DNA of 32,000 nt. It comes from Cuniculiplasma divulgatum. Lineage in GTDB: Archaea > Thermoplasmatota > Thermoplasmata > Thermoplasmatales > Thermoplasmataceae. Location: positions 1,590,001-1,622,000 of the forward strand of contig NZ_LT671858.1 of the NCBI RefSeq assembly GCF_900083515.1, read 5' to 3'. The notes beneath the pieces were generated by a model. That model had not been told where the DNA came from. It searched no databases and saw only the letters and a list, made by a program, of their open reading frames with translations. The position numbers were made by a program, and so were the translations under genes. The first letter of the stretch is position 1, and each line of letters begins with the position of its first letter. This document shows, piece after piece, positions 1 through 32,000 of this stretch.

Positions 1-242
1 GCCATGCAGTCCAGAAGGGCAGTTTCTGCAAAGGGTGGACCCATGGTTATAACTGTGATATGGGTTTCAGGATTTTTATCCTTTATGAGGAGAGCCTGTT
101 CCACTGCATTTTCATCTGCTGGATTTATTACATTCCTTGCTGCACCCCTGTTGAGAGTGAATGTAACAGGATCTATAACGACCTCTGAACTGTCAGGTAC
201 CTGTTTTATCATAACTATTATTTCCAGTGCCATTTTGATCAT
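1..242 (-). CDS. etfB: Electron transfer flavoprotein beta subunit (EtfB/FixA), N-terminal ~80 codons; the gene runs off the left edge
   Basis: Absent from the ORF track because it has no stop inside the window. My reverse-strand translation from the ATG at 242-240 gives MIKMALEIIVMIKQVPDSSEVVIDPVTFTLNRGAARNVINPADENAVEQALLIKDKNPETHITVITMGPPFAETALLDCM. This carries EtfB hallmarks (IKQVPD, INPxDENAxEQAL, MGPPxAE). The ATG overlaps the fixX stop (ATGA at 239-242). An alternative ATG lies at 233. Confidence 0.85.
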   Translation of the reverse strand, partial: MIKMALEIIVMIKQVPDSSEVVIDPVTFTLNRGAARNVINPADENAVEQALLIKDKNPETHITVITMGPPFAETALLDCM

Positions 243-514
243 CCGTATTTGTATTTTACCCCATGACCGCCCTTTGTGTTTGTCCACAGGACGCTTCCGT
301 GGGAACATGCAATATCACAGGTCCCGCATTCTACACAGTCCTCATACTTGAAATTCAACTGACCTTCTATGAGCGTATAGCATTTTGCAGGGCATGCAAA
401 TGTGCAGAAATGGTCCGGGCACACTGCACAGATATCATGGTTCACTGTGATATGCTCATAGGACTTGTCAATCTTGTAATTCAACAACGATAATCTGTCT
501 TCTATTTTTGTCAT
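239..514 (-). CDS. fixX: Ferredoxin-like protein FixX (ETF-quinone oxidoreductase partner)
   Basis: 91 aa with Cys clusters CAVCPDHFCTFACPAKCY and CVECGTCDIAC, typical of FixX. It starts 1 nt after the fixC stop and overlaps the etfB start. Confidence 0.85.
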   Translation of the reverse strand: MTKIEDRLSLLNYKIDKSYEHITVNHDICAVCPDHFCTFACPAKCYTLIEGQLNFKYEDCVECGTCDIACSHGSVLWTNTKGGHGVKYKYG

Positions 515-515
515 T

Positions 516-1802
516 TTACAACCTCTTCATCATTCTGTACATATCCACAATCATATCCTTTCTTTTCTGCCTGTTCTTCAGGGCAGATTCCATAACTATT
601 CTTGAAAGGTGTTTCTTCGGTTCTCCATTCTCTGAGAATATATTGAGCATTATCTCTTCTGCCATTGCAGGAACTGTGTTGTGAATGCTTTCACTCCATG
701 TTACCCTGTCAGAACCTTTGAAGGTTTCCATGTCTCTCAGTACAAAGGTTTTCTTAAGGGTATCTTTGTATAATTCATATCTGTCTGCTGATGTGCTTCC
801 CTTTGTTGCAATATATGCATCTGCTGCTGCAATTCCTGAAACAATGGCATAGTTCATTCCCTGAAGCACGAGTCCGTTACTGAACGTAAATCCTGCTGCA
901 TCACCGGCAATCATGTATCCATTACCATAAATCTGATCTACGGATTGCCCGGCCTCTGGCACTAAATGAGCGCTGTATTCTTCAACCCTTCCATCTGCAA
1001 GAAGTGGTGCAATGAATGGATGTTCCTTGAACTGTTCAATAATGTTGAAGGAGTAAGTTTGATTATTTTTTCTTAGATCCTCCATTGAAATAACCGCGCC
1101 AATGGATATGGATTCCTTATTTGTATACAGGAAACCTCCTGCCTTTACTCCACCCTCAAGAAAGCCGAGAACATATTCAGATGCATATCCTCTCTTTGCG
1201 CTTGTCAGGTTGAATCTTTCGGTGATGGTCTTTTCAGGTAGTTTTATAACCTCTTTCACACCGATTGCCATATGCCTGTCATCTGGTTTTTTCTTAATCC
1301 CAGAATCAATGGCTACCCTTGAATTTGCACCCTCAGCAAGGATCACAGTATCAGCTGTAACAGTTTCACCGTTTTGCATCACGCCTGTTACCTTCTTTCC
1401 TTCCATTGCCAGTTTATCCACTGTAACACCTGATACAACCATTACACCTGCATCCTTTGCCTTTTTTGCAAGCCATGCATCAAACTTTGTCCTCAGTACG
1501 GTGTAACCGCTCTTTACCTCACCAAATTTTGTTGATCTGAAATCCAGGGCAATTTTTGAATCCTTTGTAAGAAAAGTAACACCCTTTGCCTCAACGTATC
1601 TTTCAAGCATATTGCTTTTTTCCCAGTCGGGTATGACCTGACCCAGGGAATCACCCCAGAGTACTCCTCCCGATACATTTTTGCTTCCTGGGGGATCTGC
1701 CCTGTCTATAAGTAAAACGTTGGCCTTAGCAGAAGCTAACCTTATGGCTGCTGCAGAACCGGCTGGTCCGGCACCAACTACGATGACATCAAACTCACTC
1801 AT
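516..1802 (-). CDS. fixC: Electron transfer flavoprotein-quinone oxidoreductase FixC (FAD-dependent)
   Basis: 428 aa. N-terminal FAD fold DVIVVGAGPAGSAAAIRLA, internal GDAAGF motif, and a fixX gene immediately downstream. Confidence 0.9.
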   Translation of the reverse strand: MSEFDVIVVGAGPAGSAAAIRLASAKANVLLIDRADPPGSKNVSGGVLWGDSLGQVIPDWEKSNMLERYVEAKGVTFLTKDSKIALDFRSTKFGEVKSGYTVLRTKFDAWLAKKAKDAGVMVVSGVTVDKLAMEGKKVTGVMQNGETVTADTVILAEGANSRVAIDSGIKKKPDDRHMAIGVKEVIKLPEKTITERFNLTSAKRGYASEYVLGFLEGGVKAGGFLYTNKESISIGAVISMEDLRKNNQTYSFNIIEQFKEHPFIAPLLADGRVEEYSAHLVPEAGQSVDQIYGNGYMIAGDAAGFTFSNGLVLQGMNYAIVSGIAAADAYIATKGSTSADRYELYKDTLKKTFVLRDMETFKGSDRVTWSESIHNTVPAMAEEIMLNIFSENGEPKKHLSRIVMESALKNRQKRKDMIVDMYRMMKRL

Positions 1803-2354
1803 TAAACCTACCTGTTATCTGTTAATTACTCCTGACGTAATAACTGTTTTCCAAATATTTAAATCGTTTCGTATAACTAGCGCTTACAATTGTTCTGATA
1901 AACCATCAACTAAGATTCAACGCTTAGAAATTATTGAATGACAATTAACAAACTTCTAGCAGTGTCATGAATCTGATTGACAGAATTTGTAAGATTAATT
2001 ATACTTTTTTAAAATCTAACTGAAATAGAAAATTGATATTAAATAATGATTTCTAAAGAAAGGCGCGTACACTATTAGCTCATGCTGAGTAAGGAAGATA
2101 TTAAGGGACATGACCCATCTACTATCATATACATTGTGAACAAAATTTCTGCAGTGCAAAATTCATTCGGCAATTCCCTGATGTGGAAAATTTGTCGTTA
2201 AATAAAATCCATTTATGCTCTGTGTTTAAAATATTATTTTCTTGAGTTCAAATTGGAGTTATTGATAGAAAAAGCTCATGAAGCAATCTCGAAAATTAGC
2301 ATTGCCTGAAACTTAACAGAATGACTTCATTCCATTTATCTATTAAATCTATTG

Positions 2355-2368
2355 AAAGTATTATTTAG
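2355..2368 (+). promoter_or_regulatory. Putative archaeal BRE/TATA element for the SIR2-like cassette (leaderless-type spacing)
   Basis: aaagtATTATTTAg is centred about 24-25 nt upstream of the ATG at 2388. The same TATA-to-ATG spacing recurs at other first genes in this window. Confidence 0.3.
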
Positions 2369-2387
2369 TGATATATGATACTATTTT

Positions 2388-2669
2388 ATGGATTCGAATG
2401 AAAAAAGGATAGTCAAAGTTATTTCTATTCAACCTTTTCCAAGATCAGACACTGGAGAAAACCAGTTTCAGATTACATTTGGAAGATTTGCTCCTGTTCC
2501 AACGGAGAATATTGAGTATTTCAAATCTGACAATGCTGTTCCTCCAAAAACATTCCCAATAGTAGAGTTTGTTCTGTTTATGGAAAAAGAGGAAATTCCA
2601 TATAGAGTAGGAGAGAACTGGGAGTTAACCATCGAGGAAAAAGGAAGTTTTAGACTAAAAAAGATGTGA
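2388..2669 (+). CDS. Hypothetical small protein (93 aa), first gene of the SIR2-like cassette
   Basis: ORF with an ATG start. Its stop (2667-2669) overlaps the start region of the next ORF. I recognise no motif, and it has no TM segment or Cys. Coding status rests on operon packing and length only. Confidence 0.6.
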   Translation: MDSNEKRIVKVISIQPFPRSDTGENQFQITFGRFAPVPTENIEYFKSDNAVPPKTFPIVEFVLFMEKEEIPYRVGENWELTIEEKGSFRLKKM

Positions 2670-3391
2670 TTATGCTTCACGAACTGGCAAAACTTAAAAT
2701 TTCTCCAATACCTTTCAAAAGTAATTCTGGTTATTCAGCTCCAAGCAAAAGAAATCTGGAAAAAAGATATGGGAGAGATAGAGAAGAAAATGAAAATTAC
2801 GCCATGAGATCAGTATCTTATTCTGGTCTGATAAATTCGGAAATGCAAAGAGTGACCAAACCATATCTCAGAATAGATCGAACTCAAAGAAAATATGGAA
2901 GTAATATAATGGAAACAGGTCATATCAAGGTATCAAATTTCCTCGGGGAGATTTCAAATGAGGACCTTCTGAGCTACTCAACAATTAATCCTTTTATGCA
3001 AAAATTTTTGCAAAGTAACCATGTTATTCTCATATCAATTGATGATAAAAATAAACTCCTTGACGTGAAGGATTTGAAGTCAATGATAATTACTCAAAAA
3101 TTAAATAACGCCCTCACAAGTAAATTTGAATCAATATTGTATAGGGATATCAATAGTAAAGCACAAAAGAATGTTTATCAGATTGACGCAATTATAAAAC
3201 AAAAAATGGATTATATGCTAAAAGAGAAGACTTTCAAAGCATATCTAGAAGTAGAAGCTATTTTAGAATACTCTAAGCTCCACAGCGAATTGTGGCAAAA
3301 ATTCGATAATAAGGAGATTGATTTCGACACTTTGCTTAGAGAATCTCAGGAAAAATACAATTTAATTTTATCAGATTTGAAAGTTGATTGA
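2666..3391 (+). CDS. Hypothetical protein (241 aa), second gene of the SIR2-like cassette; basic N-terminal region and K/E/L-rich, probably coiled-coil C-terminal half
   Basis: Start is GTG at 2666 (4-nt overlap with the upstream stop) or ATG at 2672. The stop TGA at 3389-3391 is directly followed by the ATG of the SIR2 gene. I could not see a Walker A, TIR-like, nuclease or TM motif. Confidence 0.65.
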   Translation: MIMLHELAKLKISPIPFKSNSGYSAPSKRNLEKRYGRDREENENYAMRSVSYSGLINSEMQRVTKPYLRIDRTQRKYGSNIMETGHIKVSNFLGEISNEDLLSYSTINPFMQKFLQSNHVILISIDDKNKLLDVKDLKSMIITQKLNNALTSKFESILYRDINSKAQKNVYQIDAIIKQKMDYMLKEKTFKAYLEVEAILEYSKLHSELWQKFDNKEIDFDTLLRESQEKYNLILSDLKVD

Positions 3392-4360
3392 ATGGATTTT
3401 AGTTACTTAGGCAACAGATTATCTAAGGATATTGAGGGTGAACTGAGTGAGTATCTACCAGATTATCCGGATATTGGATCTCTTGCCTGGATAGTAGCCA
3501 ATACAGTGATTACTGAAGTTGAAAAGAATGGATCAAATATACTTCCTATGGATGGTATTGACCCTGAGATTTATTTGTTGCTTTTAGCAAGAGAATACTC
3601 CAAAAAGATATCTGAAAGGGTTTTTAAACTAAAAAACGAGGCTAAAGGTTTTTTTCAAAGTAACTACAAAATCTTACTACTTGTTGGTGCTGGTTTATCT
3701 TACGAGGCCGGGATGCCATTAACCAGACAATTAAAGGCGATTTTGAAAGCCATTGGCATTAAAACAACTGATGATAGAAATTTGAATGAGGCATTTAAGA
3801 CAGTAAAGACGAACCCTAGTTTAGATATAGAATTCAAGAAGAGATTTAGAAATTTAATCAATCAAAAAGTTTGTGAAAATAGTTCCCACACACTGATAGC
3901 ACAAAAATTCCTGGATGGAAGTATGCAGGAAATATTTTGTTTGAACTGGGACAACTTAATAGAACAAAGTTACAATAAATTGAATGGCAGTTATCCCATC
4001 AAAAAAATATCAAGTGAAGATGATTGCCCTCAAATTAATGATTCTTTTATTCACGCACTGTGGAAATTAAATGGTGATGTAGATGAAATTGATACAACTT
4101 GGATCTATCCTGGCGAGAATGGGAGAGTGTTCAATGGTTTGGATAAATATCTAAATTTTTTATTTAAGCAAACAGAAAAAACATTTATATCCTTAGCTGT
4201 GGGATATTCTGAATCTGATGAGAATATAAATAATAGTATAGTAACTAGGATCGAAGATCATTCAGCGTTTTTTAGAATTGGAATGGACATGCGACTTTTC
4301 AATAAATACGAAAATTATTTTTTAGTTTCGGCACAGTGGATACTACCTCAACTATTATGA
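3392..4360 (+). CDS. SIR2-like (SIR2_2 / ThsA-type) domain protein, 322 aa, with a ~95-aa N-terminal extension of unknown function
   Basis: Four collinear SIR2_2 blocks with ThsA-like spacing: LLLVGAGLSYEAGMP (aa 95-109), CLNWDNLIEQ (183-192, cf. TTNYDxLIE), LWKLNGDVDE (223-232, cf. KxHGD) and ISLAVGYSESDENI (266-279, cf. VGFSxTDxN). It has no CxxC...CxxC zinc module, so it is not a canonical sirtuin deacetylase. No SLOG, TIR or other C-terminal domain follows. Confidence 0.8.
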   Translation: MDFSYLGNRLSKDIEGELSEYLPDYPDIGSLAWIVANTVITEVEKNGSNILPMDGIDPEIYLLLLAREYSKKISERVFKLKNEAKGFFQSNYKILLLVGAGLSYEAGMPLTRQLKAILKAIGIKTTDDRNLNEAFKTVKTNPSLDIEFKKRFRNLINQKVCENSSHTLIAQKFLDGSMQEIFCLNWDNLIEQSYNKLNGSYPIKKISSEDDCPQINDSFIHALWKLNGDVDEIDTTWIYPGENGRVFNGLDKYLNFLFKQTEKTFISLAVGYSESDENINNSIVTRIEDHSAFFRIGMDMRLFNKYENYFLVSAQWILPQLL

Positions 4361-4837
4361 ACATAAACATAAAAATTTAAAAAACTCAATAAAGATTATT
4401 GTTTGGATTGAGTTTGCTTAGTAATTTCTGTTACTCTTACCTGAGAACAACTCATCGCTCAATTCCTTTAGTGAGAGTTTAGGAAAATATGTAAAGATTT
4501 CATTTGACACCGCACTTCCCTTATTCTTGCATATACAAGATCACAAAAACTGTTTTTAGATGCAGAGTTCATGAAGTTTACTGGTAATTGTTTAATTTTC
4601 TATTTTTATAAATGCTTTTAATAAATGAACACGAAAGGAGTTTGTTTTGTGGATAGATTTGTTATATGATAAAGTAGGATATTCTCACGACCATAACCTA
4701 TCAAAGGTTCTCACTTACAGTAATTTCAACTAAATTAGTTAATCTTCATTTTGAAGATGCAATATATTTAAATTTTGCATCATTGGCATCAGAGAAAAAT
4801 CACTAAAAAACTTGATATGTACACTCTTATTCCAGAC

Positions 4838-4844
4838 AAAAAAA
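4838..4844 (-). terminator. Possible archaeal oligo-T terminator downstream of the ChrB-like gene
   Basis: A run of 7 A on the + strand (T7 on the minus strand) lies about 36-42 nt past the stop at 4880-4882. Confidence 0.25.
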
Positions 4845-4879
4845 GAATTACTTCTTAATATACCTCTGTTTTACAGTAA

Positions 4880-5350
4880 TTATTTTTTTGCTGAATGCTC
4901 CAGTTTCTGTCCAGATTCCACTCTTTCCTTACAGTAGGCGTACAGGGCATCGTACATTGGAAACTGCAATTTCATATTTTCCATATCATTATGAGCAATA
5001 ATTCTGAAACCCATTGCAGCTGCTTCAAGTCCTGCAGATTCCACTGGTGCATCAGGTATGGATGCATCTGCTCCCCTTACTATTTTTGCCAGATCTAAAA
5101 GAGCCCGATCCATGATGTTGTATTTTTTAATTATTGCGTCAAAACTGACGTATTCCTTTCCATTCTCCTGAAAATGCATCAGCTCAACACCTGGAAAATC
5201 GAAAGGAGTAGCATTTTCCTTTTTTGCAGTTTCCATTACCTTGTCCTTTGGAACGAAGAGAAATATAGCGTCTTTATCAACAAATCTTGAAATCAACCAT
5301 GGACATGCAATTCTATCTACTTTTGCCTTCTCCCTTGTGACCCACTTCAT
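4880..5350 (-). CDS. Chromate-resistance ChrB C-terminal-domain-like protein (Chrome_Resist family)
   Basis: 156 aa. The N-terminal WVTREKAKVDRIACPWLISRFVDKDA matches the conserved VDRxACPWLIRRFID block of ChrB-type proteins. No chrA transporter is nearby. Confidence 0.65.
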   Translation of the reverse strand: MKWVTREKAKVDRIACPWLISRFVDKDAIFLFVPKDKVMETAKKENATPFDFPGVELMHFQENGKEYVSFDAIIKKYNIMDRALLDLAKIVRGADASIPDAPVESAGLEAAAMGFRIIAHNDMENMKLQFPMYDALYAYCKERVESGQKLEHSAKK

Positions 5351-5523
5351 ATCAATCTTTTGTTCTATCTCCGTGGAGTATATAGTTATTGCTGAAAGGA
5401 TAGTATAAGCTGGGAAATACGACTATCCCAATGTTTCACTTTTATGGAACAGATATAACATGACTCTGATGATAGAACATGTTATTTGCACATCGTTTGA
5501 ATTATTATTTCCACCCTAAGGAG

Positions 5524-6687
5524 TTATTTATAATACTTCCTGTACAGTGATTCCCTGTTTAACTCTTTCAGGTTTTTAATTCCTGATAGACCCATTTCAA
5601 GATCCATCTCTGCCATCACCTGCTCAAGATATAATTCTATGCCTTCCCTGCCTGCAACTGACAGTGCATACGCGTATGGCCTTCCTATCAGTATACCACT
5701 TGCACCAAGAGCAATGGCTTTTATTGCATCTGCTGCATGCCTGAACCCACTATCAAACAGAATTTCTCCCTTTAAGTCACCACTTTCTGTAACTTCCTCA
5801 AGTGCGTCCAGCGATGATATGGCACCATCCACCTGCCTCCCACCATGGTTTGATATCACCACAGCCCTCGCTCCGGATTTGAACGCCAGCTCAACATCTT
5901 CCCTGTGGGTTATGCCCTTCAGTACTACAGGAATTTCTGTAGTACTGCATATTTCTTTGAAATCCTTCCATGAAAAAGATGGGTTTACATATACCGATGT
6001 GAATTCCATAATGGCACTTATCAAATCTTCCTCAGGTGGTTTTTCCAGTCTCTTTCGAAATTCTGGATCTGAGAAGAAGTTTGCCAGTCCCTCACCTCTG
6101 AGAAAGGGCAGGTATGCATTATTCAGATCCCGCTCTCTCCATCCAAGCATTGTTGTATCTGCAGTAACAACAATTGCCCTGTACCCTGCTTTTTCTGCTC
6201 TTTTAATGAAACTTCTAATAATGTTTTTGTCCTTTGATGGATAAAGCTGAAGCCATTTCTCCCCTTCTGGCGACTTTTTCACTATTTCTTCCATTGTAAT
6301 GGATGAAACAGTGCTGAGTATGAAAGGCATATTCATTTTTGCTGCAGCCCTTGCGCTTGCAATTTCTCCGTCTTTGTGAAGTATGGACTGCACCCCTATG
6401 GGGGCAAGTATGAATGGTGACTCACGATTTTGACCAAGAAACTCTGCCTCCATTGTTCTTTTGGAAACATCTTTCAGATATCTTGGCCTTATACGCCACT
6501 TCTTGAATGCTGATCTATTTTCATGAACGGTATCTTCATCCCCCGCTCCGCCTTCAAGATAATCCCATGCATCTTTTGTTAGTGTGCTCCTTGCCCTTTC
6601 CATCCATTCATCGACCGACTGTGGCAGCTTCCTGTTTTCTACACCTGTAAAAATCTTTGTCTGGTATTTAGTTCCCTCATCTGTCAT
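5524..6687 (-). CDS. FMN-dependent alpha-hydroxy-acid dehydrogenase/oxidase (LldD / lactate oxidase / glycolate oxidase family)
   Basis: 387 aa, with the family motif VVISNHGGRQVDG, an FMN-phosphate-binding region DSGFRHAADAIKAIALGA, and an N-terminal substrate-lid region. It has its own TATA-like box (gtatattttattta, about 6711-6724). Confidence 0.88.
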   Translation of the reverse strand: MTDEGTKYQTKIFTGVENRKLPQSVDEWMERARSTLTKDAWDYLEGGAGDEDTVHENRSAFKKWRIRPRYLKDVSKRTMEAEFLGQNRESPFILAPIGVQSILHKDGEIASARAAAKMNMPFILSTVSSITMEEIVKKSPEGEKWLQLYPSKDKNIIRSFIKRAEKAGYRAIVVTADTTMLGWRERDLNNAYLPFLRGEGLANFFSDPEFRKRLEKPPEEDLISAIMEFTSVYVNPSFSWKDFKEICSTTEIPVVLKGITHREDVELAFKSGARAVVISNHGGRQVDGAISSLDALEEVTESGDLKGEILFDSGFRHAADAIKAIALGASGILIGRPYAYALSVAGREGIELYLEQVMAEMDLEMGLSGIKNLKELNRESLYRKYYK

Positions 6688-6772
6688 TATGAATTAGTAT
6701 GCATTCCCAAGTATATTTTATTTAGGGGAAGTTATAGCTGAACTATTTCTTCACTGCGGGAATTTAAAGATT

Positions 6773-7792
6773 TCAATGCATAAGGAGGTATCTATCCCTT
6801 TCATATTCTGAAATCCTGCTGATCTGATTTTCTATGGATTTTACCTCACTGTCGAGATCAAATTTCAAATCCATATTTTCCTCTTTGAGCATAAGATATA
6901 TGGAACCAATCACTGCATGATATCCGTATAAAGGTTCAGATGGAAACATATCTGGATGCTGATCTAGTACGATTTTTCTGATTTTATCCCAGTAAATGTT
7001 TGATGCTCTGAATAATCCCCCATAGCCACTAAAATGTACCTTCTCCTCACCAAACATTGATTCCGTGAGTGATGTAATACATCTTGCTGCCTCTGCGGCA
7101 GATTCTTCCATGAGCAAAGTTGCAAGATCATCCTCTTTTTCAGCCAGTTTTGATACTATGCTGGCGAATGAAGCTATTCTTCCTATTTCAGGTGGATTTG
7201 TGTACACCTTATTCACAATCTCTTTCAGATCATTTATTTGAAAATAGTCCTTAACATAATCTGGAATATCACTTCTTATGCCTGAACGACCATCATAAAT
7301 TTTCATTGTTTCCTGCAGTGCCCTTTTTGCTATGTAAAAAGCTCCACCCTCATCGCCCAGTATCCACCCCCATCCACTGACTCTTTTGAATATGTTTCCC
7401 TTCCTTCCATAGGAAACCATTCCTGTACCTGGACATATTACTATTCCATCCATTCCTGGAAATCTGCATTCGAATCCCGCTTCTCCATCGTTAAGTACTC
7501 TTACCTTTGAAGCCCTTTCCTTATCAACGATACTTGATACAAGTTCATTTTTTAAATTTGAGTCCTTCACACCTGCCAGTGCTATGGAAAATTTTGTTAT
7601 TTCACTCTCATCCACATCTGCCCTGTGAACAGCCCTTAATATGGCTTCCCTTATGTTTTTTCCAGCTTTCTCAACTCCAGCGGTCCTGTAATTGCCTGAA
7701 CCTGAAATGCCCATTCCGTGGATAATTCCATCTTCAGAATAACAAACCGCCACGGTCTTTGTGGCACCACCATCCACGGAAATAAACATCAT
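6773..7792 (-). CDS. BadF/BadG/BcrA/BcrD-type ATPase, probable N-acetylglucosamine or N-acetylmuramic acid kinase (paralog 1)
   Basis: 339 aa. N-terminal ISVDGGATKT phosphate-1 motif, PGTGMVSYG, and GWGWILGDEGGAFYIA, typical of NAGK/MurK-like kinases. Confidence 0.8.
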   Translation of the reverse strand: MMFISVDGGATKTVAVCYSEDGIIHGMGISGSGNYRTAGVEKAGKNIREAILRAVHRADVDESEITKFSIALAGVKDSNLKNELVSSIVDKERASKVRVLNDGEAGFECRFPGMDGIVICPGTGMVSYGRKGNIFKRVSGWGWILGDEGGAFYIAKRALQETMKIYDGRSGIRSDIPDYVKDYFQINDLKEIVNKVYTNPPEIGRIASFASIVSKLAEKEDDLATLLMEESAAEAARCITSLTESMFGEEKVHFSGYGGLFRASNIYWDKIRKIVLDQHPDMFPSEPLYGYHAVIGSIYLMLKEENMDLKFDLDSEVKSIENQISRISEYERDRYLLMH

Positions 7793-7822
7793 TCTTACTG
7801 TTAACCTTCAGGAATACATAAA

Positions 7823-8923
7823 TTAATCTGAATTGTTGAGCACAGAGAATACAAAGTTATGAAATCTTCTTCTGAATTTTAGTATCCTGATATTTTCCCT
7901 TGTTGGATATACCCTGTTAGTCAGTACAATTGCATAGGATCCTGTTTTTGGATCTATACAGATGGATGTTCCGGTGAATCCAGTATGTCCGAATGCACCA
8001 TAATTAACAGTTTCTCCCATGAATGCATTGTAACCAAATGATGGCCCTGAAACCAATGGTCTTGGAACCTTTATCATCCATCCCAGGCCGAACATTCCTC
8101 CTATATTCTGGTTCTGTGGTGTTATCATTTGATTAAGTGTTTCCTTTCTGACAATTTTTCCGTTTAAAAGAGCTTCAGTAAAGATGCCCAAATCGTGAGT
8201 GCTGCTGAATAACCCTGCATGGCCGCATACACCCCCATAAAAAAATGCCTTCTCGTCATGTACCTTTCCCCATACTGGCATCCCCCTTTCTGGATCCTCC
8301 TCTGTTGGTGCAATGTTTTCTTTTGCAACAGAAGGATTGAAGAATGAGCTCTTCATTGAAAGAGGTGAGAATATCTTCTCTTTTGCAAGAATATCAAGAG
8401 ATTTTCCTGAGATTTCCTCGAGAAGGAAGGCAAGCAGTATGAAGTTTAGATCACTGTATTCTTCCGTTGCTGGAAGGGTATTATGCTGGTGCATCAATCC
8501 AATGGTTCGGAGGTAGTCTTCCTTCGTTTTTCCATATTTGTATAGAGGAAATGTTGAGGTAAGACCTGATGTGTGTGTTATGAGCTGTTTAACCGTTAGA
8601 TTGGAAATTAACAGATCCTGATTATAGAGACCAAGTGATCCAAGGCTGTCCTCCAAACTTAGTTCTCCTCTCTCCACATATTTCATTACAAGACTTGCTG
8701 TTACTACCGGTTTTGTAAGAGAAGCCATATCATATATGGTATTCTCATTATATTTGAAATTGAGTTCTTTTATTTCTCCTGTAAAATATGATGTTTTATA
8801 TGATCCTTTTCCAACCAGAACGTTCATTCCTGATGATACACCCTTATAATTTTTCTCAACGAATTCCTTCAGCTCTTCTGAGAAACCATTCATATTCCTT
8901 CCACTTTTGCGGTTTTCACCCAT
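7823..8923 (-). CDS. Beta-lactamase-fold serine hydrolase (class C / DD-peptidase-like); possible AmiE(YbbE)-like MurNAc-L-Ala amidase
   Basis: SxxK active-site motif in MASLTKPVV, and HTGFTG near the C-terminus. The track starts at GTG 8932. I prefer ATG 8923, which lies 2 nt after the upstream stop and 5 nt after an SD-like AGGTGG. No signal peptide. Confidence 0.78.
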   Translation of the reverse strand: MGENRKSGRNMNGFSEELKEFVEKNYKGVSSGMNVLVGKGSYKTSYFTGEIKELNFKYNENTIYDMASLTKPVVTASLVMKYVERGELSLEDSLGSLGLYNQDLLISNLTVKQLITHTSGLTSTFPLYKYGKTKEDYLRTIGLMHQHNTLPATEEYSDLNFILLAFLLEEISGKSLDILAKEKIFSPLSMKSSFFNPSVAKENIAPTEEDPERGMPVWGKVHDEKAFFYGGVCGHAGLFSSTHDLGIFTEALLNGKIVRKETLNQMITPQNQNIGGMFGLGWMIKVPRPLVSGPSFGYNAFMGETVNYGAFGHTGFTGTSICIDPKTGSYAIVLTNRVYPTRENIRILKFRRRFHNFVFSVLNNSD

Positions 8924-8925
8924 GT

Positions 8926-9912
8926 TCACCACCTCACGACCTTGTTCAGATTCGAAGGATGATCAGGATCCAGACCCATACTTACAGCCTTGAAATTTGC
9001 AAGAAGCTGAATGAAAACAAGTGAATTGAAAACTTTTTGAAACGGTTTTTCCTCGTTGAATTTCAGCACTGCTTCTCCATTCCCTATTGTAATTATTTCT
9101 CCAGATAGTTCCTCTAGTTTTTCCATAATTTTTTTGTTTGGTAAACTACCCTCAGTCAGCCATATAATAGTTGTTTCCCTGTCCAGTCTGTGGATCGGTC
9201 CATGAAAATATTCCCTTGTTGGATATGATTCTGTGATCAGTCCAGTGGTTTCCTTGAACTTAAGACCACCCTCAAGAGCCACTGGATAGCTCTTTTCTGA
9301 ACCCAGGAAAACAACCTTATTATGGATTTCAGATGAAAGTAATCTTATTTGCTCTGTCAGTGAAAATATTTTTTCTATACCACTGCATAAATGATCCAGA
9401 TCTTCAACCAGTTTTTTATCATTCCTGAGACTGTAGTCCATGAGCATCGATACAGCCACCTGAGCAGCGTGGGACTTGGTTGCCGCTATGGACTTTTCCT
9501 TTCCAGCGTGTGTGAGTATGGGATGATCGGATTCCATGAATAGCTGACTTTCTTTCTCATTTGTTATTCCTATGACTGTAAATCCATATTTCTTTGAAAG
9601 CTTCAAATTGGATATTGCATCGCTACTTTCACCTGACTGGCTAAAAATTATGTTAGTGATAGTGCCTTTCATATTCCTTACAATATTTTCAGTGTATTCT
9701 GACGATGTCATCGCCACTGATCTTATGCCGTTTTCCAGTAATGTATAATTTAGGATGAGAGCAGCGTTATAACTGGTTCCACTACCTGTAATAAAGACCA
9801 GAGATGAATTTTTTATTTGATCTATTACTTTTTTAATTTTATCAGCGTTTTCATTGATAGTTTTCCTTATGGCCTCAGGCTCTTCCTGGATCTCTTCATA
9901 CATGACTGTCAT
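8926..9912 (-). CDS. Double-SIS-domain sugar-phosphate isomerase, GlmS-isomerase-domain-like; probable glucosamine-6-phosphate deaminase (GlmD/NagB-II type)
   Basis: 328 aa. Start EIQEEPEAI, then ITGSGTSYNAAL and SQSGESSD SIS motifs. A TATA-like ctataaat (9935-9942) is centred about 27 nt upstream of the ATG at 9912. Confidence 0.8.
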   Translation of the reverse strand: MTVMYEEIQEEPEAIRKTINENADKIKKVIDQIKNSSLVFITGSGTSYNAALILNYTLLENGIRSVAMTSSEYTENIVRNMKGTITNIIFSQSGESSDAISNLKLSKKYGFTVIGITNEKESQLFMESDHPILTHAGKEKSIAATKSHAAQVAVSMLMDYSLRNDKKLVEDLDHLCSGIEKIFSLTEQIRLLSSEIHNKVVFLGSEKSYPVALEGGLKFKETTGLITESYPTREYFHGPIHRLDRETTIIWLTEGSLPNKKIMEKLEELSGEIITIGNGEAVLKFNEEKPFQKVFNSLVFIQLLANFKAVSMGLDPDHPSNLNKVVRW

Positions 9913-9934
9913 ATGGGGTTGTATGGGTATTAAC

Positions 9935-9942
9935 GCTATAAA
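9935..9942 (-). promoter_or_regulatory. Putative TATA box for the minus-strand SIS / hydrolase / kinase operon
   Basis: The reverse complement ATTTATAG is centred about 26-27 nt from the ATG at 9912 (leaderless-type geometry). Confidence 0.35.
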
Positions 9943-9995
9943 TCTTCTTTTGACTCATCCTGCATTTATATCTGTAGATTACACATTTCAATTTC

Positions 9996-10011
9996 ATGTA
10001 ACCGTTTACAT
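9996..10011. promoter_or_regulatory. Perfect 6-4-6 inverted repeat ATGTAAccgtTTACAT just upstream of the nagA TATA box; candidate operator
   Basis: Read directly from the sequence. The adjacent TTATATA at 10019-10025 lies about 28-31 nt upstream of the nagA start. The right arm contains GTTTACA, which is shared with motifs at 27.07 kb and 30.26 kb. Confidence 0.35.
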
Positions 10012-10052
10012 TAATATCTTATATAGATGGATAAACTCACTTTATTAAAGTG

Positions 10053-11210
10053 ATGAGTCTGGAAAGCAGTATTCTTTTGAAGAGGATCATTACAATCAAT
10101 GGTTGCAGGGATAACTGCTATCTAAATGTGAAAGATGGAGTTATACACAGCATAACGGAGAAGAAAATTTTTGATAACGAAATTGTGGATTTTTCAAATC
10201 TCACTGCAGTTCCAGGATTTATAGATATACACACCCACGGTTATTTTGGTGTTGACGCAACATACTCATCTGAAGAAGAAATTCACAGATGGGCACAAAT
10301 GCTTGCAAGAAAGGGCATCACCTCATTTATACCCACATGCGTCTCCCTTCCCCTTGAAACCATGATAAAATTTATCAATAAAATCAGATCAGCATCACTT
10401 CATCAAAAGGAAGATGAGGCGAGAATACTTGGTATGAGGAGTGAAGGCCCATACATAAGCCTAGAACAAAAGGGTGCACATAATCCACTGTACCTGAGAA
10501 GACCAGATATAGATGAATTAAGAAAAATAATTCAGGCTGCTGGCAGTTCCCTTTTCATAATTGATATGGCTCCTGAACTTGAAAATTTCAGAGAGTCGCT
10601 GGAGTATCTACTGGAAAATAATAAGGTTGTTTCTATTGGACATTCAAATGCCTCCTATTCCCAGGCCACGGCAGGAATAGATTCTGGTGCAAGACTGATG
10701 ACACACTTTTTTAATGCCATGTCTCCCCTAAAGCACAGAGAGGCCGGAATGGTTGGTGCTGGTCTCTTATCTGATTCAGTTTATCTGGAACTCATAGGAG
10801 ACATGCATCACGTTTCCAGAGAAGCTATTAAGATTTTGCTGAAAACAAGAGACATTGATCACATAATTGGAATAACGGACTCATTATCCATAGGAGGGAC
10901 AACTTCAGCTGATGCAAAGCTAGGAGGTCTTGATGTCATTAAGAAGGACGGTGTGGCATGGATCAGGGATACAAACACCATAGCTGGTAGTATCCTAACC
11001 ATGGATACAGCGTTCCAGAATCTTCATGAAATAGTTTCTGATCCGGTGAATCTTACAAAGATATTTTCTACCAATGCCTCGAAAGCACTGAGCCTGAAGA
11101 ACATTGGATATATAGATGTGGGAATGGATGCTGACATAAATATCATTGATGATCATATGAAAGTTAAAGGAACCATGATAAGGGGATGTATGATCGGTGA
11201 TGTAAAATGA
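10053..11210 (+). CDS. nagA: N-acetylglucosamine-6-phosphate deacetylase
   Basis: PGFIDIHTHG metal-binding motif, EGPYIS...KGAH, IGHSNA and HFFNAM blocks typical of NagA. The track start is GTG 10050; the ATG is at 10053. Confidence 0.9.
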   Translation: MSLESSILLKRIITINGCRDNCYLNVKDGVIHSITEKKIFDNEIVDFSNLTAVPGFIDIHTHGYFGVDATYSSEEEIHRWAQMLARKGITSFIPTCVSLPLETMIKFINKIRSASLHQKEDEARILGMRSEGPYISLEQKGAHNPLYLRRPDIDELRKIIQAAGSSLFIIDMAPELENFRESLEYLLENNKVVSIGHSNASYSQATAGIDSGARLMTHFFNAMSPLKHREAGMVGAGLLSDSVYLELIGDMHHVSREAIKILLKTRDIDHIIGITDSLSIGGTTSADAKLGGLDVIKKDGVAWIRDTNTIAGSILTMDTAFQNLHEIVSDPVNLTKIFSTNASKALSLKNIGYIDVGMDADINIIDDHMKVKGTMIRGCMIGDVK

Positions 11211-11253
11211 AAATCTTTAAGGAGCAAAACCATAAGGTGGAGAGATACTAAAT

Positions 11254-12078
11254 ATGACTCTGTCCACTGAAGATGTAAACCCTTTCTCCATAGATATTGG
11301 TGAATGGGATATAGAAACAATTAGCTCATTTATTCACCTCTCAGATATAGCTGCATATGAAGCAGTTGGAAAAGCAATGAATAAAATTTCTGAAGCCTGC
11401 AAAATGATTCTGGAATCGCTCGAAAAGGGTGGTAGGGTTATTTATCTTGGAGCAGGTACAAGTGGGAGGGTTGCTGCCCAGGATGTTGTTGAACTGCTTC
11501 CCACATATGATCTTGGCACAGAATTTTTTGATTTTATACTTGCTGGAGGACCCGGATCGCTGGTGAAATCCGTTGAAGGGGCAGAGGATGACGAAAATGG
11601 ATCTGTTGAAGAATTGAAGAAGAGAAATATCAATTCGAAAGATATTATTGTTGGAGTAACGGCCTCAGGTTCTACCCCTTTTGTCCTTGGTGGTATGATC
11701 TACGGAAGATCCTTAGGATGCAAGACCATAGGAATAACAAACAATCATGCCAAAAGAATAGAGCAGTATTCTGATCTGTGTATAGAGCTGATTACTGGAC
11801 CGGAAGTGATACAGGGATCAACCAGAATGAAGGCAGGTACCGCACAGAAGATGGCACTGAATATAATTTCAACTACTGTAGCAGTAAAACTAGGAAGAAC
11901 GTATAAAAATACCATGTCTCATATGGGTTCATGGTACAATGAGAAACTGAAGAAACGATCGGTTAACATACTTATGACACAGTTCTCAATGAAGGAAACG
12001 GAAGCCATGAAGTTGCTTGCTGAAAACAATTATAACATTAACAAATGCATAGAAATTTTGAAAAGGGTAGATAAGTAG
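11254..12078 (+). CDS. murQ: N-acetylmuramic acid 6-phosphate etherase
   Basis: 274 aa. SIS motif GGRVIYLGAGTSGRVA, TASGSTPF and GSTRMKAGTAQKM, all characteristic of MurQ. An SD-like AAGGTGGAG lies about 10 nt upstream. Confidence 0.92.
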   Translation: MTLSTEDVNPFSIDIGEWDIETISSFIHLSDIAAYEAVGKAMNKISEACKMILESLEKGGRVIYLGAGTSGRVAAQDVVELLPTYDLGTEFFDFILAGGPGSLVKSVEGAEDDENGSVEELKKRNINSKDIIVGVTASGSTPFVLGGMIYGRSLGCKTIGITNNHAKRIEQYSDLCIELITGPEVIQGSTRMKAGTAQKMALNIISTTVAVKLGRTYKNTMSHMGSWYNEKLKKRSVNILMTQFSMKETEAMKLLAENNYNINKCIEILKRVDK

Positions 12079-12126
12079 AATATTGCCCCAGTCAAGTTAA
12101 TATTACCAATTATTATGATCCGGTAG

Positions 12127-13200
12127 ATGATAAAATCAGTAAAATTTAAAAAGATGAATCTTGAAATGAAGAAGCCCTTCAAGATTGCACTGGGCTCAAC
12201 GGACTTTTATGAAGGTTTTCTTGTTTCCATAGAAACCGATGATGGGATAACCGGTTATGGAGAAGCTACAACAACACCATTCATTACGGGAGACACCATA
12301 GGTTCAATAGAAAGTGAGCTAGCCTTCTTTTCAAAGAAACTGGTTGGCGAAGATGAATCACCAGAGACTATTAACACAAAGATGAAAGCGTGGATGAGAT
12401 CATCAAAGGCAAGCAGAAATGCTATTGACTGTGCACTGTGGGATATCATAGGAAAAAGAGCAAATATGAATCTTGTAAAATTGCTGGGTAATCATAAGAA
12501 GTCAATCCTGACATCATACACTGTAGATCTTGTTGATTCAGAGACAGCCAAAACACAGGCAAAGGAACTATTATCACAGGGTCTCAGGGTATTCAAGATA
12601 AAGGTAGGTTCTGGGATCGAGGAGGATCTTAAGAGGGTAAAGGTTGTAAGAGAGATAGTTGGGGAAGACAAGATGATTTACATAGACTTCAACCAGGCAT
12701 ACAGCGTGAAGAATGCGGTTAAAATATCAAGACTTCTTGAGCCCTATAATATAGAATTTATGGAACAACCCATAGCATCTACGGATATTTCTGGACTGCG
12801 TTTCATCAGAGATCATTCTGAAATACCTGTTTATGCAGATGAGACTATTTTCACACCACAGGATGTTTCTGAAGTTATGAGGAGAGAAGCCGTGGATGGC
12901 ATAAATATAAAGCTTATGAAATCTGGAGGTATTTCTGATGCAATGCAGATGGCGAACACAGCAAAGTCATTTGGAGTGCCTGTAATGATCGGATGTATGG
13001 TTGAAACCAGAATTGCAAACACCTCTGGTCTTATAGTAGCTTTGAGTAATTCTGCAGTTAAATATGCTGACCTTGACGGATACAATAACATAAAGGAAGA
13101 TCCTGTCACAGAGGGCATTTTGATGAGTAAGGGAGAGGTAAGGTTATCTAATGATTTACCAGGTACGGGTATATCTGTGAAAGAAAAATTCAGGATATAA
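12127..13200 (+). CDS. L-Ala-D/L-Glu (dipeptide) epimerase, enolase superfamily (YkfB/YcjG-like)
   Basis: 357 aa, with an MR/MLE-type layout: FKIKVG, IDFNQAY, MEQP, YADE, INIKLMKSGGI (the two catalytic Lys contexts and the metal ligands). Confidence 0.85.
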   Translation: MIKSVKFKKMNLEMKKPFKIALGSTDFYEGFLVSIETDDGITGYGEATTTPFITGDTIGSIESELAFFSKKLVGEDESPETINTKMKAWMRSSKASRNAIDCALWDIIGKRANMNLVKLLGNHKKSILTSYTVDLVDSETAKTQAKELLSQGLRVFKIKVGSGIEEDLKRVKVVREIVGEDKMIYIDFNQAYSVKNAVKISRLLEPYNIEFMEQPIASTDISGLRFIRDHSEIPVYADETIFTPQDVSEVMRREAVDGINIKLMKSGGISDAMQMANTAKSFGVPVMIGCMVETRIANTSGLIVALSNSAVKYADLDGYNNIKEDPVTEGILMSKGEVRLSNDLPGTGISVKEKFRI

Positions 13201-13318
13201 TAAATTTATAAATTATATTAATAAAAATTTTAATTAAAAGAATTAAACAATTAAAATTACAGGTATTTTTGTTTTATTAATTGCCAAATGAGTAAATTTA
13301 AGTTCGTTCCTTACATCA

Positions 13319-14323
13319 ATGAGTATGTTGCTTGCCATTGACGGGGGATCTACAAAAACCATATCTGTTGTATTTGATGAGGAAAAAAATGAGATAGTTT
13401 CTGTTGGACTTAGCGGATCAGCAAATTATACTACGAATAGTCTGGAATTTGCCATAACAAACCTAAGCAAATCTATAAATGATGCAATAGAAGCGGCAGA
13501 TATAACAATGGATTCGATTGAAAAGGTAATCGTGTCAATAGTAGGAATAGGAGATTCAGAAGAAGCAACAAAAATGGGAAATGAGATAATTTCCAGTCTT
13601 ATTGGGAAAAGAGAATATAGTGTAATTAATGATGGCCTGGCTGCTTATTACTTAGGAAACGGTAGTGAAAATGGTATAGTTTTTGCACCTGGTACTGGAA
13701 GTGTGGGATACATAAAGATAGAAAATAGAATGAAAAGATTTGGAGGATGGGGATGGAGCATTGGAGATATGTCCTCTGCCACATGGTTTAGTAAAAAATC
13801 TGTTGAGGTTGCAATGATGGAAATGGATTCAGAAAGTGGTAGAAAACCATTTCTTGAAACTGTAGAGAATCATTTCAAGACTTCGTTAAGGGAATTATCC
13901 TGGCAGATTGAACGCAGATATATACAAAAGGAGAAATTAGCCTCATTTTCAGTAAATCTATCAAGGATGGCAAAGGATGGAAACAAAGAGGCACTCGCAC
14001 TGTTCGATGAATCTGCATCCTATATGGGTAAAATTATTAATGGAATTAGAAGTAAATATTCTGATGCAAAAAGAGTTTCCATAATGGGTGGGACAATGCA
14101 GGCAGGAGAATTTTATTATAAAATGATTAGAAAATATATACCTGATGTTAACATATTTTTTGGATATGAAATTGTAATTGGAACTATTATGCATATGAAG
14201 AATGAGATGGATTTTAAATTCAGAGACAGTTTGCTTAAGCAGCTTGATCATTCCCTTGAAAAAATACCGGAAGGTGAATTAAAGGGGTATTTGAATATAG
14301 ACAAACCAATGAAACTTCCATGA
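13319..14323 (+). CDS. BadF/BadG/BcrA/BcrD-type ATPase, probable GlcNAc/MurNAc kinase (paralog 2)
   Basis: 334 aa. LAIDGGSTKT, PGTGSVGY and GGWGWSIGDMSSATW match the same kinase family as 6773-7792, but the two are clearly divergent. Confidence 0.78.
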   Translation: MSMLLAIDGGSTKTISVVFDEEKNEIVSVGLSGSANYTTNSLEFAITNLSKSINDAIEAADITMDSIEKVIVSIVGIGDSEEATKMGNEIISSLIGKREYSVINDGLAAYYLGNGSENGIVFAPGTGSVGYIKIENRMKRFGGWGWSIGDMSSATWFSKKSVEVAMMEMDSESGRKPFLETVENHFKTSLRELSWQIERRYIQKEKLASFSVNLSRMAKDGNKEALALFDESASYMGKIINGIRSKYSDAKRVSIMGGTMQAGEFYYKMIRKYIPDVNIFFGYEIVIGTIMHMKNEMDFKFRDSLLKQLDHSLEKIPEGELKGYLNIDKPMKLP

Positions 14324-15358
14324 TCATTCTTTTTCAAAATTGAAAACGCCAGATACCATCTTTATATCCTCAAGGGTGGCATTTTTTCCCCCTACTGTAT
14401 AAGTACCAGTTATAGTTTTGATTACAAATGCGTACTGCAAACCCTGAATTCTCTTTACAGAGATAACATCTGCATTAAGTGAAACAGGTCCACTGGCGTC
14501 AAATCCTTCTACTTCAACCTTGCACTTATATCCTTTTGAAAAAGCGTTATCAATTAGTTCACATGCAAGCCAGGATGAAGAAATTTTAACATTTTCCATT
14601 CCATCGAAGTCGCGGTAATATCTTGATGAGACCCAGTTCATATTGAAAAAGTAGTAATCGAGAACATCAACGAGCTCTTCCTCCTGTATAAATATAGAAT
14701 AATCAGAAGTTTGAGAAAGAGAATTTGCATTCAAGAAAGCTATTTTTCTATCAACAACCACAATTTCAACGGGCATTATACTTCTTATTCTTAGTATGCC
14801 AAGTTCAGATAATGTGACCAAACTTTTTTCATCTATGCTCTCTTTCATAACAGAGCATATTGTGACCCCTCTTTTTCTGGCCCTCCTTAATGCAGGCAGG
14901 AGTTCAGCTAGCTTATGATATTCCATAGATAATATAATTTCTGAATTAGACTCTGAAATCATCAATTCAAGCTTCAACATCACGCTCTTGCTGTTTTCTA
15001 TAAACCATACATTGGGAGCCCTAATTTCAAAATCACTCCTGTTCTCCAGAATATATTTATCCAAACGATCAATGTACTCATTCATATATTCTACATTGTG
15101 CCTGAGAGCTGCTGAAGGCATTATGGCCTCATAAGTTTTGTTTATGCTCGAGTTCATGATTATGAGCCCTTTTCTCTGAAGTTTACCAAGAACATCATAT
15201 GTTCTTGGCTGGGGAATTCCAGTAACCTTTATTATTTCACTGGCGCGCATAGGACCCTTTAACAACAGTGAGGAATAAGCCTTGATCTCGTAGTTAGATA
15301 ATTGAAATTTTTCTAAGTCTCTGAATGTATCTGAATCCAAATCGATCACATAGTTCAT
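14324..15358 (-). CDS. TrmB-family sugar-sensing transcriptional regulator
   Basis: 344 aa. N-terminal winged helix YEIKAYSSLLLKGPMRASEIIKVTGIPQPRTYDVLGKLQRKGLI, plus a long C-terminal effector domain. Its stop abuts the stop of the convergent kinase gene (TGATCA at 14321-14326). Confidence 0.85.
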   Translation of the reverse strand: MNYVIDLDSDTFRDLEKFQLSNYEIKAYSSLLLKGPMRASEIIKVTGIPQPRTYDVLGKLQRKGLIIMNSSINKTYEAIMPSAALRHNVEYMNEYIDRLDKYILENRSDFEIRAPNVWFIENSKSVMLKLELMISESNSEIILSMEYHKLAELLPALRRARKRGVTICSVMKESIDEKSLVTLSELGILRIRSIMPVEIVVVDRKIAFLNANSLSQTSDYSIFIQEEELVDVLDYYFFNMNWVSSRYYRDFDGMENVKISSSWLACELIDNAFSKGYKCKVEVEGFDASGPVSLNADVISVKRIQGLQYAFVIKTITGTYTVGGKNATLEDIKMVSGVFNFEKE

Positions 15359-15391
15359 GCGTTAAAAATATTTAACTATAACATTATATCG

Positions 15392-17323
15392 TTATTTACT
15401 TATTTCAATTGCCTTAACTTGAATTCTCTTTTCCCCTATTAGAATATCTTTATCCTTATCAGAATCAGAAACTTTGAATTCGTCTCCCAAATACATATCG
15501 AAACTCCCCTTCCCATAAATAAGTATTTTATCATCGTAGATAATTGCTGAATTGTTCTTTACAAAAATGGGAAAATGATCATCGACTTTCAAATAGGCTG
15601 GACCGATAATCTTTTCGTTATTACTGAAACGAATCCATTCACCTTTCGGAATGTAAACCTCCCTTGATTCTTGATTTTCAATTTTTGGTGCATATATTAA
15701 ATTGTCTCCGAGCATATACTCATCCCTCAGATGAATAGTAGTTTCATCATTCCAATAATAAAATGAAAGTGGTGATATGCTTGGCTTTAGATATTTGTGA
15801 GAGAAGAATAAACACTGATATATTTGATCCGTAAATTTGTAGCGCATTAGTACACTTTTAATTATATCATCCCGGATTCTTGGTGGCTGGAGAAAAATCT
15901 CCTGTTCATTCCCAGCTATGTCTTTGTGGTTTCTGTATAATGGAAAAAGTAGGGCCATCCTGTAATAGTCTGCAAGTAGCTGAGGGTTGCTATTACTGAA
16001 AAATCCTCCAAGATCGCATCCACAGGAAGTTATACCACTTATTGAAAGAGATGGAACCATAGACATTTGTAGATATAGATCATCATAGGAAGAAATATTG
16101 TCCCCGGTCCACATAGCAGCGTATTTTTGTATTCCAGAATATCCAGCTCTTGTTAGTATGAACGGATTTAGATCTTTTTCCTTCATAGAGTAAAATGTGG
16201 CCATTGCTTGAAAATTTGGATAAGCGTTTCTTATTTCTTTGTGTTTCCTTGTAGTTCCATCATCACACTTATGAATGGATTTGCCGTCTATTATTTTATC
16301 CCCCTGAAGAACAGTGGGCTCATTCATATCAAGCCATATGCCATCTACACCATACTCAAGCCATCTTTTAATTTCATTTCCCCATCTCTTTCTAGACTCT
16401 TTGTTAAAAAAATCAGGAAAGGCAGATGTACCTGGCCACATTGAACCTGAATATATCTCATTATTCTCCGTTTCCATATATGTACCGTTCAATCTATTAA
16501 AAACTTCATAATTCTGATCTATTTTAATAGAAGGGTCGATAATAGTTACAATTTTTGTGTCTCTTTCGTGAAGACTCTTTATGAATGATTTGGGATTTTT
16601 GAAACGTTTTCTATTCCATGTGAAAAGTTTGTAATCCTGCATATGATGTATATCAAAATACATAGAATCTACAGGTACAAACTTTTTGTAATTAATCAGA
16701 ACCTCAAGTGCGGCCGTGTCAGGATAATAGGTATAACGTGATATGGAATGCCCTGTAGCCCATTTCGGTATTAAAACTGGGCTTCCTGTCAATCTAAGAT
16801 ATTGCTCCAATATTTTTTCCGGAGTGTCTCCATTAAAGAGGTAGAAATCACATTTCTTAGAATCCACTGTTATCTTAATTTTGTCATATATCTCTACACC
16901 AAAATCAAGCACTATTTTACCGGGATAGTCCACAAAGTATCCAAATGCTTTATCTTCCAGTGTTAGGATGAAAAATGGAATCGATGAATATATTGGATCC
17001 TCGCCAGTTTTGTATGTATCCGGGTCTCTATTCAGCATTACAAATTTTTTCCGCTTCCTATCTACTGGAAAAGCTTTTGCTCCCAGTCCTATAATATGTG
17101 ACTTGACTGCGAGGTTGATCAGAATGACAATACAGTCATTCTCCACACTAAATTCTATACCGTCTGGCATTGCGTCAACTTTCCTCCTTTCCTCCTCCTT
17201 TTTGGTATTTCTGAAATTCATAATGGATCGATATCCATTAAAACTTACCAACCTATAATCATCAAATAAACTTATTTTATAAGCCATGCTTTTACCCCTA
17301 TTTTTTAATATAACTATTCCCAA
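15392..17323 (-). CDS. Glycoside hydrolase family 31 (alpha-glucosidase-like)
   Basis: 643 aa. Catalytic nucleophile block GIWLDMNEP and acid/base region MWTGDNISSY. An alternative start (MAYKISLF) lies at 17287. Confidence 0.88.
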   Translation of the reverse strand: MGIVILKNRGKSMAYKISLFDDYRLVSFNGYRSIMNFRNTKKEEERRKVDAMPDGIEFSVENDCIVILINLAVKSHIIGLGAKAFPVDRKRKKFVMLNRDPDTYKTGEDPIYSSIPFFILTLEDKAFGYFVDYPGKIVLDFGVEIYDKIKITVDSKKCDFYLFNGDTPEKILEQYLRLTGSPVLIPKWATGHSISRYTYYPDTAALEVLINYKKFVPVDSMYFDIHHMQDYKLFTWNRKRFKNPKSFIKSLHERDTKIVTIIDPSIKIDQNYEVFNRLNGTYMETENNEIYSGSMWPGTSAFPDFFNKESRKRWGNEIKRWLEYGVDGIWLDMNEPTVLQGDKIIDGKSIHKCDDGTTRKHKEIRNAYPNFQAMATFYSMKEKDLNPFILTRAGYSGIQKYAAMWTGDNISSYDDLYLQMSMVPSLSISGITSCGCDLGGFFSNSNPQLLADYYRMALLFPLYRNHKDIAGNEQEIFLQPPRIRDDIIKSVLMRYKFTDQIYQCLFFSHKYLKPSISPLSFYYWNDETTIHLRDEYMLGDNLIYAPKIENQESREVYIPKGEWIRFSNNEKIIGPAYLKVDDHFPIFVKNNSAIIYDDKILIYGKGSFDMYLGDEFKVSDSDKDKDILIGEKRIQVKAIEISK

Positions 17324-17329
17324 TATTCC

Positions 17330-18391
17330 TCAGTTTTTATCTATTCTATTCCCATTTTTTCCAAAGATGTATAGGTCAGATATGGAAATGTATAGAGCCA
17401 TTTCAGATTTAGAATTTAAATCAAAATCTTCACTAAGTCTGACCCTTACCTCCTTATTTGATTTTGATTTACCTATGATCACTGAATAAGAGCCAAAACT
17501 TTCTATTGTTTGTGGCCTTATTTTTAGTTCTATATCATTTTCTTTTTCCCGTTTCAACTTCATGGATTCTGGTCTTATACCTATATTTATTTCCTTTTCT
17601 TCAGCGTTTATTCCCTTGATGATCAGGTCATCTGAAACATAAACTCCAGAATCTTTTACCATTTCAAAGAAATTTATAACAGGTTCTCCCAGAAAAGCAG
17701 CCACATATTCATTCCTGGGATTTTTGTAAACTTCCATGGGGGCTCCTACCTGTTCTAACTTTCCGTTTCTTAGAATCGCGATATGATCTCCAAGTGACAT
17801 TGCTTCCTGCTGATCATGGGTTACATAAATGAAGGTTTTTCCTAAATTTTGTTGAATCAGCTTCAACTCTACTCTTATTTGGTTTCTTATTTTTGCGTCC
17901 AAATTTGAGAGAGGTTCGTCAAGAAGAAATACTCCTGGGTCCCTTACAAGTGCTCTTCCAAGGGATACCCTCTGGGCCTGACCTCCAGATAGTTCTCTTG
18001 GGTATCTATTTAAATACTCTTCAAGTCCAAGGGTTTTTGCTACTTCCTCCACCTTTTCATCTATTACATCCTTTGTATATTTTCTCATTTTTAAAGGAAA
18101 CGCTATGTTGTTTCTAACTGTCAGGTGTGGGTATAACGCATAATCCTGAAACACCATTGCAATTCCTCTCTGAACTGGACTCATACTATTTACGATTTTA
18201 TCGTCAAAAAGTATATCTCCGGAGGTTGCTCTTTCAAGCCCTGCAATTATGTTTAGCGTCGTGGATTTTCCAGACCCCGAAGCGCCAAGAAGAATAAAAA
18301 ATTCCTTGTCCTCTACATTTAAATTCATGTTGTTTAATACAACAGTGTTTGAAAATTTCTTGTTTATATCTTTAAGTTTTACCGATACCAT
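17330..18391 (-). CDS. Sugar ABC transporter ATP-binding protein (MalK/UgpC-like)
   Basis: Walker A GASGSGKST, signature LSGGQAQRV, Walker B FLLDEPLS, and a C-terminal regulatory (TOBE-like) extension. Confidence 0.9.
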   Translation of the reverse strand: MVSVKLKDINKKFSNTVVLNNMNLNVEDKEFFILLGASGSGKSTTLNIIAGLERATSGDILFDDKIVNSMSPVQRGIAMVFQDYALYPHLTVRNNIAFPLKMRKYTKDVIDEKVEEVAKTLGLEEYLNRYPRELSGGQAQRVSLGRALVRDPGVFLLDEPLSNLDAKIRNQIRVELKLIQQNLGKTFIYVTHDQQEAMSLGDHIAILRNGKLEQVGAPMEVYKNPRNEYVAAFLGEPVINFFEMVKDSGVYVSDDLIIKGINAEEKEINIGIRPESMKLKREKENDIELKIRPQTIESFGSYSVIIGKSKSNKEVRVRLSEDFDLNSKSEMALYISISDLYIFGKNGNRIDKN

Positions 18392-18395
18392 ACTT

Positions 18396-19220
18396 TCACC
18401 CCTTTACTCCTCCAACTGAAAATGCTTTTATTAGGTACTTTTGAGCGAATATGTACATAATTAATGTGGGAATCATGTAAACTACTGATGCTGCTGCAAG
18501 CTGGTTATATTGTACTGAATATGCACCGAAATATGTGTAGATATATACTGCGATAGGAAATAGATGCCTCGAACTTAGAAGTATATATGGAACATAGAAA
18601 TTCCCCCAATTTGTAATAAAATCAAGAAGAATAAGAACTGCTATTGTTGGGAAAGCAAGTGGAAGGAAAACTCTTGTAATTGACTGGAATGAGGACGCAC
18701 CATCAACCAACGCTGCTCTTTCAATTGATCTGGGAATCTGATCGAACGAGTTTTTCATTATCCAGATTGTTATTGGTAGATTTAAAACTCCCAAAAAAAG
18801 GATTACCCCTATCTGAGTGTTATAAAGATTGACATTCTGATAAAATACATACATAGGGATCAAAAGTGAAAAGACAGGAAATCCCGTAAAAAAAAGTATT
18901 GTTAATATAAGTGCTATTCTGAATGGAAATCTCTTCCTTGAAAATACGTAAGATGCGAAGACAGCCAGTGTGATTGAGATTGCTGTTCCACCTAAAGACT
19001 GGATCAGGCCATTTTCTATAGATAAAGAAAAATACTTATTTGTAAAGATTTCCGCATATGCAGCAATAGTAAATGAGCCAAAATTACCGAATCCCTCATT
19101 GCTAATAGATGCAAATCCTTCCACGAAAACCCATACAAAGGGTATAAGGAAAAAAATAGCCAACAGAGTTAATAATATATATGAAAGTGAACTTTTTATT
19201 GTAGCATTTTCAATCTTCAA
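18396..19220 (-). CDS. Carbohydrate ABC transporter permease (MalG-like)
   Basis: 274 aa, multi-TM, with an EAA-loop-like IERAALVDGASSFQSITRVFLPL. It overlaps the upstream permease gene by 11 nt. Confidence 0.85.
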   Translation of the reverse strand: MKIENATIKSSLSYILLTLLAIFFLIPFVWVFVEGFASISNEGFGNFGSFTIAAYAEIFTNKYFSLSIENGLIQSLGGTAISITLAVFASYVFSRKRFPFRIALILTILFFTGFPVFSLLIPMYVFYQNVNLYNTQIGVILFLGVLNLPITIWIMKNSFDQIPRSIERAALVDGASSFQSITRVFLPLAFPTIAVLILLDFITNWGNFYVPYILLSSRHLFPIAVYIYTYFGAYSVQYNQLAAASVVYMIPTLIMYIFAQKYLIKAFSVGGVKG

Positions 19221-20112
19221 TTTTGATCACCTTCAGGTATAAAAGGGACATTATAACACCAGCCAAAATAATGATAACTCCGATGGCATTTGCCAGACCA
19301 ACGTTAAAAACGGAAAACGCAGTGTTATACTGGTATATTGTTAGAATATTAGTCGAGTCTGATGGCCCACCATGAGTAAGTACAAAAATGAGAGTAAAAG
19401 CACCAAGTGTCCATAAAGTGATGAGAATCATATCCGTAAGGATAGTTTGCTTTAACATTGGAAATATTATTCTAAAGAATCTTGAAAAGGATCCTGCACC
19501 ATCTACAACAGTTGCCTTGATGACTGATGGATTTATGTTTTTAATTGCAGAACTGAATAAAAGGACTGAAAATCCCATTCCCAGCCATGCATTTGCAATA
19601 ATAATCATATATAGCGCGTTATGAAACGATAGAAAATGGATTGGAGCGACACCAATACTATTTAATATATAATTGGCCAGTCCCATCGGCACATAACTCA
19701 GGGTACTGTACCATGTTATCCCACTTACCACTTGGGGAGTTGCCCACGCCATAAGTATTGTAAGTGTGATTATAGTTCCAAAAAATTTATTAGTTCCATT
19801 AATAACATAGGCCACTATAGCTCCAAAAAACATCTGACCAATTACCGCTGAAAATACAAAGAAAACGATAGTTATAACAATTGATTGTTCAAAAATAGAA
19901 CTTGTGAAAAGCCTCGTATAGTTAAAAAATCCTACGAAATTAAAGTTGTTAATGTTTAATAATGAAATGTTTGTAAAAGAGTAATATATGGAAAGAAACA
20001 ATGGATAAATAAAGAATATACCTAAATATAAAAAAGCCGGTATTAATGCTAAAATGTAAAAAATAATTGAATTTTCCTTGTCCTTCAGTTGCCTGCTCTC
20101 TGATGGGAACAT
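19210..20112 (-). CDS. Carbohydrate ABC transporter permease (MalF-like)
   Basis: 300 aa, multi-TM, with an EAA-loop-like IKATVVDGAGSFSRFFRIIFPML. Confidence 0.85.
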   Translation of the reverse strand: MFPSESRQLKDKENSIIFYILALIPAFLYLGIFFIYPLFLSIYYSFTNISLLNINNFNFVGFFNYTRLFTSSIFEQSIVITIVFFVFSAVIGQMFFGAIVAYVINGTNKFFGTIITLTILMAWATPQVVSGITWYSTLSYVPMGLANYILNSIGVAPIHFLSFHNALYMIIIANAWLGMGFSVLLFSSAIKNINPSVIKATVVDGAGSFSRFFRIIFPMLKQTILTDMILITLWTLGAFTLIFVLTHGGPSDSTNILTIYQYNTAFSVFNVGLANAIGVIIILAGVIMSLLYLKVIKIED

Positions 20113-20120
20113 TTTTTCAC

Positions 20121-21692
20121 TCAGGCTTTAATTTTTGATACTAAGTAAAGGTTGTTATAAAACTGCAGTGATGGTGATTGAACGTCCTTAGATTGTAACT
20201 GAGCATATTGAGTTGCGATAGAACTGGAAGCTGATGGTCCTATTTTTGGACCTTTCACTATTTGTACCTTTGAACTGCCGAAGTCTGTTACGAGTGCGGA
20301 ATCGTATGCACTTAATGCACTGGATACACTCATTTTGCCCACCACGACATCACTCATCGCAGCCTGTAGTGCCGTTGAGACTGTTGGGTATGTTGATACT
20401 GGAGGTCTATAACTTCCATATTTCAGTGCTTTTGCATAGAATGTATCAAGTTGTGGTGCGTTAGGCATTAGATCTTTGAACATTGGATTGCTTGATGCAC
20501 TTGTTGTAGCTGGTAATCCTCCCGCAAGCGCCTGGCCTGGCAAATTTATTTTTATTTGATTTGTTGTGTTATCCAGTGCCTGCATGAATGAGTAAACGAG
20601 GGACTTGTTGCTAACGCCGTTATACATTGCCCACCCCCATCCACCTACCATGGAATTATAATATGGGGCCTGACCAAATTCAGTTGGTATATACGCGAGA
20701 CCAATATATTTTGTAAAGTTATGAATCTCATGAGATCCGGAAGCCCATTGGTAACCATACATCCAGCTTCCATCTACAGCAATTCCTAACTTACCTTCCT
20801 GTAAATACTGACCTGTGGTTATATAAGGAGTTGTGCTAAGATCAACTGATGCAAGGTTGTCTGTCACAAATGCTGTTTTATAGAAATGTAATGTAGCATT
20901 AAGACCAGGATTGTTACCATACCACTGTGAACTTGAAAAGTTATAAAGACCCCATCCAGTTCCATATAGTAACCCTTCAAATCCAGTAAAGCTTGAAGCC
21001 TCTCCACCCCTGGTATCAGTGTATATATTCATTGGAATGAATCCTTTTATTGACGATAGATTAGCCTTAAGTTCCATTGACGTGTGAAGTATATCTGCCC
21101 AGCTTGTTGGTTGCCATGGAGTTTTTATACCGGCTTCGTGGAAAAGTGACATGTTGTAATATATTAACGTGTCTGTTACCTGGGTTGGCATACCATATAT
21201 TGTTCCGTTTATTTCCATCTGACCCAGGGCTGACGGGAAGAATGAATTCTTTTCTGTGGAATTCATATAGTTATTTAGTGGTGCTATCACTTTTTCATGT
21301 GCATAGGTTGCAGTATAGAACATATCCTCCAGCATCACATCTGGAGCAGTAGAAGCTTTTGATGTCATCAAATCAAGCTTATCATAATACTGTGCCTCAC
21401 TACTTGCGTCAAAAGGCCCTACGAATTTTATTTCCACGTTTGGATGTGCTTTCTGCCACACAGCAGTTTCGTTATTTACGAAATTCTCCCATATGGTTGA
21501 ACTAGAGCTGTACACAGGTCCAGCTACCGTTATTGTTACCTTTTTAGATGTTGTCGTTGGATGGTTTGTTATAATAAAATAGGTTCCAATACCAGCAACA
21601 ATAAGTACGATTACAACAGCAATAGCAATTATTACTTTCTTGCTACTTCCTCCACTACTATTAGTCCCACTACTTTGCATAGTATAACCCAT
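20121..21692 (-). CDS. Extracellular solute-binding protein of the ABC importer, membrane-anchored (archaeal type)
   Basis: 523 aa. The N-terminal TM helix VIIAIAVVIVLIVAGIGTYFII is followed by a Thr/Ser linker (TNHPTTTSKK). There is no lipobox Cys. About 10 N-x-S/T sequons occur in the mature part. It is the first gene of the transporter operon. Confidence 0.8.
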   Translation of the reverse strand: MGYTMQSSGTNSSGGSSKKVIIAIAVVIVLIVAGIGTYFIITNHPTTTSKKVTITVAGPVYSSSSTIWENFVNNETAVWQKAHPNVEIKFVGPFDASSEAQYYDKLDLMTSKASTAPDVMLEDMFYTATYAHEKVIAPLNNYMNSTEKNSFFPSALGQMEINGTIYGMPTQVTDTLIYYNMSLFHEAGIKTPWQPTSWADILHTSMELKANLSSIKGFIPMNIYTDTRGGEASSFTGFEGLLYGTGWGLYNFSSSQWYGNNPGLNATLHFYKTAFVTDNLASVDLSTTPYITTGQYLQEGKLGIAVDGSWMYGYQWASGSHEIHNFTKYIGLAYIPTEFGQAPYYNSMVGGWGWAMYNGVSNKSLVYSFMQALDNTTNQIKINLPGQALAGGLPATTSASSNPMFKDLMPNAPQLDTFYAKALKYGSYRPPVSTYPTVSTALQAAMSDVVVGKMSVSSALSAYDSALVTDFGSSKVQIVKGPKIGPSASSSIATQYAQLQSKDVQSPSLQFYNNLYLVSKIKA

Positions 21693-21700
21693 GATTAAAA

Positions 21701-21767
21701 TACTATATATGTTTTTTTATGGGTTTAAATATTGCCATGTCCAGTGTCGCAAAATATCGTGCCATGT
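21701..21767 (-). promoter_or_regulatory. Promoter region of the ABC/GH31 operon, with AT-rich TATA candidates and a direct repeat TGCCATGT (21733-21740, 21760-21767)
   Basis: TATA candidates on the minus strand are ATAAAAAAA (about 24 nt from the ATG at 21692) and AATATTTAAA (21724-21733). The exact 8-mer repeat, spaced 27 bp, sits immediately upstream of them. Confidence 0.3.
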
Positions 21768-21806
21768 TTTCCAATTTGAATTATTGGAGCTATAATACAA
21801 CTGCCT

Positions 21807-23234
21807 TCACGCCATAAATCCATATGCTTTCAGAATTGCTCCAACAATTACTGAGGGCTTCTTTGAGTAGGCGCTTATATATCCCATTTTTTCTGAAACT
21901 ATTCCAATGTCTCCGTCAAAACTGGTAGATATAAAAACACAGTTGTTTTTTCCAGAGATCGCATTCATTAAATTTACCCTGGACCTGAGATGTTCATTTC
22001 TTCCAACAAGGATGATCTGTCTTCCCGATTCTTTCATGTTTTCCAAAAATTCTGTTCCGTAATGCAGTTTCAGTTTTAGATTTAAGTCTGCCAGGTGAGT
22101 TGATACAAGATTTGTTGATTTGGATATTTCAGCAACCTGACTCTCATCCTTCGAATCCATTAAAACGAGATCTGCTTCAATATCTGGATTAAGTATTTTC
22201 CTTCTTCGTATTCTTGAAGAAACTGTCTCTACAGATCTCATGAGCAGGGGAGATGGTTTATATGATAGTTTCTTAAAAGGCTGCATGAATTGCACGATTC
22301 TCTCTTCCTTAGGTTTCAGCAATGCTGTGTCTATGTTTTGGATTTGTTCATAAAACTCCATTGATCCAACAATATCTGCATTTTCGATCACATCTACCTC
22401 ATTTTTAATTGAACCTTTGATTATTTCCGAAACATCATATCTTCCCTTAACAGCCTTCATATCCATTGAGTCAGATATTATGAGATTTTTATAATTGAAA
22501 CTGTGTCTTAGCAATTTCTGTACTTCTGCAGAAAGGGTGGCTGGATAATTCTCATCCAGAGAGTTATAGAGAACGTGTGACAGCATTATGGAACTAACGC
22601 CTGCATCTATGGCTTTTCTAAATGGGTATGAATCATTGATAATTGATTCTACATTTCTTTTATCTTCCGGTAGATCCACGTGGGAGTCTACCATTACTGA
22701 TCCGTGTCCTGGAAAGTGTTTAGCTGTTGCCCTAACATCATAAGACTGAATTCCTTTTATAAATTCTGCACCATGTTTTCCAATAGTTTCTAGATCAGAA
22801 CCGAATGACCTTTCAAGAATTACTGGGTTATATCCATTTAAGGTATCCAGAACAGGGGCAAGGTTCCACCTTATCCCAAGAGAATTTAGCTGGTAACCTG
22901 TCAGCATACCTACATAATTTGTGAATTCTGGATTGTCTAATTTGCCAAGAAAAAGATTGCTTGGGCTGTAATCAATCCATGGAATTCTCACCACATTTCC
23001 GCCCTCCTGATCAACTGCAATAAATGGGGCTGGAACATTATTTTCAACAACATAGATGTGATTTATCTTACTGATCAGTTCAGTCAATTCCTTCTCATTG
23101 CTGAAATCGTTGCCGAATAAAACAACGGAAAGAGGCAGCATTTTTGAAATGTACTTTAAGCTTTCCTCTCTTTCAACTCCCCTCAAACCTGTTTGAATAA
23201 ATAATCCAGTTCTCATGGCACTCTTATCCTGCAA
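21807..23234 (-). CDS. nagZ: Glycoside hydrolase family 3 beta-N-acetylhexosaminidase (NagZ-like) with an extra C-terminal domain
   Basis: 475 aa. Motifs AVDQEGGNVVR, KHFPGHG and SDSMDMKA are typical of GH3 NagZ. No signal peptide. Confidence 0.88.
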   Translation of the reverse strand: MQDKSAMRTGLFIQTGLRGVEREESLKYISKMLPLSVVLFGNDFSNEKELTELISKINHIYVVENNVPAPFIAVDQEGGNVVRIPWIDYSPSNLFLGKLDNPEFTNYVGMLTGYQLNSLGIRWNLAPVLDTLNGYNPVILERSFGSDLETIGKHGAEFIKGIQSYDVRATAKHFPGHGSVMVDSHVDLPEDKRNVESIINDSYPFRKAIDAGVSSIMLSHVLYNSLDENYPATLSAEVQKLLRHSFNYKNLIISDSMDMKAVKGRYDVSEIIKGSIKNEVDVIENADIVGSMEFYEQIQNIDTALLKPKEERIVQFMQPFKKLSYKPSPLLMRSVETVSSRIRRRKILNPDIEADLVLMDSKDESQVAEISKSTNLVSTHLADLNLKLKLHYGTEFLENMKESGRQIILVGRNEHLRSRVNLMNAISGKNNCVFISTSFDGDIGIVSEKMGYISAYSKKPSVIVGAILKAYGFMA

Positions 23235-23265
23235 ATTTATTAAATATATTCCTTTTTAAGATTGG

Positions 23266-24903
23266 TTAAAGATTATCAACAGTTTGCATCTCTATTTCTG
23301 ATGAGTACTGCTGTCCATGGTAAACCTTCTGCTTTGCAACCTTATAATTGGTAGTATCATACTGATTTCCTGCTATATTCTGGTTTCTGGCGTACTTTGG
23401 AAATGCACTGGAAGATATTTCAATCCTTAATCTGTGATCTTTCTTTATTTCATGGAACATACCCCACATATCAATCTCTATCTGAATGATTTTTCCAGGT
23501 TCATAAGAAGCCTCCTGGAATGGACCGTTCCTGTACCTCAACCTTGTTATACCGTCCTGAAGTCTCTGTGCATATCCATCCTGATGAACATCAAGTATTT
23601 TCATTGTAAAGTCTGTATCCTCACAATCAGAAGAGATGAATATTCTCCCAGTAATTTTTCCGGCAATTGTTAATCCTTCTTCCATTTTCCCTGAAGTATA
23701 TACAAGAATGTCCTTTCTCTTTTCTATTTCTGAATAGTCATCTGGTCCTCCTATCTGAGCAAATCCCTCTCCAGATAGGTATGGTACAGGATCCATGGGA
23801 TCGTATGTGAACTGATCGGTTCTCAGTCCATATGACGGTTTATCAAAAATCAGTCTTCCATCTCCAGATATACCTGCCGCACTTTTTTCTGATGATAGAT
23901 ACATATGTATGTTTTTGCAACCTTTGAGAGGCCAGTCGCTGGATTTTATCCATCTATTGGGTCCCATTGCAAAAACCATAACCCTCTCGTCATTATCCAC
24001 ATATCTATGTTCAAGAATAGTATTTATCCACTGAGATTCTATTTCAACCAGATCTAGCTTAGAGTTGTTTCCAAAGTCAATATGATCGTTTTTTATGTCC
24101 TTGTTAACTGAATGTCCCCACGGACCAATTATAAGACTCTGGTTATTCCTTGAAAAATCACTTTCTGAATATTTTCTCATATTCTCATAATTTATGAATG
24201 TGCCTATCTGCTCATCATCATACCATCCTGAAATGTGCATCACTGGGAGATTAATATTATTCATCTTTCCCTGATAAAAAAGTGGTTTCCAGAAATCGCT
24301 TTCCGGCCTGTTTATGAAATACTGTTTCCAAAAAGGAATGTCTACTCCAATTTTTTCAGGCATATTAATCAGAGGTAAACTCCCATACACTTCTTCCCAG
24401 TCTACGCTGTTGATGTTCTGCATTCCTCTTCCCCTGAGAGAGAATAGCCAAGAAAGATTCATTGGTGAAGTCGAAACTGACGGATTTTCAACAAATGGAT
24501 CAGATGGTGGGACAATACTTATCATTCCCCTCAGATGCTCAGGTTTCTTCAGTGCAGTTAACCACTGAATCCTTCCCGAATAGGATGCTCCCCATGTAAT
24601 TACATTCCCATTTGACCATGGTTTGCCCGCGAATATTTCAATGAGCCTTGAACCATCCTCTGCTTCTGAAAAGTATGGTATAAATTTTCCATCGGACTCT
24701 CCCCTTCCCCTCACATCATTTGCAATAAATACGAAACCTCTTTTGCTGAATTGCCTTGCAGTATTGAGTAATTCATCTGAGTTTTTACCGTAGGGAGTTC
24801 TGAAAAGTATTACGGTACTCTTTCCCTTTCCCTCTGGTAGATAGATATCTGATGACAATTCGATCCCATCTGGCATTTTAGTTCTTTCATCATAGATAAT
24901 CAT
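23266..24903 (-). CDS. CocE/NonD-family serine hydrolase (X-Pro dipeptidyl-peptidase S15-like)
   Basis: 545 aa. N-terminal MPDGIELSSDIYLPEG...ILFRTPYGK, nucleophile motif GASYSG, and a PepX_C-like block ISSDCEDTDFTMKILDVHQDGYAQRLQDGITRLRYR. Confidence 0.85.
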   Translation of the reverse strand: MIIYDERTKMPDGIELSSDIYLPEGKGKSTVILFRTPYGKNSDELLNTARQFSKRGFVFIANDVRGRGESDGKFIPYFSEAEDGSRLIEIFAGKPWSNGNVITWGASYSGRIQWLTALKKPEHLRGMISIVPPSDPFVENPSVSTSPMNLSWLFSLRGRGMQNINSVDWEEVYGSLPLINMPEKIGVDIPFWKQYFINRPESDFWKPLFYQGKMNNINLPVMHISGWYDDEQIGTFINYENMRKYSESDFSRNNQSLIIGPWGHSVNKDIKNDHIDFGNNSKLDLVEIESQWINTILEHRYVDNDERVMVFAMGPNRWIKSSDWPLKGCKNIHMYLSSEKSAAGISGDGRLIFDKPSYGLRTDQFTYDPMDPVPYLSGEGFAQIGGPDDYSEIEKRKDILVYTSGKMEEGLTIAGKITGRIFISSDCEDTDFTMKILDVHQDGYAQRLQDGITRLRYRNGPFQEASYEPGKIIQIEIDMWGMFHEIKKDHRLRIEISSSAFPKYARNQNIAGNQYDTTNYKVAKQKVYHGQQYSSEIEMQTVDNL

Positions 24904-24953
24904 ATATTTTACCGATCATGAGTTGATTTTCATATATAAAACAGACATTTTTC

Positions 24954-26165
24954 TCAATAAAGCATTATTTCCTTTATCTCCTCCCTGTATCTTTCCAATT
25001 CTCCCTGATAACTTTCTATAATATCCAATGGACTATCACCTGAAATGATCCTTTTCCTTATTTCCTTATTACCCGCAACAGAATCAAAATAGTGATCATA
25101 AAATTCTATATTATCAGAGTGGAATGTGTATATTGATGATAATAGATGTATCACAAATTCAAATGGCTTGAATAGATTTCTGTTACTCACATTAATCATT
25201 ATCCCATTGCACTTTTCTCCTGTGTATTTGGAGAAATAGGGCTTGAATCTTACCTCATTCAGAACGACTCCTGCAAGTTTTTGCTTCTCAATAGCTGAAA
25301 TTACCTTTCTTGCATCCATCCATGGGGAACCTATGAGCTCGAAAGGTCTGGTCGTTCCCCTCCCCTCTGATATGTTTGTCCCCTCAATTAAAACGCATCC
25401 TGGATAAACTATGGCAGTCTGCAGCGTTGGCATATTTGGAGATGGCAGGGTCCATGGTATTCCTAGCTGATCGTACCACATATCCCTTTTCCACTGCTTC
25501 ATTTTTACTATTTTAAGTCTAACATTTTCTCGGGATATTTTTCTGTTGAAGAAATTTGCAAGTTCTCCAATTGTGAGAGAATGCTTAATTGGAACTGGCA
25601 GAGAACCAATGAAAGATTGAAGATTATCAAGAAGCACTGGACCATCAGGATTCTCTCCGCTTAAGGGGTTTGGCCTGTCAAGCACTACAAAATCTATGCT
25701 AGATCCACCTACTGCTTCCATTGCATATATCATTGTTGCAATATATGTATAAATCCTGCATCCCACATCCTGAAGATCGAATATGATTGTGTCAAACTGA
25801 TCCATAACATCTCTGGAAATAAATTTGGAAGAATCTTTAATTGAATCTGTTTCCCTCATTTCCCTGTCAATATCAATGGAACCTGAACTTTTTTTAGAGT
25901 CAGGTTTCCTGTAAAGACTTTCTACCTGTACTCCAAGTGCATTATCGTAATAGGATTCAACTGTCTCTCCTGACTGATAATCACCAAAATACCCATGCTC
26001 AGGGGTCAGTAAGGTTAGATTTCTGTAACCTCCAATTTGTTTAACTGCGTCGAGAGATGACAATCCTTCATGATTTCCGGCCCAGTTGTTTGTTATCAAC
26101 CCTACCCTCTTATTCTCTATAAAATCTGTCTTTATGGAACCTAACTGATCAATCCCCATCAACAT
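24954..26165 (-). CDS. namZ: DUF1343 / NamZ-like exo-beta-N-acetylmuramidase (GH171 family), paralog 1
   Basis: 403 aa. Family blocks RVGLITN, PEHGYFG, FDLQDVGCRIYTYI, LDRPNPLSG and EGRGTTRPFE. No signal peptide. Confidence 0.82.
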   Translation of the reverse strand: MLMGIDQLGSIKTDFIENKRVGLITNNWAGNHEGLSSLDAVKQIGGYRNLTLLTPEHGYFGDYQSGETVESYYDNALGVQVESLYRKPDSKKSSGSIDIDREMRETDSIKDSSKFISRDVMDQFDTIIFDLQDVGCRIYTYIATMIYAMEAVGGSSIDFVVLDRPNPLSGENPDGPVLLDNLQSFIGSLPVPIKHSLTIGELANFFNRKISRENVRLKIVKMKQWKRDMWYDQLGIPWTLPSPNMPTLQTAIVYPGCVLIEGTNISEGRGTTRPFELIGSPWMDARKVISAIEKQKLAGVVLNEVRFKPYFSKYTGEKCNGIMINVSNRNLFKPFEFVIHLLSSIYTFHSDNIEFYDHYFDSVAGNKEIRKRIISGDSPLDIIESYQGELERYREEIKEIMLY

Positions 26166-26224
26166 GGCTGCATATATGTACGGGGAATTTAAATTATAAT
26201 ATTGGTTATTATTCTGTCAGCCAG

Positions 26225-26914
26225 TTACAGGCTTTTTGTTACACGCCCAATTTTCTCAAATATTTCGTGAAGATTCTTAGAGTATTTGCTTCCATCAAAG
26301 AGATTATTCACCGATACACTTGCTGAATTTCCGTTTGCGTGTATCATATTTCCATCACCAAGGTAGAGACCTACATGACCCTTAAAAAACACCAGATCAC
26401 CTGGTTTAGCACTGTCAAAATTATCAACAGTCTCTGTAAAATCTCTCTGTGAACCAGAGTTTCTTGGAATCTGTACACCTGTGAATTTGTAGAGCCTTTG
26501 TACAAAACCCGAACAGTCATATCCAAATTCGGATGTTCCTCCCCACAGGTATGGTACCCCTATAAATTCCATTGAAAGATCACATACAGAGAAGTTGTTG
26601 TTTGAAACTCTAACAAGCTTATTTTCTGGTATTTTATATTTTTCAGCCTCTTCCTTACTCACGTAAGAACCAAAAGGGAGCTTGATTTCTGGATGACTGT
26701 GAAATCTTCTTAATTTATATGACTTATCTGTGTATTCTGTAATTATATTTGTTTTTATATATCCCTTAACGTGATCCTGAGATTGGATCAGCGAATAGGC
26801 ATCTCCCCTTTCCAGAAGATCAAATTTCTCTCCAAAAACAACCTGAGTTTCTCGTTCAGATTCAAACATCGCCTTACTTCTTAAATCTCCTACACCTATT
26901 CTTATCTGATACAT
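26225..26914 (-). CDS. NlpC/P60 cysteine peptidase with an N-terminal SH3-like region (YkfC-like gamma-D-glutamyl-L-diamino-acid endopeptidase)
   Basis: 229 aa. Catalytic Cys context YLWGGTSEFGYDCSGFVQRLY and His context GHVGLYLGDGNMIHA. No signal peptide. Confidence 0.85.
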   Translation of the reverse strand: MYQIRIGVGDLRSKAMFESERETQVVFGEKFDLLERGDAYSLIQSQDHVKGYIKTNIITEYTDKSYKLRRFHSHPEIKLPFGSYVSKEEAEKYKIPENKLVRVSNNNFSVCDLSMEFIGVPYLWGGTSEFGYDCSGFVQRLYKFTGVQIPRNSGSQRDFTETVDNFDSAKPGDLVFFKGHVGLYLGDGNMIHANGNSASVSVNNLFDGSKYSKNLHEIFEKIGRVTKSL

Positions 26915-27010
26915 TCTGCAATATAGCCCTTAGGGATATGAAACTTATTATTGCTATCTGACCTTTATAATGAAAAATCTGGTTCTTTGGAGAATATATT
27001 TCATGTTAGT

Positions 27011-27034
27011 AAAGTTCACTCTAAAGTTCACTCA
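27011..27034. repeat. Tandem 12-bp direct repeat AAAGTTCACTCT / AAAGTTCACTCA in a divergent promoter region
   Basis: Read directly from the sequence: 11 of 12 positions are identical, the copies are head-to-tail, and a partial third copy (AAG) follows. The repeat lies between the divergent NlpC/P60 gene (ATG 26914) and the DUF218 gene (ATG 27144). Confidence 0.6.
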
Positions 27035-27143
27035 AAGCTTAATACAACTTTTATGCTTTTGTGTAAACAGACAAAATATGTGATTAAATCTAAGGTATAA
27101 TATTGTTGGAGATTATTTAATAAAAAAATACGAAGGGAAGAAT

Positions 27144-27674
27144 ATGAATGTTGCAAATGTAGTAATCTTATTAGGATGCAGGTCCTCTGGATGCTCCCCT
27201 ACTGAGGAGCTTAAGGGAAGAGTTAAGGAGACGGTTAATCTTTACAGATCATTGAAAGAAAAAGCTGTTATAATTCCATCAGGGGGAGTCTCAGAAGATG
27301 GTTGTGGTTTATCAGAAGCCGAATTTATGTTAAGGGAACTTTTAAAATATAATATTCCAAGAGAGAGAATATTCTTAGAGGAAAAAGCCAAAACCACAAT
27401 TGGCAATGCATTCTTTTCAAAACTGCTTATTGAAAGTAATAATATTGAGTATGAAATGATTCATATCGTAAGTTCGTGCTACCACATGGATAGATCAGAG
27501 CTCATTTTCAAGAGCATATTTTCAACAGAAAACATTGGAAAGGGATATTGTTTTGGTCATGTTCAGGAAAGAGAAAGCGAGATTGATAAACTGAAGAGAG
27601 ATTCTTCTATTCTGGAAAAGATGAAGGGAAAATCAGCAGAATATATAGAAAACACTTTTAGGGAATATCTTTAG
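27144..27674 (+). CDS. DUF218 / YdcF-family protein
   Basis: 176 aa. The pattern IIPSGGVSEDGCGLSEAEFMLRELLKYNIPRERIFLEEKAKTTIGNAFFS follows the DUF218 core (SGG...SEAxxM...GIP...I.xExxSxxTxxNA). No TM helix. Confidence 0.72.
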   Translation: MNVANVVILLGCRSSGCSPTEELKGRVKETVNLYRSLKEKAVIIPSGGVSEDGCGLSEAEFMLRELLKYNIPRERIFLEEKAKTTIGNAFFSKLLIESNNIEYEMIHIVSSCYHMDRSELIFKSIFSTENIGKGYCFGHVQERESEIDKLKRDSSILEKMKGKSAEYIENTFREYL

Positions 27675-27708
27675 TTTAAGTTTGTAATTTTAAGAGTTAA
27701 ACATAACC

Positions 27709-29004
27709 TTAATCCTTTAAAGTTTTAGCAGACTCGTAGAATTTTGTGTGCCTGACAATGTCCTGGAAATTATCCTTCTCCCTTATTGTTATTAGTTTCC
27801 CATCACTGATCAGTAATTCCATTGGAAGTAACCTGCCGTTATAGTTGCTTGCCATAGACATTGTGTAAGCCCCGCAGTTGAAGACTGCAACTATATCACC
27901 TATTTGTGGCTCCTGCAGCATTACATCCTTCCCGATCCTGTCAGTGTTTTCGCAGATTTGTCCTGTTACATCAGTTTTAAATTTTCGTTCTTCGTTCATC
28001 CTGTTTGCTATGAGTATATGGTGATAGGCTCCGTAAAGAGCTGGTCTCATAAGTATGTTCATCCCTATATCTGTACCCGTGAAGTTTGACTCCTGTCTTT
28101 TAACGTCTGTAATTTTACCCACTAACAATCCTGAGTTGGAGCTTATGTATCTACCGGGTTCAATCACGAGCCTTGGTATTTCCCGACCTTTTTCTGTGTA
28201 AAATGCTTTGAATACGTCAGCTATGTTTTTGGCTGTGTCCATAACATCCAGTTCATCCTCTTCAGGTCTGTATGGTACACCAAATCCTCCTCCCATATCC
28301 ACAAATTCGAATTCAATACCAAGCTCTTCCTCGAAATTTTTAACAACTTCCAGAATCTTTTGAGCAACTAATTTAAAATGGTCGGCGTTTCTTACGTTTG
28401 ATCCAGCCATAACGTGGATTCCGAACATCCTGCATCCCTTTTCCTTTGCCTCCCTGTAACCCTGTAATGCAAGCTCCGGAATTTCTCCAAATTTTGCCCC
28501 TTTACCTGCTGTTTTTATGCCTGGAAATTCCCCCTTTCCATAATCAATTTTAATTCTAAAACTCACTATTTCTGGTAAGTGATCAAGCACCATTCTGAAC
28601 TGACTTAGAGAATCAAAGTTTATTGTTATATTCTTATCAATTGCAAATTTTAATTCTTCTATAGTTACATTATTTGGTGTAAAAGATATATTATCAGGAG
28701 ATACCCCACTCAGCAGAGCTATTTTTATTTCATTTACTGACGATGCATCCATTCCACATCCCTCAGATGAAAGAATGGAAATCAGTGAGGGATTGAAATT
28801 TGATTTTATTGCAAAATCTATGGACACATTTTTGAAATATTTATTAAAAGCATCTTTAATTTTTCTATAATTGCCACGTAAAATATTCTCAGAATAGATA
28901 ATAAAAGGCGTTCCATAATCTTTTGCTACCTCTACAATGTCATTACCATACCAAAATAAATTCCCATCTATTATTTCCGTATAACGTGGCAGGATTTCAT
29001 CCAT
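27709..29004 (-). CDS. lysA: Diaminopimelate decarboxylase (PLP-dependent, Orn/DAP/Arg decarboxylase family 2)
   Basis: 431 aa. PLP-Lys context DFAIKSNFNP, glycine loop MGGGFGVPY, EPGRYI and CENTD blocks. A TATA-like element (reverse complement CCTTAAATAA, 29025-29034) lies about 26 nt from the ATG at 29004. Confidence 0.88.
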   Translation of the reverse strand: MDEILPRYTEIIDGNLFWYGNDIVEVAKDYGTPFIIYSENILRGNYRKIKDAFNKYFKNVSIDFAIKSNFNPSLISILSSEGCGMDASSVNEIKIALLSGVSPDNISFTPNNVTIEELKFAIDKNITINFDSLSQFRMVLDHLPEIVSFRIKIDYGKGEFPGIKTAGKGAKFGEIPELALQGYREAKEKGCRMFGIHVMAGSNVRNADHFKLVAQKILEVVKNFEEELGIEFEFVDMGGGFGVPYRPEEDELDVMDTAKNIADVFKAFYTEKGREIPRLVIEPGRYISSNSGLLVGKITDVKRQESNFTGTDIGMNILMRPALYGAYHHILIANRMNEERKFKTDVTGQICENTDRIGKDVMLQEPQIGDIVAVFNCGAYTMSMASNYNGRLLPMELLISDGKLITIREKDNFQDIVRHTKFYESAKTLKD

Positions 29005-29181
29005 TTTATGTCATTTTACCTAGGTTATTTAAGGTATCGAGTACGAACCTATCTTCGCCACTAATCTGATACACATGCATGTTAAAATGGATATCGAAAA
29101 TTGTACCTTGCAATTCAAACCGTAAGTTGCTTATTTGTAGTTTATAGTTTAAATTACTATAATGCTTTTCCCACCCATGTT

Positions 29182-30234
29182 TTATAATTTTGAGTGAATC
29201 ATTCTTTTCATCTTTAGGTACCGATGTTCAAGAATTATTTGAGTTATATCAGCTTCAGGGATTGCATATTCGAATCCGTGGAAAATGCCATCATATACGT
29301 GAAGGTCTACTCTTCCGTTGGAATTTATAAGTTTTCTAGCAAAGTCAACTGATTCATCTCTAAAAACCTCGTCGAATCCTACCTCAATATAAGTTTCTGG
29401 AAAACCTTCTAAATCGGTTGCTATGGATGGAGAGGCAAATTCAGATATCTCTTTTTCTGAGCCAAGATATCCTCTCCATCCCATTCTGTTATAGTACGTT
29501 GGCCAGAAAGGCCAGCTACCATCATACTGAGCACTGGAAAGAGTTGTATTCCTGTGATCTAGCATTGGTGCCATAAGGAATAGGTTCCTTATTTGTGGGC
29601 CATTTTCTCTAATTGAGCGCAAAACAACTGAAGCAGCAAGGCCACCGCCAGCACTTTCTCCCATTATGCTTAACATTTCCGAATTAATTCCAAGACTTTC
29701 GGCAAGAGCTGAACAGTACTGGAACCCGTAATAACAGTCATTCAATGGGATTGGAAATTTAAATTCTGGTGCAAGTCTATATTCTATGTCAAAAATTTTA
29801 CATCCCAATTTAAGCGATATGGAAGCCAGCCTATTTATTTCCTCATCTATTCCTCCTACAAGTAAACCTCCTCCATGGATATGAAAAATACATGGGAGTA
29901 AATCTTTCGATCCTGACGGTGAGTAGAGCTTCGCTCTTATGTGCGTTCTATGAAATGATTCGTTAATTTCTGCAACTTCAATTCCTGGGATATCAAGCGA
30001 ATCTGATGTGACACCGGCGGATTTTCTTGCATTAAGTAGATTTTGCTTAAATTGAATAACCCTATCTTCTACATTGGAAATTCTATTCAACTTCTCAATG
30101 TTGTTTCGAACAAGCAAAGACCTTCTAGCTGCCTCTTCTCTTACTTCCATCACAAGATTACTAACACGTGAATGGATTTCACTTGCTCCCATCAGGGGTC
30201 TAATACATGTTGTGTAAATAATTGTTTTTATCAA
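29182..30234 (-). CDS. Alpha/beta-hydrolase fold-3 esterase (hormone-sensitive-lipase-like family)
   Basis: Oxyanion motif HIHGGGL and nucleophile elbow GESAGG. The track start is TTG at 30234. ATG at 30192 (MGASEIHS...) is more likely, because a TATA-like AATTATTTA (30215-30223, minus strand) is centred 27 nt upstream of it. Confidence 0.8.
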   Translation of the reverse strand: MIKTIIYTTCIRPLMGASEIHSRVSNLVMEVREEAARRSLLVRNNIEKLNRISNVEDRVIQFKQNLLNARKSAGVTSDSLDIPGIEVAEINESFHRTHIRAKLYSPSGSKDLLPCIFHIHGGGLLVGGIDEEINRLASISLKLGCKIFDIEYRLAPEFKFPIPLNDCYYGFQYCSALAESLGINSEMLSIMGESAGGGLAASVVLRSIRENGPQIRNLFLMAPMLDHRNTTLSSAQYDGSWPFWPTYYNRMGWRGYLGSEKEISEFASPSIATDLEGFPETYIEVGFDEVFRDESVDFARKLINSNGRVDLHVYDGIFHGFEYAIPEADITQIILEHRYLKMKRMIHSKL

Positions 30235-30526
30235 TACCTTATGATCAGTTTTCAGATCTGTTTACATTTTAGTAAATCAAATCTCCTGAAATATTTATTT
30301 TCTAAATTCATAAACAGTCACAAATTCCTCTATGAGATATAAAAATGGATTAATATTGCCGATTTCCTTTGATACGAATAGAACATAACTTTTTGGCCTG
30401 AATTTAATAAATATTAAGTCGAAAATTGCCGTAAAACCTGGAAAAGTCGTTTGAAGGATCTCAGTTCGATGACCTTACTTTATTATTAATGTTAATATGG
30501 CAGAAATGGCTGCAGTATTCTATGAT

Positions 30527-30540
30527 AAATAATATTATTA
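30527..30540 (+). promoter_or_regulatory. Putative TATA box for the second namZ-like gene
   Basis: AAATAATATTATTA is centred about 28 nt upstream of the ATG at 30562. Confidence 0.3.
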
Positions 30541-30561
30541 TGTTATTCCAGATACAAACCA

Positions 30562-31662
30562 ATGTCCTTTAACCTCGGGATTGAAAATCTTGGAAAAAAT
30601 AGAATAAATGAGAATGTGGCCTTATTAACTAATGCCAGTGGAGTAACTCAGAATTTAGAGCAAAACGTTGAATTTCTAATAAGAAAAGGGTTCAGAATTA
30701 GAAGGATTTTTACAGCGGAACATGGTTTTTATGGAACACTAAACGATGGGGATGATGTTAAAAATGAGACATATAACGGGATAGATGTTGTATCCATTTA
30801 TTCTGCAGATAGAAAGTCCATAAAACCGGAAGAGCTGGAAGATGTTGATACAGTGATATATGATTTACAGGATGCTGGCACAAGACCATATACATTTATC
30901 TCTTCGCTAAAAAACCTATTAATCACAGCCTCGGAGCTTGGAAAAAAGGTTGTTGTGTGCGATAGACCCAATCCCCTTTCCAACATTGTAGATGGACCTG
31001 TGTTAAAGAAGGAGTTTGTTTCATTTGTTGGAGCGGACGAATTTCCACTAAGATACGGAATGACCATAGGTGAATTAGCTCAATTCATGAATAGAAATAT
31101 TGGTGCAGATCTGAATATTTCAAAGATGACAGATTACGATCCGTCAAGATATTATGACAATTACATGAAATATTACGTCCCACCATCACTGAACCTAAAT
31201 TCTCTAGACTCAATGTTTAACTTTTCAGGAATGGTATTAATGGAGGCAGCTAATGTTAGCGTTGGTAGAGGCACTCCATACCCATTTATGCAGTTTGGAT
31301 TGGAAGATCCAGTAGATCTTAGATCTGATGAGTTCGAAGGTGTCATTCTGAGAAAAACTTCCTTTATATCATTGCTAAATCCGCTTAAAGAAAAGAAACT
31401 AATAGGATATTTCATTCATATAAAGGATAAAAAGAGTTACAGTAGCATAAGGATGGTAGCCACTATCATGAAAAAACTCTATAACATGGATAAAAATCTA
31501 ATTAATTTAAAAAAGCTGAATCTTAATTACGGATCTGATGAGATGTCAAAATGGCTTGAGAAAAATGAGATAGTCACAGATCTTTATGAAAAAATTAATT
31601 CAGAAATCTCCGAATTCATGAAAATCAGGAAAGATTACTCACTTTACAGGTTTCCTAATTAA
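30562..31662 (+). CDS. namZ: DUF1343 / NamZ-like exo-beta-N-acetylmuramidase (GH171 family), paralog 2
   Basis: 366 aa. It has the same blocks as paralog 1 but is divergent: VALLTN, AEHGFYG, YDLQDAGTRPYTFI, CDRPNPLS, VGRGTPYPF. No signal peptide. Confidence 0.8.
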   Translation: MSFNLGIENLGKNRINENVALLTNASGVTQNLEQNVEFLIRKGFRIRRIFTAEHGFYGTLNDGDDVKNETYNGIDVVSIYSADRKSIKPEELEDVDTVIYDLQDAGTRPYTFISSLKNLLITASELGKKVVVCDRPNPLSNIVDGPVLKKEFVSFVGADEFPLRYGMTIGELAQFMNRNIGADLNISKMTDYDPSRYYDNYMKYYVPPSLNLNSLDSMFNFSGMVLMEAANVSVGRGTPYPFMQFGLEDPVDLRSDEFEGVILRKTSFISLLNPLKEKKLIGYFIHIKDKKSYSSIRMVATIMKKLYNMDKNLINLKKLNLNYGSDEMSKWLEKNEIVTDLYEKINSEISEFMKIRKDYSLYRFPN

Positions 31663-31711
31663 TGAACCATAATCTTTATTTTACATTCTTACATAGTTTT
31701 TTGTTTTGATC

Positions 31712-32000
31712 TCAATCAACCATAGATTCCATCAGTTCAATATAAGGTTCTGATTCGCTTATTCTTACCTTCAGGTTAAGAGGTATTAGCATCTGTTCAT
31801 TTCCATGCCCAAAAGGTGCCATGGCTAGAGATGGTTTTGAATATTTTACCATGTATTCCCTTATTACATCTTCTATTGATGGTTTTCCTTCTCCTGAGGT
31901 TGACCTATTCTTAAATTCCCCAAATACAAATCCTGCAAGTTGATTAATCGTGCCATTGAGTATCATTATGTCCAGATATCTTTCTATGTCTACTGATCTT
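31712..32000 (-). CDS. ldcA: LD-carboxypeptidase (peptidase S66, LdcA/YkfA-like), C-terminal part; the gene continues past the right edge
   Basis: The C-terminal AGFVFGEF...PSLAMAPFGHGNEQMLIPLN matches the S66 C-terminal block, with the catalytic His in FGH. I checked that the frame stays open upstream of the track Met at 31966 (...RSVDIERYLDIMILNG) up to position 32000, so the listed 84-aa ORF is a truncation artefact. Confidence 0.7.
   Translation of the reverse strand, partial: RSVDIERYLDIMILNGTINQLAGFVFGEFKNRSTSGEGKPSIEDVIREYMVKYSKPSLAMAPFGHGNEQMLIPLNLKVRISESEPYIELMESMVD

Follow-up and report, generated by a model that had tools for sequence, protein, structure and literature searches.

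Prokaryotic immune systems repeatedly use SIR2 effectors as their output module. Few archaeal examples have been examined, and the sensors of SIR2 effectors are poorly understood. Among the described systems, Kongming consists of KomA, an adenosine deaminase, KomB, a HAM1-like protein, and KomC, a SIR2 protein, with KomB and KomC forming a stable, co-evolving effector pair (KomBC) and the third gene being exchangeable (Zeng et al., bioRxiv 10.1101/2024.12.20.629578). The H146A substitution at the catalytic His of KomC abolishes Kongming defence, mutation of the equivalent His inactivates FAM118, and the corresponding residue is reported to be important for ThsA. In SirTM sirtuins, the catalytic His is replaced by Gln. 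These enzymes are inactive as deacylases and attach ADP-ribose to a protein encoded in their own operon; in SpySirTM, the Gln (Gln137) is partnered by an Arg (PMC4518038).

Here we describe a cassette of three genes, designated A, B and C, in a 32,000-nt stretch of genomic DNA (hereafter the window). A preliminary description, made from the sequence alone, had placed the window in an archaeon, which is borne out by its origin in Cuniculiplasma divulgatum, and had proposed the cassette as a candidate NAD-targeting defence system. In our assessment, the cassette is probably a new variant of SIR2-based defence systems, with defence as its presumed function. We put the probability at roughly 0.55 that the operon was acquired horizontally as accessory DNA and encodes a rare, hitherto undescribed conflict system built on SIR2, with an antiviral role as the likeliest one and with B and C as its effector module.

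Gene layout and strain-variable insertion of the cassette

The three plus-strand open reading frames were recovered where they had first been placed, with lengths of 93 aa for A, 241 aa for B when read from a GTG, and 322 aa for C (Table 1). Sequence comparison indicates that the ATG at 2672 is almost certainly the true start of B, because the same 2-nt spacer separates A from B in the related loci L004 and L012, and because B has 239 aa both in the NCBI annotation and in gene calls on 20 Cuniculiplasma contigs. The 4-nt overlap originally described between A and B thus gives way to a gap of 2 nt between the A stop codon and the B start, whereas the tight B-C junction stands, with the B stop TGA (3389-3391) directly abutting the C start codon. 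The TATA-like ATTATTTA noted upstream of A is present and might be the archaeal promoter of a near-leaderless transcript, but it is a weak signal in this AT-rich DNA, since the 585-nt spacer contains four similar matches (6.8 per kb versus 2.8 per kb window-wide). No tRNA genes or Rfam elements were found in the window, and a scan for bacterial promoters and terminators gave results at chance level, the models being bacterial and the host archaeal.

Table 1. Positions of the cassette genes and associated features in the window
Feature	Position	Strand	Description
Gene A	2388-2669	+	93 aa, WP_148690074.1; from ORF listing
Gene B	2672-3391	+	239 aa from ATG, WP_148690075.1; alternative GTG start at 2666 gives 241 aa
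Gene C	3392-4360	+	322 aa, WP_148690076.1; annotated 'SIR2 family protein'
TATA-like ATTATTTA	2360-2367	+	21-28 nt upstream of the A start codon; read from sequence
Conserved B core	3011-3388	+	approximately residues 114-239 of B; motif EAxLEY...LWxKFDxxEIDFDTLLR; from alignment
N-terminal extension of C	3392-3664	+	residues 1-91; model helices 3-21, 28-45 and 58-88
GAGLS, NAD-binding Rossmann motif	3686-3700	+	residues 99-103 of C; aligns to GAGxS of ThsA and KomC
NWD motif	3944-3952	+	N185, W186 and D187 of C; family-invariant; aligns to TNYD
Codon AAT, Asn227 at the catalytic-His position	4070-4072	+	in LWKLNGD of C; alignment to KomC His146
GYSESD, fourth conserved SIR2_2 block	4202-4219	+	residues 271-276 of C; from family alignment
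Strain-variable segment holding the cassette	1876-4852	.	2,977 nt, GC 0.31; blastn against empty-site genomes

The cassette is accessory DNA, since the segment that holds it is replaced by an unrelated 273-nt filler in two other Cuniculiplasma genomes. Using blastn, the empty-site genomes (L101, CP133596.1; and L103) align to positions 1-1875 of the window at 99.9% and to 4853-9000 at 99.4%, with sharp boundaries and nothing alignable between 1875 and 4853; the genomes missing the cassette between identical flanks are CP133596.1 and GCA_022678495.1. Neither terminal repeats nor att-like sites were found where the insert meets its flanks. The cassette had been pictured as an AT-richer island, and its status as an island is proven by the empty site in other strains, whereas base composition alone is a weak indicator: GC is 0.31-0.35 in the cassette genes versus 0.38 +/- 0.027 in the window's other 25 ORFs, but a similar AT-richness is seen in an ordinary cluster of sugar-utilisation genes at 13-20 kb. 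Neighbouring genes in the window are metabolic (ETF/FixABCX, ChrB_C, FMN dehydrogenase and sugar utilisation), and the cassette lies outside any defence island in the C. divulgatum genome. Its sequence is identical on 17 of 18 Cuniculiplasma metagenome contigs, so that polymorphism within the population is uninformative.

A conserved B-C pair with an exchangeable third gene

From a comparison set of about 100 related loci, we counted gene linkage on the 35 unique loci of the core family whose upstream DNA extends for 700 nt or more. In all but one of them (34 of 35), the gene immediately preceding C belongs to the B family, and in 29 of the 34 the B-C junction falls within -50 to +10 nt. The conserved unit is therefore the B-C pair. 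The fixed trio implied by the preliminary description was not borne out: recurrence beside SIR2 genes holds for B, but the 93-aa A is present in only three unique loci, and the third gene is swappable or absent. Pairwise distances of B and C are correlated across 33 loci (Spearman 0.85; Mantel p 0.001), a co-variation equally expected from plain co-inheritance of adjacent genes.

The third slot holds a gene of about 300 aa (A') in 17 of the 35 loci, a 198-aa type in four, the 93-aa type in three and other genes in three, and is empty in the remaining eight. Profile-profile comparisons among the A-slot families, and of A with B, were all negative (probability at most 0.5%), and judged by sequence the slot is filled by at least four unrelated families or left empty. 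The A protein of the window, an acidic protein of 93 aa with no known domain, occupies this variable slot and has homologues only in L004 (78%), P0013 (80%) and L012 (41%).

In B, the constant partner, the N-terminal half is basic and variable, whereas the C-terminal domain is conserved and predicted to be helical. The basic N-terminus reported earlier stands (pI 10.0 for residues 1-90), while the helical character of the C-terminal half comes only from a low-confidence single-sequence model (pLDDT 40.7), which is unusable. The conserved core of B is common to the B' family of the long-type operons (hhalign probability 93.9%, E 1.6e-7, 116 columns), and by this profile match short-type B and long-type B' are homologous; the short B proteins of 131-153 aa correspond to the core alone. 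A phmmer search with B returned three relatives among 1.84 billion representative proteins. Word-indexed searches with A and B recovered almost nothing, and the partner families were collected instead from the DNA around C homologues. Neither A nor B has a match in the Pfam, PADLOC, NCBIfam or PHROGs HMM libraries, and the 37 partner proteins of related loci gave no TIR nor any other PADLOC or Pfam match. Profile searches of the PDB with B, B', A' and A found no significant match; SvtR (2kel, E 0.12) and a ribosomal protein (E 0.33), which came up in these searches, were treated as chance.

The family has a patchy distribution across Thermoplasmata, Thermoproteota, Methanodesulfokora, Thaumarchaeota, Dehalococcoidia, Deltaproteobacteria, Actinomycetota and Clostridia. 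Many neighbours of the related loci are housekeeping genes. Others, at independent loci, are defence or mobile genes: restriction-modification is represented by a Type I REase (L019), a Type I MTase (L059) and a Type IIG RM gene (L044), and further neighbours include a PD-T4-6/MkoA-like protein (L017), HNH (L004), MT-A70 (L008) and DUF5906 (L047). Cas4, mad2, integrase and PIN genes are found near some loci. The neighbourhood of L001 has a DUF87/HerA and ThiF operon, in which DUF87 is on the opposite strand and belongs to a separate operon. A literature search by accession number and topic found no description of the B-C operon, and the family is rare and so far undescribed.

An immune-type SIR2 protein with a substituted catalytic residue

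C passes the Pfam SIR2_2 model (PF13289) with 28.4 bits against a cut-off of 24.5 over residues 180-284, and most of its homologues are likewise annotated with PF13289. The PADLOC ThsA1 profile matches C at 1e-8 in the SIR2 part only (profile positions 24-209 of 478), and a search of the PDB with the C-family profile retrieves SeThsA (7uxt) at 1.6e-12 and KomC at 1.6e-9. The AF2 model of C (pLDDT 84.5) matches ThsA, SIR2-HerA, KomC, SPARSA and DSR2 in Foldseek at TM 0.37-0.47, with a probability of 1.00 for ThsA, SIR2-HerA, KomC and DSR2, and BcThsA (8btp) at 3.9e-8. Profiles and model together indicate that C is a defence-type SIR2 protein with a Rossmann-type SIR2 fold and without the zinc module. 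Absence of the zinc module had been proposed from the start and agrees with the presence of only three Cys residues (161, 183 and 212) and no CxxC pair. The N-terminal extension had likewise been recognised; it comprises about 90 residues, is modelled as three helices, and is specific to the family according to the AF2 model and the family alignment. Searches of viral collections returned distant SIR2 domains only, in proteins of about 910 aa, together with sirtuins of eukaryotic giant viruses.

All four ThsA-type motif blocks had been reported in C. Three are indeed present: GAGLS, in which the family alignment shows no variation at G99, G101 or S103; NWD, the equivalent of the catalytic Asn block (TNYD) in ThsA and KomC; and GYSESD, with G271 and S273 invariant and Y272 and E274 nearly so, which aligns to GFSFED in ThsA and GYSLSD in KomC. 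The other block (K-L-H-G-D), however, has Asn227 in place of the catalytic His, on which the NADase activity of such enzymes depends, a change that the first reading of the sequence overlooked. The window protein reads LWKLNGD versus LWK[LF]HGD in about 70 homologues, and the Asn227 column aligns to KomC His146, to the ThsA His and to the PDB entry KomC(H146N), a deposited mutant structure carrying the same substitution as C. Asn occurs at this position only in the window and L004, two of about 61 unique family members. The L004 codon is also AAT, that of L012 is CAT, and Asn227 is kept in all population variants.

The remainder of the protein is conserved and, to judge from substitution rates, under purifying selection. 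Between the two Asn-bearing loci, where dS is about 1, the dN/dS ratios of A, B and C are 0.10, 0.52 and 0.24, respectively, and C of the window keeps 28 of the 30 positions that are invariant among His-bearing homologues. The claim that the cassette targets NAD needs to be divided: the SIR2 domain is of the immune type, but NAD+ depletion by the C. divulgatum copy looks doubtful because its catalytic His is naturally Asn.

Proposed function, alternatives and relation to known systems

Our preferred reading, a SIR2-based conflict system with a B-C effector module, suggests a mechanism in which B would bind C, probably at the N-terminal extension, and hold it off until a trigger arrives. Recognition of the trigger, or production of a signal, would be supplied by the variable N-terminus of B and the swappable A, in a logic that matches that of KomB-KomC and its third gene. 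In the His-bearing members, activation would lead to NAD+ hydrolysis and arrest the growth of infected cells. C of the window and of L004 probably has reduced or altered chemistry, for example slow NADase activity, ADP-ribosyl transfer or NAD binding alone, in place of the classical rapid NAD+ depletion, since the catalytic His is replaced by Asn and yet purifying selection persists. Sensing and regulation in this scheme are purely conjectural because no partner protein has a recognisable domain. The presumed antiviral role has indirect support in the accessory status of the cassette and in the defence or mobile genes beside several related loci.

The same tight gene pair, with a putative inhibitor encoded upstream of an enzyme, could also be an addiction module resembling toxin-antitoxin systems, in which C would serve as the toxin, with NAD+ as its target or ADP-ribosylation as its activity, B as the cognate antitoxin and A as an accessory regulator, with persistence through post-segregational killing or a stress response. 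The presence/absence polymorphism, the patchy taxonomic spread, the PIN and integrase genes in some neighbourhoods and the fast evolution of B, which is common in antitoxins, are consistent with such a module. We nevertheless consider it unlikely, since the B proteins are large (130-380 aa) with no recognisable DNA-binding domain, sensor-effector defence systems more typically have a variable third gene, and the closest SIR2 structures are all from antiviral systems; it is also only a partial rival, as the border with abortive infection is blurred. A housekeeping sirtuin acting as a protein deacylase next to two unrelated small genes is effectively refuted: the weak similarity of C to NAD-dependent deacylase models (18.7 bits in NCBIfam and 16 bits for Pfam SIR2) falls far short of the thresholds (243 and 24 bits, respectively), neither the zinc module nor the catalytic His is present, and the gene is absent from sister strains, strictly linked to B and closest in structure to immune SIR2 proteins.

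Other alternatives turn on Asn227. With the amide at this position conserved under selection in two lineages and Asn185 retained, C might ADP-ribosylate A, B or a cellular target as a reversible mark, in the manner of the SirTM sirtuins with their Gln and operon-encoded substrate (PMC4518038). We consider this very unlikely, given that Asn in two of about 61 members would mark a derived state of one small branch and not the family's function, that no macrodomain eraser, lipoate ligase or GcvH-like gene accompanies the cassette, and that C groups with the immune SIR2_2 proteins and reaches only 16 of the 24 bits required by PF02146. If the substitution simply inactivates the enzyme, the Cuniculiplasma copy would be a disabled remnant, carried passively or kept for a non-enzymatic role; the KomC(H146N) entry, the loss of Kongming defence when His is changed to Ala, and the absence of the cassette from sister strains with no obvious consequence all fit. 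But three intact reading frames, dN/dS well below 1 across a dS of about 1, retention of 28 of 30 family-invariant residues and identity on 17 independent metagenome contigs argue for maintained function rather than decay, and we rate a remnant as highly improbable. A further proposal joins the modular B-C family across archaea and bacteria to a change of activity, the fixed His-to-Asn substitution having converted the Cuniculiplasma SIR2 protein from an NAD+ hydrolase to ADP-ribosyl transfer or NAD+ binding without hydrolysis; we offer it as a speculative possibility that is on balance improbable.

As a compact effector pair with wholly novel partners and an exchangeable third gene, the B-C family lets the coupling between trigger and SIR2 activation be studied in a convenient natural experiment. 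With Asn conserved where the catalytic His would stand, the Cuniculiplasma variant tests whether an immune SIR2 protein can function without the canonical catalytic base, or has switched its chemistry, and sister strains with and without the cassette in near-identical flanks offer a clean background for work with acid-mine archaeal viruses.

Comparison with named systems agrees with the initial view that the cassette fits none of the Thoeris, DSR1/2, SIR2-HerA, SPARSA and AVAST architectures, and Kongming is likewise excluded; we rejected membership in all of them based on the partner genes and the architecture of C. TIR, SLOG, HerA, Argonaute and STAND domains are absent, as first noted, and a HAM1 or deaminase partner was also not found. 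Canonical sirtuin deacylases (CobB/Sir2) differ from C, which stays below their thresholds and has neither the zinc module nor the catalytic His. SirTM shares with C of the window an amide for the catalytic His (Gln137 in SpySirTM, Asn227 here) and the retained Asn of the catalytic block, but belongs to another SIR2 clade; macrodomain, GcvH-L and LplA2 are absent from A, B and the flanks, and most members of the C family keep the His. SPARSA combines a short Argonaute with an APAZ domain fused to SIR2, whereas the operon lacks an Argonaute and its PADLOC Aga_SIR2 matches are weak and partial (1.3e-4, residues 92-137). SIR2-HerA (Nezha) and DSR1/DSR2 have the same immune SIR2 fold (8w9l, 8wld, 8wkt and further entries) and an NAD+-depleting abortive-infection logic, yet neither A nor B has a HerA/DUF87 or Walker-type match, and DSR1/DSR2 and AVAST type 5 are SIR2 and sensor/STAND fusions of about 1,000 aa in contrast to the 322-aa C. 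Thoeris ThsA provides the best sequence and fold matches, with the same motif layout and no zinc module, but C lacks the SLOG (STALD) domain, its last residue, 322, following directly on the SIR2 domain, the operon has no ThsB (TIR), and the catalytic His is absent from the window protein.

Kongming differs in its partners, as PF01725 (HAM1-like KomB) matches neither B nor any other B/B' member, and PF00962 (KomA) matches neither A nor any A-slot family. Searches of the PDB with the B and B' profiles returned no chain at E up to 10, though the KomBC entries 9xvc and 9v12 were included. C also has the extra N-terminal extension of about 90 residues and an Asn at the position of KomC His146, and its fold resembles KomC no more closely than it does other immune SIR2 proteins (TM about 0.4). 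What the cassette and Kongming share is their organisation, an operon of three genes, the last of which encodes a small stand-alone SIR2_2 protein (264 aa in KomC), with a stable, co-evolving two-protein pair and an exchangeable third gene paralleled by B-C and slot A.

Organisation of the A-B-C operon and its relatives

Reading the ORFs of the window, which comes from the Thermoplasmatales archaeon Cuniculiplasma divulgatum (contig of 1,938,699 bp), reproduced exactly the three co-directional genes of the preliminary description and its assignment to an archaeal host (see table). The C ATG directly abuts the B stop codon. Two B starts had been offered, GTG 2666 and ATG 2672. We favor the latter since the resulting 2-nt spacer behind the A stop also occurs in L004 and L012, the two homologous operons carrying a 93-aa-type A, and B is 239 aa both in NCBI and in every gene call on Cuniculiplasma contigs.

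Coordinates of the cassette and of features at related loci (L numbers, from genomes and metagenomes)
Feature	Source	Coordinates	Strand	Details
Gene A	window	2388-2669	+	ORF, 93 aa, WP_148690074.1
Gene B	window	2666 or 2672 to 3391	+	ORF, 239 aa from ATG 2672, WP_148690075.1
Gene C	window	3392-4360	+	ORF, 322 aa, WP_148690076.1
Cassette-bearing segment	window	1876-4852		2,977 nt, GC 0.31
Flanks kept in cassette-free genomes	window	1-1875; 4853-9000		99.9%; 99.4%
Sugar-utilisation cluster	window	13319-23234		GC 0.34-0.36
DUF87/HerA-ThiF operon	L001/L002	2554-9015	-	directly beside a B-C module, on the opposite strand
DUF5906 protein	L047	1528-1959		E 1.2e-10
OsmC/Ohr-type gene	L014	6841-7335		type assigned by eye
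Tandem SIR2-like genes	L074	1120-2229; 2627-4963		369 aa; 778 aa
~910-aa viral SIR2 protein	L027	2462-5206		IMG/VR
~910-aa viral SIR2 protein	L028	3526-6252		IMG/VR
~910-aa viral SIR2 protein	L029	5698-8439		IMG/VR

C belongs to a rare family: an index of 5.8 billion proteins contains 10 of its clusters. Pattern scans recovered 13 genome and 51 metagenome loci and exact look-ups added 13 more; component HMMs run on every ORF of these loci found 61 unique C sequences, 39 of them forming the core family (E < 1e-60). A B-family gene lies immediately upstream of C on the same strand in 34 of the 35 core loci whose upstream DNA extends for 700 nt or more, with a junction of -50 to +10 nt in 29 of the 34. 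In the sole exception, L007, an unrelated gene of 293 aa occupies the B slot. Pairwise distances of B and C also co-vary (Spearman 0.85, Mantel p 0.001, 33 loci). Short-type operons (window, L004, L012, L001/5, L014 and L015) encode a B of 131-294 aa, and long-type operons a B' of ~200-333 aa with an A' of ~300 aa. B is homologous to B' over the C-terminal ~120 residues (hhalign probability 93.9%, E 1.6e-7), and the shortest B proteins (131-153 aa) are that domain and nothing else.

The slot upstream of B is filled by A' in 17 unique loci, a 198-aa type in four, the window's 93-aa type in three and other proteins in three, while eight have no co-directional gene there. The fixed trio first proposed is thus a constant B-C pair with a variable or absent upstream gene; recurrence of the small proteins beside SIR2 genes holds for B, and A was found in only three unique loci. 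Profile comparisons among the A-slot families, and of these with B, were all negative. Neither A nor B has a match in Pfam, PADLOC, NCBIfam, PHROGs or PDB sequences, in keeping with the reported lack of a recognisable motif in A. Searches of 37 partner proteins against PADLOC and Pfam gave no family match, the lone DUF5906 match among the sequences tested being an adjoining mobile-element gene. B does have the basic N-terminal part described previously (pI 10.0); its supposedly coiled-coil-like C-terminal half is predicted to be helical in a low-confidence single-sequence model (pLDDT 40.7) too poor for use.

In L047, the DUF5906 gene and small phage- or plasmid-like ORFs precede the B'-C module, which suggests that this copy is carried on a mobile element. 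The OsmC/Ohr-like gene of L014, with the short B (143 aa) 217 nt downstream, is probably outside the operon, which may leave only two genes in the system of Thermoproteota. A distant SIR2 subgroup of ~370-385 aa (L024, L025, L061-L064, L067 and L069-L074, the last with two tandem genes) reads LWKLHGD and scores E 1e-30 to 1e-43 against the C profile; its loci have no B partner or consistent neighbours, and it is a different family. The ~910-aa viral proteins contain a distant SIR2 domain (24% identity over ~210 residues) in an architecture unlike the cassette.

Protein C and its catalytic position

At 28.4 bits, protein C clears the Pfam SIR2_2 threshold of 24.5 and partially matches PADLOC ThsA1 within its SIR2 part (1e-8). 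An AlphaFold2 model built on a family alignment of 10 sequences is confident (pLDDT 84.5, pTM 0.82); in it, three helices at the N-terminus (residues 3-88) precede a Rossmann-type SIR2 domain. Its top Foldseek matches in the PDB are exclusively immune SIR2 proteins (BcThsA, SeThsA, SIR2-HerA, KomC, SPARSA and DSR2) at similar, modest TM-scores of 0.37-0.47, which argues for a separate branch outside any one immune group. The family profile searched against PDB sequences agrees on an immune SIR2 protein (SeThsA 1.6e-12, KomC 1.6e-9, SPARSA Sir2 9e-8, SIR2-HerA 3e-4). A housekeeping sirtuin is effectively refuted: C scores far under the canonical deacylase thresholds of Pfam and NCBIfam, and with three cysteines and no CxxC pair it lacks the zinc module, as noted previously.

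C had been credited with all four ThsA-type motif blocks, a reading that missed the loss of the catalytic His. Where the family alignment has the block LWK[LF]HGD, window C and its closest relative, P0002 of L004 (61% identity), read LWKLNGD. Across all loci recovered, ~70 homologues have His and these two lineages alone have Asn. The column aligns with the ThsA catalytic His and KomC His146, for which an engineered H146N protein (KFNGD) is present in the PDB. Kongming defence is abolished by KomC H146A, the equivalent His is reported to be important for ThsA, and mutating it inactivates FAM118 NADases. With this catalytic base missing, rapid NAD+ depletion by the Cuniculiplasma copy is doubtful.

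The same loss might mark a disabled remnant. Both Asn lineages use AAT at this codon, against CAT in L012, the next relative, a single C-to-A change; Asn is kept in all population variants of C. Window C retains 28 of the 30 positions invariant in eight His-bearing homologues, the sole further change being I178M. Comparing the two Asn-bearing operons gives dN/dS values of 0.10 (A), 0.52 (B) and 0.24 (C), which are rough because dS (~0.8-1.1) is close to saturation. Judged by this retention and low dN/dS, the substitution is not decay; these signs of selection make complete inactivity unlikely, and reduced or changed chemistry appears more likely. SirTM, an ADP-ribosyltransferase with Gln137 in place of the sirtuin His (PMC4518038), is a precedent for an amide residue at this position, and a regulatory ADP-ribosylation system of that kind is a rival reading of the cassette. 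Separately, the metagenome variant P0001 of C carries H166Y and E20K, H166 being invariant in the family alignment; it may be a genuine variant or an assembly error.

Genomic setting and accessory status

Cassette GC (0.31-0.35) is moderately below that of the other window ORFs (0.38 +/- 0.027). The sugar-utilisation cluster (BadF/BcrA-type ATPase, TrmB regulator, GH31, ABC sugar transporter and GH3) is about as AT-rich, so low GC alone is no mark of foreign DNA in this genome, and the AT-richer island described earlier is real without being distinctive. Metabolic genes surround the cassette (ETF/FixABCX, ChrB_C, FMN dehydrogenase and sugar utilisation), matching the housekeeping flanks of the preliminary description and placing the cassette outside any defence island here.

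Two genomes, CP133596.1 (complete, 1.93 Mb) and GCA_022678495.1, encode an identical FixC protein and have 374 nt between ChrB_C and FixC, with no cassette. Alignment shows conserved flanks and sharp boundaries without terminal repeats, the cassette-bearing segment being swapped for an unrelated 273-nt filler. It follows that a single species-level population is polymorphic for presence or absence of the cassette. The filler (GC 0.34), between ChrB_C and FixC, is identical in CP133596.1 and the second cassette-free genome; since it also bears no relation to the inserted segment, replacement at a hotspot seems a better description of this site than simple insertion with duplication of the target. 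Among Cuniculiplasma metagenome contigs (L081-L100), many of ~4 kb from independent assemblies start ~650 nt upstream of A and stop shortly beyond ChrB_C, and two further ones end 16-58 nt beyond ChrB_C, just short of the cassette, consistent with populations that mix insert-bearing and insert-free genomes.

The C family is scattered across Thermoplasmata, Thermoproteota, Methanodesulfokora, Thaumarchaeota, Dehalococcoidia, Deltaproteobacteria, Actinomycetota and Clostridia. Several independent related loci have defence or mobile neighbours, including a Type I REase (L019), Type I MTase (L059), Type IIG RM (L044), PD-T4-6/MkoA-like protein (L017), DUF87/HerA and ThiF operon (L001), HNH (L004), MT-A70 (L008) and DUF5906 (L047), as well as Cas4, mad2, integrases and PIN; housekeeping genes also lie beside these loci. 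The L001/L002 operon, which encodes a 705-aa DUF87/HerA-like protein, a 449-aa ThiF/E1-like protein and several small domain-less ORFs, may be another defence system.

Proposed function and comparison with known systems

The family is best read as a modular SIR2 conflict system, one most likely directed against viruses, in which a stable B-C effector pair would work with a third component that can be exchanged. B would use its conserved C-terminal domain to dock on the N-terminal helices peculiar to the C family and would control C's activity, trigger recognition would come from the variable B N-terminus and the A gene, and the expected output of His-bearing members would be NAD+ hydrolysis. 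A toxin-antitoxin-like module is a further rival. The cassette is probably a SIR2-effector defence system with novel partners.

Candidate defence systems of this sort are common. The strict B-C linkage in archaea and bacteria, swappable third gene, clean empty site and naturally fixed His-to-Asn change make this one a good experimental target. Our literature search found no description of the A, B or C proteins or of an equivalent operon. Feature by feature, the cassette (PADLOC models of the 2023 set) falls outside Thoeris, Kongming, SIR2-HerA, SPARSA, DSR and AVAST type 5, which upholds the earlier view that it fits none of the named SIR2 architectures. In its SIR2 domain it most resembles ThsA or KomC. 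The closest system in organisation is Kongming (KomA adenosine deaminase, KomB HAM1-like, KomC SIR2; Zeng et al., bioRxiv 10.1101/2024.12.20.629578), where a stable KomBC pair with a variable KomA slot parallels the B-C pair and its exchangeable A.

What the first reader, a model, noticed from the sequence alone, without database searches (positions are those of the whole stretch)
4061..4078. Catalytic His of the SIR2 fold is replaced by Asn (K-L-N-G-D instead of K-x-H-G-D)
Seen: codons 224-229 read TGG AAA TTA AAT GGT GAT = W-K-L-N-G-D. When the four motif blocks are aligned with B. cereus ThsA as I recall its sequence (VYKMHGDVEHP), Asn227 falls on the position of the conserved catalytic His. 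AAT differs from CAT by a single base. The upstream Asn of the N-x-D block (N185, cf. TTNYD) is retained. Established: in ThsA, DSR2 and sirtuins this His is needed for NAD+ cleavage. Inference: the protein could be an inactivated (binding or decoy) SIR2. Alternatively it may use a different base (His221 lies six residues upstream), or the change may be a recent mutation or a sequencing error. Any of these changes how the cassette should be interpreted.
Basis: partly seen in the sequence, partly recalled or inferred. Interest (0 to 1): 0.62.

Follow-up and report, generated by a model that had tools for sequence, protein, structure and literature searches.

The report
Defence-type SIR2 with asparagine for histidine
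An archaeal relative of the NAD-destroying SIR2 enzymes that microbes use against viruses really has asparagine where every tested relative needs a catalytic histidine, and the change is old, conserved and has arisen several times in this family, so it is a kept variant of unknown chemistry and not an error or a dead gene.

Summary
Observation confirmed. ORF 3392-4360 (322 aa) is a defence-type SIR2_2 protein. Codon 4070-4072 (AAT) gives Asn227 in W-K-L-N-G-D. Profile alignments put it on the catalytic His of ThsA (YKLHGD), KomC (IKFHGD, H146) and the SPARSA Sir2.

It is not an error or a fresh mutation. Asn is invariant in 13 sequences from independent assemblies, including a 61%-identical orthologue with the same AAT codon.

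It is the third gene of a conserved, horizontally moved cassette: about 93 aa, about 240 aa, then SIR2. The His-bearing sister clade has the same three genes.

Of 60 family representatives, 51 have His and 9 do not (6 Asn, plus Ser, Gln, Cys). Asn arose at least three times. All other family-conserved pocket residues are kept. Long-term dN/dS (0.24-0.28) equals that of His forms (0.26-0.375).

His221 is not a substitute base. It also occurs in His-bearing members, and neither partner protein has a conserved His.

Most likely this is a selected variant that still binds NAD, with hydrolysis slowed or chemistry changed (SirTM has Gln at this position). A non-catalytic NAD-binding protein remains a serious rival.

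This scan already noted Asn-for-His SIR2 families on other DNA.

The parts
2388..2669 (+). Gene A, a 93-aa protein that contains no His. It is the first gene of the cassette.
   Evidence: Translation. It is 78% identical in the Asn-clade orthologue L001 and 43% identical (E 9e-28) in the His-bearing sister cassette L044. dN/dS is 0.10-0.18. There is no Pfam, PADLOC or NCBIfam hit.
2672..3391 (+). Gene B, the family-wide partner of this SIR2. It is 239 aa from ATG 2672; the ORF list starts it at GTG 2666. It has a variable N-terminal half and a conserved C-terminal helical domain.
   Evidence: Gene callers on near-identical contigs give 239 aa. A homologue lies directly upstream of the SIR2 gene in 14 of 16 loci, and also in L024, L026 and L044. 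In the AF2 model, residues 1-108 have pLDDT below 50 and the C-terminal helices score 84-96. Foldseek finds no PDB match with E below 0.1. dN/dS is 0.5-0.7.
3392..4360 (+). SIR2_2 protein of 322 aa: an N-terminal helical extension of about 90 aa followed by a defence-type SIR2 core.
   Evidence: Pfam PF13289 at 28.4 bits. PADLOC ThsA1 model at E 1e-8, covering the SIR2 part only. AF2 model with pLDDT 84.4 and pTM 0.83. Foldseek top hits are BcThsA, SeThsA, DSR2, KomC, SPARSA Sir2 and SIR2/HerA, all at probability 1.0.
4070..4072 (+). AAT codon for Asn227, at the catalytic His column.
   Evidence: The codon is AAT in the window, L001 and L020. Independent Asn lineages use AAT (L026, L027) or AAC (L024/25). 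His relatives use CAT or CAC.
3944..3952 (+). N185-W186-D187, the N-x-D block. It corresponds to TTNYD of ThsA and KomC.
   Evidence: Invariant in all 60 family representatives, including every non-His variant. It aligns to NYD or NFD of ThsA, KomC and SPARSA Sir2.
3686..3700 (+). G99-A-G-L-S103, the Rossmann NAD-binding loop.
   Evidence: G99, G101 and S103 are invariant in the family and retained in the Asn forms.
4052..4054 (+).
   Evidence: The column is His in 25 of 60 members, including His227-type members. It lies just before strand 223-225 in the model. It aligns to non-His residues in ThsA, KomC and SPARSA Sir2.
3887..3889 (+). His166 (CAC), a His conserved in about 90% of the family in the small subdomain. 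It is polymorphic (H166Y) in 99.9%-identical environmental strains.
1876..4887 (.). Low-GC island of about 3 kb that carries the cassette. It is absent from the closest congener.
   Evidence: GC is 30-32% against about 40% in the flanks. In genome G088 the two flanks (79-88% identical) lie 317 bp apart. Nucleotide similarity to the orthologous cassette covers only 2349-4365.

Best explanation
Asn227 is an old, inherited and selectively maintained replacement of the catalytic His in a defence-type SIR2. This SIR2 is the output subunit of an uncharacterised, horizontally mobile three-gene cassette found mostly in archaea (A about 93 aa, B about 240 aa, SIR2).

The NAD pocket is otherwise intact. 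The protein therefore most likely still binds NAD+ with the ribose held by N185, D187 and the Asn227 amide, and still acts as the working part of the cassette. Its chemistry would be re-tuned: either much slower NAD+ hydrolysis, which lowers self-toxicity, or ADP-ribosyl transfer of the kind seen in SirTM sirtuins, where Gln occupies this position.

Shown here: the column assignment, the age and recurrence of the change, retention of all other conserved residues, constraint equal to that of His forms, and identical cassette architecture in His and Asn forms.

Inferred: NAD binding, residual or altered catalysis, and a defence role.
For: Column.

Fixation: Asn in 13 of 13 sequences of two clusters and the same AAT codon across dS of about 1.

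Recurrence: on a 60-row tree the Asn label needs 4 changes, which starred branches force, and 0% of bootstrap trees give a single origin. That means at least three independent origins. If P0022 Ser and P0052 Cys are read as further changes from Asn (see the full report), all four first-step replacements are amides (Asn three times, Gln once). Rough chance of that is 0.02, and 0.007 for Asn in at least 3 of 4.

Pocket: G99, G101, S103, P109, F148, F152, H166, N185, W186, D187, E191, W224, K225, G228, D229, W237, P240, G271, Y272 and E274 are all retained in the window clade and P0023; P0034/P0039 keep the motif residues, with one of the two differing at W237. Only 227 and the weakly conserved 177 are specific to the window clade.

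Constraint: SIR2 dN/dS is 0.24-0.28 between the window and L001, against 0.26-0.375 among His forms. Asn-clade branches (0.64-0.67 from the shared node) are shorter than those of the His sister clade (0.77-0.82).

No other effector: A and B have no enzyme-family hits. The same A-B-SIR2 architecture carries His in the sister clade, and B+SIR2 carries Asn in P0023 and P0039.

Precedent: SirTM has Gln137 in place of the catalytic His and is a robust ADP-ribosyltransferase (PMC4518038).
Against: Every tested defence-type SIR2 loses NADase activity when this His is mutated: KomC H146A (PMC13454610) and FAM118B H206A (PMC12700824). DSR2 H171A is used to trap NAD+ (PDB titles). KomC(H146N) itself is deposited as an engineered mutant (9xvc).

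No compensating substitution, such as the Arg that partners Gln in SirTM, was found.

Recent evolution shows an excess of amino-acid changes in the Asn forms. There are 4 nonsynonymous and 0 synonymous SNPs, all in SIR2, among 99.9%-identical strains, and two hit conserved pocket residues (H166Y, Y104H). Between L001 and L020, SIR2 has 8N:2S and B has 7N:1S, against 3N:16S in the neighbouring integrase.

No activity, expression or defence phenotype was measured.
Confidence: 0.45

Rival explanations
1. NAD-binding pseudoenzyme. Asn227 abolishes turnover, and the protein is kept as a non-catalytic NAD (or related nucleotide) sensor, scaffold or filament subunit. The cassette's output then comes from A or B, or from sequestration or assembly.
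For: His-to-Ala or His-to-Asn mutants of characterised relatives are treated as catalytically dead but still bind NAD. The pocket is conserved without any compensating change. Scaffolding roles have been proposed for Sir2-like domains, for example in SAMD9L.
Against: A and B show no recognisable effector domain. The cassette architecture is identical in His and Asn forms, so a change of output module is not visible. The preference for amide side chains fits ribose positioning, but that is needed for binding as well as for catalysis, so it does not discriminate.
Confidence: 0.3
2. Disarmed relic. The His was lost to relieve self-toxicity. The cassette is now non-functional cargo that has simply not yet decayed.
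For: There is an excess of nonsynonymous polymorphism in SIR2 and B at short time scales, including hits on conserved H166 and Y104. Some other non-His members (P0052 Cys, P0022 Ser) do show further loss of conserved residues. The cassette is sporadic: 5 of 148 genomes in the order and 0 of 12 congeners.
Against: All three ORFs are intact in every full-length copy seen. Long-term dN/dS is 0.24-0.28, the same as in His forms, over dS of about 1. Gene A has dN/dS of 0.10-0.18. All conserved motifs are retained. The Asn clade evolves more slowly than its His sister. Inflated dN/dS at very short divergence is a known general effect.
Confidence: 0.15
3. Artefact or trivial explanation: a sequencing error, a very recent mutation, or a misalignment in which His221 is the true catalytic residue.
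For: AAT is one base from CAT.
Against: The identical protein is on 19 contigs from NCBI, JGI, ENA and Logan. Asn is present in all 13 cluster members and in a 61%-identical orthologue. The invariant flanking residues W-K and G-D fix the register. The His221 column is His in many His227-type members.
Confidence: 0.02

Closest known systems
ThsA SIR2 domain (Thoeris; BcThsA 8btp/8bto, SeThsA 7uxt, EcThsA 8wc0)
   Same: It is the best sequence-profile and fold match (E 2.9e-12; Foldseek probability 1.0). It has the same GAGxS, N-x-D and K-x-H-G-D blocks in the same order.
   Different: The window protein has no SLOG domain: it is 322 aa, and the PADLOC match covers only positions 24-209 of 478. 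There is no TIR (ThsB) partner in the cassette. It has Asn where ThsA has the essential His. It carries a family-specific N-terminal helical extension and the partner gene B.
KomC of the Kongming system (8zsf; KomC(H146N) 9xvc)
   Same: It is a small SIR2-only protein encoded in a three-gene cassette and works with a small partner. The profile match is E 2.7e-9. The engineered H146N mutant is the exact counterpart of the natural Asn227.
   Different: The partners are unrelated: there is no HAM1-like KomB and no deaminase KomA. KomC needs H146, since H146A abolishes NADase activity and defence (PMC13454610).
SirTM (class M sirtuins, e.g. SpySirTM)
   Same: It is a natural sirtuin-fold enzyme with an amide side chain (Gln137) at the catalytic His position that contacts the ribose 3'-OH. 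It retains the conserved Asn and is catalytically active as an ADP-ribosyltransferase (PMC4518038). One family member here, P0042, even has Gln.
   Different: It belongs to a different sirtuin class and a different operon (macrodomain, GcvH-L, LplA2). The partner Arg192 has no identified counterpart here. Here the residue is Asn, not Gln. No acceptor protein is known.
DSR2, SPARSA Sir2-APAZ and SIR2-HerA
   Same: They share the defence-type SIR2 fold and motifs.
   Different: They are large multidomain proteins or partners of Argonaute or HerA. All use His. None has the B partner.
Asn-for-His SIR2 families noted earlier in this scan (other genomes; unverified AI notes)
   Same: They show the same single substitution in defence-island SIR2_2 proteins and were reported as fixed and under selection.
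   Different: Those are described as families in which Asn is universal, mostly bacterial and mostly stand-alone. Here His is the family norm and Asn arose repeatedly within one family of cassettes found mostly in archaea.

Membership tests
SIR2_2 (PF13289) / defence-type SIR2 fold | Match to the family profile above the curated cut-off | tested here: met
   28.4 bits against a cut-off of 24.5, E 1.9e-6, residues 180-284.
SIR2_2 (PF13289) / defence-type SIR2 fold | Rossmann GAGxS loop and N-x-D block | tested here: met
   G99-A-G-L-S103 and N185-W-D187 are invariant in the family and aligned to ThsA, KomC and SPARSA Sir2.
SIR2_2 (PF13289) / defence-type SIR2 fold | Fold similarity to solved defence sirtuins | tested here: met
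   AF2 model with pLDDT 84.4. Foldseek probability is 1.0 to ThsA, DSR2, KomC, SPARSA Sir2 and SIR2/HerA, with TM-score (query-normalised) 0.41-0.49; the extra N-terminal helices lower it.
SIR2_2 (PF13289) / defence-type SIR2 fold | Catalytic His in the x-H-G-D block | tested here: not met
   Asn227 (AAT) is at that column.
SIR2 NADase (enzymatic activity) | NAD+ cleavage | not testable with these tools
   This needs biochemistry. It is only inferred from pocket conservation.
Thoeris ThsA | C-terminal SLOG (STALD) signal-binding domain | tested here: not met
   The protein ends at residue 322, and the PADLOC ThsA1 match covers model positions 24-209 of 478 only.
Thoeris ThsA | Adjacent TIR-domain ThsB | tested here: not met
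   Genes A and B have no TIR hit in Pfam, PADLOC or NCBIfam.
Kongming (KomABC) | HAM1-like KomB and deaminase KomA partners | tested here: not met
   Neither A nor B hits any such family. The B model has no PDB fold match.
SIR2-HerA | Adjacent HerA-type ATPase | tested here: not met
   There is no ATPase gene in the island 1876-4887.
SirTM (class M sirtuin) | Gln at the His position with a partner Arg, and an operon with macrodomain and GcvH-L | tested here: not met
   The residue is Asn, not Gln. No clade-specific Arg was found. There is no macrodomain or GcvH in the cassette. The resemblance is mechanistic only.
B+SIR2 cassette family (unnamed, defined here) | SIR2 with W-K-x-[HN]-G-D and N-W-D motifs, immediately preceded by a gene B homologue | tested here: met
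   Gene B lies directly upstream in 14 of 16 loci, and also in L024, L026 and L044. The window has both genes.

The most novel reading that the evidence does not exclude
Asn (or Gln) at the catalytic His position marks a repeated evolutionary switch of defence-type SIR2 effectors. The switch would go from bulk NAD+ hydrolysis to a different NAD-dependent reaction, for example ADP-ribosylation of a protein or nucleic-acid target as in SirTM. This family offers natural His/Asn sister cassettes with identical gene content in which the switch can be measured directly.
Probability: 0.2. Interest if true: 0.75.

Novelty: new variant of a known kind. Interest (0 to 1): 0.5.

Why it matters
All experimentally studied anti-viral SIR2 effectors (ThsA, DSR2, KomC, SPARSA, SIR2-HerA, human FAM118) are treated as His-dependent NADases, and annotation pipelines equate a SIR2 hit with NAD depletion. 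Here one family shows the His replaced by Asn at least three separate times. The replacement is kept for a long time under the same constraint as the His forms. That means either a second chemistry exists or a non-catalytic role exists for this fold in immunity.

The family also supplies a clean test pair. The window cassette (Asn) and its sister (His, P0014/L044) have the same three genes. Reciprocal swaps can therefore answer what the Asn does.

For genome annotation, the cassette should not be labelled an NAD-depleting system without a caveat.

Tried and rejected
I substituted independent assemblies.

(2) A wider census with a 50-sequence profile in the search for homologous proteins returned only 7 proteins because of word-index saturation. 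It was useless, so the census rests on the 150 listed 50%-identity representatives.

(3) Partner functions: Pfam, PADLOC and NCBIfam gave nothing credible for A or B. The AF2 model of B is confident only in the C-terminal helical domain, and Foldseek found no PDB match with E below 0.1.

(4) His supplied in trans: rejected. Gene A has no His at all, and no His of B is conserved between the window and L001.

(5) His221 or a new clade-specific base: rejected.

(6) I first concluded that gene A is specific to the Asn clade, because only two clusters were found. This was wrong. The His-bearing sister cassette has a 43%-identical gene A.

(7) Remnants of the HNH or integrase genes that flank the orthologous cassette: none in the window's non-coding flanks. 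No att-like flanking repeats were found.

(8) Literature searches found no paper describing natural Asn-for-His SIR2 proteins.

Full report
WHAT IS THERE

The window comes from a complete 1,938,699-bp archaeal chromosome. The size fits the 1.87-1.94 Mbp reported for that species (PMC5155288), but I did not verify the name.

Three tightly packed + strand genes lie at 2388-4360:
- gene A, 93 aa;
- gene B, 239 aa from ATG 2672, as called on near-identical contigs;
- a 322-aa SIR2_2 protein at 3392-4360.

The SIR2 protein passes Pfam PF13289 (28.4 bits against a cut-off of 24.5). Its AlphaFold model (pLDDT 84.4, pTM 0.83) matches only defence-type sirtuins in the PDB: BcThsA, SeThsA, DSR2, KomC, SPARSA Sir2 and SIR2/HerA, all at probability 1.0.

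THE OBSERVATION

Bases 4061-4078 read W224-K-L-N227-G-D229, and the Asn codon is AAT at 4070-4072. A profile of the family aligns this block with:
- YKLHGDVE of ThsA (7uxt, E 2.9e-12);
- IKFHGDFD of KomC (8zsf);
- AKIHGD of the SPARSA Sir2 (8jkz).

The flanking W224, K225, G228 and D229 are invariant or nearly so in the family, so the register is fixed. Asn227 therefore occupies the catalytic His column. H146 of KomC, at this column, is the residue whose H146A mutation abolishes NADase activity and defence (PMC13454610). The PDB even holds an engineered KomC(H146N) (9xvc).

NOT AN ERROR, NOT RECENT

- The exact protein is recorded on 19 contigs from NCBI, JGI, ENA and Logan.
- All 13 members of its own 90%-identity cluster and of the next cluster (61% identity) have Asn.
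- The 61% orthologue (loci L001 and L020-23) uses the same AAT codon although synonymous sites are saturated (dS about 1).

THE FAMILY AND ITS CASSETTE

An exhaustive HMMER search of 1.84 billion cluster representatives found 174 relatives. Genome-derived loci place the family mostly in archaea: Thermoproteota, Methanodesulfokora, Thermoplasmata and Thaumarchaeota. A few members are in Dehalococcoidia and other bacteria.

A homologue of gene B lies directly upstream of the SIR2 gene in 14 of 16 loci examined, and also in L024, L026 and L044. B+SIR2 is therefore the core module. A third, variable gene usually precedes it: about 300 aa in one subgroup, 198-208 aa in others.

The window's gene A is shared with the 61% orthologue (78% identity). 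It is also shared with the His-bearing sister clade (P0014, L044-46), at 43% identity and E 9e-28. I first thought A was confined to the Asn clade; one search corrects that. Neither A nor B matches any Pfam, PADLOC or NCBIfam family. The model of B is confident only for a C-terminal helical domain and has no PDB fold match.

MOBILITY AND CONTEXT

- The cassette sits in a 30-32% GC island within a chromosome of about 40% GC.
- In the closest congener the two flanks (79-88% identical) are 317 bp apart instead of about 3 kb.
- None of 12 congeners and only 5 of 148 genomes of the order carry the family.
- Similarity to the orthologous cassette covers just 2349-4365, at 70% nucleotide identity.
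- In that other genome the cassette lies beside an HNH endonuclease, a tyrosine integrase, a D12 methyltransferase, a NOV_C protein and ParA.
- The His sister cassette lies beside a ThsB-type TIR gene and QueC/TGT/QueF genes.

This is the distribution expected of a mobile defence or conflict module. No defence phenotype has been shown.

HOW UNUSUAL IS ASN IN THIS FAMILY

Among 60 full-length representatives, 51 have His. Six have Asn, and one each has Ser, Gln and Cys.

On a maximum-likelihood tree the window clade (Asn) is sister to the His-bearing P0009/P0014 clade (support 100/99). The Asn label needs four changes, which starred branches force, and no bootstrap tree gives a single origin. 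That means at least three independent His-to-Asn events:
- the window clade;
- P0023;
- P0034 and P0039, with P0052 Cys nested within them.

Each event is a single C-to-A change, from CAY to AAY. The Ser and Cys variants sit next to Asn variants, and their codons are reachable through Asn (my inference). Read that way, the four first-step replacements are Asn three times and Gln once, so all are amides. A crude calculation gives 0.02 for that by chance, and 0.007 for Asn in at least three of four. Loss of His is also more frequent in this short-form family (9 of 60) than among the other listed relatives (2 of 86; p = 0.008, not corrected for phylogeny).

IS THE ASN FORM DECAYING

It is not decaying over the long term.
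- In the window clade and P0023 every family-conserved residue is retained. In P0034/P0039 the motif residues G99, G101, S103, H166, N185, W186, D187, E191, W224, K225, G228, D229, P240, G271, Y272 and E274 are retained. One of those two sequences differs at W237 and a few other conserved columns, and both differ at V246 and R295.
- The only positions at which the window clade differs from all His forms are 227 and the weakly conserved 177.
- SIR2 dN/dS between the window and L001 is 0.24-0.28. Among His forms it is 0.26-0.375.
- From their common node, the Asn clade has shorter branches (0.64-0.67) than its His sister clade (0.77-0.82).
- Gene A is strongly constrained (0.10-0.18). Gene B evolves fast (0.5-0.7).

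A CAVEAT FROM RECENT VARIATION

Environmental contigs 99.9% identical to the window differ from it at only four bases over 2.1-2.7 kb. All four lie in the SIR2 gene and all are nonsynonymous. They form two haplotypes: E20K with H166Y, and L95F with Y104H. H166 and Y104 are conserved pocket-region residues.

Between L001 and L020 (98.7% identical), SIR2 has 8 nonsynonymous and 2 synonymous changes and B has 7 and 1. The adjacent integrase has 3 and 16 (Fisher p = 5e-5).

This could be the usual inflation of dN/dS at very short divergence. It could be diversifying selection, as in many defence genes. It could be recent relaxation or selection against a costly activity. I cannot tell which, and it keeps the relic reading alive at about 0.15.

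ALTERNATIVE CATALYTIC BASES

- His221 is not a replacement. Its column is His in 25 of 60 members, including many with His227. It aligns to non-His residues in ThsA, KomC and SPARSA Sir2. It lies just before strand 223-225, whereas residue 227 follows that strand.
- His166 is a family-wide conserved residue present in both forms.
- Gene A contains no His, and no His of gene B is conserved between the two Asn-clade orthologues. A His donated in trans is therefore unlikely.

MECHANISM

Established knowledge: in sirtuins the His contacts the nicotinamide-ribose hydroxyls and acts as general base. In defence NADases, mutation of this His abolishes activity (PMC13454610; PMC12700824 for FAM118B H206A). 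In class M sirtuins the position is Gln137, which hydrogen-bonds the ribose 3'-OH, and the enzyme is a robust ADP-ribosyltransferase that depends on the conserved Asn (PMC4518038).

Given an intact pocket, a repeated preference for an amide side chain, unchanged cassette architecture and the absence of any other recognisable effector, my best reading (0.45) is as follows. The Asn form still binds NAD+ and remains the output subunit, with attenuated hydrolysis or altered ADP-ribosyl-transfer chemistry.

The main rival (0.30) is a non-catalytic NAD-binding subunit. Scaffolding roles have been proposed for Sir2-like domains such as that of SAMD9L. A disarmed relic gets 0.15, and artefact or misalignment 0.02.

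COMPARISON WITH KNOWN SYSTEMS

The protein works like, and folds like, the SIR2 domain of ThsA and like KomC. It is not a member of the following systems:
- Thoeris: no SLOG domain and no TIR partner;
- Kongming: no KomA or KomB;
- SIR2-HerA: no ATPase;
- SirTM: different class, different operon, and Asn rather than Gln with Arg.

It belongs to an unnamed B+SIR2 cassette family. It fails one defining feature of catalytic SIR2 enzymes, the His.

Earlier notes of this scan (unverified AI notes, not independent evidence) report Asn-for-His SIR2 families in at least five other genomes, so the phenomenon has been seen before on other DNA. What is particular here is that His is the family norm and Asn arose repeatedly, with a His sister cassette of identical gene content. 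My literature searches found no description of natural Asn-for-His SIR2 proteins.

VERDICT

The substitution is real, old, recurrent and selectively maintained at the catalytic position of a defence-type SIR2. It is a new variant of a known kind. Its function is unresolved but directly testable. Interest is 0.5.

Noticed in passing
window 3449, 3676, 3701, 3887 (loci L037, L038, L039): Contigs 99.9% identical to the window differ from it at only four bases over 2.1-2.7 kb. All four are in the SIR2 gene and all are nonsynonymous: E20K with H166Y, and L95F with Y104H. Two hit conserved pocket residues. There are no changes in genes A or B or in the spacers.
   Followed up: partly
L001 against L020 (cassette plus HNH and integrase): At 98.7% identity, SIR2 shows 8N:2S and gene B 7N:1S, but the adjacent integrase shows 3N:16S (Fisher p = 5e-5). 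The cassette genes carry an excess of amino-acid changes at short time scales.
   Followed up: partly
window 1876-4887; G088:C1:32088-32406: This is an empty site. In the closest congener the fixC-like and ChrB_C flanks are 317 bp apart, so the 3-kb low-GC island is an insertion here or a deletion there. No integrase, tRNA or flanking repeat was found in the window.
   Followed up: yes
L020-L023 (GCA_021790415.1 and related metagenome contigs): The 61%-identical Asn cassette lies in a mobile or defence island with an HNH endonuclease, a 409-aa tyrosine integrase, a D12-class methyltransferase next to a 478-aa ORF, a NOV_C protein and ParA.
   Followed up: no
L044-L046 (P0014; GCA_029785675.1, GCA_021844725.1): The His-bearing sister cassette (95 + 262 + 323 aa) sits next to QueF, TGT and QueC genes (7-deazaguanine type), an Ogg-HhH gene and a ThsB-type TIR gene. 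This sister SIR2 has itself lost other family-conserved residues (GYSE is GCSE, and GRVF is replaced).
   Followed up: no
proteins P0022, P0042, P0052, P0095, P0142: These are further non-His variants at the same column: Ser, Gln, Cys, Lys and Tyr. P0052 (Cys) and P0022 (Ser) also lack several other conserved residues and may be truly degenerate.
   Followed up: partly
window 2672-3391 (gene B): The N-terminal 108 residues of gene B are predicted with pLDDT below 50 and are poorly conserved even at 44% overall identity. The C-terminal helical domain of about 130 residues, with the L-W-x-x-F-D-x-x-x-I-D-[FY]-D-T-L-L motif, is the conserved part across the family.
   Followed up: partly
L002/L003 2554-8548: Next to a His-type cassette lie a DUF87 (HerA/VirB4-like) ATPase of about 705 aa, a ThiF-family E1-like protein and several acidic repeat proteins. 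This may be an integrated conjugative or defence element.
   Followed up: no
L040 (P0159): The apparent C-terminal variant of the protein (ending ...QWIRDRKSVV) coincides with the end of a 1,975-bp contig. The DNA is 100% identical to the window up to 4343, so it is an assembly-end artefact and not a frameshift allele.
   Followed up: yes

Follow-up and report, generated by a model that had tools for sequence, protein, structure and literature searches.

A conserved Thermoplasmatales gene cluster with a predicted role in cytoplasmic digestion of imported bacterial murein fragments

We describe a locus of Cuniculiplasma divulgatum that probably represents a conserved Thermoplasmatales pathway, by which imported fragments of bacterial murein would be digested in the cytoplasm of a host that, according to the literature, makes no murein itself. 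This reading is based on gene content, motifs, the absence of signal peptides, the identity of the host, synteny and expression at the protein level. Enzyme activities were assigned from family membership, motifs and context, and all substrates, the route of import and the physiological role are likewise predictions. This wall-less, acid-loving archaeon and its relatives share some 20 genes, conserved and expressed, which look built for importing and fully digesting bacterial wall fragments. Our literature search found no paper on such a murein-digestion gene set in archaea.

The cluster lies in a stretch of DNA of 32,000 nucleotides (the window), whose encoded proteins were 100% identical to C. 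divulgatum proteins in a protein-level comparison, assigning the contig to this Thermoplasmatales archaeon. Cryo-ET and the species description report neither a cell wall nor an S-layer (PMC12448462), as a preliminary description of this DNA had supposed in proposing a wall-less, Thermoplasmata-like host. The organism reportedly scavenges proteinaceous compounds, and its lysine pathway has been reported as incomplete (PMC5155288). ORF calls, Pfam and NCBIfam recovered all the genes that the preliminary description had named between positions 6773 and 32000, and added genes for a GH31 enzyme, a DUF218 protein and an Abhydrolase_3 esterase. The gene set is therefore real. The window truncates the cluster, which continues for about 5-9 kb beyond the window end, and one block within it is separable (see below). 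Key motifs were intact in the inspected proteins (NamZ1, NamZ2, MurQ, GH3, P60, S12 and S66), and the GC content was unremarkable. Scores fell below the NCBIfam cut-offs of the NagZ, AEE, PBP4B and TIGR00274 equivalog models.

Genes of the glycan and peptide branches

The sugar kinase BadF1 (6773-7792, minus strand; Pfam BcrAD_BadFG, 118 bits) is of the BadF/NagK type, and its best solved relatives were the S. tokodaii hexokinase 2e2n and then the MurNAc/GlcNAc kinase 8zo3. It is the kinase copy kept with the murein cluster in relatives, an orthologue in L089 being 68% identical and occupying the same position, and we regard it as a candidate MurK-like MurNAc/GlcNAc 6-kinase. Next to it is a serine hydrolase of the S12/beta-lactamase fold (7823-8932, minus strand; Pfam Beta-lactamase, 157.7 bits; CSP5_1664 in the proteome), which carries S71xxK and H316TG motifs and whose top NCBIfam match was PBP4B at 116.7 bits. 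In Bacillaceae arrays of the form MurQ..X-GH3-NamZ, the gene directly upstream of the GH3 homologue encodes a protein 29-37% identical to this hydrolase, which agrees with the gene order published as murQ-murR-murP-amiE-nagZ-namZ (PMC8054146). The protein was kept in all four Thermoplasmatales lineages. The hydrolase is present as previously described, but this synteny makes it not simply a stem-peptide enzyme; it is a candidate exo-MurNAc-L-Ala amidase (AmiE/YfeW type), holding the position of AmiE in the Bacillus operon.

A protein with two SIS domains follows (8926-9912, minus strand; Pfam SIS; CSP5_1665). It resembles the C-terminal part of GlmS, lacks the glutaminase domain, and scored 196, 124 and 107 bits against the GlmS C-terminal region, NagB-II and GlmD models, all under cut-off; it would act as a GlcN-6-P deaminase of the NagB-II/GlmD type, corresponding to the isomerase half of GlmS. 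The GlcNAc-6-P deacetylase NagA (10050-11210, plus strand) scored 284.8 against TIGR00221 (cut-off 225.65). The MurNAc-6-P etherase MurQ (11254-12078, plus strand) scored 305.9 against NF003915 (cut-off 168) and 261.2 against NF009222 (cut-off 255), and 252.8 against the equivalog TIGR00274 (cut-off 302). Its residues 2-266 aligned with the MurQ structures 4lzj and 1nri, with both acidic motifs, DVVE and VEGAED, retained. The best 120 homologues listed were 48-96% identical, and all those with a named source were from Thermoplasmata archaea.

The NagZ-type GH3 beta-N-acetylglucosaminidase (21807-23234, minus strand; Glyco_hydro_3, 175.5 bits), for which gene callers place the start at 23216 to give 469 aa, contains the KHFPGHGsvmvDSH signature and the ISDSMDM nucleophile region, and its best solved relatives were all GH3 N-acetylglucosaminidases. 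Two paralogs of the GH171 exo-beta-N-acetylmuramidase family, 28% identical and each with NamZ_N and NamZ_C domains, were found. NamZ1 (24954-26165, minus strand; 214.6 and 159 bits for the two domains) aligned with the B. fragilis DUF1343 structures 4k05 and 4jja, and its PEHG glutamate and SEGRG arginine were invariant across 24 relatives. NamZ2 (30562-31662, plus strand; 199.9 and 86.2 bits; CSP5_1683) carries AEHG and VGRG, and has orthologues of 77% identity in L090 and 52% in L101, where it is the sole NamZ of the locus.

In the peptide branch, the MR_MLE dipeptide epimerase of the enolase superfamily (12127-13200, plus strand; MR_MLE_N and MR_MLE_C domains; CSP5_1668) is YkfB/YcjG-like, with the dipeptide epimerase 3jva and YkfB 1jpm as its best structures; its context points to L-Ala-D/L-Glu specificity. 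The SH3b and NlpC/P60 peptidase (26225-26914, minus strand; NLPC_P60 and SH3_16 domains; CSP5_1679) matched B. cereus YkfC (3h41) best, other matches including the Bacteroides dipeptidyl-peptidase VI entries 3npf and 3pvq. It retains DCSGF, HVGLY and MIHA motifs and is a candidate YkfC-like gamma-D-Glu-diamino-acid endopeptidase. The S66 LD-carboxypeptidase of the LdcA/YkfA type (31712-32000, minus strand; CSP5_1684) is represented by its C-terminal part, the gene continuing past the window end; the full protein, read in L094, has 320 aa with Peptidase_S66 and S66C domains. The motifs GYSD, FGHG and CED are retained. The CocE/NonD (S15) alpha/beta hydrolase (23266-24903, minus strand; TIGR00976, 303.9; CSP5_1677) is nearest in structure to cocaine esterase and alpha-amino-acid ester hydrolases. 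It was found in L089/L090, L091 and L101, was missing from Picrophilus, and is a candidate dipeptidase or peptide esterase.

Diaminopimelate decarboxylase, LysA (27709-29004, minus strand; TIGR01048, 348.5 against a cut-off of 297.9; CSP5_1681), would convert meso-DAP to L-lysine and lies within the cluster in three lineages, Cuniculiplasma, L089/L090 and Picrophilus. Together with the incomplete lysine pathway reported for the host, this agrees with the link to lysine supply proposed earlier. A DUF218 protein (27144-27674, plus strand; PF02698, 75.5 bits) is a conserved neighbour, adjoining NamZ or LysA in Picrophilus and L089/L090. The HSL-family Abhydrolase_3 esterase (29182-30234, minus strand; PF07859, 148 bits; CSP5_1682) was found only in C. 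divulgatum-type loci (the window, L093 and L095) and was missing between NamZ2 and LysA in L090; our guess is that it is an O-acetyl esterase. An IS lies beside this esterase gene in L093.

Conservation, localisation and expression

Three other Thermoplasmatales lineages share this gene set in synteny, with proteins 31-84% identical; its co-location is not due to chance. The recurring core consists of the AmiE-like S12 protein, SIS deaminase, NagA, MurQ, dipeptide epimerase, GH3 NagZ, NamZ and YkfC-like P60 peptidase, with LysA, LdcA, a DacB-like S13 peptidase, the CocE/NonD peptidase and DUF218 as frequent companions. The gene order in P. oshimae is BadF-SIS-NagA-MurQ-S13-LysA-P60-SBP5-S12-GH3-epimerase-NamZ-DUF218, the core is also present in the MAG lineages L089/L090 and L091, and the L101 cluster contains a complete OppABCDF together with the murein-specific AnmK, which is absent from the C. 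divulgatum cluster. Because the trait is order-wide and not peculiar to the C. divulgatum locus, any acquisition from bacteria would be old.

A hydrophobicity scan revealed no signal peptide on any of the enzymes, hydrophobic segments being confined to the binding protein and permeases, so that hydrolysis would be cytoplasmic, in agreement with the preliminary description. An N-terminal hydrophobic segment was found in none of the 25 closest NamZ1 homologues, which form an archaeal NamZ clade, versus 72 of the next 95. The locus encodes neither an endo-acting lysozyme or amidase nor any other secreted lytic enzyme, so that soluble fragments would have to be supplied by other organisms or by acid hydrolysis. 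Import probably occurs via a giant membrane-anchored SBP_bac_5 protein of the Opp/MppA type encoded just past the window. In Cuniculiplasma its gene has no Opp permease or ATPase genes as neighbours; Opp-type components are inside the cluster in L101 and Picrophilus. The published proteome of C. divulgatum S5, grown in axenic culture without added murein, contains at least 13 proteins of the cluster. Their production under these conditions is compatible with constitutive expression and also with an endogenous substrate.

The C. divulgatum enzymes map onto the bacterial MurQ/NagZ/AmiE/NamZ and YkfABC steps, as had been proposed, with motifs kept where checked. In the pathway that we envisage, soluble muropeptides or stem peptides from neighbouring bacteria would be imported, most likely via the SBP_bac_5 protein. 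Cytoplasmic NagZ would remove terminal GlcNAc, the AmiE-like hydrolase would cut the stem peptide from MurNAc, and NamZ1 and NamZ2 would free MurNAc or disaccharides. BadF1 would phosphorylate MurNAc and GlcNAc, MurQ would convert MurNAc-6-P to GlcNAc-6-P and D-lactate, and NagA and the SIS deaminase would yield fructose-6-P, acetate and ammonium. The DacB-like S13 and LdcA S66 peptidases would trim D-Ala, the P60 peptidase would cleave the gamma-D-Glu-mDAP bond, the epimerase would turn L-Ala-D-Glu into L-Ala-L-Glu as the substrate of a dipeptidase, perhaps the S15 enzyme, and LysA would convert the freed meso-DAP to lysine. Neither a D-lactate dehydrogenase nor an enzyme acting on D-Ala was identified.

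The sugar-uptake block and alternative readings

Between the epimerase and GH3 genes lies an 8.6-kb accessory block (13192-21812). It encodes the BadF-type kinase BadF2 (13319-14323, plus strand; Pfam) and, all on the minus strand, TrmB (14324-15358), a GH31 MalA-like alpha-glucosidase (15392-17323; 722.8 bits against a MalA cut-off of 800) and a CUT1 ABC system (17330-21692) made up of an ATPase (17330-18391), two permeases (18396-19220 and 19210-20112) and the membrane-anchored binding protein SBP_bac_1 (20121-21692). The preliminary description had counted this importer as a pathway member, and it could in principle import MurNAc, GlcNAc or GlcNAc-MurNAc for phosphorylation by BadF2, with TrmB regulating the whole supercluster. 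The block, second BadF kinase included, does lie physically within the cluster, and CUT1-type permeases occur beside NamZ-BadF-MurQ in several bacteria (L037, L042, L059, L070 and L074). We nevertheless consider this role unlikely. The block is precisely missing from the otherwise near-identical strain L095 (flanks 96.3% and 99.3% identical, junction 26 bp) and also from L089, a 67% relative, both of which retain the murein genes. In Picrophilus (L098), the genes orthologous to those for the binding protein, the permeases and the ATPase (57-69% identical) adjoin GH38 and GH31, and in T. volcanium (L099) they adjoin GH38, with TrmB close by; in neither case are murein genes near. Moreover, GH31 is near-equivalent to the alpha-glucosidase MalA, BadF2 is 42% identical to a T. 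volcanium BadF versus 33% to BadF1, the L101 and Picrophilus clusters hold Opp-type components instead, and bacterial NamZ loci lack a detectable homologue of the window's binding protein. Judged by this distribution, the BadF2-TrmB-GH31-ABC block is a separate alpha-glycoside uptake module that only happens to sit within the cluster in this strain, and TrmB therefore cannot be called the cluster regulator.

The locus might instead recycle an endogenous, so far unrecognised surface polymer of Thermoplasmatales containing MurNAc or D-amino acids. Its all-cytoplasmic layout resembles self-recycling in E. coli, its proteins are made without added murein, and a dense, unordered layer of uncharacterised chemistry is seen at the cell surface by cryo-ET (PMC12448462). 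This is highly improbable, however, since the order is not reported to have murein, pseudomurein or a DAP-containing polymer, none of the loci read holds genes for re-synthesis (Mpl, AmgK/MurU or Mur ligases), and the pathway ends in catabolism, with MurQ-NagA-deaminase, P60-epimerase and LysA. We give still less credence, next to none, to the idea that the murein labels are over-read and that the genes serve general scavenging of amino sugars and peptides, for example, in acid streamers, from fungal chitin and from proteins. GlcNAc derived from chitin could likewise be handled by GH3, NagA, the deaminase and a kinase of the GlcNAc type, the substrates of the S15 enzyme, the esterase and DUF218 are undefined, and scavenging of proteinaceous compounds is the described habit of the organism (PMC5155288). 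Against it, the families found for genes in the loci read included neither a chitinase nor GH20, and MurQ scored above two curated cut-offs with its acidic motifs retained. Two GH171 NamZ proteins, S66 LdcA, YkfC-like P60, DacB-like S13 and LysA have no part in using chitin or ordinary protein, and the L101 cluster includes AnmK, which is specific for anhydro-MurNAc.

Gene content, host and expression of the locus

ORF listing and Pfam/NCBIfam scans recovered every gene that the preliminary description had named between 6773 and 32000, and added a GH31 MalA-like alpha-glucosidase, which it had not listed. The cluster begins with BadF kinase 1 (BadF1, 6773-7792, minus strand), an S12/beta-lactamase-fold protein (7823-8932, minus strand), a two-SIS deaminase without a glutaminase domain, NagA and MurQ. 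These are followed by an enolase-superfamily dipeptide epimerase, BadF kinase 2 (BadF2, 13319-14323, plus strand), TrmB, the GH31 enzyme, a CUT1 ABC system (ATPase, two permeases and a binding protein at 20121-21692), a GH3 enzyme, a CocE/NonD S15 hydrolase (23266-24903, minus strand) and NamZ1 (24954-26165, minus strand). The remaining genes encode an SH3b+NlpC/P60 peptidase (P60, 26225-26914, minus strand), DUF218, LysA, an Abhydrolase_3 esterase, NamZ2 (30562-31662, plus strand) and the C-terminus of an S66 LD-carboxypeptidase. The S66 gene is cut by the window end and the cluster continues beyond base 32000, first with the rest of S66 and a 1115-aa SBP_bac_5 protein bearing an N-terminal signal and a C-terminal anchor, and then with a signal-less DacB-like S13 peptidase, a GNAT acetyltransferase, a 241-aa protein and an amidase-signature enzyme. 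GNAT and amidase homologues also occur near NamZ in several bacterial loci. The 241-aa protein (L094:18165-18890), for which just a weak GATase_4/Ntn-hydrolase match was found, is 54% identical to a 244-aa protein in the cluster of a related metagenome-assembled genome (L091:5143-5877), and travels with the murein cluster. The GC content of the window is 32-41%, and no tRNA genes or Rfam matches were found in its 32 kb.

A Thermoplasmata-like, wall-less host had been proposed from the sequence, and this proved correct: Cuniculiplasma divulgatum has identical copies of NamZ1, MurQ, LysA, TrmB, FixC, the FMN dehydrogenase and the ABC ATPase. By exact sequence matching, the window was assigned to the MAG contig DAICVK010000002.1. 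Related copies were found in C. divulgatum S5 (CSP5 locus tags), 'C_DKE' and 'G-plasma'. C. divulgatum is described as cell-wall-deficient (PMC12448462, PMC5155288), and cryo-ET revealed no S-layer (PMC12448462); that it lacks the murein-synthesis genes murA-G is taken from this literature.

The enzymes had also been said to lack signal peptides, and a hydrophobicity scan agreed, with an N-terminal hydrophobic segment in no enzyme, S13 and S66 included. Such a segment was found in 0 of the 25 closest NamZ1 homologues versus 72 of the next 95, which are bacterial where named, and in Bacillus NamZ orthologues a leader peptide precedes the point at which the archaeal protein begins. The absence of hydrophobic N-termini suggests a layout like the import-then-digest scheme of E. 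coli, with the enzyme families of B. subtilis and a catabolic end. According to the supplementary tables of a proteome study of C. divulgatum S5 (PMC7285479), at least 13 cluster proteins are expressed: the S12 hydrolase (CSP5_1664), the SIS deaminase (CSP5_1665), the epimerase (CSP5_1668), BadF2 (CSP5_1669), S15 (CSP5_1677), P60 (CSP5_1679), LysA (CSP5_1681), the esterase (CSP5_1682), NamZ2 (CSP5_1683), LdcA (CSP5_1684), SBP_bac_5 (CSP5_1685), S13 (CSP5_1686) and the amidase (CSP5_1689). The CSP5 annotation order agrees with the gene order that we deduced.

Enzymes of the sugar and peptide branches

Both NamZ proteins exceeded the Pfam cut-offs for the two domains of the family (NamZ_N 214.6 and NamZ_C 159 bits for NamZ1; 199.9 and 86.2 bits for NamZ2). 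NamZ1 aligned to the Bacteroides fragilis DUF1343 structures 4k05 and 4jja, the two that served to model BsNamZ, for which Glu92 at the end of strand 2 was proposed to be catalytic and Arg279 of the C-terminal domain is conserved (PMC8054146). In NamZ1, E56 (PEHG) and R269 (SEGRG) are invariant in 24 relatives, and were matched to Glu92 and Arg279 by motif position only; the equivalent motifs in NamZ2 are AEHG and VGRG. These data place NamZ1 and NamZ2 in the GH171 family, as candidate exo-beta-N-acetylmuramidases. When genome contigs were searched with the NamZ alignment, the matches listed were at most 46% identical, nearly all of them bacterial and none from Thermoplasmatales. NamZ homologues (35-39% identical) also lie on contigs binned, as labelled, as Hadarchaeota (L015, CAYFPZ010000005.1) and Nitrososphaerota (L083, CAZWAU010000208.1), and the putative Hadarchaeota contig also holds an S12 protein and OppD/F.

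MurQ exceeded the cut-offs of NF003915 (305.9; cut-off 168) and NF009222 (261.2; cut-off 255), and scored 252.8 against the stricter equivalog TIGR00274, under its cut-off of 302. MurQ structures could be aligned over its residues 2-266, and comparison with 4lzj showed that both acidic motifs (DVVE and VEGAED) are retained and that the positions of the two catalytic glutamates (Glu83 and Glu114 in E. coli MurQ) are conserved. In the alignment of GH3 to 3tev, KHFPGHGSVMVDSH and ISDSMDM were visible. The NagZ signature, KH(F/I)PG(H/L)GxxxxD(S/T)H plus an Asp nucleophile, is matched by GH3 as KHFPGHGxxxxDSH. All 24 matches listed at E <= 1e-15 were GH3 hexosaminidases or close relatives, and the best solved relatives were all N-acetylglucosaminidases. 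The protein scored 157.4 bits against the NagZ equivalog NF003740, below the cut-off of 207, and is, judged by its sequence, a divergent NagZ member. NagA exceeded its equivalog cut-off, and the nearest structures to BadF1 were the S. tokodaii hexokinase and the clostridial MurNAc/GlcNAc kinase.

The peptide branch was similarly recognizable. P60 has an SH3_16 domain followed by NLPC_P60 with the Cys, His and His motifs retained, and its best structure match was B. cereus YkfC (3h41). The C-terminus alone of S66 falls within the window; the full protein (on locus L094) scored 128.3 and 94.1 bits for the two S66 domains and has the GYSD, FGHG and CED motifs (Ser-His-Glu), and the S13 peptidase has SxxK and KTG motifs. 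The epimerase matched the dipeptide epimerase 3jva (221 bits) and YkfB 1jpm (184 bits) and scored 228 and 128 against the AEE models (cut-offs 500 and 343); we infer its L-Ala-D/L-Glu specificity from genomic context. LysA scored 348.5 against TIGR01048, above the cut-off of 297.9. Because the lysine pathway of C. divulgatum is reported to be incomplete and its lifestyle that of a 'scavenger' (PMC5155288), a DAP-to-lysine step by LysA is attractive.

The S12 protein had been placed among the stem-peptide enzymes. The protein is there (PF00144, 157.7 bits, with S71LTK and H316TG), but synteny in Bacillaceae fits an amidase at the amiE position better than a stem-peptide role. Six Bacillaceae loci retrieved by their NamZ genes (L013, L016, L023, L039, L040 and L041) have S12 homologues (29-37% identical) directly upstream of GH3-NamZ, and MurQ lies further upstream in three of the six. 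B. subtilis AmiE presumably has the S12 fold. The shared position, together with the order murQ-murR-murP-amiE-nagZ-namZ reported for B. subtilis (PMC8054146), makes the archaeal protein a candidate exo-MurNAc-L-Ala amidase, which would supply the one step missing from the preliminary description. Of the 80 genome-scan loci, 24 had an S12 homologue no more than 10 kb from NamZ. Against the PBP4B equivalog NF002968 the protein scored 116.7 bits and did not reach the cut-off of 385. The scores under the strict NagZ, AEE, PBP4B and TIGR00274 equivalog cut-offs mark these proteins as divergent members of their families, with predicted specificities.

Conservation, the accessory block and the import route

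The murein locus recurs across Thermoplasmatales and is no one-off island. In Picrophilus oshimae (NamZ1 53% identical) the order is BadF-SIS-NagA-MurQ-S13-LysA-P60-giant SBP_bac_5-S12-GH3-epimerase-NamZ-DUF218, and in two MAGs (L089 and L090; NamZ1 66-67%) it is S66-NamZ2-LysA-DUF218-P60-NamZ1-S15-GH3-epimerase-MurQ-NagA-SIS-S12-BadF1. MAG L091 (NamZ1 52%) has S12-SIS-NagA-MurQ-epimerase-244-aa protein-GH3-S15-P60-NamZ-MFS, and the Thermoplasmataceae MAG L101 (MurQ 49%) has OppFDCB-SBP_bac_5-AnmK-P60-SIS-NagA-MurQ-S12-S15-GH3-epimerase-NamZ2-type-M19 dipeptidase. The only substrate of AnmK is 1,6-anhydro-MurNAc, which lytic transglycosylases produce. The recruitment of AnmK into the L101 cluster is strong contextual evidence that the substrate of the locus is murein. 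The best 120 MurQ homologues listed were 48-96% identical, and all those with a source name came from Thermoplasmata archaea. The P. oshimae cluster abuts a type I CRISPR-Cas operon (L100:1-4527; Cas6, Cas8-like, Cas7, Cas5 and Cas3), and in a Cuniculiplasma MAG (GCA_027309815.1; L093:4746-8100) LysA and the esterase are separated by about 3.8 kb of extra DNA, with two DUF772 transposase fragments as well as two other ORFs.

The preliminary description held that a kinase plus an ABC route replaces MurP. The kinase part stands, as BadF1 is conserved with the cluster, but the ABC part is not supported, because the ABC system is absent from L089 and from L095, a C. divulgatum-type locus. L095 lacks precisely 13192-21812, where its epimerase and GH3 genes abut, and L089 is likewise without the ABC/GH31/TrmB block. 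Around the L095 junction (L095:1225-1252) of the 8.6-kb indel, the flank with MurQ and the epimerase is 96.3% identical and the flank with GH3 is 99.3% identical, a difference suggestive of recombination there. The binding protein, permeases and ATPase have orthologues (57-69% identical) that adjoin GH38 and GH31 in Picrophilus, and GH38 with TrmB nearby in Thermoplasma volcanium; no murein genes lie beside these ABC orthologues in either organism. GH31 is nearly equivalent to the alpha-glucosidase MalA (NCBIfam model), and BadF2 resembles the BadF of T. volcanium more closely than it does BadF1. The block is a passenger within the cluster. TrmB was rejected as the cluster regulator, since it travels with the block, and a k-mer search of 13 cluster intergenic regions for a shared operator gave AT-rich words only. 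A protein 70% identical to the CUT1 binding protein (P0202) is labelled 'Candidatus Micrarchaeaceae archaeon', an ARMAN-type group living on Cuniculiplasma, which could reflect host-symbiont gene transfer or mis-binning.

An importer of the Opp/MppA/YepA type is more likely than the CUT1 system to serve the cluster, because SBP_bac_5 lies in the cluster in three lineages and L101 has a full Opp system. E. coli MppA and Agrobacterium YepA (PMC9790009) are analogues for such import. SBP_bac_5 is a membrane-anchored surface protein of 1115-1291 aa; the Cuniculiplasma and L101 proteins gave weak matches only, to dipeptide-, haem-, nickel- and oligosaccharide-binding proteins. In Cuniculiplasma, no Opp membrane components lie beside the binding-protein gene.

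A possible murein-consuming lifestyle and its precedents

In the scheme that we propose, soluble muropeptides would first be imported, and their glycan would be dismantled by NagZ, the AmiE-like amidase and NamZ1/2, with BadF1, MurQ, NagA and the deaminase channelling the sugars into fructose-6-P. S13, S66, P60, the epimerase and a dipeptidase would dismantle the stem peptide, and LysA would convert the released meso-DAP to lysine. The locus holds no secreted lytic enzyme, AnmK is absent in C. divulgatum, and no D-lactate or D-Ala enzymes were identified for the scheme, which also assigns no firm step to S15, DUF218, the esterase, the GNAT protein, the 241-aa protein or the amidase.

The B. 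subtilis rescue operon (PMC8054146) shares MurQ, an S12-fold protein at the AmiE position, GH3 NagZ and GH171 NamZ with the archaeal locus, in which the NamZ PEHG/Arg motifs and the NagZ signature are retained and sequential exo-degradation of GlcNAc, peptide and MurNAc is predicted as well. Unlike that operon, the archaeal locus has a BadF kinase and neither a MurP PTS nor MurR; no PTS or RpiR/MurR family member was found among the genes of the window or the related loci examined. NagZ, AmiE and NamZ of B. subtilis are secreted (PMC8054146), whereas the archaeal enzymes all lack signal peptides, and a host without murein has nothing to recycle. The archaeal system would function like B. subtilis MurNAc rescue, but is not a member of it. 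B. subtilis ykfABCD and E. coli ldcA-ycjG-mpaA also cluster an S66 LD-carboxypeptidase, an SH3b+P60 endopeptidase and an enolase-superfamily dipeptide epimerase, but the archaeal peptide genes share one locus with the sugar branch, and LysA, a cytoplasmic DacB-like S13, a CocE/NonD hydrolase and DUF218 are added.

Like E. coli recycling (AmpG/Opp-MppA, NagZ, AmpD, LdcA, AnmK and MurQ), the archaeal pathway is predicted to import and then degrade entirely in the cytoplasm, and the relative L101 even has AnmK and full Opp in its cluster. A pathway-associated SBP_bac_5-family binding protein is common to the archaeal locus, E. coli and the Agrobacterium Opp-family importer YejBEF-YepA (PMC9790009); the archaeal one differs in being a surface protein of 1115-1291 aa that is anchored in the membrane. 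The archaeal locus differs from the E. coli system in lacking AmpG, AmpD and Mpl, with an AmiE-type hydrolase in AmpD's stead, in having NamZ, and in a catabolic-only outcome. The nearest precedent outside bacteria is the anaerobic ciliates, which acquired pbp4b, NamZ, anmK, nagB, murQ and lysA laterally, read as digestion of bacterial walls (PMC13198582). They too are murein-free hosts with nearly the same set, including PBP4B-type S12, NamZ, MurQ and LysA, but they are eukaryotic phagotrophs with dispersed genes, whereas here an osmotrophic archaeon carries one syntenic locus found across an order. Tannerella forsythia NamZ1/NamZ2 (bioRxiv 10.1101/2021.12.02.470905) are likewise two divergent GH171 paralogs exploiting neighbours' murein; unlike the archaeon, T. 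forsythia salvages MurNAc for its own wall.

Each enzyme family is already known, and public annotation names MurQ, NamZ and LysA in these genomes. The system, a conserved, predicted all-cytoplasmic, LysA-linked murein catabolic locus in a murein-free archaeal order, appears to be undescribed. No paper describing the pathway in archaea was found in the full-text literature, in which subscription journals are thinly covered, so that an earlier description is possible. The founding NamZ paper does not mention archaea (PMC8054146), nor do the Cuniculiplasma genome papers (including PMC5155288) mention muramic acid or GlcNAc.

It is possible, if rather doubtful, that acidophilic Thermoplasmatales are dedicated murein consumers, using muropeptides as a staple carbon and nitrogen source and meso-DAP for lysine through LysA, in a cross-domain nutritional dependency that would help to explain life in bacterial biofilms and the difficulty of growth alone. 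Murein is among the largest pools of microbial necromass. Its breakdown is regarded as the province of bacteria, phagotrophic eukaryotes being the other known users. With a conserved, expressed and seemingly complete murein-catabolic pathway across an order without cell walls, archaea would join the consumers of the bacterial cell wall, and the Cuniculiplasma 'scavenger' lifestyle would gain a concrete substrate. Such a pathway would also suggest DAP-to-lysine salvage, and media for Thermoplasmatales that are hard to culture could be improved accordingly. Cultures of both C. divulgatum and P. oshimae exist, which makes the idea open to direct testing, and the locus supplies cytoplasmic NamZ, AmiE-type amidase and MurQ homologues for enzymology from acidophilic, partly thermophilic hosts.

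The left flank of the cluster (5524-6687, minus strand, and 1-1802) contains an FMN-dependent alpha-hydroxy-acid dehydrogenase (5524-6687), ChrB_C and a FixC-FixX-ETF set. It is conceivable that the dehydrogenase/ETF set is tied to the disposal of D-lactate from MurQ; the dehydrogenase itself was rejected as the D-lactate sink as unsupported, its family being specific for L-2-hydroxy acids. On the putative Hadarchaeota contig (L015:12-2377), the neighbours of a ROK kinase, NamZ and a MurQ-like SIS protein include a GlcD-like FAD oxidase and an ETF alpha subunit. Between ChrB_C and FixC, the stretch 2666-4360 (plus strand, 32% GC) encodes a 241-aa ORF that matched no family and a 322-aa SIR2_2 protein that weakly matched ThsA/SIR2 in PADLOC. 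The complete genome CP133596.1 (L096), elsewhere 99% identical, lacks this stretch, which looks like a small strain-variable defence-type island.
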